From: Fistulifera solaris
Taxonomy: Eukaryota
Assembly: GCA_030295235.1 (NCBI GenBank)
Contig: AP026123.1
Location: forward strand, 1,364,001 to 1,428,000
Direction of reading: 5' to 3'
Length of the DNA stretch: 64,000 bases
The notes under the pieces are model-generated. The model worked only from the letters and a program-made list of their open reading frames with translations, had not been told where the DNA came from and ran no database searches. Positions within the stretch are counted from its first letter, which is position 1. Each line of letters begins with the position of its first letter. Position numbers and translations under genes: made by a program. This document shows, in pieces, positions 1 through 64,000 of this stretch.

Positions 1-597
1 GACAAGTTGTTTCTCATTGGAAAGCTCAACACGCACGCGATCTTGGGAATTGTTGTCGCGGGACTTTTCGCTATCATTTACGCCGCTTATCGTTGCAATC
101 GCTGGAGTCAGAGCCGTCAACAGTCCAAGCCATCGACCGAACCCAAGTGCACGTTCCGAATTTCATCCGATGACGACGTGTCCACCATCGGGCCGATCGA
201 CGAAACTGTGGATAGCGAGAAAGGGGAAGACGGAAAGAACGCGGAAGTTTCACAATCGGCCACGACGATGCGCGTCGGCAATTCTCTCAAACTGAACGCG
301 AGCCGCAAACAAGAAAATGAGTTCGAAGGCGAATTGATCGATGTCATTCTCCCTGCGGGTAAACTGGGAATCGTCATTGACACTCCGGACAATGGCTTGC
401 CGGTGATTCACGCCGTGAAAAGAACTTCCGCCGTCCGCGATCAGCTTCGTGTTGGAGACAAGCTGTTGGCCATTGACGACGAAGATATCCGCGACAAGAC
501 GGCATACCATGTATCCAAAATCATCTCCAGTAAAATGTTCAATCCTCAGCGGAAATTCACGATTGTGCGACCCTATGAGATCATCCACATCACTTGA
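1..597 (+). CDS. 3' part of single-pass membrane protein with C-terminal PDZ domain
   Basis: Hydrophobic segment ILGIVVAGLFAIIYAAY, then a PDZ-like region (LPAGKLGIVIDTP...PVIHAVK..S.V..QLRVGDKLLAIDDED). Open at the window edge. Confidence 0.75.
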   Translation, partial: DKLFLIGKLNTHAILGIVVAGLFAIIYAAYRCNRWSQSRQQSKPSTEPKCTFRISSDDDVSTIGPIDETVDSEKGEDGKNAEVSQSATTMRVGNSLKLNASRKQENEFEGELIDVILPAGKLGIVIDTPDNGLPVIHAVKRTSAVRDQLRVGDKLLAIDDEDIRDKTAYHVSKIISSKMFNPQRKFTIVRPYEIIHIT

Positions 598-812
598 GAC
601 TTCTAGAGAAATTGTGTGCAATACCGTGACAATAGATAATAGTAACAGACCAGTTGGCTTTGATCCGAAAATACGACTTTAATGCGTACAATGATGCTGA
701 AAAGGTCAATCAAAATTGCAAGAATAACAAGCAATGCGCATAATCAGAAGACGAAAAATGTCTCTAGAGTTTCTTCGTGGCATCTTTTTCTTTTCATTCA
801 GCTCCGTGCGGC

Positions 813-1535
813 TCATGACTGAAATGTACATCAGTCGTGGTCTCCCTGAACCTACAATTTGAGTCGATAGTAAATACAGAAGACAACGTTTCGTGCAATG
901 CAAAACGCTGCTAAAAACTATTGCATTGCCGCGACGACAAATGGAGCTCAAGTAGTTAGCTGAACAAACGACTGTGAGGCAGCATTGTCGCTCAAATGAA
1001 ATTGATTCATGACTGCACCATTCATTCTCAATTTTCTTACTGACCTGCAGTCGTTACGAAATACGGACAACACTTTGGTCTATAGTGAAATACGGCAGAA
1101 AACGTTTCGAAGGCTTTTCGACGTACAATATCAAGGCGTTTAATGCAAACGCTGCTCAAGACTATTGCATTTGCCACAACGACAAATGGAGCTCAAGATA
1201 GTTTGCTGAACAAACGAATGCGAGGCAGCACTGTCGCTCAAATGAAATTGATTCATGACTGAAATGCAGTCGTGGCGAAATACGGAAAAACTTTGGTCTA
1301 TAGTGAAATACGGCAGACTACCAAGGCTTTTCGACCAATTTTTTCGACGTACAAATATCAAAGCGTGTCATGCAAACGCTGCTTACGACTATTGTATTGC
1401 CACAACGACAATTGGAGCTCAAGATAGATAGTCTAGTTTGCTGAACAAACACATTGTTGGCAGCATTGTCGCTCAAATAAAGTTGATTTGCGGTCTTGGA
1501 TAAGTTGATTGTATACGACACTTTGGACAATAATA
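813..1535 (+). repeat. Degenerate tandem array (3 full + 1 partial unit, periods ~194/246/234 bp) headed by the dispersed hairpin element
   Basis: TCATGACTG heads at 813, 1007 and 1253, eroded head near 1487. Shared blocks: GCAAACGCTGCT..ACTATTGCATT..GACAAATGGAGCTCAAG..CTGAACAAAC..GGCAGCATTGTCGCTCAAAT. Confidence 0.85.
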
Positions 1536-1805
1536 CCAGTAGTAGATTCGGTTGACCTTTCATAAAGCAGACGGAGGTTTATAGTGCTTATATTGTAGCT
1601 CAAGTTTACTGAATTCGTTGATGAAGTCGAAATCTTAACTTATCCATAGAACTGGATGTAATTGTCCAACAAATGCTGACTTAAGCGTTTTCCTACGATT
1701 CGGATGCCCTATGAAATAGCCTAACATGGACAACATGACAAAAAGCTTACAATCATAACAGTCCCACAGAAACTAGACTTTTTCACAAGCGTAACAAACC
1801 AAAAA

Positions 1806-2988
1806 TTACTCGTAAGTTAATTCATCCACATTTTCAAAATCGAACAGCATTCCGTACTCCAAATCGAACTTCGACTCCACAGCCACTCCGATCCCAGTAC
1901 CAGAGCTTTGGTAATAATAACCCGCCTCATTGATAAAAAATCAGATAGACTTCTTCACCATGTGAGCCTTCGTAGTTCACAACTGATCCGTCCCCTGCGA
2001 CAAACAGAGGGTCCCCTTTTCTCACAAGTTGGTAATCACGATCTTGTAGTGATTTGTGAACCATTAACGCTGGGAAATTCGGGTTATCGGGATCACAGGG
2101 CCACTTGATCTTTCCCGAAATTTCTCCCGGCCTTACCGCGGGAGCTGTACGAAAGCAAGGGACCCATCCATCCGGAAACGAATCCTGAAGGTATCCATAG
2201 ATATCCTCTCCCATATTCACGCGCTGTAAGAAATCCAAAATTGCATGCAGCGCCGCCTCTGTGTTCTCTACAGCGTCATGACGTAAGACGCCGACTGGAA
2301 CCGGTCCTACTTCAATCGTAAATCCATGCTTCGCAGCGGATGAAAGGTTGGGACGATGCATCCGTTCCGGAATGGAATGCATAAGGCAACGAGAGCCGGG
2401 ACACTTGAGTGACACGTAAGCAGCAGCTTGGGCCATGAGTTCATCGCCTTCAGGAATGATGATTGTTGTACCCATATTACTGGTAGTCGAGTGTAGGTCA
2501 ATACATACATCGACTTCATGACTGTTTTCATCGCATTTCGAACCCAGTATTTCGTCCAGTTCTCGAGCTCGAATACTTTCTACCGTATCAAGACGACGTT
2601 GATTTATTGTGCTTCTTGATGAACTTTCATCAATCGCACATAACTTATCCACGACGAACTCACGATTTAGATCCGTATCGACAAATCGTTTGTTGAGTAA
2701 GTGTGCTTCGGGGTTTCCCAGGATTGTTTCTAATTGCAAAGACGGATATTTGCTTTCCCACTTCTTGCGTTGCATTTCCAACGACTTTATGCACCAAACA
2801 CCTGCGTGCGAATTTGCTTAGCCGTCACAGCTCTCGACGACGAAAGCAAGAATGAATCATTTCGTACCTGTGTATTCGTTACCGTGCGTGCCTCCAACGA
2901 TCATGACGCGGTTGATCGGTGAAGACAGCGCGCTGCATACGGTAATAATGCAAACAAGTGATGATACGGCAGTTATTGAATTTATCAT
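1806..2988 (-). CDS. ASPA: Aspartoacylase (AstE/AspA family) with N-terminal signal-like peptide
   Basis: Exon 1 MINSITAVSSLVCIITVCSAL...VGGTHGNEYTG; intron 2802-2867; motifs RFVDTDLNR, DLHSTT, IEVGP. A frameshift at the A6 run (~1935) restores a LIFINEAGYY C-terminus. Confidence 0.85.
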
Positions 2989-3140
2989 TGTTGTTAAGTT
3001 CTAGTCCGTTTTGATTTTTGAAGAAATAATGAACCACATGCCGACTTCATTGTCGATCGAGCGTTTTGCGCATTTTCGTTTTTTTCTCGTTGCGCCGAAA
3101 TGCAGAAAGCAGAAACGAACTTCGTGGGCGAAAACGGTGC

Positions 3141-3170
3141 GACGTCATGAAGCGTGACGTGTGTGACGTG
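3141..3170. promoter_or_regulatory. Cluster of three TGACGT (bZIP/aureochrome-type) sites upstream of ASPA
   Basis: ACGTCA at 3142, TGACGT at 3155 and 3164, ~150-180 bp upstream of the ATG. Confidence 0.35.
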
Positions 3171-3424
3171 TCAATGTAGACTCATCTTTTTGTTGCATAG
3201 TCAAGCTGCCTATGCGACATTTACATTCTGTCGTTTTAGAGGAGACGTAGGTTGGGTGTTGGGTGGCATAAGTTTAGTTTCATGTGTCATGTGTAACTAC
3301 TAGAGAGTCTACTCTCCAGACTAAATAAGTGATGCTACATATCGCCAACAATCTATCTATGAAAATTCTGAATGCCCATGCGTCTGCTAAAAAAAGCTGG
3401 TACAGAAACTTGCCTGGCGAAACA

Positions 3425-4182
3425 TCAATAGGCAATCCGACGCTTTTTGCGGGCAGTTTGTTTATCCTGACAATAGCTTTTTCGTTTCGATATAGAGAAT
3501 CTCAAACGTGGCCAAAGATTCGGGTTTTCTCTGATCATAATATAAAAAGCATCAACATTCCCTACCTGCAAAGCACAAAGCAAGGGCGTCGATCGCGACC
3601 GAGTTTTCGCCAATACATCTTCTCCATGACTCATTAGAAGTTTCACTAATTCATTTCGTTTCCACTCGATTGCTCGAAACAGTGGTGTCCGCCCTTCCTC
3701 ATCTCTGGACGCCACGGAAGCACCATTCTGCAAAAGATATTCTGCAATAGCTATTTGATCACGACAAACTGCTCGGATCAAAGGTGTTCGACCTAGAGTG
3801 TCTTCAAAGTCTATAGTCGCACCATTTGTGACAAGTAATTGGACTACCGATAAATTGCCTCGGTAGCTTGCCCAGTACAAGGGCGTCTGACCACAGGCAT
3901 CGGAGAAATTCAAAGCTGCACCCTTGGCTAAAGAAGCTTGATGATTTCGATATGCCCCCCATAGCAAGCCTTGTGAAGAGGCGTAGATCGCCGCTTATCT
4001 AACGCATGGATATTCGCACCATATTCAAGCAGCAATTTCACAATCTCCACCGTCCCTCTTCGACAAGCGAAGTGCAGCAAAGTCCATCCGTCTCGATCCT
4101 TGGTCTCAACAAGCTCCTTAGTGAGCAGGACAGCAAGCGTCTCATTATCACCATCTTGACAGGCATGGATGAGGGGTGTCAT
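3425..4182 (-). CDS. Ankyrin-repeat protein (~7 repeats)
   Basis: Repeated G.TPLH/L.A...G...V.LL...GA. The two ORFs join across a frameshift at the C6 run 3955-3960. Confidence 0.85.
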
Positions 4183-4326
4183 AATCGATTAAAAATGTTT
4201 ACTGTCATCAATGCAAGTGTTTCTCTGTTTTGTGGATTTCGATGCGTTAAAAAGAAAGAGAAAACCTCACCCCTTCGTTTTTATCGCTAAACAGATCGCA
4301 TCGGTACACATCTGTCAAGAAATTTT

Positions 4327-4379
4327 ACTATAAACATCAGATGTATATTACTTTTTTCAAGATTTAATTTCAGTCACGA
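4327..4379 (-). repeat. Dispersed hairpin element copy
   Basis: Reverse complement TCGTGACTGAAATTAAATCTTGAAAAAAGTAATATACATCTGATGTTTATAGT. Its spacer GAAAAAAGTAATATACA nearly matches the 51203 copy. Confidence 0.65.
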
Positions 4380-4783
4380 ATCTGATTATGTCTACTACTT
4401 GCCCATTCTCATCTACCTTAGCTCCGTTCGCACACTCAATAAGCACAAAATCGACAAAATCAAAGGATAATTCTATCAAGCAACATTTTTATGCACTTCT
4501 CGATTCTTTATCTTGAAAATGCCTGTGGGCAATTGTAATCCATATGGTATATCAGGTAAAAGACCTCAAGTCGAGCCAGAGAGCTAGACGTCAAGTGTTC
4601 CAAACCTTGGATCGTTCTGCGCATAACAATTGCTACATGATCGAAAGGTGCCATCTAGTGCATGGGATTCGTGCTATTGGCTAAATGCTAATCGCCAAGA
4701 ATTAACGCAACAAAACAAACTAGAAAGCAATGATAATGAGATCATATAATATAGTAAAATAACCTGTTAAAGTTTAACTTAGA

Positions 4784-6502
4784 CTACAACACCATCAAGA
4801 GAGTCGAGAACAAGAAGGTCACAGCACCGAGACTCTCTAAGCTTGCGCTGCTAGACGATACAGGCGTCCCCCCTTCTTCACCAACGGGACTAGGAGCCGC
4901 TACAGGCGTAGAAGAGGGCGCTGCCGCACTGGGTGACGGAGCAGTTGCAGGCGGAGGGGTAGGGGCAATGTCGGTTGTTGGAGCGGTCGCAGGCGGAGGA
5001 GAAGGAGTACTATCGGTCGTCGGAGGGGACGGGCCAATCGGGGCGATATCAAGGCACTCTAGCTCGACAGACGCACACACTGCCACGAGAAGAGTTGATT
5101 GAATGAACGTCTGATTGTCGCTGTTTGCAGCGCCCGCAACAGACACGAGCGAAGTGTTCGAAGCTTCATTGCAGCAGTTGAAACCCTCTCCAATCGCGAT
5201 ACACGAGGTGCAAACCAGCCCTACGAACGTTGTTTGTTGCGTCTCTGTAACGGAAGGCGCAAGCTCGCAATTATCTCCAGCTCGCAAGACGTGTAACTGA
5301 TAAAATTCATCGAGACTCAAAAGAGAATCTCCGTTCGCATCGGCAGCAACAATATCTTCGTAACATCCAGAAAAGTCGGTGAAGTTCGTAGTGACATTGG
5401 GCGGTTCCAAGACCTCACCACCACATCCAAATACATCACTGGTGAGGCAGATGGAAGACAAAGTACTGCCATCGATCGATTCGAGCGAAATGGTTGTGGT
5501 GTTATCGGAAAGGCATTCTGCGGTAAGATCAGAAAGACAAGCCAGAGAGGCGAACGTTGCTTGTTGATCAACCTGCAATTCCGTAATCTCCTCTTCGCAT
5601 TCGTTGACCGCATTGAGAAAACCAAGATATTCCTCCCGAGTAAGAGCGCCATCACCATCGACATCTGCTGCCGTGAGCTCGTCGGAGCAGTCTGTCGAAG
5701 TGACATTGGGCAGGGTAACGTTCAAGTCGATTCCGAGGCCACACGGGAAAAGTGCAATCGATTCTGTCAAGCCGCAAACGGTTTGCAGAGCAGCCGTCTG
5801 TTCATCGGAACGTCCATCGGAAGACAATCCCGCAACCGAAATGCTGCGATTACTACTATCTAACGAGCAAGAAAGAAATTCTTCAATCGGACACTGTGAC
5901 AAAACAATGCTGCTGTAAACTCCCTGTTGATAAACACCAAATTCGTCTTGATCTTCAGCAGAGCAATTACTTGGCAATGGAGCCAGCGTCGCGAACTCTT
6001 CTGTAGTGATAATTTCATCGCTGTTTGCATCCGCCGCGGTCAGCTTTTCCAAACACTGATTAAAGGCCTCATCATCGACGGTCGGAAGACCTGTCACGGG
6101 TTCGCTCACCGTGCAGTTGGAGATCACGGCGCTGGTACTATCACAAATCGTTTGCAGCGCACTCAACTGTTCACTGGTTCGATCCGAATTCGCAGCGCCG
6201 TCGATCGAAAGCTGCAAATCAAAGCAACAGCTCGGAAGAGGACTGCAAGTGAGACACGTATCCGCGGACAGTCCGGTGTAAACTCCCAATAACAGCAAAT
6301 CCAATGTATCGGACGATTCATAGCAGTCCGGGTAAAGCGCACTGCCGTACGCGTTCGCAAATGCGAGAAATTCGGTATCTTGTTCGAGCTGACCGTCGGC
6401 GTTGGCGTCACTGGCCACCAATGCCGGAAAGCAGGTCGTTTCGTAGTCTTGCGCCAGTGTTACCGAAAGCAACAAGGCCGACGCAGTGTAACGGAACAAC
6501 AT
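4784..6502 (-). CDS. Secreted, probably GPI-anchored Cys-rich protein with four EF-hand-like repeats and Pro/Thr/Ser stalk
   Basis: Signal peptide; loops DANADGQLEQDTEF, DANSDEIITTEEF, DVDGDGALTREEY, DANGDSLLSLDEF; Pro-rich tail; SSSAS followed by a hydrophobic C-terminus. Confidence 0.8.
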   Translation of the reverse strand: MLFRYTASALLLSVTLAQDYETTCFPALVASDANADGQLEQDTEFLAFANAYGSALYPDCYESSDTLDLLLLGVYTGLSADTCLTCSPLPSCCFDLQLSIDGAANSDRTSEQLSALQTICDSTSAVISNCTVSEPVTGLPTVDDEAFNQCLEKLTAADANSDEIITTEEFATLAPLPSNCSAEDQDEFGVYQQGVYSSIVLSQCPIEEFLSCSLDSSNRSISVAGLSSDGRSDEQTAALQTVCGLTESIALFPCGLGIDLNVTLPNVTSTDCSDELTAADVDGDGALTREEYLGFLNAVNECEEEITELQVDQQATFASLACLSDLTAECLSDNTTTISLESIDGSTLSSICLTSDVFGCGGEVLEPPNVTTNFTDFSGCYEDIVAADANGDSLLSLDEFYQLHVLRAGDNCELAPSVTETQQTTFVGLVCTSCIAIGEGFNCCNEASNTSLVSVAGAANSDNQTFIQSTLLVAVCASVELECLDIAPIGPSPPTTDSTPSPPPATAPTTDIAPTPPPATAPSPSAAAPSSTPVAAPSPVGEEGGTPVSSSSASLESLGAVTFLFSTLLMVL

Positions 6503-7055
6503 TTTGAGAGATGAACTGGTTAAAAATTAGAACTACGTCGAACGTAAAGACGATTTAACGTCGTCTATTAAGATCAATAAATGAAAGATTCTGTTGCAAT
6601 GCAAGAGTCGAGTCGGTTTGGCGTGATTTATTTTTGTTTGATGTCGTCGAAGGGTTTTGTCACTGTTTGTCACGCCGGCACGCATGACATTTAGGGGGCC
6701 CAGTACCGGATAGGTACAGTCAATATAGCATTTATTGTGGATGCGACTTCTATCGTGCTTCCGAAAGACGGATTGATGTGCATGCATGGGTACCAGACCA
6801 GGTACCGAACGACACGAATTGAGGCAGAGTGGAGGGGAAAAAATAACGCTGAACCTGGACGCGGATTTGACATGAAACAATAAGGCGCACATGTAAGCAA
6901 CGCAATTAACAGAGGAAAGATCGACCTACAACGATTTGCTGCTGTAATCCTAAGTTTAATTGATGCATATGAAGTATCAAGAGAAACAGAGTGCGCGCAG
7001 GTATTTATTTTTTTGATTTTTCTAAGTAAGGGGTGCTTGTGCTTTCGCATTCAAC

Positions 7056-7439
7056 ATGGCGCTCGAGGAAAGAACCGATCTTCTAAGTGAACTTCTAAAC
7101 GAGCAATACAGAGTCACGCAGGAATATTGCAACGCTCAAATAACACTCTACAATGCACATACAGCTCGATCGCCGAATCACGAGTTTGATGCAGCGTTTG
7201 GCAACTACGAAATTGCCACCGAACAAGTCCAGGCGAATCTACAGAAAATACTCGATTTTCCAGATATCGATGAGCATAAACAGCTTACCAAACGTATCTT
7301 GGATGCAATTTATCGTCAAGGGGCATTCTGGGAATCTGGGGTAGCGATGAATACAACTTACGATGAGAAATCGACTCTAGTTTCTTTGTCCATTTTGCGG
7401 GCCTCAATACAAAGAACAAAAGAGAATGCGGCATTTTGA
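7056..7439 (+). CDS. Hypothetical 127-aa protein (no family recognised)
   Basis: ATG in a CAACATGG context; intact helical-looking ORF in otherwise stop-rich DNA. Confidence 0.5.
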   Translation: MALEERTDLLSELLNEQYRVTQEYCNAQITLYNAHTARSPNHEFDAAFGNYEIATEQVQANLQKILDFPDIDEHKQLTKRILDAIYRQGAFWESGVAMNTTYDEKSTLVSLSILRASIQRTKENAAF

Positions 7440-7553
7440 TCTATTATTTGGGATTATTTATAAAAAAATGGCTTCCATTTCATTCCTAAAACATTGTTTA
7501 CAAGCTAAATAACTAAGTGATCTTCGTCTCGCTAGTAGATAGATGCCATCAGC

Positions 7554-10060
7554 CTAATCCGTCTGCATCTTCTCTTCGGTTTTTTCTTCCGTCTCAACAC
7601 CTTCCATTGGTACTTCTTCTTCTTTCTTTCCGTCTTCGCTAGGCTCGGGAGTCGGGGGCGTTTCTTTTGAGGCTCTTCTTTCGGCTTCGGTTTGGGTTTG
7701 GGCTTGTTAATGACGGGGGAACAAACATCGGCGAGTTCCTTGTGCTTCATACGAATCGAATGCACAGTCAAGACAGGGTCTTCGTCCAAAGACATACCAG
7801 CTTGCTGGTCCAGTTTCTCGTACATCCAAGCACTGATTTCGTCACACTTCGATCGAACCTTTTCACGCTCTTCGTCGGTAACGTGTTCGTACTTTTCGTT
7901 GGCCTGAGATTCGTTGACCCATGCCGTGTACGACTCGAGACTGCTCTGCAGGCTACTGACAACCCCAGGTCGTTCTTGCGACTCTGCTTGACGCTTTTCA
8001 ATGGGATCACCCAGTGCCTTCAGTTCGGCTAGCTTTTCTGCGTACACTTTCTTGGTTGCGTCAAATCCATCTTCGTACAGCCAGTTCTCCATGGCATCAC
8101 GCTTCTCCGCGAAAGCAGCCTTCTCCTCGGGGGTACCGAAAAGACCCAACTGAGAGTCGGACGATATCTTGTCACGCATACCGTAAATATAAGACTCCAG
8201 TTCGTTTCGCATGTTGGAGGTTTCAATTACAATGCGATCAGCGTTGGCCATGGCCACCTCAATTTCGTAATATTTGTTGATTTCATCAGCCGACCAATCC
8301 AAAGGACGAGAAATGCTGCAAGTAAGGTTGGTCTTCTTAATCTTTTTCTTCTTCTCGCCCTCGCCATCTTCCGCGGGGGCATCGGCAGCTGCTTCGCCTC
8401 CCGCAGCGGGTTGCTCCGCCTCGGGATCTTCAATTTCTTCCACCATCTGCGCCGAAGAAATAACAAGAATGCCGTGAATGTCCTGCTTGATATTAACACG
8501 CACTTTGTTATCGGCTGTAGTGGGATTGTCAATGTTGATCGTCGCGATCTCCTCCGCAGCGGCAGGCAGTCCGTATTGTTCCACGTCTTCGTAGGAAGCT
8601 TTGACCGAAAAGGGCCCTCCGCGCTTGAGAGTCACGCGGCGGACGATGGGGAAAGTCAGACCCCTGTTGAACATGGTAACAGAAGACGTGTCTTCATCTC
8701 CACCTTCCCAGGAGATCTTGATGGGGAAAGGTTGCGCTTCTTGAATATCATACGGAAGAACCTTGAAGCGCGGCGATAAGATAGCTGATTGCAAGGCAGC
8801 ACCACGAGCAACACTTTCATCGGCATTCATAGTAGTCGAAAGGTTTTCAATGTTCAAGATTTCAAGAAGCTTGCGTTTCACACATCCGATTCGCGTGGAT
8901 CCTCCAACGATTTCGACGGCTGTAAGGTCGGCAGACGTGAGTTTGGCCTCTTCCAAAGCTTTCTGGATGGGACCAGCCAAGCGATCCAAAAGAGGTTGAC
9001 AGATGGCTTCGTACTCTTCAACTTTGAGACTAGTGCTGAAGTCAAAATCATCCATGAGCATTTCTAGGTTGATACGAGCTTCTTTCACGCCGACGGGGCT
9101 AAGCGTCTTCTTTGCAGCTTCGGCTGCCGCGAGAATCTTGAGGTAAGTTTTCGGCTTGTCCAAAGGCTTGCCTGAAAGTTTGCTTCCAAATTTTTGTTCA
9201 AAGCCCGATGCAATCCAAGTAGCTACAGCCATGTCAAAGTCGCGTCCGCCCAACTCGCTGTCGCACTGAGCCGATTTCACAATCAACTGACCAGGGATAA
9301 AGGTTGCGATAGAGACAGTGTAAGCCGATGCGCCCATGTCGATAAACATAACATTCGTAGGCTTTTCCGCGTCAAACTCTTTCTTCAAATCCTTAAAAAT
9401 ACCATACGACAGGGCAGTAGCTGTGTTCTCGTGCATGAAACGCAATACACCTTTGATTCCGACGATTTCGCAGCCAGCCTGCAATCCCCGTCGCTGAGCA
9501 TCCGTAAAGTAATTCGGAATAGCAACGACCCAGTCCTGCGGGAACAACTCCGACGCTGGAGTGCTAGTTCCCTCAGCAGCCTTCGCCGCCGCAATATCTC
9601 CCATATGACGCAACATCATGCCCGCCACCATTTCGATCGGGACGACCGTCTCCTTTTCCGAATCCCCGGCATGAATTTTGACACCGATCGACGGAGTTCC
9701 TCCGGACGAACGCTCAAATGGGGCGAAAGTGACACCGGGATACCATTTCATCTCCTTTTGTGCGCGAGGATCGTCGAACGCCAGGCCGACCAGTCGCTTC
9801 ATTCCTTTGATGGTGTTTTTCAAGTTCGAAGACTGACCCGAAGTAGCTTGTTCGCCCACCCGACGACATTCGTCAAAACCGACCATAGATCTTAAGAAAT
9901 CAATGTAAGAAAGGAATGCTTAGCCTAGTAAATATCTTTTTGAGGGCACTTACGGGTTCAGGCGGTTACTGCCGCCGTTGAGAATCACATCAACGCCACC
10001 TCTCCCTGCAGCCGCGATAACTGAAGACTGATAGCCAAAATCTACACCCACAACACTCAT
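7554..10060 (-). CDS. HSP110: Hsp110/SSE-type Hsp70-family chaperone
   Basis: MSVVGVDFG...N.GSNRLNP; intron 9891-9953; TTMNADESVARGAALQ; RNELESYIY; ENWLYEDG. Frameshift in the low-complexity tail (~7665). Confidence 0.92.
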
Positions 10061-10312
10061 TGTTTGAATTTACTTGTTAGATTTGCTCAGAAATACTGTA
10101 ACGAACGGAAAGATTTCTCGATTCTTGTCAAGGATGTAAGGAAACGCTTGGACAAATGAAACAGTGCCTGGCTTCGTGAAAACGAAAAAACGGTGATGAG
10201 GGAGGAGAAAATCCGTTGGTGCAGGCGTTCGTCATGCGACGGGTTAATCGTGTTGCCTTCCACTCCTCCTCGTAGAATCATTACTGAGCCCTACGTACTG
10301 GCCCGGAGCCAG

Positions 10313-10370
10313 CCAATCATAGCAGTGACGTCATTTTTGCAATGACCGTGAGACATTTCCTTCCACGTGG
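10313..10370. promoter_or_regulatory. CCAAT, CRE (TGACGTCA) and G-box (CCACGTGG) upstream of HSP110
   Basis: CCAAT 10313, TGACGTCA 10326-10333, CCACGTGG 10363-10370. Confidence 0.35.
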
Positions 10371-10548
10371 AGCGAGTTTTCCGTGCTGTGCACTACCTGG
10401 TACCGTACCAGAGACACTACTGTTAACCTAAACCCCAATAGCATCAATAAAACCAAGAAAAGCTATTTCTAGAGGGCGTGCTCTCTAGCTACGGTAGTTT
10501 AATCGTCCCAGATTAAAATCGCGTCATAACGGAAACAATTATGATTAT

Positions 10549-12066
10549 TTAGACTCTCTTCTTGTAACGAATGCGAGTATCTCCCTTTGGACCGACGACC
10601 ATGTCATCGTAACCGCATTCCGGAAGCTTGTCGGCAACTTGCTCGATTTCATATTCGCGGAAAATAATGGAGAGAATTGTCTTGACTTGCATCAATCCAA
10701 AATTCTGGCCCATGCAAGAGTGCAATCCACCGCCGAATCCTAGATAGGAATAAGGAATTTTCTTGTGTTCTTCCCGAGGTTCTGCAAAGCGATCAGGGTC
10801 GAATTCATCCGGATTGGTAAAGGTTGACTTCAATCTCATGCTGACGGTGGGGCTCACACAAACAAAGTCATTCTTTGGAATGGTGTACTCCTTGCCTTGA
10901 ACCTTAATGTTGACGTCACATTCGGCGCGGCGCAGCAGCATGATGAATGTCGGACACAAACGCAGCGCTTCGCGAGTGCTGTTGTTCAAAAACTCCATGT
11001 TTTGAACATCATCAAACTCCAACTTTTTGTTCTTCCAATCCGCTCCGAGCACTTTCTTTTGTTCTTCTAAAACGCGGCCCACTAGTTCCGGTTTGTTGGC
11101 GAGCAAGAGAGTCGTCCATGTACTGGTAATGCAAGACGTATGTTGTCCAGCAAACAAAAGAGCAATCAGCATGCCCGTCACTTCCTCATCCGTGATAGGT
11201 GTACCGTCTTTGTATTTGATCTCCATAAACAGACTCAAGATATCCGTACCATCACTACGCTCCGGAAATTCTCGACGTTCCGCAATCACTTTACTGAAGA
11301 GGCGGACCATTTCGAGGCGGGCCGCGTCACGCTTCTTATGGGCGGCAGTCGGTGCCGTGGACCAAAAAACCGTCAATGGTGTAAGACCGTGATCGAGATC
11401 ATGGTACAATTCTTGTACATCTTTGAAGATGTGCGTACGAACATCCTCTCCGTGCAAACACCGAGACGCCGTGAGAATGGTCAATTCACTGAGAGCCGTC
11501 AACAAATCCACTTCCCCCGAATCTTTATTCCAGTACGTTTTCAAATATTGACGCGTCTCTTCTTCAATTTTCGGCACGTAACTCTTGAGTCGACTCGCAC
11601 GAAGCCCATTCGCCATGGTTTGAAACTGCACTTGACGATTCTTCTTGGACGCATCGTACACAATGTTGGGGCCAAAGACGGGTCGCATAAAGTCGTAGAC
11701 TTCTTGCTGCGACAAAACATCGTCCGATGCTTTGAAAAAGACTTCTTGCGCTTCCGGGCCGATTAAATACGTTAAACGGCGGTGACAAATCTATGAGGGG
11801 CAAATTGAGTAATGCGCAAGAAGGAAATTGTTTGATATAAAATAATGAAAAAATCTCACCGGAATAGTGAATACGGGACCATAGGCTTCATAACAACGCT
11901 TAATCATTGTGTTGGGTGATTTGAAGAACTCGGCCAGAACTCCAATGATAGGGAAAGGAACGACGGGAGAATGAACAACGGTAGGTGGGGCGTTCTTTCC
12001 TCCGCGACGAGGTCGCAAAAGAAGAAACCAGACGGAGAAGAGAACTAAGGCGATAATAGCTAGCAT
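10549..12066 (-). CDS. CYP51: Sterol 14-alpha-demethylase (cytochrome P450 51)
   Basis: N-terminal TM anchor; intron 11791-11859; PVFGPNIVYD; LLFAGQHTS; EALR; heme motif FGGGLHSCMG. Confidence 0.95.
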
Positions 12067-12507
12067 CCTGCAAATTTACGGAAATGAAAATGATCGCTTG
12101 TATCTATTATCAACTACAAGAACCGGCTGTTGGTTCTTGTAGGATGCAAGGTGGCTGTTGAGACGAATGACAAAAACGTACAAAGTGGTGGGAGAAAAAG
12201 GACGGCCAAGTAATTCATTATGGCGATGCCGGCGTTGCTTCGCCTTCGCATTCCGTCGCACTGTTCGCATTTTCTGCATCCAATTTAACCGCTCTTATTT
12301 GCAACGGAAACTTTACTGTAGAATACTATTGCGCGAGGCGCACCTTGAAAAAAACCTTGGCAGCTAGCGGGAGTGAATCTTTGTTGCCGCTTCTAACCTT
12401 ACGAATGAATAAAACCTTATCAAATAAATAGAGAACACAAGTAAAAATTGCCAGATTGTTAGTAAGGTAACACATACTTTGTACTATATGCGTCCCATGA
12501 TAGTGTT

Positions 12508-13482
12508 TTACTTGGTTTGTGCCAACACCGCACCAATGCGACGTCGAATATCCTCTTGATCACCCAAATAGCGGCCTTTCAAAGGTGCAATGGCATCCGG
12601 GTGGGGAATGGGCTTGAGTGTCACTTCATCGAGTTCGTACACGAGAGGCACTCCGGTTGGAATATTCAATTCCGTAATATCGTCCGAGCTAATATCATCC
12701 AAGTGCTTTACCAAAGCGCGAAGCGTATTTCCGTGAGCAGCAATTAAGATTTTCTTTCCCGATTTGATTTCCGGAAGAATCACATTTTCCCAGTCGGACA
12801 TGAAACGCTCCTCTGTAAGTTTGAGAGATTCGGCCTTGGGCAACTCGGATTTGGGCACGTTTTTGTACATCGGGTCGTTGCCGGGAAAGTACTCGGAGGA
12901 TTCATCGACGGGCGGAGGAGGGATGTCGTACGATCGTCGCCAGACCAAGACTTGATCCTTTCCGTGTTTGTCGACCGTTTCTTGCTTGTTTAACCCCTGA
13001 AGCGCACCGTAATGACGTTCATTCAACTTCCACAAGTTCACAATCGGAATGTACATGAGATCCAGCTCTTCCAGAATCAACCAAAGAGTTTTAATCGCTC
13101 GTTTCAAAGTAGAAGTGTACGCTTTATCAAATGTAAATCCTTCTTCGCGGAGGATCTTGCCACCGGACGTGGCTTCTTGGATACCTTTTTCATTGAGGGG
13201 GCAGTCCACCCACCCAGTGAAACGGTTCTCCTGATTCCACGTACTTTCTCCGTGACGAACAAGTACCAATGTGTGTGCCATGGAAAGTGCCGTCGAAGGC
13301 GACTTGTTTCTATAGCAAGTATGCGAAACAAAAACGCGTCAGAGGGCGGCGTCGTAATTGTATCGGAGCAACATCGACGCGGTATCTTACCTTGCAAAGT
13401 TTCCATGGAATCCATTTGCCGTGAACGCAGAACACGAAGCGAAGCTCGCGACGAGAACGAAGATCGATCTGAACATAACCAT
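12508..13482 (-). CDS. PGAM: Cofactor-dependent phosphoglycerate mutase, plastid-targeted
   Basis: [22 protein letters not shown]. Upstream exon [21 protein letters not shown] (ASAF-like cleavage motif) splices via intron 13310-13390. Confidence 0.93.
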
Positions 13483-13644
13483 TTTTGAAACGAATTTAAA
13501 TGAATGCTAGGGTATAGGACGAAGACCGATAGTGATGTCTGTAATGTGAGAAAGATTTGTCGACGAATTTACGAGCGACGTTTGCGTCGTTTCAAGAGAA
13601 ACGCATACGTCGACAGACGGCCGACGGCAGGACGAAAACACCGT

Positions 13645-14830
13645 TTTCAGAATATCAGGAAGACGTACAGAATTTCTGTACGATTCAAAACACATGGTCC
13701 CGAATATCTGGAATGTCGACCATTGACCCAAAAACACCGATAATCCAGAATTTCTGGAAACTCCACAGATTTCCTGTATGACCCAAACACCAATGCTTCA
13801 TTCCAGGATTTCTGGAACGTGCACACGATCTCTGTGCGACGCAAAGCACCTATTCCGGAATATCTGGAAGCCGCACAGAACTTCTGTACGATTCAAAACA
13901 CATGGTCCAGAATTTCTGGACCATCCACAGAATTTCTGTGTGACCCAAATATTTATTCCAGAATTTCTGGAAAATGCACAAAATCATTGTCTGACGCAAA
14001 ACTCCTAATCCGGAATTTCTGGAACGTGCACACGATCTCTGTGCGACGCAAAGCACCTATTCCGGAATATCTGGAAGCCGCACAGAACTTCTGTACGATT
14101 CAAAACACATGGTCCAGAATTTCTGGACCATCCACAGAATTTCTGTGTGACCCAAATATCTATTCCAGAATTTCTGGAAACTCCCCAGATTTCCTGTATG
14201 ACCCAAACACCAATGCTTCATTCCAGGATTTCTGGAACGTGCACACGATCTCTGTGCGACGCAAAGCACCTATTCCGGATTATCTGGAAGCCGCACAGAA
14301 CTTCTGTACTGGTACGATTCAAAACACATGGTCCAGAATTTCTGGACCATCCACAGAATTTCTGTGTGACCCAAATATTTATTCCAGAATTTCTGGAAAA
14401 TGCACAAAATCATTGTCTGACGCAAAACTCCTAATCAGGAATTTCTGGAACGTGCACACGATCTCTGTGCGACGCAAAGCACCTATTCCGGAATATCTGG
14501 AAGCCGCACAGAACTTCTGTACGATTCAAAACACATGGTCCAGAATTTCTGGACCATCCACAGAATTTCTGTGTGACCCAAATATTTATTCCAGAATTTC
14601 TGGAAAATGCACAAAATCATTGTCTGACGCAAAACTCCTAATCCGGAATTTCTGGAACGTGCACACGATCTCTGTGCGACGCAAAGCACCTATTCCGGAA
14701 TATCTGGAAGCCGCACAGAACTTCTGTACGATTCAAAACACATGGTCCAGAATTTCTGGACCATCCACAGAATTTCTGTGTGACCCAAATATTTATTCCA
14801 GAATTTCTGGCAAATGCACAAAATCATTGC
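13645..14830. repeat. Higher-order tandem repeat: ~52-bp double-palindrome monomers in 207/213-bp tetramers
   Basis: Monomer TTCCAGAATTTCTGGAA-nnn-SCACAGAATTTCTGTG-YGACNCAAA-n. Order from 13743: E,A,B,C,D,A,B,C,E,A,B(+6),C,D,A,B,C,D,A,B,C,D(partial). Confidence 0.95.
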
Positions 14831-15012
14831 ACAAAACACCGATGATGATTTTTTTCGGTACAACGGAAACTATACCTGAACACAAACTTCAATTCCAGCA
14901 ATCTAAGCAACTACGATCTCAATAGCTGTCGAAACCTTGTTACAGTGCTCGCTGTAACGTATTCTACGATTTGCAAAGCGGAGGCGGTCCTTCTTCCATC
15001 CAGTTCTTGAAA

Positions 15013-15821
15013 ATGCCAGTCTTATCCTCCTTGCCGCAACACATTCACGACGAATTTCACTCCATCCTTTCGGCTCTCGTTGCGGGCGCTCGATACGGCA
15101 CCAAAATCCGTTTACCACATGCGTTTCTCATGACCTTTTTGTTTCGGAGGAACATGTCGGCGCGAGAAAAGATAAAAATCGTTTTGCAATTGGTGTTCGA
15201 ACATGCCTCCAACCTCGCGCTCTTTGCGACCGTGTACAAATCCATTCTGTCGGGGCTGAAAGTAACATCTCGGTATCTGAGGAGGTCGAGCGGTAACGAT
15301 CATGGAATTCTTTTGAATTTGGGACGGACTGTCTTATCGAGGATCGGTGAGTATAGTCATTGCGTTTGAATGCCATTGTTGTGTGACATTCGCAGCGAAC
15401 TAATACCGTACACGGGACATTGCTTTTAGTCACTAAGCCTTTGCCAGGTGAAGATCGGATATTGCACGTACCGCCGGGCCACGCCGAACACGCCCATCAT
15501 GCATTGATCGCTGGGGCTGTCGGCGGGTATTTCGTGTGGGGTCGATACTCGTCCGTGAATTACCAAGTGGTGCTTTACTTGACCAGTCGAGTCTTGGTAG
15601 GTTTGTGGAAGAAGTACGGAATCAACAATTCGCATCCTCGGATATATTCGTTCGCCGCCGCGGTCGTTTGGGGGGCGGTAATGATGTTGTTCGAGGAAAG
15701 TCCGGACGTGCTGCATCCATCGTTGAAGAGCAGTATGGATGAAATTTATCGAACCAAACTTTCAACCTTTCAATACAGCAACAAGGATATGAGAACGATT
15801 AATAGCTGTACAATAATGTAG
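15013..15821 (+). CDS. PXMP4: Peroxisomal membrane protein 4 (Tim17 family)
   Basis: GARYGTKIRLPHAFLMTFLF; EHASNLALFATVYK; intron 15347-15429; SSVNYQVVLYLTSRV; L..SLKSSM. Confidence 0.88.
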
Positions 15822-15908
15822 AATGATTTGATAGAGTCTATGATGAAGCCTTCGATCTAAAGCAAGTTTGAATTTGTACAAAATTGTTCGCTATCCGTCA
15901 AACTATCT

Positions 15909-16498
15909 TTATTCCTGACTTGTGGATAACTCACTTTCCAGCTGAGCAATCGCACTCTTCAAATTTTGTTGCTTCGCCACCAGTTCTTGATATTGAATCT
16001 CCAGTACTTTGAGTTGCTGCCCACTCTTCGTTTGACTCTGTTGTCGCCTTTGATTGATGTCTTGCACTTTTTTCTGCTGCTCGGCGAGTATATCTTTTGT
16101 GCCTGCACAAGTTTCCCTAATTTTTCATTGTGAAGTTTCCATTTGTTCCCCGCCATTGGATCTTTATCGACCTCTAAACAAATGGACCTTATGCGCTCCG
16201 CTTCGTAGGCAATACGAGCGCGCTTGACGGCTTCTTTCCATTCCTCGAGGGACGCCTTGGAGGAAGGACGTTTCACCGAGGGCGCTATGAACGTTTCTGT
16301 CTTACCAGCGACACGTTTTTCCCATTCCTTCTGCATCATGGGTGTTCGACACGTGAGCTTGGGGACGTGTTCGCCTCGAGGCGCGGCCATGCGCTGCATT
16401 TCCTCCTCGATCAGTGACAGCGCGTATTGTTCATACTGTTGATTCAGTTCATCCACATACGGCAGGGAGTCTATGAGCGAAGACTGGATTTTTGACAT
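15909..16498 (-). CDS. SPF27: Pre-mRNA splicing factor SPF27/BCAS2
   Basis: IDSLPYVD...LIEEEM. After a frameshift (~16090) it continues DINQRRQQSQ...LKVLE..YQELV. Confidence 0.85.
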
Positions 16499-16890
16499 GG
16501 TATGAAGGATGTATGATGTATTCGATGATAATGGGCGGTCTCGACTCGACAACAGCGTCAACGCAAAAAAAAAACGCAAGCAAGATAAGCGCATAATACC
16601 AAATAATAAGAGTCCCAACAGTAAGGTTAGAAATAGCTTGGTACCGGTACGGTACCGCTTTCCTCCCAAGTACCGAGTGTACTTTGTAGTCGCACTCAAC
16701 TCGAAAGTCGCACCGAATATCGTCCGCCCTTCGTACCGCCATGTCACAGGAAAGGACGACAGACGGACGCAAAATCGAACTTCGACCTCCACAACTCTGA
16801 AAAACCTTGACGACTTGAAACCTTTCGAGACACCCAAAGACAACTAACTTGTCACTCTCTTACTCTCCTAAAGGCAACGTTGAAGAAAGC

Positions 16891-19800
16891 ATGAACAAAC
16901 TCTCTCCGATCTACACCGCTCTGGAAAGCGGCGCCTACAACAAGGCCATCAAACTCTGTCTCGCCCAACCTTCCAATGTTCTCCTCGTCAAAGCTTTGTT
17001 GGCACATGCTTACGGGAAGGCAGGGCAACGATACAAAGCTCTTCTAGTAGTTCAGGAAATACTTGGTCAGCAGCATTGCAAGGATTATTTTCCAGAACTT
17101 CGATTAGAATTGAAATACTCCATAGAGAGTCTTTCGGAAACGACAGCAACCATTACTCCTGCTCCTGTAGCTACCGCCAAAAAAGCAGGAAAGAAAGGTA
17201 AGAAGAAGGGAGGCATCGCACCGCCTATCGGAGAAAACTCGCAGACGGAGGCAACGGACGACAGTTGGGATCTCATTGATCGATTGGATGTGCCACCTCA
17301 ACTGCCGGAATCGTGGGATCAGGTGCCGCCGCCCGCCGGTGCACCGATCGATGAAACGTTGCTTTCGACCTTGTCCATGACCATGGTATCGGTATTGAGA
17401 CTTCCATTGACTTGTTATCAAATGTATTGTTGGGCTGCATCCAAAGCGGAAAACGATGAATTTACAGTACGGAAAGCTTATCTTTCTGGCTTTGCGGTGT
17501 TAGTGGCCCCTCAGTATCAGCACATTGCCGGGGCCATTCTAGCCAACATGCAAGTACTGGCACTGCAGCTGGCCCGCGTTCAACAACAAGCGTTCGGCAT
17601 AAGTCCGGCGACTGCGTGGGCGGCGCAAACGGCACTTTGGCAATTGCAGCTCGAGTCGCAGGATCCACACAAGATGGTCCTGTTGCCTCGCTTGGCCGAG
17701 TCATTGGCCAGCAAAGCGGTGTATCAGCAACCGTTCAAAGACCCGTTGACGGCAACGGAAAACTTTTTGCTGTACATACGTACTCTGGACTATCAAAACA
17801 AGTGGGAGGAAAAGTTGAAAGCCTTGCAAGATAAGTTAGATGAGGCGGCCGATCAAATGGTGCCGCCGCGACAAACGGTACTCGATATGAAAGCGGATAC
17901 ATTGTTGAAACTGAAACGTTTCAGCGAAGCTCGGGAGGTAATAGAAGAGCTGCTGAGCGAGTATCCCGATGATTGGAGGTTCTGGAAGATACATTTAGAG
18001 TGCGTCTTGGGGGAATCAGATGGAGCGGATGTGAGTGCGACAGAAAAGTTCGTCGAGACCATTCTCGAAAAGAATAGGGACAATAAGTATCCCCTTCGTG
18101 GCCCTCGCTTGATGCGCCTTGATTTAGTCGAGCAACGGAATAAACTGGAGAATATCAGCGAGGATGAAGCACGCCAAGCAATGTTGAATGCGATCAAGGC
18201 GTACGGCGATGAAATCGGAGGTAGCTGCACATGCGTGTATGCAGACCTCGCTCCTTACCTGGACACGGTTCTCAAAGGTTCTGACATTGAGTTTGGGAAG
18301 TCATTGGTGGAATGGGCAAAAGAAAAACAAGTTTCTCCTTTCAATGATGATCCGAAGACATCTCGAGCACATCTTCGAAATTATCTCTTGGGAATGAATA
18401 TTTTACATCGAGTCGTGACTGAGCACAAAGGATTACTAAAAGTAGCACTTCCTCCTTGGCAGGATCTTGTTGAAGTCTGGAAAGTTCTCGAATCAACAGG
18501 CGAAAAAGACCAGGCGCAGAAGGAAAGCAGACCCGCCGACGACCTTATTCTTTTGGCTGTCCAACAACTACTCTATGATGATCCGGACAGGGAGAGACTA
18601 GTTACAGCCGCATGTCTTCTTGAATCAGCAATACATTGGTCGCCATACAATGCCTATTTGAAGATTTCTGCAATTTTAGTGTACGGCGCATTAAATTCGG
18701 TATCACGGGCGTGGGAGCTTGCAAAGGGTCTTCAAATAAAACACATTCAGCATGAATCTTGCGTATTCTTTCTTTTACCGCTTTTGCACGCCGGTGGCCT
18801 TTACCGGGAAATGTTATTTATCTGTCAGGAGATACTTCGGCTTCAGCAAACTGCAATTCGCGACGCTAGTGATTTTGCTGCTCGGGCGATGGAAAATGGT
18901 TCGTACAGCAAAGCCGAAGAGTTTATAAACTTTCAGAAAAAGCGAATGAACATGTCCTTGACAACTTTGGAAGCAAAAGGCTATATTCTGGATAGCGCAG
19001 CTCTGTATGTACAGGACGACAGGCAAGATGCTCTTGGCGCCATTCAAGGGATAGTCGGTGGAGAATCTGATATCGAAAGAGCAAGTCAGATGGTAGCAGA
19101 AGCTCACAACCCACTAGGAGCCTTCAGTTTATTGAAATTCAGGGGTTCACTTGAACACATGTCGGTGATATACTCTGACAATCGTGACTTTTCGATTTTT
19201 TCGAATGAAATTTTGCTTAGGCGGACGTTTGCGTCTTCTGAGCAAATTGTGAATGATTGTATGCGTCGCGGACATCATCAACGGTTGCTCATCACTGCAG
19301 CTCTGTGTCTTGGAAGCAACAAAAGGTCCCAAAAAGGAAAGATATCAAAAAATACAATCGAGCAAGAGAAGTGTTGCAAGAGTCTTTTATCGACCATACA
19401 ATCGGCTTATGAGATTTCACTCGACCAACGGTACGGCTCTATGCTCAAGTCAATGCACGGGATGTGTTTTGCAATTTCGGCGTTTGGAGCTGGAATTCAT
19501 CCTGAGTCGTCACCTATTGAAGACACATTAGAAAGTAGAGAGGAGAAAAATCGTATCGTATCTGCTTGCTGCTGAAAAGGACTTGAAATATGTTGTTGAC
19601 ATCTTTTCATTTGCTTCAAATCAACTATCCGTTTCTGAGGTATGCCGGGTACTTCCTGATTTCGTTATTCCGATTTTCGCTTTCTTTCGCATGTGCCTCC
19701 GTGCTGCGGAGCTTTACGGGTGGGGTCCTCGAAAACATAAATCGAAACCCTGCGCCTCAGCCGTATTTTCTTTGTGTACTACAATTCGATTGCTGGTTCA

Positions 19801-20065
19801 GCAAATGAAGGATTGCATTTCAAGGTAAGATTGTTGTTTTTCTTTGAATCTTCTTGTGCGACCTAAACTTTACCCGGATTTTAGTTTGCCTGATACGACG
19901 CTGCACCTAGGTGAATTCGCGTCAAGTCCTCTTTCGACATCAGCAGACAGAAAGGTTTGCGAAGAAACTATAGAAAACATAATTAATGGACAGGAGAGCA
20001 CTCGCTCTCGTGTCTGTAAGGTTCTGGACGCTATGATTGAATCTTTGGAATCGCAATGTGCATGA
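16891..20065 (+). CDS. NAA25: NatB N-acetyltransferase auxiliary subunit
   Basis: LSPIYTALESGAYNKAIK; TPR-like body with PDDW; PADDLILLA..SPYNAYLK..LQIKHIQHES; intron 19825-19884; frameshifts near the 3' end. Confidence 0.85.
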
Positions 20066-20131
20066 TACTAACATTATTGGTTGATCCATGGATATTATCG
20101 ATGAGGAGTCCTATGTTTTGTGGATCCAAAC

Positions 20132-23100
20132 TTAAATAGCTCCTTTGAAACTAGCAACGCGATGCTGTTTGAGCTCTGTCCTACCTGAAGCTTTACGCTT
20201 CAATGCGGCCTGTGCAGAAGCCAATCTAGCAACTGGCACACGGAACGGAGAGCAAGACACGTAGTCCAACCCAACATCATCGAAGAACTCAATTGACGCG
20301 GCATCACCTCCATGCTCACCACAGACAGACAAGGAAAGTGATGGGTTGACAGAACGCCCTTTGCCGCAGAGAGACGAAGCAGCCATCCCACTCCATCGGC
20401 ATCAATCGTCTTAAATGGGTCCTTCTTGAAAATTCCAAGCTCATTGTATTTGGGTATGAATTCACCAGCGTCATCTCGCGAGATCCCAAGCGTCATCTGA
20501 GTCAAATCGTTGGTACCGAAGGAAAAGAACTTACAGAGGAAGTCGCCGGTTTCTGGGTCTTTGGTTGCAGCAATTTTTTCCGATTGCAATGCAGCGCTGG
20601 GTACTTCAATCATGGTTCCTATTTCATAGCGAAGGTTCTTATTCCTTTCCTTTTTAACCTTTTCAGCAGTGCTCTTTACCAACAAGGCCTGATGCTCAAA
20701 CTCACGAACATTTCCAACCAAGGGTATCATGATACGAGGGAACGGATTTGCACTTGGGTCAACGTCGATGATGTCAGCAGCTGCATTCATTATAGCTTCT
20801 ACCTGCATTGTTGTCAACTCGGGACGACAAATACCCAGACGACAGCCGCGCAAACCAAGCATAGGGTTTTCTTCATGCATTTTTTCTATATCGATCTTGA
20901 GCTGATGGACATCATCGTAACCAAGCTCTTTTGCCATACTTTCGCATACTGAAGTGAGCGGTGGAGTAAACTCATGCAACGGAGGATCCAGGAGGCGCAC
21001 GGTTACTGGCTTCCCACCCATGGCCCTGAAAATATCCCTGAAGTCCGAACGCTGAAATTCACATAGCTTTTCGATACCTACACCATGAAGAATCCAGGCC
21101 CGAACATGCGGTAGACGCGCATGATCGAAAAACATGTGTTCGGTGCGAGTTAATCCGATTCCCTTGGCACCGAGTTCAACCGCTTTGGCCGAGTCGGGTC
21201 CAGAATCGGCGTTTGTCATGACCTTGCAGGAATCCTCGATTTCGTCTGCCCAACTTAGCAGCGTGCCGAAATCGCCATCAACCGTTGGTGATTCGGTCGG
21301 GATGGCGCATCGTATTACTTCACCGGTAGAACCGTTGATTGAAATCAACTCGTTTGCCTTTAACACCTCTCCAGTGCTTTTAATAGTCATGATGTTATTT
21401 TGAGCGTCAATTTCTAAATCGCTGCATCCACAGACACAGGGCTTGCCCCAGCTGCGAGCCACCACGGCTGCGTTGTGCATAAAGAGAGCCGAAAAAGTGA
21501 GACAAGTATGAGTATCGATAGACTCAGAGCAACGACAATCACCGTACCTGCGTGACTGGTAACACCTCCACGAGAAGTGAGAATACCCTTGGAAGCCCAC
21601 ATACCACCGACGTCTTCTGGCGATGTATTTTCACGAACTAAAATTAGATCCTCAGAAGAACGTTCTTCGGCCTCTTCAGTGTGAAAGCATAACTTCCCCA
21701 CCGCAGCTCCAGGACCTCCTTGGAGACCAACTGCAATGATGTTGTCCTTATACTGCGGAGAATCGAGAACCTTTGCGGGAAGGTTGGGTGCAAAACTTGT
21801 TTGACGTGATCGGGCTCGACATTGAGGAGTGCCTCCTCGCGGCTGCAAATACCTTCTTTCACCAGATCGACTGCTATCTTGATAGCAGCATGGCCAGTTC
21901 GTTTACCAGATCGGCATTGAAGCATCCATAGTTTTCCTTCCTGTACGGTGAACTCGACATCCTGCATGTCCTTGAAATGTCTGCAAAAAGGTACAGATTA
22001 TAATTTAGTAAAGTCGCAAATGTTATTCGTTCGATCGCAGACCGACCACTTACCTCTCCAGGGCGTTCACATTTTGAATGAATTCCTTGTAAGCTTCTGG
22101 AAGATTCTTTTCCATGGTGGAAATGGGTTCGGGCGTCCGAATACCGGCCACGACATCCTCTCCTTGCGCGTTGATCAGATATTCGCCCTTCAGCTTGGCC
22201 TCCCCTGTTCCAGGATCGCGGCTAAAGGCAACTCCCGTTCCCGAAGTTTCTCCAAGATTTCCAAACACCATGGTCTGAACATTTGTGGCTGTTCCAAGCA
22301 GTGAGGTAATGTTGTTCAATTTGCGATATTTGATGGCACGACTCGAATTCCAAGATCCAAATACGGCCCGCACACACTTTTGAATTTGCTCGAAGGGATC
22401 TTGCGGAAATTCCAAGCCCTTGTCTTCGTACACCTTATAGTATGCTTGACACAGCTCCATCAAATGGTCGGCATTCAACTCGAGATCCGTCTGGGCGTCA
22501 TATTTCTTCTTCAGAGCCGCATGCTTTTCTTCAAAGTCCTCGTGAGGAATTCCCAAGACGACATCGCCAAACATGTCGAGGAGACGACGAAATGAATCGT
22601 AAGCGAATCGAGGGTTCCCCGTCGCCGAGGCGAGACCTTTGACAGTTTCATCATTCAATCCACTGTACGTGACGAAGTCAGACCTTTGAGATTCGATTTC
22701 TTCCATCAAACAATACGAAAGGAACAACTTACATGTTGAGAACAGTATCCATCATACCGGGCATGCTCTTGGCGGCACCACTACGGCACGATAATAACAA
22801 TGGATTCGTGGCATCGCCAAACTTCTTGCCCATGTCATTCTCCAAGCGAGCAATCGCCTTCTTGACTTCCTCCCACAGTTCGGTTGGTAGATCATTCGTT
22901 TGTTGGTATATCTGACAAAGGGGAGTTGTCAAAGTAAATCCCGGCGGCACGGCAATGCCGATCGACCCCATCTCTTGTAGTCCAAGTCCTTTTCCGCCCA
23001 GTATGTGTCGGTTGGGGTTCTGGATGGGTACAGCGGATCCACCAAAGGGCACCACGGCCTCAATGAGGCCATCTTTGGCGCATTCCATCACCATCGGATC

Positions 23101-23139
23101 AAGGCCGGGGCGATTGGCGTCCATCATAACGGTAGTCAT
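20132..23139 (-). CDS. PPDK: Pyruvate, phosphate dikinase
   Basis: [66 protein letters not shown]. Introns 22663-22732, 21981-22053 and 21468-21547; two frameshifts. Confidence 0.97.
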
Positions 23140-23531
23140 GGTTGAATTCGTTTTTGTTGATTGAATAGTTGTATAATACTCCGTTTTTCAGTTTTATGGA
23201 AAGAACTGGATGTGCGCTCGTCGCGTTGGATGAATTCAGGTTGGAGTTCGCATAGTTTGACACCTTCGGTAGGCAGTTGCGAACCCCGCAACCCGAACCT
23301 CTGCTGTTTCATCATTGGACCGTTCGAGTTGAAACAAACACTCTGTCTTCTGTTTCAGCCGGCTTTTCCTAATGATCAACCGCTCAACCGCATACTTTCA
23401 TTCTTTTTCTTTATTATTTTAAAAACTAGACCCTAGCAAAAGGTAAAGAGCAATAACAGGAAACAGGAAATAAATACCTGGTACAATTAATGTGAAAAGA
23501 ACCTACACTTTGGGTCTATAGTACATACGGA

Positions 23532-24340
23532 GGAATTTCGCGCACTTGCGATTTCAGCCGGCAATGTCTTCGAGTCCTGACCTTCATGTTTTTACCATGA
23601 TCCAAACAGATGGTTGTACCAATCCACGACTGGATTTCTGTTTTGAGACTGCATCAATTCTTTTGTACACGCAGCCTGCAGCGCGAATTTTTCTGTCTTT
23701 TTCGGGTTTGATTATAGTCTCATTACATTAATAGATCTAAAGCTTACTATGCTCTCACCTTGGAATATCGCGCAATTACGATTTCAGCCGGCAAATGTCT
23801 TCGAGTCCTGACCTTCATGTTTTTACTATGATCCAAACAGATGGTTGTACCAATCCACGACTGGATTTCTGTTTTGAGACTGCATCAATTCTTTTGTACA
23901 CGCAGCCTGCAGCGCGAATTTTTCTGTCTTTTTCGGGTTTGATTATAGTCTCATTACATTAATAGATCTAAAGCTTACTATGCTCTCACCTTGGAATATC
24001 GCGCAATTACGATTTCAGCCGGCAAATGTCTTCGAGTCCTGACCTTCATGTTTTTACTATGATCCAAACAGATGGTTGTACCAATCCACGACTGGATTTC
24101 TGTTTTGAGACTGCATCAATTCTTTTGTACACGCAGCCTGCAGCGCGAATTTTTCTGTCTTTTTCGGGTTTGATTATAGTCTCATTACATTAATAGATCT
24201 AAAGCTTACTATGCTCTCACCTTGGAATATCGCGCAATTACGATTTCAGCCGGCAAATGTCTTCGAGTCCTGACCTTCATGTTTTTACTATGATCCAAAC
24301 AGATGGTTGTACCAATCCATGTCTGGATTTCTGTCATGAG
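23532..24340 (-). repeat. Near-perfect tandem repeat, 231-bp unit x ~3.5, each unit carrying a minus-strand copy of the dispersed hairpin element
   Basis: ATTTCAGCCG at 23551, 23781, 24012 and 24243. Element copies at 23594-23646, 23825-23877, 24056-24108 and 24287-24339. Confidence 0.95.
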
Positions 24341-24479
24341 CCGCATTTTCGACGAATAAAATCATCGCCGCGTGCTTTTTATATTATAAAAAAAGAAAAG
24401 ACAAGGTGGTTTGTTTGTTGTTGATATTTGTAATTCAATAGTCTAGTATTCAACTCCAGTTACTGCATGCGAAACAATC

Positions 24480-26222
24480 ATGTCCGACAAAATCCGCCGT
24501 CGCTTTCCCGTGGGAGATCCTCGTACATCGGCGGAGCAATATCATCAAGATATGTTCCAACGAAGGCAAACGCATACCGTGTCGCTGCGGAAGGAACGCA
24601 AGGAAGAAAGACTCTGGCGTCGTCGACGACAACCACCACAATCGACCTCAGATAGAGCTGTCACAGTCGGTGAATTGATGCAACAATACAATTTATTCCT
24701 CGACAATCCTCACGAGGTCGATAAACTGAAAGTATTACAAACATCCATGGCCGTCGATTCGTCATCGACCCATCATTTTTGCAACAGTTGATCGATAACC
24801 CTGACTTAGAAGCACGGAACCGCTTGTTGATTGCTTCTCTGCAAAAAGTGTTAGAAGCAAAGTTTGGAACAATGGATGCCATTGGCAAGGCTTCATTTAA
24901 CGTTCTGATGGACGTGACGTTCTCGTCTTTGAATGCACCGAAACCCTCCGCCGATGATTATTATGGCATGCCAGCACTGCGCTGGTCCGATATTGTGCAA
25001 GAGGATGAACTATTGATGAACTTACTGGTGGATTGGCTTCAGATACCATCCGCCAATGAAGAAAGCGTAGGATACGTATGCATTATCTTGGGGAACTTAT
25101 TACACGATTCTGTTAAGGCAATTCCGTTTCTTATGTCGGCATGGGGTGCCATCGTCAAGCAACTGCCTTTTTCATCTTATCTTTGTGCGACTCTCATCCG
25201 AGAGGACTCTACTCACTTGGGTGCTTCATTTTTGTATGATTTGACTCCCGGGAAATTAGCAATCCTGCTACGAGAAAGTAGCACGGCGGAGGACGCCTCC
25301 TTCATCCTAGAAGGATTGTGTCGCAGAGAAGAAGGGGCGGTTCAGATACTGTGTGGCTCCTTGAAGCTGATATATACCATTGTCGCTGCTCTAGAAGAGA
25401 GCATGAATTCGTCAAATACACCGGTCCTTGTGCCCTTGCTGCGAGCAACACGTAACATGTTCAGACGAAGTCCGCACGCGAAAGACTTATTGTCACATCC
25501 ATCGTTTCTACCAACCGTGTCCAGGATTATGGAACAAGAAACTGAATTAGTATCTCTCGAAGTCGCTAGCGCTCTCTTTTCGTGGAACGGTACCCACGGT
25601 AACGACGAGTTTGGCACTGTGCTTGTGGAGACATTAATGCCGGTGCTTGTTCGGATCATTACATCGTCCAGCGCCTCATTTCCCTGGAAGCGCGATGCCG
25701 CGTGGGCGGTGTGCGATTCTCTGCATCACGAATGGTCAGTCGAGCACCACGCCGTGTCGCCGCAGGCGAAAGGCATCTCTGTCGCTTGGTTGTCAACCCA
25801 ATGGACCGTCCCCCAATCCGATTTTGTTCGTTCTTTGACGGACCTTTTATCCAGTCCTGATATGGAAGCTGTTGTTTCTGCATTGCAAATTCTCGACGTA
25901 CTGTTACGTATGGTTCAAACCACGCAACAAATCTTCGAAAGTGCCGGAGGAGTAGATCGGCTGGACATGATTTGCGAAAGGGGCGGTGAAGGAAGTTTCT
26001 CCGATTTTGCTTCAGTTTTAGCTGCGGATCTTTTGGACGATTTGTTTGAAAAAGATATCGAAGAGGATTCAATTATAGCCCCATCCAGAGGAGATAATGA
26101 GTTTGTGTTTGGTGTCGTAGAGCCTCAAAACGCATTTGACTTCGGTGTGGGGGAGTCAACCAGGTCCTGGTCGCGGTCGCGGTCTCACAATCCCAGCATG
26201 GATGCAACAGTCAAAGAGATAG
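24480..26222 (+). CDS. Divergent importin-alpha-like ARM protein with IBB-like N-terminus
   Basis: RRQTHTVSLRKERKEERLWRRR (IBB-like); KRDAAWAVC; FESAGGVDRLD...AADLLDDLFE plus acidic tail and FVFG/FDFG. Frameshifts at T5 (~24776) and G5 (~26149). Confidence 0.75.
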
Positions 26223-26719
26223 CTTCCAACACTTTCAAACACGTTTTTATTGTCGTTGATAAACAGAGTATACGTTGTTTCGAGGGTGACTCTGTCCAAG
26301 CAGAGCGTAATAGCTAGCGAATAACTTGCTCCGGTTCGTCGGTCAGTTGCCAAAAGGCAATATTTGACGCAAACAACCGAAATGAGTCGGAAACTACGCT
26401 CCCACGCTGCACATTACATAGAGATGATCAATAAACGTGCAATTCGCGTCATTGGCTGTTATGACAGATTTCATTGGATTTCACACCAAGGACAGAGATA
26501 AAACCGCTGTTCCCGAAGAGACCAGTCTGATAACGTATTTGCCGTACGTAATCAACGCATTAACGCGAATGATACTAAAGATATCTGCATTTAGTTTTAG
26601 GAATTCGGATTTAAAATGGCTAGAAGGACAGGCGGAAGATAGTTACTCCGGACTAGTTAGTCTGGACTCGTGTATAGGCCAAACCCCTAGGGTGCAATCT
26701 AGGGTGGTGAACTATTCAT

Positions 26720-26771
26720 TCATGACTGAAATGCAGTCTTGGTTAAGTTCGCTTACACTTGAGGCCATAGT
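26720..26771 (+). repeat. Dispersed hairpin element copy
   Basis: TCATGACTGAAATGCAGTCTTGGTTAAGTTCGCTTACACTTGAGGCCATAGT; the first 19 nt are identical to the 1253 copy. Confidence 0.8.
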
Positions 26772-27030
26772 AAGTATCCACGTTATGTGTTATGTACGTC
26801 GTAGTGGGACTCGAATCTCTGAGTGACATCAACGGCTCAAATTTCACAATGACAGCGAGGACGACGGACACACCGACCTCTGTTGCTGTTGCGCGTTGTT
26901 TGCTGCGATGAACGCAGCAGAGACACAATGATGATCGAGCTATGCAAAGCTGACTTCTTTTGTGAATATATGTTATCGTTGCATTAATAGCCCTTAAACC
27001 GTGTGTCGTTTGCCTTTTAGTTGATGTAAA

Positions 27031-30000
27031 ATGAGTAGTCGCGATGATGACGACGGATTGCTCGATGACTCTGAATCATCGGATGGCGGGTTTGAGCCTC
27101 CGAAAAAACGCAAAAAGACCGATTCGAAAAAGTCTTTCATCGATGACGCAGCAGAGGAGAGCGGAGAAGATGGCGATGATAATGATGAGGACGAGGAAGA
27201 TGACGACGACATCAATGATTACGTAAAAGACGGTTTTGTTGTGGACGAAGATGAGGAGGAAAACAAGAAGAAAAGATGATTTAGAGGATTCCGATGACGA
27301 AGATGACGACGACGAGGATGATGACGATGATAGCCCAAGGAAAACATCAGACAAAGAAGCAACCAGAAAACGGTTGAAAAAGCTCCGTAGGACGCGCGAC
27401 ACGGATTTACTTGACGAAGACGATCTTGCACTTATCCAGGAGGCGCAAGCTGGTGAAGATCGTGCCGACAAAGAGGCTCAACGGCAGCGGGTACTTGCAC
27501 GATCCGAAGCCGAACTCCGTCGAGGATTGTTTGCCGACCAGGAAGACGAGGATGAGATGCCCCGACCTGCACGTCGACCAGAGCGAGTGGAAGAATACGA
27601 CGAGTACGATGATGGGTTCATTGAAGATGACATCGGTGATCAAGGCGAAATCCGTGCTTCCGAAAGAAGAGGGGGTATGTTTGATGATGAAGATGCGAGG
27701 GAAGTAAGCGAAGCTCAGTTGAATGAAGCAAGCGAGATATTCGGTACTGATTACTTGGAGTTCATGGCAGCTGAACAACCAGACGAAGACGAAGAGGAGT
27801 TACTTGGCAAGTACCGGGAACGAGGAATCGACGTAGGGGATGAGTCTGAAGAAGAAGAGAGCGACGATGACGATCTTTTGGAGACGACGATGATGACGAT
27901 GCATTGGATGGAGAAACAGCCCAGCAGAAAGCCGAAGCTTTGAAGTTAAAACGCGAAAAGCGAGCACTGGCAAAAGCCGAGCGTCGTCGAGCTGCTTTGC
28001 AAAAGAAAGCGCAAAGACGTAAAGCCCAGCTAAGAAAAGCCTTTGAACCTGTTCAACTTGTTGAAAACTTTTGTACTGATCGAGATGACGACATTCGCCA
28101 AACAGATATTCCCGAGCGCTTTTACGATTGGAAAATTCCTTTTGATGGTTCAGAGGATGATGGCTTGACCGATTCGGAACGAATTAAAGCAGAGTGGATA
28201 GCTGAACGTATTCCGAAAATCTGTGCAGAGATCACCAATAGTAAGAGTGAGGACGAAAAGACTCGCGTTTTGAATGCTATTGCAAATGCTCTTCGTTTCA
28301 TGCATCGTGACAAGCTCGAGCCTTCATTTTTAAAGCACTATCGCAGAGATTATATTCAATCTGCTGCAGTTCGCGAAAGCCTATATGATATCATGGATGA
28401 AGACTCTGAGTGGCACAATATGCTCAATGCCAGAAAGAAGGTAGAAGACCTTTTGCCGAGATCAATGCAACAATGGAAGTCGAACAATCTAAAAACCTTG
28501 ATGTAGAGCTGACTGAGAAACTTCAGGCTGATTTAAAGACGGCGGAAGAACAGCTTAACGATACCGCAAAACAAGAAACACAAGTACAGCATGAGCTAGA
28601 AGCTTTGGGAGCTGCAGACGACGATGATGATGACGAGCTTTTTGGGGACGACAACGATGATGAAGAAGTGAGTTTTTCCTCTCGACGCATTACCATCGCA
28701 TTTTCCATTAACCTAACGATTGCTTCGTTTTAGGAGAAGAAGAGAGAGCGGACAAGGCTTACTCAACATCTCGAAACAATCCAGTCACTATTGGAAGCAC
28801 GCGCAGAGAAAGTGGCACAATTGCAGTCGCAGCTTCAACTTGCAGAGGCAAAAAATCGATCATTGAGCGACGGAGGATCCATCGAAAGAATACTGAGAAA
28901 GACGAACAAAAAATCCCTGTGGCATGTGCCTGACTATACTCACTACCTACTGGGGCTTCAAGATACTCGCCACATAGTTGACATGAATGTTTACCTCACT
29001 TTAATCAAAGAAGGAAATGACGCCATTAGGAAGAAGGAGCTCCCAGCTCTTGTCTTGAAAGAAGGAATGAGTGAACGGCGAAAACGCAGCCGTAGATTTG
29101 ACCGAGATTTTTACAGGACTTGCGTATCAGAGGGTCTTCGAGCCGTTTGTTATCGTTTTCTCTTGTCGCCCTCCCGTGTTGGTATCAAATTGGAGGATTC
29201 GGTAAAGTATGGGAAGTTTGACTTTTCAAAGCCTCTTCCCGGTGCAGAAGAGCAGAGTGTTGATCCTCTCCAATGGGTCGCGCCAACTATTGCAGACAAG
29301 AGTCCATCCGATTTTGCCAATGAGCTAATAGGAAGTGGAGAACTTGTTATGCTTTCTTCGCTAGATCCTGCCGACATGTCAGAAAGTAACGACCCTTTAC
29401 GTGGCTGCAGATACGTTGCCGCGACAGAACTGGCAGCCGAACCTAGGGTTCGACGGACTCTCAGAGAAATATATCGCAAACATGCCGTACTGACCACTAG
29501 ACCGACGAAGAAAGGGTTGGATGTTATTGATGCGTTTCACGACTACTACGGCATCCACTTAATATTTGCGAAACCCGTAAAAGAACATTTTCCTGTGGAC
29601 GCGGACGAAGCACAACGGCGAAAGGACATTCTTGGTCCATCGGAACAGAAAGAATACGATAACGAGATGACAGAGCGCCAGAGGCGAAGTTGCCTCCAAT
29701 ACTTAAACGTTCTTAAGGCTGAGCAAACCGGACTCGTCTCTCTTCATGTTCACCTTCCTCTGAAAGAAAAGCGAGATGATTGGTATAGTATTGATACCGA
29801 TCAGCTGCTGAACACGAACCAGAACTTGAAGCCGTTGCTTGATGAGCTTGAAAAAGTTTACCTTCCACTAGACGCCGACGAATTTAACGAGGAACGCCGG
29901 AAAGTGGTGCATACGGCATTGACCAACTTCCTTCTCCCTCAATTCGAAGCGGAGCTTAAGCGGGAACTACGAGATACGTCAGTCAAAATTGGGGTAGAGG

Positions 30001-33000
30001 CCGCCGCAAGTAATTTGCGAAAAATGGCGATGGATGGGCCGTACCGACCTGCAGCAATCGTCCACACAGAAAATCGCTTTCTGTATCCTACGGGTGATTT
30101 GCCATTCGTTGGTGTGTCATGTTCGTCAGATCCCAAGGAAGCTACGTACTTAGCTGCGGTAACTGACCGGGGGGAATCAAGTGATTACCTTGCAATTCCT
30201 AGTGGTGTAAAAGTTGACTCACCGAAAATGCGCGAGAAGGTTATCATGTTTTTAATTCAAACACGACCTGCAGCTGTTATGGTTGGTACCTCCGGCGGCT
30301 TTGAAAGCCGTTTGTTTCAGCGGAAAATGGTTGATTTGGTAAACGAAGCTGTTCAGCGGTGGAATAAGCGTGATATTCAGGGAGAAGACGAAGACGATGA
30401 TGCTTTTCTTTCACGACAAGACCAGTTTAGGCAGTTTCAAACTAATATTCATGACGACGACCAAGATGAGTGGACATGCAACGTTGAGTTAATTGACGAT
30501 TCAGTCTCGCAGTTGTTTGGTCGGAGTGTGCGGTCGAAGAAAGAGTTTCCAGACCACGCAATGAATTTAAAATGCGCCATCTCTGTTGCTAGATATGCTA
30601 AAGATCCTCTTGCCGAGCTTGCATATGCTTGGAGTGTGGCAAGTGACTCGGGTAACTTCGGTACAGAGATGCTTTACCTGAATATTCACCCTTCACAGCA
30701 ACTGCTTCCCCGCACATTTTTACTTCGTCATTACGAAAGGGCTCTTTGTGATATCGTCGCTGAGATTGGGGTGGACCTGAACAAATGTACGGCTTTGGAT
30801 CATCTGAAAGGCTTGCTGACTTTTGTTCCGGGATTGGGTCCACGTAAAGCCGCTAACTTAAACCATATGCTGTCTCAAATGGGAGGCGCCATAGCTAAGA
30901 GACGGGACCTTCTAGAAAAGCGAGTCCTTGGGCCAGTAGTTTACAATAATGCAGTTGCATTTTTGCGAATCGAAGATGCGGACCAGCTTGCGGACCATGT
31001 ACTTCACCCCCTCGATGGCACCCGGTTGCATCCAGACGTTTACATTCGCAACAACTGGGCATTAAAAATTGCTTTTGATGCTCTCGAACGAGAAGACCCG
31101 AAAACAAAGGAGTCAGCAGCTATCAAAGCTGTGAGAGATGTCATGGATGATTCTCATTTAGAAGTCGAGAGACTCTTTAAGGCCACAAAGGCGGAGTGGG
31201 AGCGACACTATGGTCCAACGTTCAACATTAAAGAGTGGGACCCGAGAGTCAATGTTCCTCACGATCAGTGGCGTGACAAAGTGGAAGAATTGGATCTCGA
31301 CACTTTTGCCAATATGATAGAGCAAAACGGCCACGGGCGCTGGCACACACACCTTGAAATGATTAAGTGGGAATTTCGTTTGCCAGCAGCGGACCCGCGG
31401 AAACCGCTAGAACCACTTTCCGGGGATAAAGTATTCCATTTGATTACAGGTGAATCTGATCAAAGTCTTCGACCTGGCAAGGAAATAACCGGAAAAGTCA
31501 TCCGCAATGGTGATTTTGGTTCTCGTGTCAAACTTGAAGGTGACATTCCAGCGTTTATCCCTCTCAGAAATTTATCTGATGAACACGTCGAATCCGCTGA
31601 TGACTTCGTTAGCGTCGGCCAGATTGTGACCGCGGTAGTGACAGAAGTAAAGAAAGATCATATGACAGTTGACATGAGTTTGAAATTGGAAGACTTTCGT
31701 AAGAAGCCTAGTTCCTGGGAACGTCCCACCTCCCTTTTTTCACTTGACGAATGCTTCGACATTCAAGCGGCAAATAAGATTGAAGATGACAACGCAAAAA
31801 GAGAGATGCTCATGTAGATGCTCTACTTGTAAGTCTTGGAAGAACGGGAGACGACGTCGATGGACTTCGCAAAGGAAAGAGACGCGTTGTCCGACGGGCA
31901 TGTACCCACCCTGCCTTCCGTAATGCAAAAAACAAAGAGGTAGAACGCGAGTTATTGGACGGGGGCTCTCAGATGGTTGGAGAGGCACTCATTCGCCCTA
32001 GCAATAAATCAAGCGACTCGCTGGCTATCCATTGGGTTGTTAAAGAAGGCATGATCAAAGTGATTGAAGTGTTGGAAGAAAACAAGGAAACAGATGCTAG
32101 CATTGGAAACATTTTGAAGATAAAGGTATGTTTCGTGTTTCGCCGTTTGCTATCCCTTTTCCTTGCTTCGTTTCCGACCTTCGCAATATTACAGGACGAT
32201 ACATTCGGCAGCATCGACGAACTTCTTGGACGGTTTATTGCCCCCATGAACGACTACGTCGAGGAGCTCGTAAGCCATCGTAAATTTCTTGATCTTACAG
32301 AAGAAGAAGTGGATGCTAAGCTCAAGGATGAAAAGAAGGCCAACCCGAAGTCCATTCCTTACGCACTCTGTTGGCTCGAAATGCACCCCGGCTACGCATC
32401 TTTGCGATTTGTTGCGTCTTCAACTCCGAGAAATCATACTATCGGAATCAGCCCAAAAGGATTCTCCTGGAATTCAATTACGTATCCCAATCTGGATGTT
32501 CTTATTGACGGTTTCAAGAAGAATCCTCGTGGCTCGGCCCCGAAACCGAAGGAACTTCCGTCTGCCCCTAAGCCTCCAGCACCGCCAGTTCCCTCTCGAC
32601 TTCCGACGGAAAACAGATGGGGTGCAAAGCCACTTCCACCAGCTGCAACAACTACTGGTTGGAATCAAGCGCAACCGCCTCCTCCTTCTACGAAAGTGGG
32701 TCCTCCTTCTGCTAAGGTTAGATGGGGTGCGCCATCTCCTGCTCCTCCTGCTGTTGCTAAGGTTGGTTGGGGTGCACCGTCTTCGGCTCCTCCGCCGACA
32801 TACGCGGCTCCTCCCCCAGTTGGTTGGGGCGCCCCATCCGGGCAAACGGGTTCAGGTTGGGCACCTCAGAGAGTTCCCCCTCCTCCTAGACCTCCATCGC
32901 AGCATCAGCCGCCACCACCCGGACCGCCAGCAATGCATCGCCCTCCCCCGCCGAATATTGCACCACCGAACTTGCCTCCACCGCCAATGTACAACCAGGC

Positions 33001-33177
33001 GCCTCCGCCGAGACCTCCCCACCGAGGCCCGTTCCAAACTTGCCGCCTCCTGCAGCCCGACCACCGCCACCGGAGTACGGCTTTGGCGGCGACCTTCCAC
33101 CCCCACAGGACCCCGGACAAGGTCGCGGCCGTGGACGAGGACGTACTTTGCCAGCGTGGATGTCGAAAGGACAGTAA
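27031..33177 (+). CDS. SPT6: Transcription elongation factor / histone chaperone SPT6
   Basis: Acidic N-terminus (DYVKDGFVVD, LDEDDLALI); IRQTDIPERF; YqgF/HhH region (FVPGLGPRKA); LDGTRLHP; S1 and tandem SH2-like regions. Introns 28668-28733 and 32126-32194; several homopolymer frameshifts. Confidence 0.95.
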
Positions 33178-33614
33178 GGTGTTAGCTGTTTGTGTGACTC
33201 TTGCGCGTTGCTGAGGATCTAGAGGAAACATCTAGTTAAGTAGTAAAATGTCTTTTGAACATTATTTTTTCATCAATGATCATTGATCTGTCAGGAGGGG
33301 ATCGACGATGAATGAAGAGAGAAAGAATTGTTATTTTGTGAATTTTTGGTGTCACGATATTTTGGAAAGGTTTTCAGTGCCGTACAGACAATAACACATG
33401 CTATGCCCGCAATTCAGACAGGAAAAGTTTCCGTTCGAGAAGTACCGGTACAGTACCCGCTGCCCTTTTGAAAAAATTGCCGACAAAAAAATAATGACGA
33501 CGAGACAAGAAGAAACAATACCAGTAAGGTGAAAAAATGTTCAAGATTATTGAATCTCCTGTTTAAATCACATTCATGCCTCACTTGCTCTCGCACATCA
33601 GTCCCCCCGCGACC

Positions 33615-34749
33615 ATGAAGCCTTTTAAATTCTTTGCGTGGGCATCTCTAGTTACGAGGTTAAAAGTAACGACCGCATCGCACGAAGGAGGCATTTCACT
33701 CTGCAACGATCTTAAGACGGTTTGCGTCGATGGTGGATACTGTACAAAAAGAAAAAAGCCAAGAGTATTTTTGTGAATGCCTCGATAGTTCTGTGAACTG
33801 TACAATGGTAGTTAGCGATTTGTGTTCGAGAACTGCCATCAGGGATGGACATGTAATTTCGCCAAGTCAAATTTTCGGTTTTTGTATAAACAAAGGGCAC
33901 TGCGCTACGAGTGGCGATGGAAGGTTTTACTGCGTCTGTAAAGAAAGCACATTTACGGGCCCCCACTGTGAGATTTCCATGGAACGATATTTACAGCAAG
34001 GTATACCAACAGCAGCACCCGCTGCTCTTAACTCAACAAGTAGTGCGATCCCTTCATTTGCCCCATCAAAAGCAAATCGATCAGATGCTCCAAATAACAG
34101 CCTACCATCATTTGCGCCCTCCTCTTTCAATGATACATCGTTGAGGCCATCTTTGGCACCTTCGATCGGAACCAATAATAGCGTGACGCCCACTTCCTCC
34201 GCATCGCCTTCGGCATCCTTCGCGCCCACAACAGCATGGCCTTCAACTTCCAACTTTCCTACTACTGCTTTACCCACAGACACCTGGTTTCCAACGGCAA
34301 GTGCTATGCCTACCATAACATCACTTCCCACGATGACAGCAATACCATCTACTTCGGAGCCGTCCAGCAACCCGTCGGCAAGTCCCTCCATAGCCCCGAG
34401 CATTGCGGTCACAACAGCTAATCCAACAAGACGACCAGAGCGCCCACCAGTTCTAGAACCACCAACTTTTGTTGCTCCTGTATCGTATAACGATGATGAT
34501 GTTCCGGAGGAGAAACAGGGTCTACCAAAGGGCGCTTTGATTGGAATGGGGTTACTTGCGGTTGCAGCAGTGTTGTTAACACTTCTTTTCTATAAGCGAC
34601 GACGACGAGGAGGACGCTATTCACAAGCCGGTCGAATCAATGAGGGTGACTTAGAGTTGACGACGAATTACCTAGACGACCGAGATGATTGGGCGAACCA
34701 AAGACCACTCACAGCTGGTAGTCGTCGAGTCGACGATGAACTGCTGTAA
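33615..34749 (+). CDS. Type I membrane protein with EGF-like domain(s) and P/S/T-rich stalk
   Basis: FCINKGHC...FYCVCKESTFTGPHCE; PSxAPS repeats; TM followed by KRRRR; frameshift in the A-run ~33746-33757. Confidence 0.75.
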
Positions 34750-35071
34750 TCAGTATAACAAAATGATTTTTCATACAATGGAAACTTGTAAAGCGGTATT
34801 ATTTAGAAATGTTACGCCAAAGTAAGCTAGGTACGTACCGTACCTGTACTCTAGGTGCTAGGTCCGAAAATGTGCGAGGAACGCGATGAAGGCGTTAGCG
34901 GAAATCACCGTCCGTCTGTCCGCTACCAGCGATCGAGCGTCTTTTTATTGCGCTGCCACACTCTTCTTCTTCTCATTGCTCGCATCTTTCGCAAACAATA
35001 ACCAACCGTCGTCGCAAATCCACTCTATTTTAGCTTTGCTTATATTTTAACAGATCGTCAAGTCGTTTCTC

Positions 35072-35350
35072 ATGCAACCAAGAGAAGTTGTTGATTTAAG
35101 CTTGTTTCTAAGCGAGTGGTCGCGGTGTCTTACAGCGAAATATCAACGAGATCGACTGTATCGTTTCGGGAAGTTTGATGATTGTGGGTCCCAATGGCAG
35201 GATTTCAAGAAAGCACTTCGCGCTAAGGTCAACAAGGATGAAGCCGAGGCACGTAAATTGATCGAGCAAACGTCCTATTACAATCGTACATTCATCTCCC
35301 CCACGGTGGGAGTTATTTGGGAAGCCAAAGAGCAACCGGGTTGGCACTGA
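35072..35350 (+). CDS. Small EMI1/DUF3128-like protein
   Basis: RCL...Q...LYRFGKFDDC...W.DFK..L...VIWE pattern. Confidence 0.6.
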   Translation: MQPREVVDLSLFLSEWSRCLTAKYQRDRLYRFGKFDDCGSQWQDFKKALRAKVNKDEAEARKLIEQTSYYNRTFISPTVGVIWEAKEQPGWH

Positions 35351-36206
35351 TGCGGCAGAGATTCACAGCAGTTTGTCGGCATCAATTTAAAGGATTTGTT
35401 GATTTCTATTTACGGGAGTATTTTGTGGCTCCTTGACGAAGTCAGCTGTTGGGCTTGAGCGACAGATTATACAGCTTTCGCGACAGAAAATTTCCCTAGG
35501 ACTGTCGACGTCACCACGGATGATGACCAAGTGTTTCATCGACTGATGATTTGACATGCATGATTCATGGAGGGAGGATTAATCAACTATTGTTCATAAA
35601 GAACACAGAGCAAATTCAATGATGCTTTGTGTCGAATGAGTTACTAAGCTTTGAAATGCACGCATTTTCATTTGGAAGGCATTGATATCACGTTTCTTAA
35701 TAGGTATTAACAAACTAGATTGTATCCATTTTCACGAGACGTTCCGTTCTCGATTAGCGGCCATGAATGGCTTTCAATCTTTCCCTCGTCATCTCTATTT
35801 TTCCACTAAGTTCCCTGAAAGTCTCTAAAGAGCTGTCGCCTGATGATGTAGATGAATGACTTTAGTACTACGTAATGACTAAGAGATAGCTCATAGTTTA
35901 GTTGTCAATATTAGGTGGCTTTTTACGGTTTTACGGAACATTCATTTCAGCGAACGCAAAAGGGTTAGAGCTTTAGCCACGGCCCATTTTCCTCTCTATT
36001 TTCTAGACCTATTGGTGCACAAAATTTTGGTGAAGCGTAATAGTCTACATGGTAAATAATCAACAAAACATCTTCTCTTCTCGTCAACGACAGGAAGACC
36101 CCGGCCAACCATTCACCTTATAAATTCAAACGAACCGTCTCAGCTCTTAAAGTGAGGCTCGAAGCGGAAACGAAATACGTACAACATCGCACAACCCGTT
36201 TCAAAC

Positions 36207-37097
36207 ATGGGAAAACATTGGCGAACAACAGTCCTGCATATTCTCGTCGTTTTCTCAACAGGGCGCGAAACTTTTTGTTCATCGTCATCTCCTGACCAAG
36301 AATCTCGAACTATTTATGACAGAAGCGAAAGCCCTATACTGGATATTCCATCACGTCAACAGCCGAGTCTAACAAGAAAGCCTGTACTAGAACGCCCTTT
36401 GAGTGAGATACTGGAAAGCCTCACCAAAGACGATGTACCCTCCGACTTTCACCAGCGACTGCTCGACGAAGAACAAGAACAAGCTAAATCTTTACTCGCT
36501 TCACAATCTACCTCGCAGTTTCGAAATGCCGTCAACTTCCTTTTGAAAGTCGCTGGCGCCGGTTCTATTTTGCTGCTAGCTGCACATTTCCTGCAGGGCG
36601 CATCCCTCATCCACGTCTGGAACGATCTTTCTCATGTTTCGAAAATAACAAGCATTCTATGGTTTCCATTCCTCTGGATCCGACCGTCTCATATGCTGGG
36701 GGACTCGTTGTCATTCGCGAAATTCTTTGTCGGGTCTGACCTCAGTTCCTATGTGATAAACAATATGTTGCCCACAATGGGAACTACTTTCAAGCAAATA
36801 ATAACAGCGGAACTATGGGGGCACTTTTGGAAAGTGACGTCGAAGAAGATACGCATTGTGATGGGAAAGCCGCCACGGGATCGTGATAGCGAGCCGGGCG
36901 AATCGTACGTTCCCGAATGGCTGAATACAGGTTACTCCTTCGTCGCGTCTACTGTGGAGAAAGGATGCACAAAACTATTGCAGAAAACCATGCAAAAGCA
37001 CTTTCATCAATCGATTGAGTCAGTTTCATCGTTTGTTATGGTATCGCTACGTGAATCTCTCTTTCAGCCGAAAAGTGGCAACGACCTAGAATTATAA
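36207..37097 (+). CDS. Hypothetical protein with signal-like N-terminus and hydrophobic segments
   Basis: Intact 296-aa ATG ORF; no family recognised. Confidence 0.65.
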   Translation: MGKHWRTTVLHILVVFSTGRETFCSSSSPDQESRTIYDRSESPILDIPSRQQPSLTRKPVLERPLSEILESLTKDDVPSDFHQRLLDEEQEQAKSLLASQSTSQFRNAVNFLLKVAGAGSILLLAAHFLQGASLIHVWNDLSHVSKITSILWFPFLWIRPSHMLGDSLSFAKFFVGSDLSSYVINNMLPTMGTTFKQIITAELWGHFWKVTSKKIRIVMGKPPRDRDSEPGESYVPEWLNTGYSFVASTVEKGCTKLLQKTMQKHFHQSIESVSSFVMVSLRESLFQPKSGNDLEL

Positions 37098-37153
37098 ATG
37101 GACGATTTTTTCATGAAAAGCGATGGCCTAGGCGCTCTATGATAGAGTCAGCC

Positions 37154-37698
37154 TTACGGCTCGTTTACAAATCGCTGGTTGTCGTCGTCACCTTCTTCCT
37201 TGCCTTCCACAATAATGAACTGTTTCAACTCTTCCCAAAGCTTTTCTCTGGCTTCCCCTTCCAACGCTCCATCTAATTTCGCAGATCGCTCCTGACCATC
37301 AGATGCGAACCAAAGCTTTGAAATGTGCGTATCTCCTTCCTCTAATGGTAATGCCGTATCATCAGATATGTAAATAGGAGGGCCTTTGTCGAGCAGCCGT
37401 CGCAACTCGGCTTGGCAGTCCGTTTTCTTGACTCGTTCTACATATTGATGAAATTGCTCGTCCAGCAGCTTTTGTACGACTTCTAGTTCAAAAAGGGAAG
37501 GTTTCCATTTCAAGCTGGGGAATGACTGATACTCGACTGATAAAATTGCAAATTCGTTGAGTGATTATGAGCAAAATAGTGACATTTGAACATAAAGGAA
37601 CGCTCACCGTAATTTCCGTCTCCTACTGTTATATCTTCCATAGTGCAAATGCAGCACATCCCCTCTGGAGGCGTTCCATGTTCATCACTGCTTGGCAT
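37154..37698 (-). CDS. Hypothetical protein with CxxC motif
   Basis: MPSS..CCICTMEDI..GNY, intron 37537-37607, then VEYQSFPS..W.PS...TDCQAELRRLL..GPP; splicing restores one frame. Confidence 0.7.
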
Positions 37699-38002
37699 TA
37701 TAGAAGGAGAAATAGCGGTTTGTTGTTCTAAAATTATTGAGGAATATGTATGATAAAGAGACGACAAAACAATAATAATGTTGTGACGAGGGGAATTGCA
37801 TGTGAATTGTGAAAGCACTTTTCCGTTGGAAAAGTCACGCGCACGGAGGATTTCGAAATATTCGTATTTCATCTACGACAGGTCTTTATCGATGGTTCTT
37901 TTTCGATAAAAAGGATACCTGCTTTATTTCTAAGCATATGGATTTTATTTCAAGTGAAACGAATGGATATTGATTGTTTTACGGCATTTACAACTTTTGG
38001 CT

Positions 38003-38942
38003 TCGGCTTGCCGCCGCCTACGACGTCCCCAGTACACTTTCTACGCAGACGATGCTTCGGCGCTCTCATGTCTCTTTTCTAGGTTTTGACAAGCGTCAAC
38101 CATCCCTCGGACACCCACCTCTCACGGAAATTATCGCAGTTTGTATATTCAAAGGTTCATTAGGCGATTAGAGAACCTAAGCATCGGAGAAGCATGTTTT
38201 TCATGCAGATACACATTTGAAGGCCGCTCGCCGCTGCCTACGACGATCCCAGTACACTTTCTACGGAGACGACGCTTCGGCGCTCTCACGTTACTCTCTT
38301 TGGTCTTGACACACGTCGACCATCCCTCGGACACCTAGCTCTTGCGGAAATTATCGCATTTTCAACTTATATCAAGGGGTCACTAATCGAATGGAGAACC
38401 TAAGCATGGAGAACAAAAGCATGGAGAATCAATCACAGCATCGGAGAATACAACACACGGGCAATTCTAAGCATCGAAGAAGCAGGCTATGTATGAATTA
38501 GCAAGTTTGACCTCGGCTCGCTGCCGCCTACAACGATCCCAGTACACTTTCTACGCAGACGACGCTTTGGCGCTCTCACGTTATTCTCTTTGGTCTTGAC
38601 ACACGTCGACCATCCCTCGGACACCTAGCTCTTGCGGAAATTATCGCATTTTCAACTTATATCAAGGGGTCACTAATCGAATGGAGAACCTAAGCATGGA
38701 GAACAAAAGCATGGAGAATCAATCACAGCATCGGAGAATACAACACACGGGCAATTCTAAGCATCGAAGAAGCAGGCTATGTATGAATTAGCAAGTTTGA
38801 CCTCGGCTCGCTGCCGCCTACAACGATCCCAGTACACTTTCTACGCAGACGACGCTTTGGCGCTCTCACGTTACTTTCTTTGGTCTTGACACACGTCGAC
38901 CATCCCTCGGACACCTAGCTCTCACGGAAATCATCGCATTTT
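38003..38942. repeat. Tandem repeat, periods 220/290/290 bp, with internal AGCAT(C)GGAGAA sub-repeats
   Basis: CYGCYGCCTA at 38011, 38231, 38521 and 38811; units 2-4 nearly identical. Confidence 0.93.
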
Positions 38943-39127
38943 GACAACAAAATCGGATGTCCATTTTGATGGGCAACCAGTCTGAATCAGTTCTAGCGGT
39001 CTACTTCGACAAGAGTAAATCCCTACAACGTGGATAGGACTTAAAATATAATTTCAAATTGTTATTGTTGTTGTTATTGTGAATTGTGAAAGCGTCGCGA
39101 TCTTGCTTGATCGTCATTACAAAGTAT

Positions 39128-39227
39128 TCATGACTGGAACGCAGTCGCGGTAGAGCTGAGCCCACATTTTGGAGCTATAGTAATACGGTAGACAAAGAAA
39201 CCGTAAACCAACACTTTGGCCTATAGT
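39128..39227 (+). repeat. Dispersed hairpin element copy with duplicated second box
   Basis: TCATGACTGGAACGCAGTCGCGG..ACATTTTGGAGCTATAGT (39128-39181) plus ACACTTTGGCCTATAGT (39211-39227). Confidence 0.8.
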
Positions 39228-39436
39228 AATTAACACGTAACATCGACAATAAAAATGAGGCGGTGCGTTTTGCAAAATAATTTTAAAAACGATAACGACA
39301 ATTGCGTATTGTGGTTCATGAACTTGCAGAGTGATTATTAAATGACTGTGTGCGAGGAAACGGGCAGAACGTAAGCCCGATAGCAGAATTCTGACTTCTG
39401 TCGGCGTAGTCGTCAAGCAGATGATTTCGCTATACG

Positions 39437-41045
39437 TTACTCGTAAAGAGCATAGAGTTCACCATCACTTGCATCACAGTTCATGCTATTCGTCCGATTG
39501 CTCTGATCGAGTGCTTGATCCTCGATACTGATGTAGTCATTGTTCCCCGCCAGAACACGGAATTTATCCATGATTGGCTTGATATCATCATACGTCACCT
39601 TCTGCAATACGAGCAAGGACGCCAAGGCAAACTCATACTGATCGATCTTGTCGTCATGCTCTTCAGCCTGCATATCAATAATGAGACCTTCACTAACTTC
39701 ACGACGATCCCAGGCGTATTGTCGACGGACGGCGCCGATTTCTCTGGACAATGAGCCGAGGCGACCCAAGGAATCGCCAACAAAGTAGGTCGAAAATACC
39801 AAGAAGATAATCTGCACCCATCGCATATCGAAGGGCATATCGAGATCACCGTACTACGATCAAAGAGCCGTTGCATGAGTCATCGATGCAAAAAACTGAT
39901 CTTTTTTATTCATTGTCACTTACCCCGATGGTGGTGGTTGTTTGAACCGCCCAGTAAAAGGTTGTCATCCACGTCCACTGTTGAGTTTCTTCTTCAGAAA
40001 GCCTGACAAAGATTCGAGCCAAAAGAACTCCGATCAAGTTTAGGGCCAAAAATTCGACCGCAATAATGGAAAACTTGACCATGTAGGTGCGATGGATCAG
40101 TTGATACAGAAACTTTTCCTTATCGACACTACGAACAAAGTGATCCATGGCCCAATCATGCATCCTATCGAGTGGGTTTCCAGTCGAAGATACGACGGCA
40201 GATATCGCAGTCACTAGCACCGCCATACTTAAAATCATGTACAGGATGCCCATCAAAACGTGCCATCGTGGTTGCTCCAAGTTGGCATCGATGACCGAAA
40301 CATCGCCGTATCTGAAGAAGAAGGGGAAAGTGAGACGACATGTTCTCAATCTAATTCACGTTTAGTTCAAGCGTTGAATAGCTTACCCCACTGTGGACAG
40401 CGTTGCCGAGGCGAAGTACATGGCGGTGAGCCAGCCAGCGTAAGGGCCGCGTTCAGGAATGTTAGGACACACTTTTTCGTCATCAACAATCCAACAAAAG
40501 AAGACTGGGGTGAAAAAGTAGTACGCCAAAACAGTTAGCAAGTATTTCGCGAAAGGATTTCGGAGCCAGGGCCACCAACTGATGATTCTCGTGTAATAGA
40601 ATGAGAAATCCTGATAGTAGAAGTAATTGTGCTTGATTTCGGAGGTGACGCGTTCAACGCCTTTCTCCAAAACAGAAAGCAACATTTCAGATTCATTTGG
40701 GAAGCCAAAGATTTCAAAGAAAGAAGCCACTTGACTTCTGGGCGATTGCACTTCTTCGCGCAACTCGTCGCGGAATCGAAGCAAATCTTCGAGATGAATT
40801 CTCGTCTTATGGTTCCGTTGTGAAGCTATCTCGCGGCACTTCTCGAGGAATCGCTTGCGTACAGCAAATGTGATAGGAATACGATTTTCTCGCTTTTTTT
40901 GCATCCGAAGGGCAATATCCTCTACTTCAGACATTTTGACGGCGCTCGTTTTGAGTGGATGTTCTGCCTGATAGCGCTGCAATCCGTTTTCCAATGCGAT
41001 GAGCTGGGCGCTTTTGTCCCCGTTGATCATAACTTCCTTTGCCAT
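39437..41045 (-). CDS. Two-pore-domain (TPK/K2P-like) potassium channel
   Basis: Two pore loops, TLSTVGYGD and TTTIGYGD, each completed by splicing (introns 40312-40386 and 39854-39923); EF-hand-like DKIDQYEF. Confidence 0.9.
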
Positions 41046-41481
41046 GATGATTCAGAGTACTATCGTTGAGTTTGCTAAGGTTATCTTTCTTTGGCGTTTT
41101 TACTTCTATCCATGTGGTTGCGATCGGAATTATGATATTTTGTTGAAATTGTGGAGGCAAAAAGTGTCCGTAGTCGGGATAAAGAATTCGGATAGAGTTC
41201 GACGGAAATCATCTTAGTTTGTGAGTTTTTACTTGTGGTACAGTCCATGTAGTATCATGTATAATGTATACTATTTGAGTACCGTTTAGGGGAGTTGACG
41301 GATTGTATACTGTAGCTCTTGCAGTACAAAGACTGTGTGTCAGTCACTAGTATCAGGGACTGCTACGATGATACTACGTATATTATGATGATGTAACAAC
41401 AAACAGCAAAACACTTGGAGTATAGATTATGATCAAACCAATCCATACGTTGCAGCCTACTTGATACGATAAGTCAATAGA

Positions 41482-42426
41482 ATGGATCCGCGTTCCGTTA
41501 AGCGCCCGAGAAGCTCAACACCGACCAAAGGCGGTAAGTTATTGTTGCACCACTGTTGCTCGATGCGAAACATCCTCATTTTTGCCTTTGACTTCATCCA
41601 AGATGCTATACAGAAAAAGAAAATAAAGAGCTCGAAGAAGAGTAAGAATAAGAAGAAAGTACAGTTACCAGAAGCGGTTTCTGGTACTACGAAAACGAAA
41701 CAAAATGCGTCTTCTCTAGACGAGTAAGTCTTCATACTCCTTCGTGTCCTTTCTGTTTTCATTATGTATGTGCCTCATCATCATGGTTCCCACAGAACAG
41801 CGACAGCGGAAGGCCAGATGATGTCACAGATGCTTTCAACTTTCTCCGCTATCGAACAGTCGCGATTTGAAGCATACAAACGCGCGAAACTGAATCACCC
41901 TGCCGTAGAACAATGGGTGGCAGCATGCTTGTCGCATCACATGTCGCTGGAAGGCCCTGGCCGTCCATTATCTGATCTGGTGACCCCGGGAAGTCACCGA
42001 GAGATTACGATGGTCGTGGCGACGGCCGCGAAAATATACGCGCAACGTCTGGTGGCGGCCGCGTTAAAAGCGGAACGTCCGGGGGCGCCGTTGTCACCCG
42101 AAACTCTGTGGAAAGTGTTACAAGAACGGAGACGGAATGGCACAGATCCAGGTTTCTACTTACAAAAGAATGAGTCTATACAATTGAATGCGCCCCATTC
42201 GCTTAAAATTTACGAACAGCGTCGACTCGCTGGGTTGGCGGCGCAAGAGGCGTATGATGCAAAGTTTGCGACAGAGTTATCAGAGCAGACAGATGAAAGT
42301 GCAACCGTAAAAAATGAAGCGAGTGGTACTGCAGAAGAAAGTGGGTCCGATGGAAAGGAGGATAATAAAGCGGTCGTCGAGATTGAAGTGAAAGACGAAG
42401 ATTTCATGGACGAGGCCGACGATTGA
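41482..42426 (+). CDS. TAF11: TAF11-like histone-fold TFIID subunit
   Basis: FSAIEQSRFEAYKRAKL...MVVATAAKIYAQRLV; introns 41534-41602 and 41724-41795. Confidence 0.7.
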
Positions 42427-42485
42427 GGGACAAATCAAACTAAAAACTAATCTATTTCACGCAAACTATTTTAATTACCGTGAAA

Positions 42486-42934
42486 TCATGTATATAGTAT
42501 TAAAAGAAATAAAACAATGGCTATCACGATCAGAGTCAAAATCAGCATAAAATTTTGCGTGCCCCCAGATTTTTCAATAAATTCTTTCGTCTTTTGCGTG
42601 ACGTAATCAAGAGTGTTCCCCGCTTCCTCTAAATCACGATCCATATCATCTAACATTTGATTTTGCTGGTTGAGTTCGTCGGAAATAGCCATGGAAAGAT
42701 TTCCCAATCGCTCCGCCGATTGAGCCAACATTCTAAGCCTTGATCTTGTTGTTGCATTAGTTGCTGCTGGCGCTGCATGCCCCCGACGTCATCTCTGTAA
42801 TTTCCATGATTACTGCTGCTACGAGAAGTACTCGGGCGGTTGACAAAGTCTTGTTCATCTTCGCTACTGTCATCGCTAAAGTCATCGAGAGAAATTTTAC
42901 TGTAGTCCGGATTCTTATTGTTGTTCGCGAACAT
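42486..42934 (-). CDS. Qc-type t-SNARE (syntaxin-6/8-like)
   Basis: QQDQGL..LAQSAERLGNLSMAISDELNQQNQMLDDM plus C-terminal TM; one frameshift near 42732. Confidence 0.8.
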
Positions 42935-43448
42935 TGTGTAATCTGTAGAAAGATCTCAAGACGCCATTCACCTGACGATTTAGTATCTCTTCTTGGAGAA
43001 GTCTTTAATAATATGGTCGTCTATTTGATTCAAGAAAACAATCAGCAGCAGCGGCGGCTTTGTTGCATGAATGTGAAATGCGCCCATGGTGGGAAAATTT
43101 TGCGCTTGCCGAGCGTTGACCGTCGCGGTAACCTTATTCGTAAAACGCGACAAAACTGTTGTTGCTTATACTGATCGAAACCGGAATGACTAACCTTAAT
43201 GACAAATGATCCTTTTGAATGACTTTGCGTCACACACGTGACTAAATCAAGACTACTTATACTCGTACGTGTTTTACTTCCACTTGGCACCACAAAACAT
43301 TTCAAAAATTTCAACAACAGCAAAAACAAAAGCGTGAACTTCAACGACACAACAGAGAAGGGACATCAACCAGAACCCTCTCTTTTGCCCTAATCGAAAT
43401 TCGGAACCAGTTACACTTTTGAGTTCTTTGCAGAAATTTCGTTTCACC

Positions 43449-44490
43449 ATGATGTGCAACAACTGGCGAATAGTGCCGCTTCTGGCCCTTGTCGTTACTT
43501 TGTCCTCGAACACCGACGCTTTTGTGCTGCCGTCGGCTCGGTCGACTTTTTCCACTATCGGCTTCTACGACTTCACTGCACGCAGCGGCCGTATCGAACC
43601 CTTTCAAACGCTTGCCCTGGGTAGTACAAAAGGAAAAAGAAAAAAGAAGCTCGTCGAATGAAACAAGAGCGGGCCAAGTTGCACCGAGAGCTCGGAATTG
43701 CCGAAGATGCGACCTACGAAGAAATTGTCGCCGCCACAGATATGCTGATTGCACAAGTAGGGTCAGATCTTAAAGCAAAAGTCAAGATCGAAATTGCTAA
43801 AGACAGAATTTTGCAGATCCGATTGAACGAAAGATTGGCTGGTTTGGCAGCGGAAAGCAAAGAAGCGCGGGCCATGTCGAGCTATGAACTGGAAGGGTAA
43901 GTTTTGTTATTGAGAAAACTGCCGTGTATCTGTTTTCTGCTGGTATCTTGTCGAATAATGTATGTTTGAAACCCGCTAATGAGTTCCTGCTTTATGTTTT
44001 CCGTGTACATCTTCAACGCCTCTGAATTTACAGAATCGACGAAGATGACAAACCAAAGGCTGCGAAAGAATGGAATGCACCGCGTTGGACACAAGGGCTT
44101 GTTGTAAAGCCCGACGAGCAGCACTTGAAATCACAGATTCGATTGTGGGGAATTGTAACGGCTATTGGTGTTGCTCTTCCACCAGCCCAGGAATACTTGG
44201 GCCGATTCACGTGGTTGATATGTGTTGCTCAGCTCACATTCCGTGGTATGCCTCGCGATCAAATGGAAGGCGGAGGTATGGGAATGAGTTTCAATGCGGG
44301 TGGTAAAGGCGGTCACCGAAAGGTGGCCTTCGCCCTGGGTTTCGCTACCTGGGTGGTCGGTGCCATCATTTCGTACGGTTTGATGCCCTCGTGGGCCCGC
44401 GGACAGCGATGGTCCGCCACACTTGGCTTTACCATGCAGAATCTTATCTTTGGTGTAGTGTCTTCGTATCTACAACCATACAAAGGATAA
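43449..44490 (+). CDS. CPP1: Plastid-targeted CPP1 (chaperone-like protein of POR1)-like J-like membrane protein
   Basis: Signal + TDA-FV motif; ELGIAEDATYEEI...KIEIAKDRILQIRL; intron 43897-44033; C-terminal TMs; frameshift in the A-run ~43640. Confidence 0.7.
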
Positions 44491-44587
44491 AGAATTAATA
44501 ATAAAAGATCTGTTTATTTCCGTACCTAGATTTAATGACTCGTTCCGAGTGATGCAGACTATGATGCGAGGAAGCTGAAGCAATGTC

Positions 44588-45659
44588 TCACTGATCTGGA
44601 TGTGTTTTCCATATCCGAATAGTTCCATCTTCGGATCCTGACGCGTAGGTGGAGCCGTCGGGTGAGTATCGAAGGCAACGGATGGGTCCATGGTGCCCTT
44701 TGTGACACTCCAGCTCTTGCCCGGTGGCCGTAGCAAAGACCCGGACCCACAAATCGCTACCTCCCGCTACAAACAATTCACCGGATGGATGCAACGAGAC
44801 ACCGCCTTCCTCTCGAAAATGAATGGGCATTTTGTACGAATGCATCAAGGATCGGTCCGCCAGGTTGAAAAAGTATACTTTGTCGCCTGCTGCCACGGAA
44901 AGTATCTGACGCGAAGCAGTGGTGTTCGTGATTTCCATATCGCGGATTTCCACTCCGTCTTCAGTTTTTAAAACGTGTATCAGATTCCCCGGGGACTTGA
45001 GAGAATCGATCTGCCAAAATCGAATACAACCATCGGCGCCACCCGCCAACAAAACATTATTGGACAGCCAAGAGCATTTGTTTATCCCAATCTTCGAACC
45101 AGAGGACTGGGGGATCTCCAGCGGTGCGTTCTTTGGGTAAAGTAAATCATAAATTCGAATGATTCCTTCGTGCCCGCCAGTCGCGAGCCACTTACTATTG
45201 GGTGTAAAGTCACAAGTCTTTACAATATGGTTGTGGGGCAACTGGTACAAATCCTTGCCTGTGATGGCATCCCAGACATGAACACTATAGTCACCGCTCG
45301 CGGTTGCTGCTAAATTCCCTGACGGATCGAGTCGACAGCACCATACGGCGCCTTTGTGGCCTACAAACGTACCGATCCAATCGCCTGTGATTCCGTCTCG
45401 AACCATCGGTTTCTTATCTATGGCAACAAATCAGGAGGTTAGATGGCATTGAGTTTCCTACTTTGGTCGATTTGGCCAGCGCATACGCTTTACAACGAAA
45501 AGCTTCAAGCGCCTTACCATGACAGGCCGAAATGAGCAGAGTTCTGTTTTCCCCCGACACATGGATAAATTGGAGCTCGGCGAGAGGTCGGGTGTGTCCG
45601 GGACAAACGATAGGGATCTGGCGACCCTGATTCTTGTCAGCGGTATCATCCGCGCCCAT
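44588..45659 (-). CDS. STRAP: WD40 protein STRAP/UNRIP
   Basis: IVCPGHTRP...LISACH, intron 45418-45517, DKKPMVRDGITGDWIGTFVGHKGAVW; YASGSEDGTIRIW. Confidence 0.92.
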
Positions 45660-46740
45660 GTTTCTGTTATTATCAACTCAAAAAGCTAGGCTTTCAGTAG
45701 AAATAATGAAAAAGCGGAACGATTTTTGCTTGCCTCGCATGCTGCGTTTTTGAATGTCATTATTGCGATGCTGTAAGTTAGTACAGTAACACTCAAAACT
45801 CCAAACCTCCAAACACGGTTTTCGCCTAATGAAGTCAAAGCCACTCAGCACGGAAGATAACACTAAAAGCGATACTCCTAAAATATGGCACCAGTCCCGG
45901 ATAAAATTAGTTTTTCTTTAGTCACGAATCCTTTAAGTGGGCGCAGTCTGTCCGTGCACCCTCGACGACATTTTTATAACCCACTACGACATGGAAAGAA
46001 AGAGGAGTACCGCTCCAAAACAACATATACTTACAAGATTTATATGACAGAGCTCTGTACTTTGTAGCCTTACTGTGATGAGACTCGTAACATTGGGCAA
46101 AAAAATGCAAGGGGATTGCCCATGATTTTTTGGCTAATTTGGCTCATTGTTTGCCACAACAACAGGTGAGGAAATTGTTGACCTCTAAAGGATACTCTTC
46201 CCGTTCTGCACGATTTTCTCATTTAAACTTTCAATAGTGCTAATGAACGTACGGTGACGGTGAGAAATGAGGCCCAAGCCGTTCAGAAACTGCTTGAAAA
46301 GCTCAATATTGCGCCTTTTCAAAGACACTGGTCGAGCAATTACAGTGCGCCAGCAGATACTCCCTCGCAATGCCTTGAGCCGTAGATACCCTCATTTTCC
46401 TTCGGTTTCGGGTATACTGCACTGCATGACCATCGGCGTTCGATGCGGCGTCCAAGAATCCATCTCAAACCCATTGAGAAGAAGGAAGATACAACGGACG
46501 ATTGGAGCGAAACCCTCACTGGGATAGCTGAGCAACATGCTGTAATGAATAACCATTAGGACTCTTCTAGCGTGAGAATTGTCGTCTTGATGTCATTCTT
46601 GATTATGCTACTATGAGAATTATCAAGTATTCTAAATGTCTACGTGCATTTATTTCATATCCTTCGGAAATACTCTTCAAATTATAACCTTACATTTGTT
46701 TATTTATCTTCGCCGAAACAACAACCAGAATGTTGGTGAC

Positions 46741-49700
46741 TTAAAATGAAGGCGATCGCGTTCTTACTTTCTGACCGTTCGAATCCGAAAGCCGCAAGTT
46801 CCCACGTGCATGAGATCGAGCAGGTGAATCATTCGTCATTCTGAGTTTCACAGCACAAGCAGAGATTGAAATGACATTATACACTTGTGACTTGTATACC
46901 AGTCCACCGGACTCTGCTGGTACAGCGCGGTAGGCTGCGCAGGAAAGAAAACATTGAGACTAATTCATAAAAAGGCTGCAGAAGTGACACTACTCAAAAC
47001 GTACCTAGCATTGCATTGCCACCCAGTGCTGCAACATGGGCGCGGACGATAGCATTGCACTCAGTGACGAAACGGTTGAATTCTCTTGCTTCTAGGCCAC
47101 GTGATTCACGAATGAAATGGAAGCTTAGCAGACCGAGATACTCTGTGATTTCACCACCTTTGACGTAATGAAGTGGAGTAAGTTCGACTGGAACCTCCTC
47201 AACATTCATTAGCCACTCATTGCTATTAGCAACTGCCTGCCCTTTTCCACCATAGCTACCGCTCTCTCCAACCGAAATCGAAGTCAAAGGTGTCGCTGGA
47301 AGCGGTAACTTCGGAGCATTCGACAACTCCGCGATACTGTCTGTGCGGCTTCTGTGCAAAATCGGTGATAATCTGGGCAACAAAGACTTGGGAGATAGCC
47401 TTCCAGGAACACGAGGACTTAGGTCAATTTGCGCGACTGACGACAGAGCTGATGACCCCTGATCTGAAATGCTTCTTTTGTGAGTTTTCTCCGCAGCCAC
47501 GGTTCGGTGCAGCCTTCGCATTTCATCACTCAACTTATCGACTATAACCGTCGAGCGACAAAGCGCAATAAGCGGTTCTGTCTTGAAAAGCACTTCAATA
47601 CCTTCCTGAATATCCTTTTGAATTAATCTCATCTCAGAATCCTCTCTGCGCCTTACTTCTAGCTCATCTTGTCTGCTGTCATCGGAATCACCCCCTGTCA
47701 TATCTGTCTCGTTAATCTTTTGAGTCGCTTCAAAGCGTCGCTCGAGAATAAGTTTACCAGTGCAAAGAAGCTCGACTTGATCGTCCGGCGTGAGATTTAC
47801 TTGAGTACGGACGCCGCAAATGACAGCCGGGGCGAAATCCTTGATTCTATTGCACAGTTTCGAAAAAAGCTCTTGAAAAAGACTCGAGAAAAGAAGATTG
47901 CTCCTCGTGCCCCTAGTGGCGGGATTCCACTTGAATCGCAGCATGGCCATGACCATTTGTCCGTTGATTTCTTCAGACATTATACCGCCTGATCCCTTTC
48001 CAAACGCGGGAAGATGCGAAGTAGATGCGAGCGATATTCCCTCCGGCAGAGGTTTGTCCAACAAAACACTCAGAAAATCCTCATCTGTTTCGTCATCAAT
48101 CTCAAGCACAAACGGCATCTTGTCATCGCGATACAGCCTCCTCCTTCGCCTTCGACCCATACCATTACCATCATTTCCAAGTTTGGGATCAGCTTTATCG
48201 TCGTGCATGATTTCTTCGCGCAAGTCTTCGAAATCAGACACAACTGAACCTATTGATTTGATTCCGGTATCATCATGAGCAACAAGATCGCCGTAGTCTT
48301 CGAGATCAAGTTCTTGGTCGATCTCTAACACTTCCCTAGCTCCAGTATCAGTGACATTTTTAGTTACCGATTCGCCATCAGCATCATTATCCGTATCGCT
48401 TTCGCTTTGACTGGAAGAGGAGCTCGAAGATGATGTGCTCTCCGAATCAACGCTAGAGAAAGTGCCATCTTCTTCATTTTGCTCAAAAACACCTGGATCA
48501 GTCCTTTCCGATTGTTCAATTCGCAACTGTCGATCCTCAAAACTTCCGGATTGATCGAAAGCTACCGTTCCCAAGACCCGCTGTTGCTCATTTCCCTCAT
48601 CACCTTCCGATTTTCGTAATAAACGTCGAGATTTCTTTGCACTTTCTTTGCGACGCGAAAATTCGGCTCTCGCAGCAGCTCGACGTGCTTGCGCTTTTTT
48701 CAGCTTCAAAGCATGTCTCTTTCTAACACGTTCCGAATGTCGCGCAGCAGCTTCAATCAGGCGTTGCCGATTTCGGTTCGATACGACCTCAATCTGACGC
48801 TGTAACTTTACGACTTGATGATCCTCTTCATCTTGGACGGCAATGGTTCGCTTAATCTCCAGCGGCCTGGGCGCTGGCATTGCGGTACAATAAACCGCCG
48901 TTCCGGTTGCCGTAGACACAATCAATTGTCTGCCTACATCGACCTCAGTCTTCAAACTAAACACGGCATTTCTCCCTAATACCTTCAATTTCACCATGAG
49001 CTGCCGGGCGAGATCATACTCTAAAAAGGGAAGGGCTTCACTAACAGCCAAAGCGTCTGGTTCACCGGTTGCTTTAGGCCTTGATCGACAGACTCGTGCC
49101 TGAATAAAGACTCCTGTACCACGAATTGGTAAATTGCCAGGGGTTTCGACAGTCGAAAAAATGACCTCCGGTACCCACTTTTTACCACAATGGAGACACG
49201 GGACAAGCTTCAAGTTGGTGAATGGTGCGCGACGATGGGAGTAGGGGACATGAACAGCTGTACATGGCTTAGTTCGTCGTCTTCGTAGAGCCTTGACATG
49301 TGTGTCAGTGTTCATGTAGAAAGTGTTGCCATGGTAGCCCGGAGAAGTGGGAGAGCCCTGTTTGGTATCACTTTCATCGTCGCCAAATAAGGGCGGAACA
49401 GGAACGGATTTCGACATCCGTAGATTGCGTCTGGAGCTACGATCCATTACGGCTCGTCTCGATGACGGGCTCGAGGGTGCTTGCAATCCATCCGACAGTC
49501 CTTCGGACAAGCCAGTCATTTCAGATTGTTCCCCTTTGTCCTCACCGGACCGGGAGGTCCACAGCCTCGGCGCGGTCAGATCTGGAAGACCGCGAACGGT
49601 AGCGGCAGTACCTGTGATGGAAAGAATAGCGACATCATCATGAATGGTGGAAGCTTCCAAGTAACCAACAATGTGGGTACAGCAAAGAATCTTGGCATGG

Positions 49701-51040
49701 GCTCGAATTTCGTCACGGAGCTCTGTCCACCACGAGTCTCGTGTTTCCTGATCAGATAGTTTGGAAGCCAGATTTCCCAGATACTTTACTGAACGCGCTG
49801 TTACAAGACCTCCCAATCGGATTCGAACCGACGGATCAAAATCACGAAGCGTCAACAATTGCACCAGATCGTTGTCGGGATTATCGCGATGACGGGCCAC
49901 GGCTGCCAAGGTTGCTTCCGAAAGCCAGAATCGAGATGACTCCATTCCTCCATCAATAGATCTTTCGAACGTTTTCAAGTGATCGTCTTCATTGCGAGTG
50001 ATCTGATTGGAGGACGGAGATTTGTTGTTTGGTGATAAGCAGGACATTGCTCCAATTGTTCCGATGGACGCGGACGCCTTGGTCGGCTGTTTCCTTCGTC
50101 TTTGTAGCAACACGGCAGTTCCGTACGTACGCGCCACAATACCCGAATCGCCTTCCACATCAAAGTTTTGAAAGTACCCAATGACAGCATTAGCACCCAT
50201 TTCTTGCACGGTCTTACACATGCGACGACGAACCGAAGCATCCAACAAATAAAGAAGCGTTTGCCGCGTTTCATGACTCTCGCGGGCGCGACGAAAATTA
50301 TCACTCCATTCAAATTCGGGATCATCCGCCACTACCAGCTCCTCGACGAAGCCAAAGACGTGAGCCACTTCGAACCCACTCGCCGGATCGATGCGCGAAA
50401 AGGGAAGCAGTCGGACTCCCGCGGACGAATCGCGAAAGGGGTTGACGTCGCCAATGAACGTCAACTTGACAGAAAGCAGCAGCTCTCCTCGAACTCCGGT
50501 TAATGTGTCATACAAAGGAAACCATCCATCAATACCTCCTCCTTGATCGGCGTCATTGTCATTTTCTTCGCTCCGTCCCGACTCGGCTGTCAGTAACGGA
50601 TTCAGATCGACATAGACAATGCCGATACTCGGATCGGTCGTCCGCGAAGTAGAAGAAATGGGCGAAGCCAATGACGCAGCCTGTTCCGCATCGCATACTT
50701 TAAAAACTAGCGGCTCATCTTGCAATAAAGTATCATCGGAGACGTCGAAACGAAATTCTTCATTCCAAACGGGCGCACACGTATTGCGACAGACTTTGGT
50801 TTTTGCCGTGTATCCCGACGATGATGATGCGGAAGAATATGTGCGACTCGAATACGTGGCTTTTCGTACCATTTGCTCTTCTTCCGATAGAGCAATGGAA
50901 AAGGCATGCCCGCCCAAGGTAACAATCACGTACGGATCGGGACTGGGCGATCCTTGCAAAAGAGCTGTTCCGGTGCGAGAAGATTCTGGAGGAGGCAAAT
51001 TGCGAGCGCCCTTGACGCGGACTTTGACAGTGGAAGGCAT
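46741..51040 (-). CDS. C2CD5: C2 domain-containing protein 5 (KIAA0528-like)
   Basis: N-terminal C2 ([27 protein letters not shown]); [36 protein letters not shown]; intron 46935-47004. Confidence 0.88.
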
Positions 51041-51202
51041 GACTGATTAAAATTTATAGGAGAAATGGCGAAACACGCACAAAAGGTATGAAAAAGAAGG
51101 ATAGCAAGACAACGCAATGGGTTTTGCTGCGCATCTTTTTTGTCGTTGACAGCTGCGGAAAGCGGCATTCGCAGATCAGAGATAAGGGTAAAATAATTGT
51201 AT

Positions 51203-51254
51203 TCGGGACTCCAGGCCGGTCGTGAAAAAGTAATATACACTTTAGGACTATAGT
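51203..51254 (+). repeat. Dispersed hairpin element copy (degenerate head)
   Basis: TCGGGACTCCAGGCCGGTCGTGAAAAAGTAATATACACTTTAGGACTATAGT; exact 52-nt spacing. Confidence 0.65.
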
Positions 51255-51454
51255 GAACAGGCAAAGCCAAGATGCGCAAGGAACAGGGAACACTGCCGAC
51301 AGACAAACGTCTTCCATTGCAAGCCAAGGAAAAACAACGAAATGCACCGCACGACCGCAATTTTGTTTTCGTTGCGCTTCTCGACAGAACAATAACATAA
51401 GAAGCACGAAACAGAACTTCGTAGACTTAGCTAAAGACACAATATACACGCTTC

Positions 51455-52833
51455 ATGATGGAACTGGATTCGCAACTAGCCTCCACAACAGCACCCGGCA
51501 AACTGTTTGCCAGCCGGGAAGAACTCGCGGCGCATTACAAGTCCGATTGGCACAAGTACAATCTCAAGCGACGAGAAGCCGGCCTTCCGATGCTGTTGGA
51601 GCCCGATTTTCAAGCACGTCTGGACGCGGCCTTGGCGTTGCGTCAAGAGAAAGAGACCGGGACGAGTCATTTGAAGAAGGAGAGTAAAAAGCATTTTAAG
51701 AAGAAAAGGAACGGTATTTCGCAGGTATCGCAAGCGTCGGCGTACGACCGGATGACGAAAGAAACAGAAACTCCGACGACTGATTCCGTAGACGTTGAAC
51801 CAACAGCTGAGAATTCATATCCTACTACAGAAGAACCTGCAGCACCAGAGGCGATTGAAATTGAGCCGCGACAATGTTTATTTGATCGACACATGTCTGT
51901 ATCTGTACAAGCCAATGTGGAACGCATGCAACGGAAATACGGCTTTTCATTCCCGATGCCGAGTATTTGACGGATCTGACGGGTCTAGTCGGGTATTGTC
52001 ACGAAAAGATCAAGCTGGGTCATGTGTGTTTGTACTGTCAAAAGGTCTTTACGACATGGCAAGGATGTCAAAAGCACATGATATCCAAACGCCACACCAA
52101 GTTGCGATACGAACCTGACATTGATTTAGAAGAGTTTGCGGTCTTTTATGATTTCGCGGAAGCTGATGCCGAGTACTTGGGTCGTCCATCATCCGAAAAG
52201 AAAACGGTTGACGCTGAGATGGAAGAAGTGTCTGGTGACGACGAGGATTGGGAAGACATCTCGGATGACGAAGTTGCAGCGATGGACGTGGAAGATGATG
52301 ACCACGATAATGAAGTGATGGACAATGATTTTGATGAAGCCATTGCGAGAATGGGATTTGACGTGACAGCATTGGGCGAACTGGTTCTGCCGGATGGTCG
52401 TATTATAGGCCACAGATTATACCGACGATACTACAAACAACGTGCGCCACGAACGAACACAAGCAACGAAGCAGTGAATGCGGCCCGCTTGGCAGCTAGT
52501 GAACGTCTCTATAGAGGTAAAGTGTACCGTATCGGGTACCAGGGCGACCGTAATAGCTCTAATGATCCTTCGAGCGGCATGACGGCGTTGATGAAAGCCG
52601 GCATAGCTCCAGGCATGGCCGCAGGGCGGGCTGGAAAAGGTCTTTTGGTCAAGAGCGGTGGCTCCTTCACAGCAATGTCGATTTATCGTTATCAAGCAGC
52701 CATGCGGAAGCAGCGAAAAGGCGATGTAAAGGGGCTGAATTTGTACAATCGCACAAGTCTGAATATGAACCGCATGGACAAAAAACACAATCGCTTGATG
52801 AACGGAGTAAGTGTAGCGCATGCGAAAAGATAA
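51455..52833 (+). CDS. ZNF622: Pre-60S factor REI1/ZNF622
   Basis: HYKSDWHKYNLKRR; CLYC.K.F......QKHM..K.H; ELVLPDGRIIGHR..RRYYKQ; frameshift ~51945. Confidence 0.9.
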
Positions 52834-52963
52834 ATATTACAATTTAATTGAAAGTGTAGTTTTGCTGGATTAGACCCTCTGGTTCTTGGTGAAACAAAAA
52901 TTGAAAGTTGCGACCCACGTTCTCCGAAACAGTGATAATTGAGGCACATTGAGATCAAAACAG

Positions 52964-54070
52964 CTATTGCATCTGTGGTGGTATCTGCTGTTCCGTCATT
53001 TCGACTGCCACATCTTCACCATTGTGATCGTGCTCTAAAGTATTACTGTCGGGGCTCACAACGCTTACCTGTGTCCATCGGTAGCGTGTTAACCGTGTCC
53101 ACAAGTAATGCAGCACATTTCTCGAAATGATGGTCCCATTCGCTCGTTCTGTTTCTATTATATGCTCCAGAACATCATACTTACACAGTGGGCACATGGA
53201 CTGACGTTCCGTAAGCCATGGTACGATGCATTCGGTATGATACTGATGTTGGCATGGTAAGCAAGTCCAGGGAGTCGATTGGTCATCATCAAAACAAATC
53301 GCACATTGCTCTACTACCGCGCGTTCGGTCGGTTGCGGCAGTGCCAGCACTTGCTCTTCCGTCAACTTGGCTCCTGCAGCATTAAAAACAATTCTTCCGT
53401 CAGCTTGTACATGACCACGAGCCCCCATCAAAATCATTGCACAAGCACTCAAACTGATCAGCATAAAGAACAATCCCAACGTAGTGACCATCATTTCCTG
53501 CAAATCCGCAGTAGTAATCAATCCTGGTGGAGGTTTCGAATCCATGCGAATGACCGGCCCTCCTTGAGACAGTATTTCCTTCGGTTGTGACGCCAAATAC
53601 GACCTCAGCGATCGACCCGCATGGTGAGTAATCGACAAGAGAACCAAGCGGGAGTCCCCGTACTCGGTAAACATGGGCATCAACGTGTCTTCACCATCCA
53701 GTTCATAATTGTATACAATCAAGAATTTGACAGCCGCCCCCATGGATTCCGCCACGGCGGCTTTGCGCGCAAACGGACAATTGCCTCGCGACGCGAGCAT
53801 GACGACCGCGTCGGCCGGAAGAACCGTCGTATTTGAAATCCGAATCGCTTTCGGTTCAATAAAGGAAGTCGCATTGCTGTCAAAATTGTCACACAGATAC
53901 GGATTTTCGGGAAGAAATTGCAAGCGCGCGTTGTATACTTTGTTGTCATTCATGTAGCGACCGAACAAGGCCGGAAGACTCGGAAGTGTTTCATTGGCAA
54001 AGTAAATCGTAGCGTGTGCGGTCGGCAGCAGCCACAGTGATAAGCAGGTAAACAAGAAAGAGGATAACAT
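52964..54070 (-). CDS. PA-TM-RING E3 ligase (RNF13/RNF167/RMR-like)
   Basis: Signal peptide; PA domain (ASRGNCPFARKA); TM; RING-H2 CAIC...LPCQHQYHTECIVPWL..CPLCK. Confidence 0.9.
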   Translation of the reverse strand: MLSSFLFTCLSLWLLPTAHATIYFANETLPSLPALFGRYMNDNKVYNARLQFLPENPYLCDNFDSNATSFIEPKAIRISNTTVLPADAVVMLASRGNCPFARKAAVAESMGAAVKFLIVYNYELDGEDTLMPMFTEYGDSRLVLLSITHHAGRSLRSYLASQPKEILSQGGPVIRMDSKPPPGLITTADLQEMMVTTLGLFFMLISLSACAMILMGARGHVQADGRIVFNAAGAKLTEEQVLALPQPTERAVVEQCAICFDDDQSTPWTCLPCQHQYHTECIVPWLTERQSMCPLCKYDVLEHIIETERANGTIISRNVLHYLWTRLTRYRWTQVSVVSPDSNTLEHDHNGEDVAVEMTEQQIPPQMQ

Positions 54071-54205
54071 GGTCCTTCGATGAGTAGAAAGAGGAAAGAA
54101 GCAATGCTTATTTGATGAACATGGGTTCGACGGAACTGGCAGCAGAATAATGTCAAAAGCTAATACACATGTTCTTCACGAGGCGCGACTCCTCACTGCT
54201 CCTCA

Positions 54206-54387
54206 GGGCCATTTCTAACCGGAATGTTCGCAATTCGTAATTTCGTATTCGCGCGGTCGCGCACGTTTCCATTTTGCCCAAACGAGAGGGAAATAAGAAA
54301 ATACGAAAGTTCTCGTCTGTCATTTTCTCCGGATACGAACGCGAAATGCGAAAATACGAATACGAAACTTCCGGTTAGAAATGGCCC
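54206..54387. mobile_element. 182-bp MITE, PIF/Harbinger (Tourist)-like
   Basis: Perfect 19-bp TIRs GGGCCATTTCTAACCGGAA (54206-54224 / 54369-54387), extending imperfectly to ~50 bp; 3-bp direct repeat TCA at 54203-54205 and 54388-54390. Confidence 0.85.
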
Positions 54388-54848
54388 TCACTCCTCACTC
54401 CTCCTCTCGTTTCTGTCTACGTGGGGTTACGTACATTTTAGTACTAGCTATAGAGGCCATAGCGCGGAAGCCGAGCGGCGACAGGAGCACTTGCAATCGA
54501 TGCGATTATTCCTACATTAGCACCATCAACAAGGTCAGCAATGAAATTCATTCATTACCTAATCTAGTGCTTCGAGCTTCGATGAGTTGGAACAGTGCCT
54601 GCACAGCGTCTTCAATGAAGCGAAAAAGTCGCTGCAGTACGGGACTGAATGTATTTTGAGTCACAAGAAATGTCTTCTACACGTAATTACAGAGTAGTTG
54701 ATTACCACTGCGATTTGAACGAGTTTCGGAAAAAAATGCGGCGCATTTAAAAAAAAAAAAATAACGAAAAGAGGCGACTGACTCTCACCTGGTATCATTA
54801 TTCAACTCAGTTCATCTTACATCAATTTGTAATAGTTACAACAGGAAA

Positions 54849-55595
54849 ATGTCTACCAAGAAAAGACCAGGAGTGCAGGCAGGCATGGAATTGGCGGCGC
54901 AGCCTGACAACGTGGAACTGTGGCTCGCTACGGAAAAGAAACTAGCCGATTTGCCCATACCGAAATTGCCGGAACTCGAGAAGAAGTTAAAGTCTTTTTC
55001 GAAGAAGGAAAATCTCACCTTGAGCGATCTAGATACGATTGTTAGTTGGAAATTTACCGTGGGAAAAGCTCGTCCTTCGATTCGCAAACTAGTGCAGTCC
55101 AATCCGGAGGAGGAAGTTTATACCTTCACAGATAAAGCCATCCGCATGGCCAGAATTACTCGCGCAACAGACAGTGATAAGAGAATTAGTGAGTGTTTGG
55201 AAGAACTGGAGAAACTAAGTGGTATAGGACCGGCGACAGCGAGCGCCGTGCTGACCCTCTTCAATCCTTCGGTCTTTTGTTTCATGTACGACGAAGTCAT
55301 TGATTGTTTCATGCCCCAGCGAGATTATAAACGATCCACGTATCTTTCCGTCCGAAAAGAGTGTGAACGAATTGCCAATGCTCTCAATGCGGCCAGCTCT
55401 TCGTCGTCTTGGACGCCGGCTCGTGTTGCTACCGTATTGTGGACGGCCTGTCGAGACTGCGCCATCCATGGAACTAGCTCAAAGCAGCCAGCTGCGGGTG
55501 ACAATACACAGGAAGATAAGAAGCCACCCGCCAGTCAACGTAAAACTGCCGAAACGAAAGAATCCGCTACCCGCCCCAAACGACAAAAACGATGA
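54849..55595 (+). CDS. Helix-hairpin-helix (DNA-glycosylase-fold-like) protein
   Basis: IVSWKFTVGKARP; LEKLSGIGPATASAVL (HhH); FMYDE; basic NLS-like C-terminus. Confidence 0.7.
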   Translation: MSTKKRPGVQAGMELAAQPDNVELWLATEKKLADLPIPKLPELEKKLKSFSKKENLTLSDLDTIVSWKFTVGKARPSIRKLVQSNPEEEVYTFTDKAIRMARITRATDSDKRISECLEELEKLSGIGPATASAVLTLFNPSVFCFMYDEVIDCFMPQRDYKRSTYLSVRKECERIANALNAASSSSSWTPARVATVLWTACRDCAIHGTSSKQPAAGDNTQEDKKPPASQRKTAETKESATRPKRQKR

Positions 55596-55621
55596 ATCGG
55601 CTATAAAAAACAAACTAAAAG

Positions 55622-57097
55622 TTAGGCCATTCGCTTCGCCGCGGCATTCTTTTGTTTTTCCCGTCGATTCGCCAGCTTTCGCTCTTTGGCTCTTTGGTTC
55701 CCTTTACTCCGATTGTCATTCGCATTGCCGTTGCTGGAAGACTCGGCATTCGTTGAGCCTTCGGTAGGCGCATCCTTCTTATTAGATCCACGGCCGCCTC
55801 TCCCACCGCGACCCCCTCGCCCCGCGTTCGGAATTCTCCCACCCTTTAATTTGTCCGCACCTCGATACATCTTTCCATTCTCAACAGAAGCATCTTCTTG
55901 CGCTACTTTTTTATTCGACGAAAGACGCTGTGTATGATTGGTGTTGCGATCGTCTTCCCAAAAAGCCTGTTCTTCCACAATACCCTTCAATACCCGGTTA
56001 TACGTCCGCACCGCATCATAATTATCGTACAGGCCTTCATCGGACGCTCTTCGATTCCCTTCTGTCTCATCGTACTGATCATCGTAGTCATCATTGTATT
56101 CATCATGGGCACCCTGTCGCATCACCATATCCAACATGTATGCTTCTTCTTCTTGTTGTCTCTGTGCTGCCAGCAATGCAGCCTTGGCAATTTGTTTCGC
56201 TTCTTCTTCTTCGGTCTCCTTGTTTCGTCCTTCGATGCGCCGCCGTGGCAATTTCCGATCGTATAGCCGCAACGCTGGCGGAAGATGATCCATGTCAATG
56301 AGGGCTGCAACCGTTTGCTCTACATCTCCCTTGTAGTACGACAAACACAATTCGACAAATCCTTCTCCCAGACCTGGTACTACTTGTAGTACTTGGTGGA
56401 TACGACGTTGCAACTCAACGCCCGGTTCGACGACGACGGGGGTGGATTGTTGGTTTTCTATTGACGAAGGAGACATCTGTGCGACCTTTGCAACATCTTC
56501 GATCGGTTGCCACAATAGTTGCAAATAGTCGACATGATCCGGATGCTTTTGAAGCAGAGTTTGTTGCCATCCGGGTTCATGATCTTGAAACCAATCGATG
56601 ACATCATTCCAGATAGGATCTTCGTGTAATTGATGTAAGAGAGGCAAATATTCTTCCCATGATAATTGATGTTTGAGTAAGAAAAGAGCCAGTATTTGTA
56701 CAATATTTGTGTCATTCGAGCGACGATGTGTCGTTTGCAATGTGGTCAGTTGCTCTGAAGTGAGATCCGGAACACGAGGTGCCAAATGATAAATTTCCGC
56801 TACGGCTTCCAAGCATTCCTCTCGGTTGCTATCATTCGTTTCTAAAACATGAAATAGTCCATCGCGCAGTGGCTCGACGATATGAGAATCTGGTATCACG
56901 TTTAAGAGCTGGCGCAGTGACGAGCGTACGGTCGTCCCCTCATCGAGTTTGGCCAGTAACTTTCCGATTTGATAAATCTGCAGTGCCGTCGGCCAGGGGG
57001 ACGACGACTCGCTGTTGCTGTTCCATGTAACAAGAGTGTTTTGAACACAAGCCAATAAATCAGCTGGAATATCACGTGGTGTCGCAGAACTTGTCAT
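55622..57097 (-). CDS. ASCC2: ASCC2/Cue3-like CUE-domain protein
   Basis: CUE-like VLQVVPGLGEGFVELCLSYYKGDVEQTVAALI; EYNDDYDDQYD; RGG and basic C-terminus. Confidence 0.72.
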   Translation of the reverse strand: MTSSATPRDIPADLLACVQNTLVTWNSNSESSSPWPTALQIYQIGKLLAKLDEGTTVRSSLRQLLNVIPDSHIVEPLRDGLFHVLETNDSNREECLEAVAEIYHLAPRVPDLTSEQLTTLQTTHRRSNDTNIVQILALFLLKHQLSWEEYLPLLHQLHEDPIWNDVIDWFQDHEPGWQQTLLQKHPDHVDYLQLLWQPIEDVAKVAQMSPSSIENQQSTPVVVEPGVELQRRIHQVLQVVPGLGEGFVELCLSYYKGDVEQTVAALIDMDHLPPALRLYDRKLPRRRIEGRNKETEEEEAKQIAKAALLAAQRQQEEEAYMLDMVMRQGAHDEYNDDYDDQYDETEGNRRASDEGLYDNYDAVRTYNRVLKGIVEEQAFWEDDRNTNHTQRLSSNKKVAQEDASVENGKMYRGADKLKGGRIPNAGRGGRGGRGGRGSNKKDAPTEGSTNAESSSNGNANDNRSKGNQRAKERKLANRREKQKNAAAKRMA

Positions 57098-57229
57098 ATT
57101 AAAGACTCTGTTTGTTGTTGCTGGTTGTTGTTATTGTTGCAAACGGATTTTGTTGATTTTTCCGAGAAACACAGAAAAATCTGGAATAATCCATCGCCCT
57201 TCAGTCTACCGTAGACTTTAAGGTCCTTA

Positions 57230-57354
57230 CCGGACTGCGCCCAGACTGCGCGCCGGACTGTTGAGTCTGCGCCGGACTACGCGAGTCTGCACCGGACAGC
57301 GCGTCGGACTGTTGATGAGAGTCTGCGCCGGACTATGCGAGTCTGCACCGGACT
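57230..57354. repeat. GC-rich minisatellite (GAGTCTGCRCCGGACT core)
   Basis: About 8 CCGGACT/CAGACT/CGGACA units; AGTCTGCRCCGGAC occurs four times. Confidence 0.85.
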
Positions 57355-57654
57355 TATCTACTATTGTTGTCGAAGATTGATTACAATTCTCCTATTTTGA
57401 TCTATTATCTAGACTACTATCCCTTCTTGCTTCCCCGTTCAGCTAAAGGGAAGACAGGCACATTCGGAGGCTGTGGAGGAATCCAGAGAATCGCAAAGAA
57501 AAATGGCCAGAATTTTTAGGCTTGGTAAAATGGCTGTTTCGTGAAAAGGACAACGTCCTTTACTAAAACAGAAACAATTCTATTCTATACAACAACGCTT
57601 TGGGTACTCTTGCAAAACTATGTTGTAGAACAAGGATCTAGCGCTCGATCCTTG

Positions 57655-57750
57655 TCGTAAAGTCGAATGCGCCTCCGCAATGTTTCACTTCGTTTTTGAC
57701 TATAGCCGCAAGTGTTGTCCGTTTTCGCCAGGACTGGATTTTAGTCATGA
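57655..57750 (-). repeat. Dispersed hairpin element copy (~95 bp similarity to the 1007/1253 units)
   Basis: Reverse complement TCATGACTAAAATCCAGTCCTGGCGAAAACGGACAACACTTGCGGCTATAGTCAAAAACG versus CAGTCGTTACGAAATACGGACAACACTTTGGTCTATAGTGAAATACG at 1048. Confidence 0.85.
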
Positions 57751-58103
57751 AACAAAAATTCCTATAGCTCCCTTTTGTGATCTCCATGCGACGGTGACCT
57801 TTTCTTTAAGATTAAGTTTCCAAAATTAGTTATCACTAGGAGCAACTCCGCTCGATCATCCTCGTGTCAAAAATCGCCGTTGATTAGGTAACTGGAAATC
57901 GTGATCGTGCCAAGATTTTACTCTAGTCACAAAGTGTGTCGTTTGAGTACCGTAGTTGGCGGAGTGTATATCCATTAAAGTACCCACGTTTCGGCGAGGT
58001 GTTTTTATTCGACAAAGATGACAACGATGATGATGAGAATGTTCATTATTATTTATGTGCTGTTCTTCTTTTTCTTTCGTGTAAATTGTTTTCTCCTTGC
58101 AAG

Positions 58104-59775
58104 ATGTTAAACGCTTACAACACGCTCCTCTTGTCGCTCGTCGGTTGCAGTCTTCTCTTGCCGACAACTACGGCTTGTATGGACGCGGCCGATCGCGTGA
58201 CCCATCTTCCCGGATGGAATCAACCGTTGCCAAGTGCCTGGTATTCTGGCTTTCTCGATTATGAGTTTCAGGGACACACGATTCATACACACTATATACT
58301 CGTGGAAGCAGAAGATTTGGGCGAAGACAAGGTAAAACCATTGATTTATTGGACCAACGGGGGACCGGGAGCGAGTAGTTTGTTTGGCCTCATGACCGAG
58401 TTAGGTCCGTTGCTGTTTTCGGATGACTCGTTGTCGGGTCATGATGACATCCCGAAACCAATGTACAATCCCAACAGCTGGACGCGTCTCGGAACATTGC
58501 TCATTGTTGATCAACCCGCTCCGATTGGGTTCAGTTATTGCGATGACGATGTGATGGGGCGCAATTGTTTGTCGTGGACCGATGAGCTTGCGGCGGAAAA
58601 CACACACGCGGCGCTGCGGGCATTTTTCGACAAATATCCGTGTTATCAAGAATTGGATTTTTATCTGACAGGGGAATCGTACGGAGGGATTTACGGTGCG
58701 TGCGTCAGAAGGAAAAAGTTGGACGATTACTGGTACTTGCTGAGTATCACCTCACGAACCCTTTTCATTCCCAACAGTACCGACACTAGCGCGTTCTATT
58801 TTAGAGGACAAGACGTCGAACTTCAATCTCAAAGGGTTTGCCGTAGGAGATGGCTGTTTGGGGACACAAACGGGAATTTGTCCCGATTTAGGAGGGACGG
58901 GTTTCGATGCGTGGAAAGTGCTCTTTTGTTCGGACATGGCCAGATTCCTATTGCTACCTTTCAAGAATTTATGCGGGCCTGTGCACCCCATCAGACGGGC
59001 AATTGGGCGCTGCAGACTCCGGACAATCCCGCTTGTCAAAAAGTTGTCAAAGACATTGAGGTCCAAGCGGGAGGATACTACGAATACAATCTTTACGACG
59101 ATTGCACGTACCGCAATGGTATTCTCGCGGGAGCGGTCAACGATTATGCCTGTGGAGGGGATATGGTAATGGAAGCTTACTTCCAACATCCCGAAGTCCT
59201 AGAAGCCTTTCACGTTCCGAACAACTACTACAGTGTTGACAACGCCGTTGGCTTTGATTACACGCCCACGGAAAAGGATTTGCGACCCTTTTACAAGTCA
59301 CTCACATACGACAATCGGCTCCGCGATGAGTCTTCTCAAATTCGCGTCTTGATTTACAACGGGGACGCGGATCCTGCCATTACGAGTTTGGCAGCACAAA
59401 ACTGGACCTGGCATTTGGATTTACCGGAAATTGAAAGCTGGCGGCCTTGGACGGTCGATAGTTGCCGTCGCGTGGGCGGATACGTGACACGATACGAGGG
59501 TAGTTTTGACTTTTGACCATTCGGGGTGCGGGTCATATGGTAGGTGCTATTCAAATGATGATAAATGTTGTTTGCATATCACGAAACCATATCCTAATTT
59601 TCGATTCCTTTGAATGACTGGATTTCGTGTTTAGGTCCCCACATACAAGTCTGATGCTACATTTGCTTTCATCAGCGCATGGATCAATAACGAAGACTAT
59701 CCATTGTATGACAAGGATTGCGTTAGCCCTGAATTTCAACGGGTCAAAGAAGTAGTCTCTGTACAGCCAAAGTAA
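58104..59775 (+). CDS. Serine carboxypeptidase (peptidase S10)
   Basis: Signal; WTNGGPGASS; GESYGG; VLIYNGDAD; GAGHMVP after splicing. Introns 58696-58777 and 59540-59634; two frameshifts. Confidence 0.92.
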
Positions 59776-60158
59776 TGACGACGACCACGATTTGCTAATC
59801 AGTCAATTTGTTCGAATACTTTCTTGATAGTATTGGTAAAGTGGCCATAGCTAAGATATTTTTTGTTAATGATTATATGACGAATAAATCAGCGAATCAA
59901 TCTTTTTTTAGATTTTCCTAGAGACCCGAAAGCCCCTGACACTTAACCTTAGTTTTTTTTTGAACTTCAGTTTCTCGTTGAAGGCGAGCCACGCGCAAGC
60001 CGACGTGACATGCTGGCGCGCGCCTCGTCCGCTTTCGCGGTTGAATGAGATGCTGCGCGGTCCTTGAACGACAAAAACAAAAGGACGAGTTTGATTTTGA
60101 ATTGAATTCAGATCCCCTCCAATAAAACCAAGTTTAACATCATTATTCAACATTTAGA

Positions 60159-61125
60159 ATGAAGCGCTTACTAACAATTGCCCTCGCAGCATATCCGGTG
60201 GTGTTTGTATTCGGGTTTGCGCCAAACCTCCCTCCAACGACCCGGTCGACCGTGCGATTGCAAGAATCGAAGGTAAGAGAAAGCAAAGCGCATCGGTGAA
60301 CCCTTCCTACGGATAACTCACGGAACTTGAAAATTCACTCGACCTCTGAAACGAATTGCGTGTCACAGAAAGATCTCGAGACTCTCGCGAACGAATTGAA
60401 CCCTATCATTGGCTTCTACGATCCGATCGGCATTTCGAACAATTTCTTTTGGGATTTAACTGTCGACGAGACGATCGGTTGGCTGCGAGAATCGGAAATC
60501 AAGCACGGTCGGGTAGCCATGGCTGCATGTGTCGGATATTGTGTGCAGAGCGTTTACACGTGGCCCTTCGACAACACATTGTCGGGGAAGCCGTTCCCCT
60601 CGACGACGCTGAGTCCTCCGGAACAGTGGGATGCACTTCCGTTGGGCGCCAAAGTACAGATTTTGCTCTTTATTGGATTTCTAGAGTTCTATGCCGAACT
60701 GTCGCCGCCGCGTCCGGGTGCGCTTCCACATTACACCAAAGGCGGCATCCCAGGAAAGTACCCAACCTTTGACGGCGTCCCACATCCTGTTCCATTCAAC
60801 TTGTACGATCCATTCGGTTTTTCATCCGAAAGAACCAAGGAAGAAAAAAGCTAGAGGCTTACTTTGTGAGATCAACAATGGTCGTCTAGGTAAGTGTTGG
60901 GTGTTATCAATGTTATGGCGAGCCGAGTCTTGCATTGACTAACTCGCACATGTTCTTCGGAATTTCGTAGCCATGATCGGTATAATGTCGGTCCTTTGCG
61001 AGTCAAAAATTCCAGGATCCATTCCAGCGCTCAAAGGATTAGTGAAACCCTATGCGGGACAAGTCATGGCTCCATTTGAGGGGGACTCCGTTTTACCCCA
61101 TATCAGATCTGGGCTGTATCTTTGA
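60159..61125 (+). CDS. Fucoxanthin-chlorophyll a/c-binding protein (Lhcq-type)
   Basis: Signal + VFG-FAP; WLRESEIKHGRVAM; SPPEQWD; EINNGRLAM; PYAGQVMAPF. Introns 60273-60368 and 60890-60970; frameshift in the A-run ~60844. Confidence 0.9.
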
Positions 61126-61245
61126 GGGGCTTTGCAGTAGTTCTTGAGTGAACACACAGAACTAAATAGCACTCATTAAGGTCGTAAAACACCGATTTGT
61201 AACAAAGTGACGTCCGAGTGCTGTAGATCCAATAAGTGGATGATG

Positions 61246-61553
61246 TCGAAATTAGCAATATCCGGGTACCCCTGCAGAGATAAATTTCCTACGGCGGCTA
61301 CGTGAAATACGCCTAGACATTGGAAGCGTCGTATCTTTGTGCTGTATCATGTTTACACTGTCAATCAAAAAGTCGAATATGGCTTCGTGGCTTGCATTAG
61401 CGATGTTGGGCAACGTCTTGTTGACGTTGGTGTCCAAAAGACGCGAAAAATGGTGTGTTCGAAATTGGACAGATATCCGGGTTTCCCTCTGTCGATAAAT
61501 TTCCCTACGAGAGCTACGTGAAATCCACGTAGGCGACCCGAAAGCATTGGTAT
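61246..61553. repeat. ~90-bp diverged direct repeat (213-bp period) upstream of the second LHC gene
   Basis: TCGAAATT..ATATCCGGGT..CCCT..GATAAATTT.CCTACG..GCTACGTGAAAT at 61246-61334 and 61459-61553. Confidence 0.8.
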
Positions 61554-61678
61554 TATTTTGGCGGGCTTCATCGTTTTTCACTCCACTTTTGCTTTCGCCG
61601 ACAAAGCCAATATTTGCGAATAGTATACCAGTACAGATATCACATCTTCTTTCAACTTTCTTATCTAAGAAAACGAAT

Positions 61679-62541
61679 ATGCTGACAAGAAACCTAATAG
61701 CAGCCCTTCTATTGACACCCGTATTGGCATTCATCGGTGATTTCTCCTCCAGCCGACCCGCGACGCGCTTGTGCGAAACCAAGGTACGACTTATCGTTGC
61801 ATGTTCCGTCTATCTAGGATCGTCTTTCTCACCAAATTACAGGCGGATTTGGAAGCGCTCGCGAAACAATTAAATCCTTCAATTGGTTTCTTTGATCCGT
61901 TGGGCTTGGCGAGTGACACCTTTCTGCTTCAAAGCAATGAAGCCACCATCGGTTGGCTTCGTCATTCGGAAATCAAACACGGGCGCGTGGCCATGGCAGC
62001 ATTTGTCGGATATTGCGTACAAAGTGTCTATCATTTTCCCTGGGCGCTGACACTGGATCGACAGTCCTATCCTTCGGTCAACTTGAGTCCACCGGAACAG
62101 TGGGACGCGCTGCCGACCGCGGGCAAATTGCAAATTCTGATTTTTGTGGGATTTTTGGAATTTTTTCTCGGAAGCGGCTCAGCCCGTGCACTACACGAAA
62201 GGTGGAAAGCCGGGAGAATTTCCTCCTTTCCTGGGATCGAAATTAATTCCGCATCCTGTGCCGCTGAATCTCTATGATCCCTTCGGTCAAGCCGCGTCCA
62301 TGGACGAAGAGAAGAAGGCCATTCGATTGCGAGCCGAAATCAACAATGGACGATTAGGTACGTTGAAAAGAGTATTCTGAAGACAAGTGATTGTCAAGGC
62401 GGTCTAATATATCCAATCTGATAATTTACAGCCATGATAGGGATCATGGGCTTTCTGACGGAACAGAAAATCCCAGGCTCTGTGCCTCTGCTCACGGGTA
62501 TTGTCAAACCATACGCGGGAGAAGTCATGTCGCCATTCTAA
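61679..62541 (+). CDS. Fucoxanthin-chlorophyll a/c-binding protein (Lhcq-type), tandem paralogue
   Basis: VLA-FI cleavage motif; WLRHSEIKHGRVAMAAFVGY; AEINNGRLAM. Introns 61784-61842 and 62358-62431 at the same positions as in the upstream copy; frameshift in the T-run ~62161. Confidence 0.9.
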
Positions 62542-62663
62542 ATTTACGATGTCGTAGCATTCTAGTGAATGAGAATCGGTGGCGAGCTATAATAAGTTTG
62601 TTGTAAAGAGTAAACTATCTGTTGAACCGGAACCAGACTCGTGCGAATCGTAACTCTACAGCG

Positions 62664-63765
62664 TCACAACTCGAAACGAGCGCTTCTCTCTTTCAATCCA
62701 TCTTTATGCAAAATGCGAACACTTTCTATTATGATTGGTTGTCCTGTCTGTCGTAGTTGTTGCAGGATGTCGGCCCCACTCACAATTTTCCCCGGACAAG
62801 CAAAGCGTCCTCCATCTTCATAGCCCAGCATAGGAAACAACAAAGTAGGTCCTCGTCCGACCAATCCAAAGGTGTTTTCTCGACAGGGTGCTACGGGTGA
62901 TAGCTCTTCGAACCAAAGTGGTTCACTTCCGTACCCCGCCGTGGCGTATTGACGTTGCAGGGACGAGTGTATCTGTTTCGATGCGCTATGTGGCTCTCCG
63001 CCCGTCACGGCTGGACCTCGATCCGTATTTTTGTATTGCAACGAAGTTCCATCGTACAAGCCGTCGTCGACTAGTTGTAAGAAAGTCCAAATCATATGCG
63101 GCATATCCGCAAAGTCGGTGAACTCAACACGCAGAGACGAATGATCGTGTAGCGTGAGTTCCAACGCGTACGGCGGTACACCGAGCCATTGCACGCATTG
63201 CGCAGCATTCCTCCGCGTGATTGCTGCTTGTAATCGAACCACATCACTCATATCATGACCGTCTGTTGACGCGAGAGATCGCACTTCATCGATTTTCTGT
63301 TGGACCAAAGATCGCGACAAATCGAGCTGCTGTCGCAATGATTCCACTTCTTGTTGCGCTACTCGCTGCACTTGTCGGACTTGTACCGTGCTAGAGCCTA
63401 GTTCACGTTGCAATCGTTTCACTTGTTCGCTTAATTTTAGAATCCTTTCGTCGTAGGCGTCATTTTGCTGCGATACTTTCGACAATTGTTCTCGATTGAG
63501 GTCCAGTTGGTGCTGCAATTCTTCGTTTTGACTCGTTAGTACCGTCTGTGTTTCTAGAAAACGCACCGCATCTTCCCTGACATGCTTGTTCGATAGCTTC
63601 TGCGTGCGTTTCCTGGAGAGACCGAATGGTTTGATTGTGTTGGTGTTCCTTGTCGATCAAGAAAGTGGCGCATTGATTATGAAATAGTTTTACAAAGATG
63701 GAGTAGCCCGCGATTACCGATACTCCCGCTGTTAAAAAATGTGTTGCAGTAGATTTTGACAGCAT
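62664..63765 (-). CDS. TM + coiled-coil protein with degenerate cyclophilin-like C-terminal domain
   Basis: N-terminal TM; long heptad region; MPHMIWTFLQLVDDGLYDGT...FEELS...TFGLVGRGP...ACPGKIVSG.D.L; frameshift ~63575. Confidence 0.6.
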
Positions 63766-64000
63766 ATCATTTAAGAAAACGAAAAGCAATTTGTATTTAT
63801 GAAGAGAAGTAATGAAACATGCAATAATGCGTTGATCTCATTGTTTTTGGGTTTTTACGGGACTGAAATTAAGTTGAGTCGTCACAGAAAGTCGAATACA
63901 GTTAGAACAATAGATAGTTTGAATACTCGCATTTTGTGTACCTTCTCTGTCACAGCGTGAAAGATTCTTGCGCGAGACCGACGAACGACCGACGCACCGC

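What the first reader, a model, noticed from the sequence alone, without database searches (positions are those of the whole stretch)
813..57750. Dispersed 52-54-nt bipartite hairpin element with fixed-length variable spacer at 7 or more intergenic loci
Seen: copies at 813, 1007, 1253 and an eroded one near 1487 (+); 4379-4327 (-); four in the 231-bp array, best 24339-24287 (-); 26720 (+); 39128 (+); 51203 (+); 57750-57699 (-); and a headless copy at 23471-23522 (+). Consensus: (AT)TCATGACTGAAATSCAGTCGTGG - ~12-13 free nt - ACACTTTGGNCTATAGTRAA. The distance from the TC start to the ATAGT end is 52, 53, 53, 52, 54, 52 and 52 nt in the seven copies measured, although the spacer sequence varies freely. 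The head is an imperfect palindrome (CATGACTG/CAGTCGTG). All copies I found are intergenic, in both orientations, upstream of genes as well as between 3' ends. Inference: conserved boxes at fixed spacing look like a protein-recognised site, such as the terminus of a non-autonomous transposon (MITE or Helentron-like rolling-circle element) or a recombination or regulatory signal. I do not recognise it as a described family, and no cognate enzyme is encoded in the window.
Basis: partly seen in the sequence, partly recalled or inferred. Interest (0 to 1): 0.8.

Follow-up and report, generated by a model that had tools for sequence, protein, structure and literature searches.

The report
Mobile diatom repeat with conserved palindrome
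This short motif is the conserved core of a roughly 220-base repeat scattered between the genes of a hybrid diatom; the repeat kept spreading in both parent lineages, yet the stem of its palindrome changes far more slowly than neutral DNA, which suggests that a host protein binds it.

Summary
Real. The 52-54-nt motif is the core of a 205-235-bp monomer found as solo cores or short head-to-tail arrays; the head alone has 1,425 matches in this genome, control 0. The genome holds two subgenomes (81% identical at fourfold-degenerate sites), which gave two tests. Mobility: one young subfamily lies on odd contigs (21 of 22 loci, C1-C26), another on even ones (11 of 11). Young arrays have no fixed termini or short target duplication, but their tail-side ends cluster about 40 nt past the tail; 6 of 11 arrays of one subfamily ride inside a TA-flanked MITE. 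Constraint: in 19 orthologous old heads the stem (GACTG/CAGTC) differs at 13 of 190 sites, against 43 of 244 in the rest of the head; half of these copies lost the tail. The head side faces a gene start in 42 of 51 loci (background 55%). Best reading: a mobile, satellite-like repeat whose palindrome became a host protein-binding site. It fails membership tests for Helitron, Helentron and MITE ends. No mobilising enzyme or bound protein was found. This scan noted the family before in other windows of this genome; I found it in no paper searched.

The parts
813..1537 (+). Array of three monomers and an eroded fourth core: cores 813-871 (7-nt loop insertion), 1007-1086 (28-nt loop insertion), 1253-1304 (consensus head), eroded core ~1489-1537; linkers between them
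   Evidence: the homoeologous gap holds a different, inward-facing pair of worn heads
4327..4379 (-). Solo core, worn head, intact tail; linker remnant upstream to ~4541
   Evidence: orthologous core in the other subgenome
23505..23522 (+). Tail box without head, abutting the oppositely oriented array
23532..24339 (-). 3.5 x 231-bp array (98% alike); heads at 24339, 24108, 23877, 23646; the unit is a distant member of the monomer family
   Evidence: the homoeologous gap holds cores in another arrangement
26720..26771 (+). Solo core; head 22 of 23 identical to its homoeologue
39128..39227 (+). Core 39128-39181 plus a second tail box 39211-39227
   Evidence: homoeologue holds core-linker-core
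45917..45931 (-). Tentative half head; the homoeologous gap holds a full core
   Evidence: weak
51203..51254 (+). Solo core with worn head, about 160 nt from the start codon of the minus-strand gene at 51040
   Evidence: orthologous worn core in the other subgenome
57699..57750 (-). Solo core in a divergent gap; orthologous core with a duplicated tail in the other subgenome
57913..57938 (-). Tail box without head, one monomer length (188 nt) upstream of the 57750 core

Best explanation
A non-coding, non-autonomous tandem repeat (monomer 205-235 bp = 53-nt core + ~160-nt linker) that behaves as a mobile, dispersed satellite. SHOWN: it copied itself to new chromosomes separately in each parent lineage of this hybrid diatom; new inserts are head-to-tail multimers, random at the head-side end and ending loosely about 40 nt past the tail; some hitch-hiked in a TA-flanked MITE; arrays collapse to or grow from solo cores at one site; afterwards linker, tail and loop decay while the 5+5-bp stem of the head is kept. 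INFERRED: multimers come from rolling-circle-like copying of a circular or tandem template with one preferred end (enzyme unknown); the stem is kept by purifying selection because a host DNA-binding protein recognises GACTG-N5-CAGTC, most likely acting on transcription or chromatin upstream of genes.
For: Subgenome-specific subfamilies: 21 odd / 1 even and 0 odd / 11 even loci on C1-C26 (Fisher p 6e-8); two young C3 arrays are absent from the C4 homoeologue. Ends: head side uniform (n 22, p 0.48), tail side clustered at monomer position ~90 (n 27, p 3e-4), none of 27 inside the core; no short duplication, mean shared word 4.0 vs 4.1 null in 17 arrays; 2 of 19 arrays flanked by ~380-410-bp host duplications. 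MITE cargo; the same MITE without any core on C5 and C9. Solo core opposite core-linker-core. Old shared copies: 15 of 26 core-bearing gaps, of 133 gaps, hold cores in both subgenomes (p 3e-11). Stem 13/190 differences vs loop 18/92, outer 25/152, fourfold sites 18.7%; stem vs rest of head p 8e-4; neutral simulation with my detection filter expects 32-36. No covariation: 1 alternative Watson-Crick pair at the five stem pairs in 101 cores. Head side faces a gene start in 42 of 51 loci vs 55%.
Against: No bound protein, binding data, RNA data or mobilising enzyme was found. The stem positions were chosen after a first look at the data and the 19 pairs were curated by hand. Loop indels are frequent (4-5 of 38 orthologous copies; loop-expanded subfamilies), which fits a hairpin or half-site better than a rigid dimer site. 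The young odd-contig subfamily spread with a worn head. The orientation bias is strong only in loci picked for perfect matches (25 of 27); in unselected C3 DNA it is 15 of 21 (p 0.10), in tandem gaps 15 vs 7 (p 0.13), in the young subfamily 2 of 7; head score does not differ by context. Gene strands come from my own codon model (118 of 122 correct). End positions are BLAST estimates and even-contig loci may share donors. Only C3/C4 were shown to be homoeologues.
Confidence: 0.48

Rival explanations
1. The core is the end signal of a non-autonomous HUH (rolling-circle) transposon such as a Helitron, Helentron or Replitron derivative: hairpin plus a terminus at the tail, copied one-ended with a fuzzy run-on into the next monomer; it has no host role.
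For: TC start, hairpin and CTATAG-like end; tail-side ends never fall inside the core and cluster just past it; Replitron-1 carries variable downstream sequence at one end (passages of PMC10288648); top strand folds a modest hairpin (z -2.4 and -1.1).
Against: Ends are not base-precise (positions 50-214); no inverted subterminal repeat; no match in the genome to PF14214, PF21859, PF05970 (controls silent or weak, so weak negatives); the paper found no Replitrons in diatoms; a dead insert should lose its stem at the neutral rate, and it does not.
Confidence: 0.18
2. An ordinary neutral dispersed satellite; the stem looks conserved because palindrome arms correct each other or because old heads are overwritten by active copies.
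For: Most differences between homoeologous heads are common family variants; homoeologous gaps often hold different array layouts; overall head identity (87%) is near intergenic background (85%, inflated by alignment).
Against: Arm-to-arm correction predicts paired double changes: none among 13 stem differences, and the T4-G20 mismatch persists in 81 of 101 cores. Overwriting should erase private oddities, yet at least 6 of 19 pairs share private head variants.
Confidence: 0.15
3. A directional core-promoter module: on the other strand it reads TATA-like box, second box, then an initiator-like word in the head, firing towards the neighbouring gene start.
For: Head side faces gene starts; 1 of 38 two-sided loci lies in a convergent gap vs 21% of gaps (p 0.001); a TCAHW initiator-like word is proposed for diatoms (passages of PMC4686930) and the head holds TCATT on the reverse strand only in some variants.
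Against: Distance to the start codon is broad (10-750 nt in the loci) against 26-61 nt for the diatom initiator; TCAHW occurs in 68% of promoters, so it says little; the TATA-like tail is lost in half of old copies; absent from both U6 promoters; none of four head/tail words is in the published promoter-motif table.
Confidence: 0.11
4. A sequence-defined replication origin or origin-licensing site; circles that carry it replicate, which both spreads it and keeps chromosomal copies under selection.
For: About one locus per 19 kb (24 groups in 464 kb), intergenic, bipartite; explains multimer spreading and stem constraint at once. A published putative centromere/ARS motif of F. solaris (10.1101/2021.11.10.468027 section 7) lies in a ~100-bp repeat with the same two arms around a long loop in 2 of 3 copies seen, each 100-560 nt from a core.
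Against: That likeness is not significant by profile (0.6 bits, null 99th percentile 0.9) and two of the three loci were fetched because of cores. Diatom episome maintenance follows low GC rather than a motif (passages of PMC4976089). Palindromic sites are not typical of ORC (recalled).
Confidence: 0.08

Closest known systems
Dispersed or 'mobile' satellites: MSAT-11_cRei of Chlamydomonas (passages of PMC9977147) and euchromatic tandem repeat families of Tribolium castaneum (passages of PMC4675708)
   Same: Short arrays of one monomer inserted at unrelated sites on many chromosomes, without transposon ends; rolling-circle amplification and reinsertion proposed; one family (Cast5) carried in transposon-like flanks.
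   Different: Here most old copies are reduced to a 23-53-nt core, one array end is phase-biased, and a 10-bp stem is conserved between subgenomes after insertion; copies lean towards gene starts.
Satellites with conserved boxes: CENP-B box-like motifs in Meloidogyne satellites (abstract of PMC3694981)
   Same: A short conserved motif in monomers that are otherwise 32-64% alike, proposed to be protein-bound and to promote array rearrangement.
   Different: The box here is a palindrome unrelated to that motif as far as seen, is dispersed through gene-rich DNA, and no pogo-like DDE_1 protein was detected (control silent).
Helentron-associated HINE/DINE-1 elements (passages of PMC4067079 and PMC7492417)
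   Same: Non-coding, short internal arrays of 140-230-bp repeats, a palindrome near one end, no target duplication.
   Different: No shared left and right flanks for most arrays, no inverted subterminal repeat pair, no T-rich target, no Rep/helicase partner found.
MITE or foldback elements with internal tandem repeats, e.g. Tetris with TIR-220 (abstract of PMC4079207)
   Same: 6 of 11 even-contig arrays sit inside a ~1-kb element with terminal inverted repeats and TA on both sides.
   Different: The MITE exists without the repeat and has few copies (6 right ends); it is a late carrier, not the source of the family.
Replitrons (passages of PMC10288648)
   Same: Direct repeats at both ends of core-linker-core units, a hairpin, one fuzzy end.
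   Different: No transposase found (weak), reported absent from diatoms, other end not fixed here.

Membership tests
Helitron (canonical) | Precise 5' TC and 3' CTRR termini inserted between A and T (recalled) | tested here: not met
   Young arrays end at monomer positions 50-214 and start at any phase; base before TC is T or C in 95%
Helitron (canonical) | Hairpin 10-20 nt before the 3' end (recalled) | tested here: inconclusive
   Hairpin present but about 30 nt before the CTATAG word; modest stability
Helitron / Helentron | Autonomous Rep/helicase partner in the genome | tested here: inconclusive
   No PF14214 or PF05970 match; first control silent, and no host Pif1 was found either
Helentron / HINE | Subterminal inverted repeats at both ends | tested here: not met
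   No consistent inverted head or tail at the far end in 27 loci; flanks of 19 young arrays unrelated except one shared pair
Helentron / HINE | Insertion into TT / T-rich targets | tested here: not met
   Junction flanks of young arrays show no T runs as a rule
MITE | Terminal inverted repeats bounding the element | tested here: not met
   Cores are direct repeats; inverted repeats belong to a separate carrier seen at 6 of 11 even-contig loci
MITE | Short target-site duplication | tested here: not met
   17 arrays: shared word 4.0 nt vs 4.1 null
Replitron | Replitron HUH transposase | tested here: inconclusive
   No PF21859 match, control silent
Replitron | Short direct repeat at both termini, one end exact | tested here: not met
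   Head-side ends uniform over the monomer
Crypton / tyrosine-recombinase element | Tyrosine recombinase gene | tested here: not met
   No PF00589 match at E 0.1, control rang in 14 of 14; divergent Crypton proteins could be missed
Retrozyme / structured RNA | Hammerhead core or other conserved RNA fold | tested here: not met
   Hammerhead pattern in 2 of 15 old and 0 of 64 young units; mean fold z -0.05 and -0.29 in 21 units; no Rfam family at gathering score
snRNA-type promoter | Same boxes upstream of U6 | tested here: not met
   Neither box near either of 2 U6 genes; other snRNA genes not examined
Dispersed / mobile satellite DNA | Head-to-tail monomers more alike within than between arrays | tested here: met
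   95% within vs 85% between arrays, 64 units
Dispersed / mobile satellite DNA | Arrays at unrelated loci without transposon ends | tested here: met
Dispersed / mobile satellite DNA | Extrachromosomal circular or rolling-circle intermediates | not testable with these tools
   Only assembled contigs were available
Host protein-binding cis-element | Purifying selection on the recognised bases | tested here: met
   Stem 6.8% vs 17.6% rest of head and 18.7% fourfold sites; partly post hoc
Host protein-binding cis-element | Demonstrated binding or effect | not testable with these tools
   Needs footprinting, pull-down or editing

The most novel reading that the evidence does not exclude
The core is a sequence-defined replication origin or chromatin-organising site of a diatom that spreads selfishly: monomer circles carrying it are amplified by the host's own machinery, with no transposase, and reinserted copies are then kept as working sites, rewiring origins or promoters differently in the two parent genomes.
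Probability: 0.1. Interest if true: 0.85.

Novelty: new variant of a known kind. Interest (0 to 1): 0.5.

Why it matters
Diatom cis-elements and replication signals are poorly known (the episome paper calls them unknown). A site present in well over a thousand copies, under selection at ten bases and differently distributed in two subgenomes, is directly testable: presence/absence between homoeologues can be set against published homoeolog expression bias, and the binding protein can be pulled down. It also gives a dated case of a satellite spreading without transposon ends, and two subfamily patterns that mark the subgenomes. If the stem has no function, what remains is an ordinary uncatalogued dispersed repeat.

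Tried and rejected
Partner enzymes in the own genome: PF14214, PF00589, PF21859, PF05970, PF03184 all without match (three controls silent). Rfam, tRNA, hammerhead and fold tests negative. U6 promoter test negative. tRNA primer-binding-site reading of the TGG+spacer (TRIM/LTR idea): rejected by eye against the recalled tRNA 3' pattern, not by a call. Likeness of the tail to the CRESS-virus nonanucleotide: recalled, untested. CpG decay: none in young units (6.5% at CpG vs 11% other G/C, 18 units). Sequencing runs: no RNA holder listed; laid contigs could not show starts, strands or circles. Clean empty sites: not obtained, intergenic divergence blurs junctions. Link to the published centromere/ARS motif: not significant by profile. 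Exact protein look-up found nothing. Literature: no paper with the head sequence and none describing this family in searches; Repbase and Dfam could not be searched, and the figures and supplements of the bioRxiv preprint, which map its motifs, were not visible.
Full report
OBSERVATION. Every copy listed is in the window. The seven measured lengths are exact; the copies at 813 and 1007 measure 59 and 80 nt because of insertions in the head's loop. A head+tail profile finds 14 full hits in 264 kb around the window and 0 in each of 5 shuffles. In the own genome (G000, 51.7 Mb, 62 contigs) the 22-nt head has 1,425 matches at up to 2 mismatches, the reversed control 0. Of 65 cores in 864 kb, 1 lies in conserved coding sequence, which covers 46-62% of that DNA. 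The window holds ordinary host genes and no transposase, HUH or recombinase family among 36 long ORFs.

HOST. The organism is a photosynthetic eukaryote (chlorophyll-binding proteins) with two subgenomes: C3 and C4 are colinear, 84-92% identical in long blocks, 81.3% at 20,406 fourfold-degenerate sites. This fits a Fistulifera solaris-type allopolyploid diatom (passages of PMC5935921; earlier notes e1-7528228, e1-7529759; a motif published for that species has 198 matches). The species name is an inference.

ANATOMY. The motif is the core of a longer monomer. Neighbouring cores lie 186-233 nt apart and the DNA between them is homologous but diverged (15 units; linker profile). The window's 813-1537 and 23532-24339 arrays both belong to it. 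In 101 non-redundant cores (of 128; many were selected for a perfect head) the most conserved bases are GACTGAA and CAGTC; the five Watson-Crick stem pairs show 1 alternative pair, so sequence and not just pairing is kept. Found through the linker alone, 26 of 33 downstream positions carry a head with at least 14 of 23 matches. The spacer falls into a few inherited types. Loop insertions are common, including multi-locus variants with a longer loop.

IT MOVES. A young subfamily (worn head, ~225-bp units) forms arrays at two C3 sites that are absent from the C4 homoeologue (a third C3 array lies outside the C4 stretch fetched). Its 77 matches make 28 loci: 21 on odd and 1 on even contigs among C1-C26, 6 on higher contigs. 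A second young subfamily with a canonical head has 25 matches in 11 loci, all on even contigs. Parity equals subgenome was shown only for C3/C4; the published motif's perfect matches follow the same parity. So the repeat spread to many chromosomes in each parent lineage after they split. Units are 95% alike within and 85% between arrays, with flat conservation along the unit (64 units).

HOW IT INSERTS. I examined 19 of the 28 odd-type loci and all 11 even-type loci. Odd-type flanks are unrelated except one pair sharing 300 bp; two left ends lay outside the fetched DNA. There is no short target duplication (17 arrays); 2 of 19 arrays sit between ~380-410-bp duplications of host DNA at 81% and 91% identity. 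Head-side ends are uniform over the monomer (22 ends, p 0.48); tail-side ends cluster near position 90 (27 ends, p 3e-4) and none falls inside the core (dropped: ends at MITE junctions, one of each pair with a shared flank, two unseen ends; even-type loci may share donors). Six of the 11 even-type arrays share arms that end in terminal inverted repeats with TA outside; the same ~1.2-kb element on C5 and C9 has no core, and it has 6 right ends in the genome, so the repeat is cargo there. At one site C3 has a solo core where C4 has core-linker-core. Inference: multimers are copied from a tandem or circular template with one preferred end and pasted without a dedicated integrase footprint. No partner enzyme was found (weak negatives but).

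THE STEM IS KEPT AFTER INSERTION. Of 133 syntenic gaps, 15 hold cores in both subgenomes, 5 in C3 only, 6 in C4 only (p 3e-11); several 'single' cases have a worn partner on inspection. I curated 19 orthologous head pairs: the 20 automatic pairs minus 3 non-orthologous, plus 2 below threshold, with one partner reassigned. Differences: stem 13/190 (6.8%), loop 18/92 (19.6%), outer positions 25/152 (16.4%). Stem vs fourfold sites p 3e-6; vs the rest of the head p 8e-4; vs a 14.6% intergenic rate p 8e-4. Neutral simulations with my detection filter give 32-36 stem differences. None of the 13 is a paired double change, and several pairs share private variants, which argues against arm-to-arm correction or overwriting. 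The tail is less constrained: intact in 19 of 38 copies. Caveat: I saw the pattern before fixing the positions.

PLACE RELATIVE TO GENES. With a codon model that called 118 of 122 strands correctly, the head side faces a gene start in 25 of 27 callable loci (of 34; tail side 11 of 21) and in 17 of 24 groups in unselected C3 DNA: 42 of 51 against 55% (p 5e-5). The effect is weaker outside the perfect-match loci (15 of 21, p 0.10), in tandem gaps (15 vs 7, p 0.13), and reversed or absent in the young odd-type arrays (2 of 7 callable). Convergent gaps hold 1 of 38 two-sided loci (p 0.001), though 2 of 35 vs 20 of 129 gaps in C3 alone is not significant. Distances to the start codon are broad, so a core promoter is unlikely.

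WHAT IT IS NOT. No Rfam family, tRNA, hammerhead core or stable fold; not the U6 promoter; no CpG decay. It fails the tested terminus features of Helitrons, Helentrons/HINEs, MITEs and Replitrons (see membership tests; passages of PMC4067079, PMC7492417, PMC10288648; canonical Helitron features recalled).

CLOSEST KNOWN. It works like dispersed or mobile satellites (passages of PMC9977147 and PMC4675708) with a conserved box (abstract of PMC3694981), and in part like repeats carried by MITEs (abstract of PMC4079207). What differs is the measured constraint on a 10-bp palindromic stem after insertion, the reduction of old copies to solo cores, and the one-sided end bias. A published putative centromere/ARS motif (section 7 of 10.1101/2021.11.10.468027) sits in a ~100-bp repeat with the same two arms around a long loop in 2 of 3 copies seen, but the profile score is not significant; it is a lead only. 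The head sequence is in no paper of the library, four head/tail words are absent from the promoter-motif table of PMC5935921 (supplement 4 only), and searches listed no description of the family; Repbase/Dfam and the preprint's supplements could not be seen. Earlier notes of this scan report what appears to be the same family in other windows of this genome; they are not independent support.

VERDICT. A real, abundant, still recently mobile satellite-like repeat of one diatom lineage. Shown: structure, spread in both parents, loose ends, MITE carriage, stem conservation. Inferred: rolling-circle-like copying and a host protein bound to the stem. New variant of a known kind; interest 0.5.

Noticed in passing
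L144 (G000:C12:990400-992700), L151, L152, L142, L146, L148: A ~1.1-1.2-kb non-coding MITE with terminal inverted repeats and TA outside (Tc1/mariner-like by the TA rule, recalled); low copy; carries the repeat array only on even contigs.
   Followed up: partly
864 kb of C3 and C4; window 23475-23483: The words TACCAGGTA, TACCTGGTA and TACCGGTA are very frequent (34, 39, 54), probably excision footprints of TA-duplicating transposons with CC..GG ends; 6 of 128 cores have one at the tail.
   Followed up: partly
L147:1336-1357, L149:523-544, L112:7446-7467: The published F. solaris 'centromere/ARS' motif 3 is part of a ~100-bp dispersed repeat with 198 matches, perfect ones almost all on even contigs up to C26: it may be a subgenome-specific repeat rather than a centromere signal.
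   Followed up: partly
G000:C4:599600-604600 (loci L118-L119): LTR retrotransposon with 206-bp terminal repeats 98% alike and broken protease/RT/integrase-like frames, absent from the C3 homoeologue.
   Followed up: no
window 13631-14829: 52-bp-period array with 207- and 426-bp higher-order repeats, longer than in the homoeologue; related words (CCAGAATTTCTGG-like) recur beside many arrays in other loci.
   Followed up: no
window 37996-38943: 290-bp tandem repeat, 2.5 copies at 97%, unrelated to the family studied, absent from the homoeologous alignment.
   Followed up: no
G000:C4 about 1283070-1283165: Two worn heads facing inward about 95 nt apart, in the gap homoeologous to the window's 813 array.
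   Followed up: no
L127 and L129 (C1): Two young arrays about 970 kb apart share 300 bp of left flank at 88%: array moved together with its flank.
   Followed up: no
L002, L008, L022, C3 about 674.9 kb: Recurrent 7-nt duplication of the head's first bases just upstream of the head.
   Followed up: no
window 39001-58500: A wetland metagenome run (X2) holds both near-identical and ~10% diverged contigs of this stretch, i.e. apparently both subgenomes.
   Followed up: no
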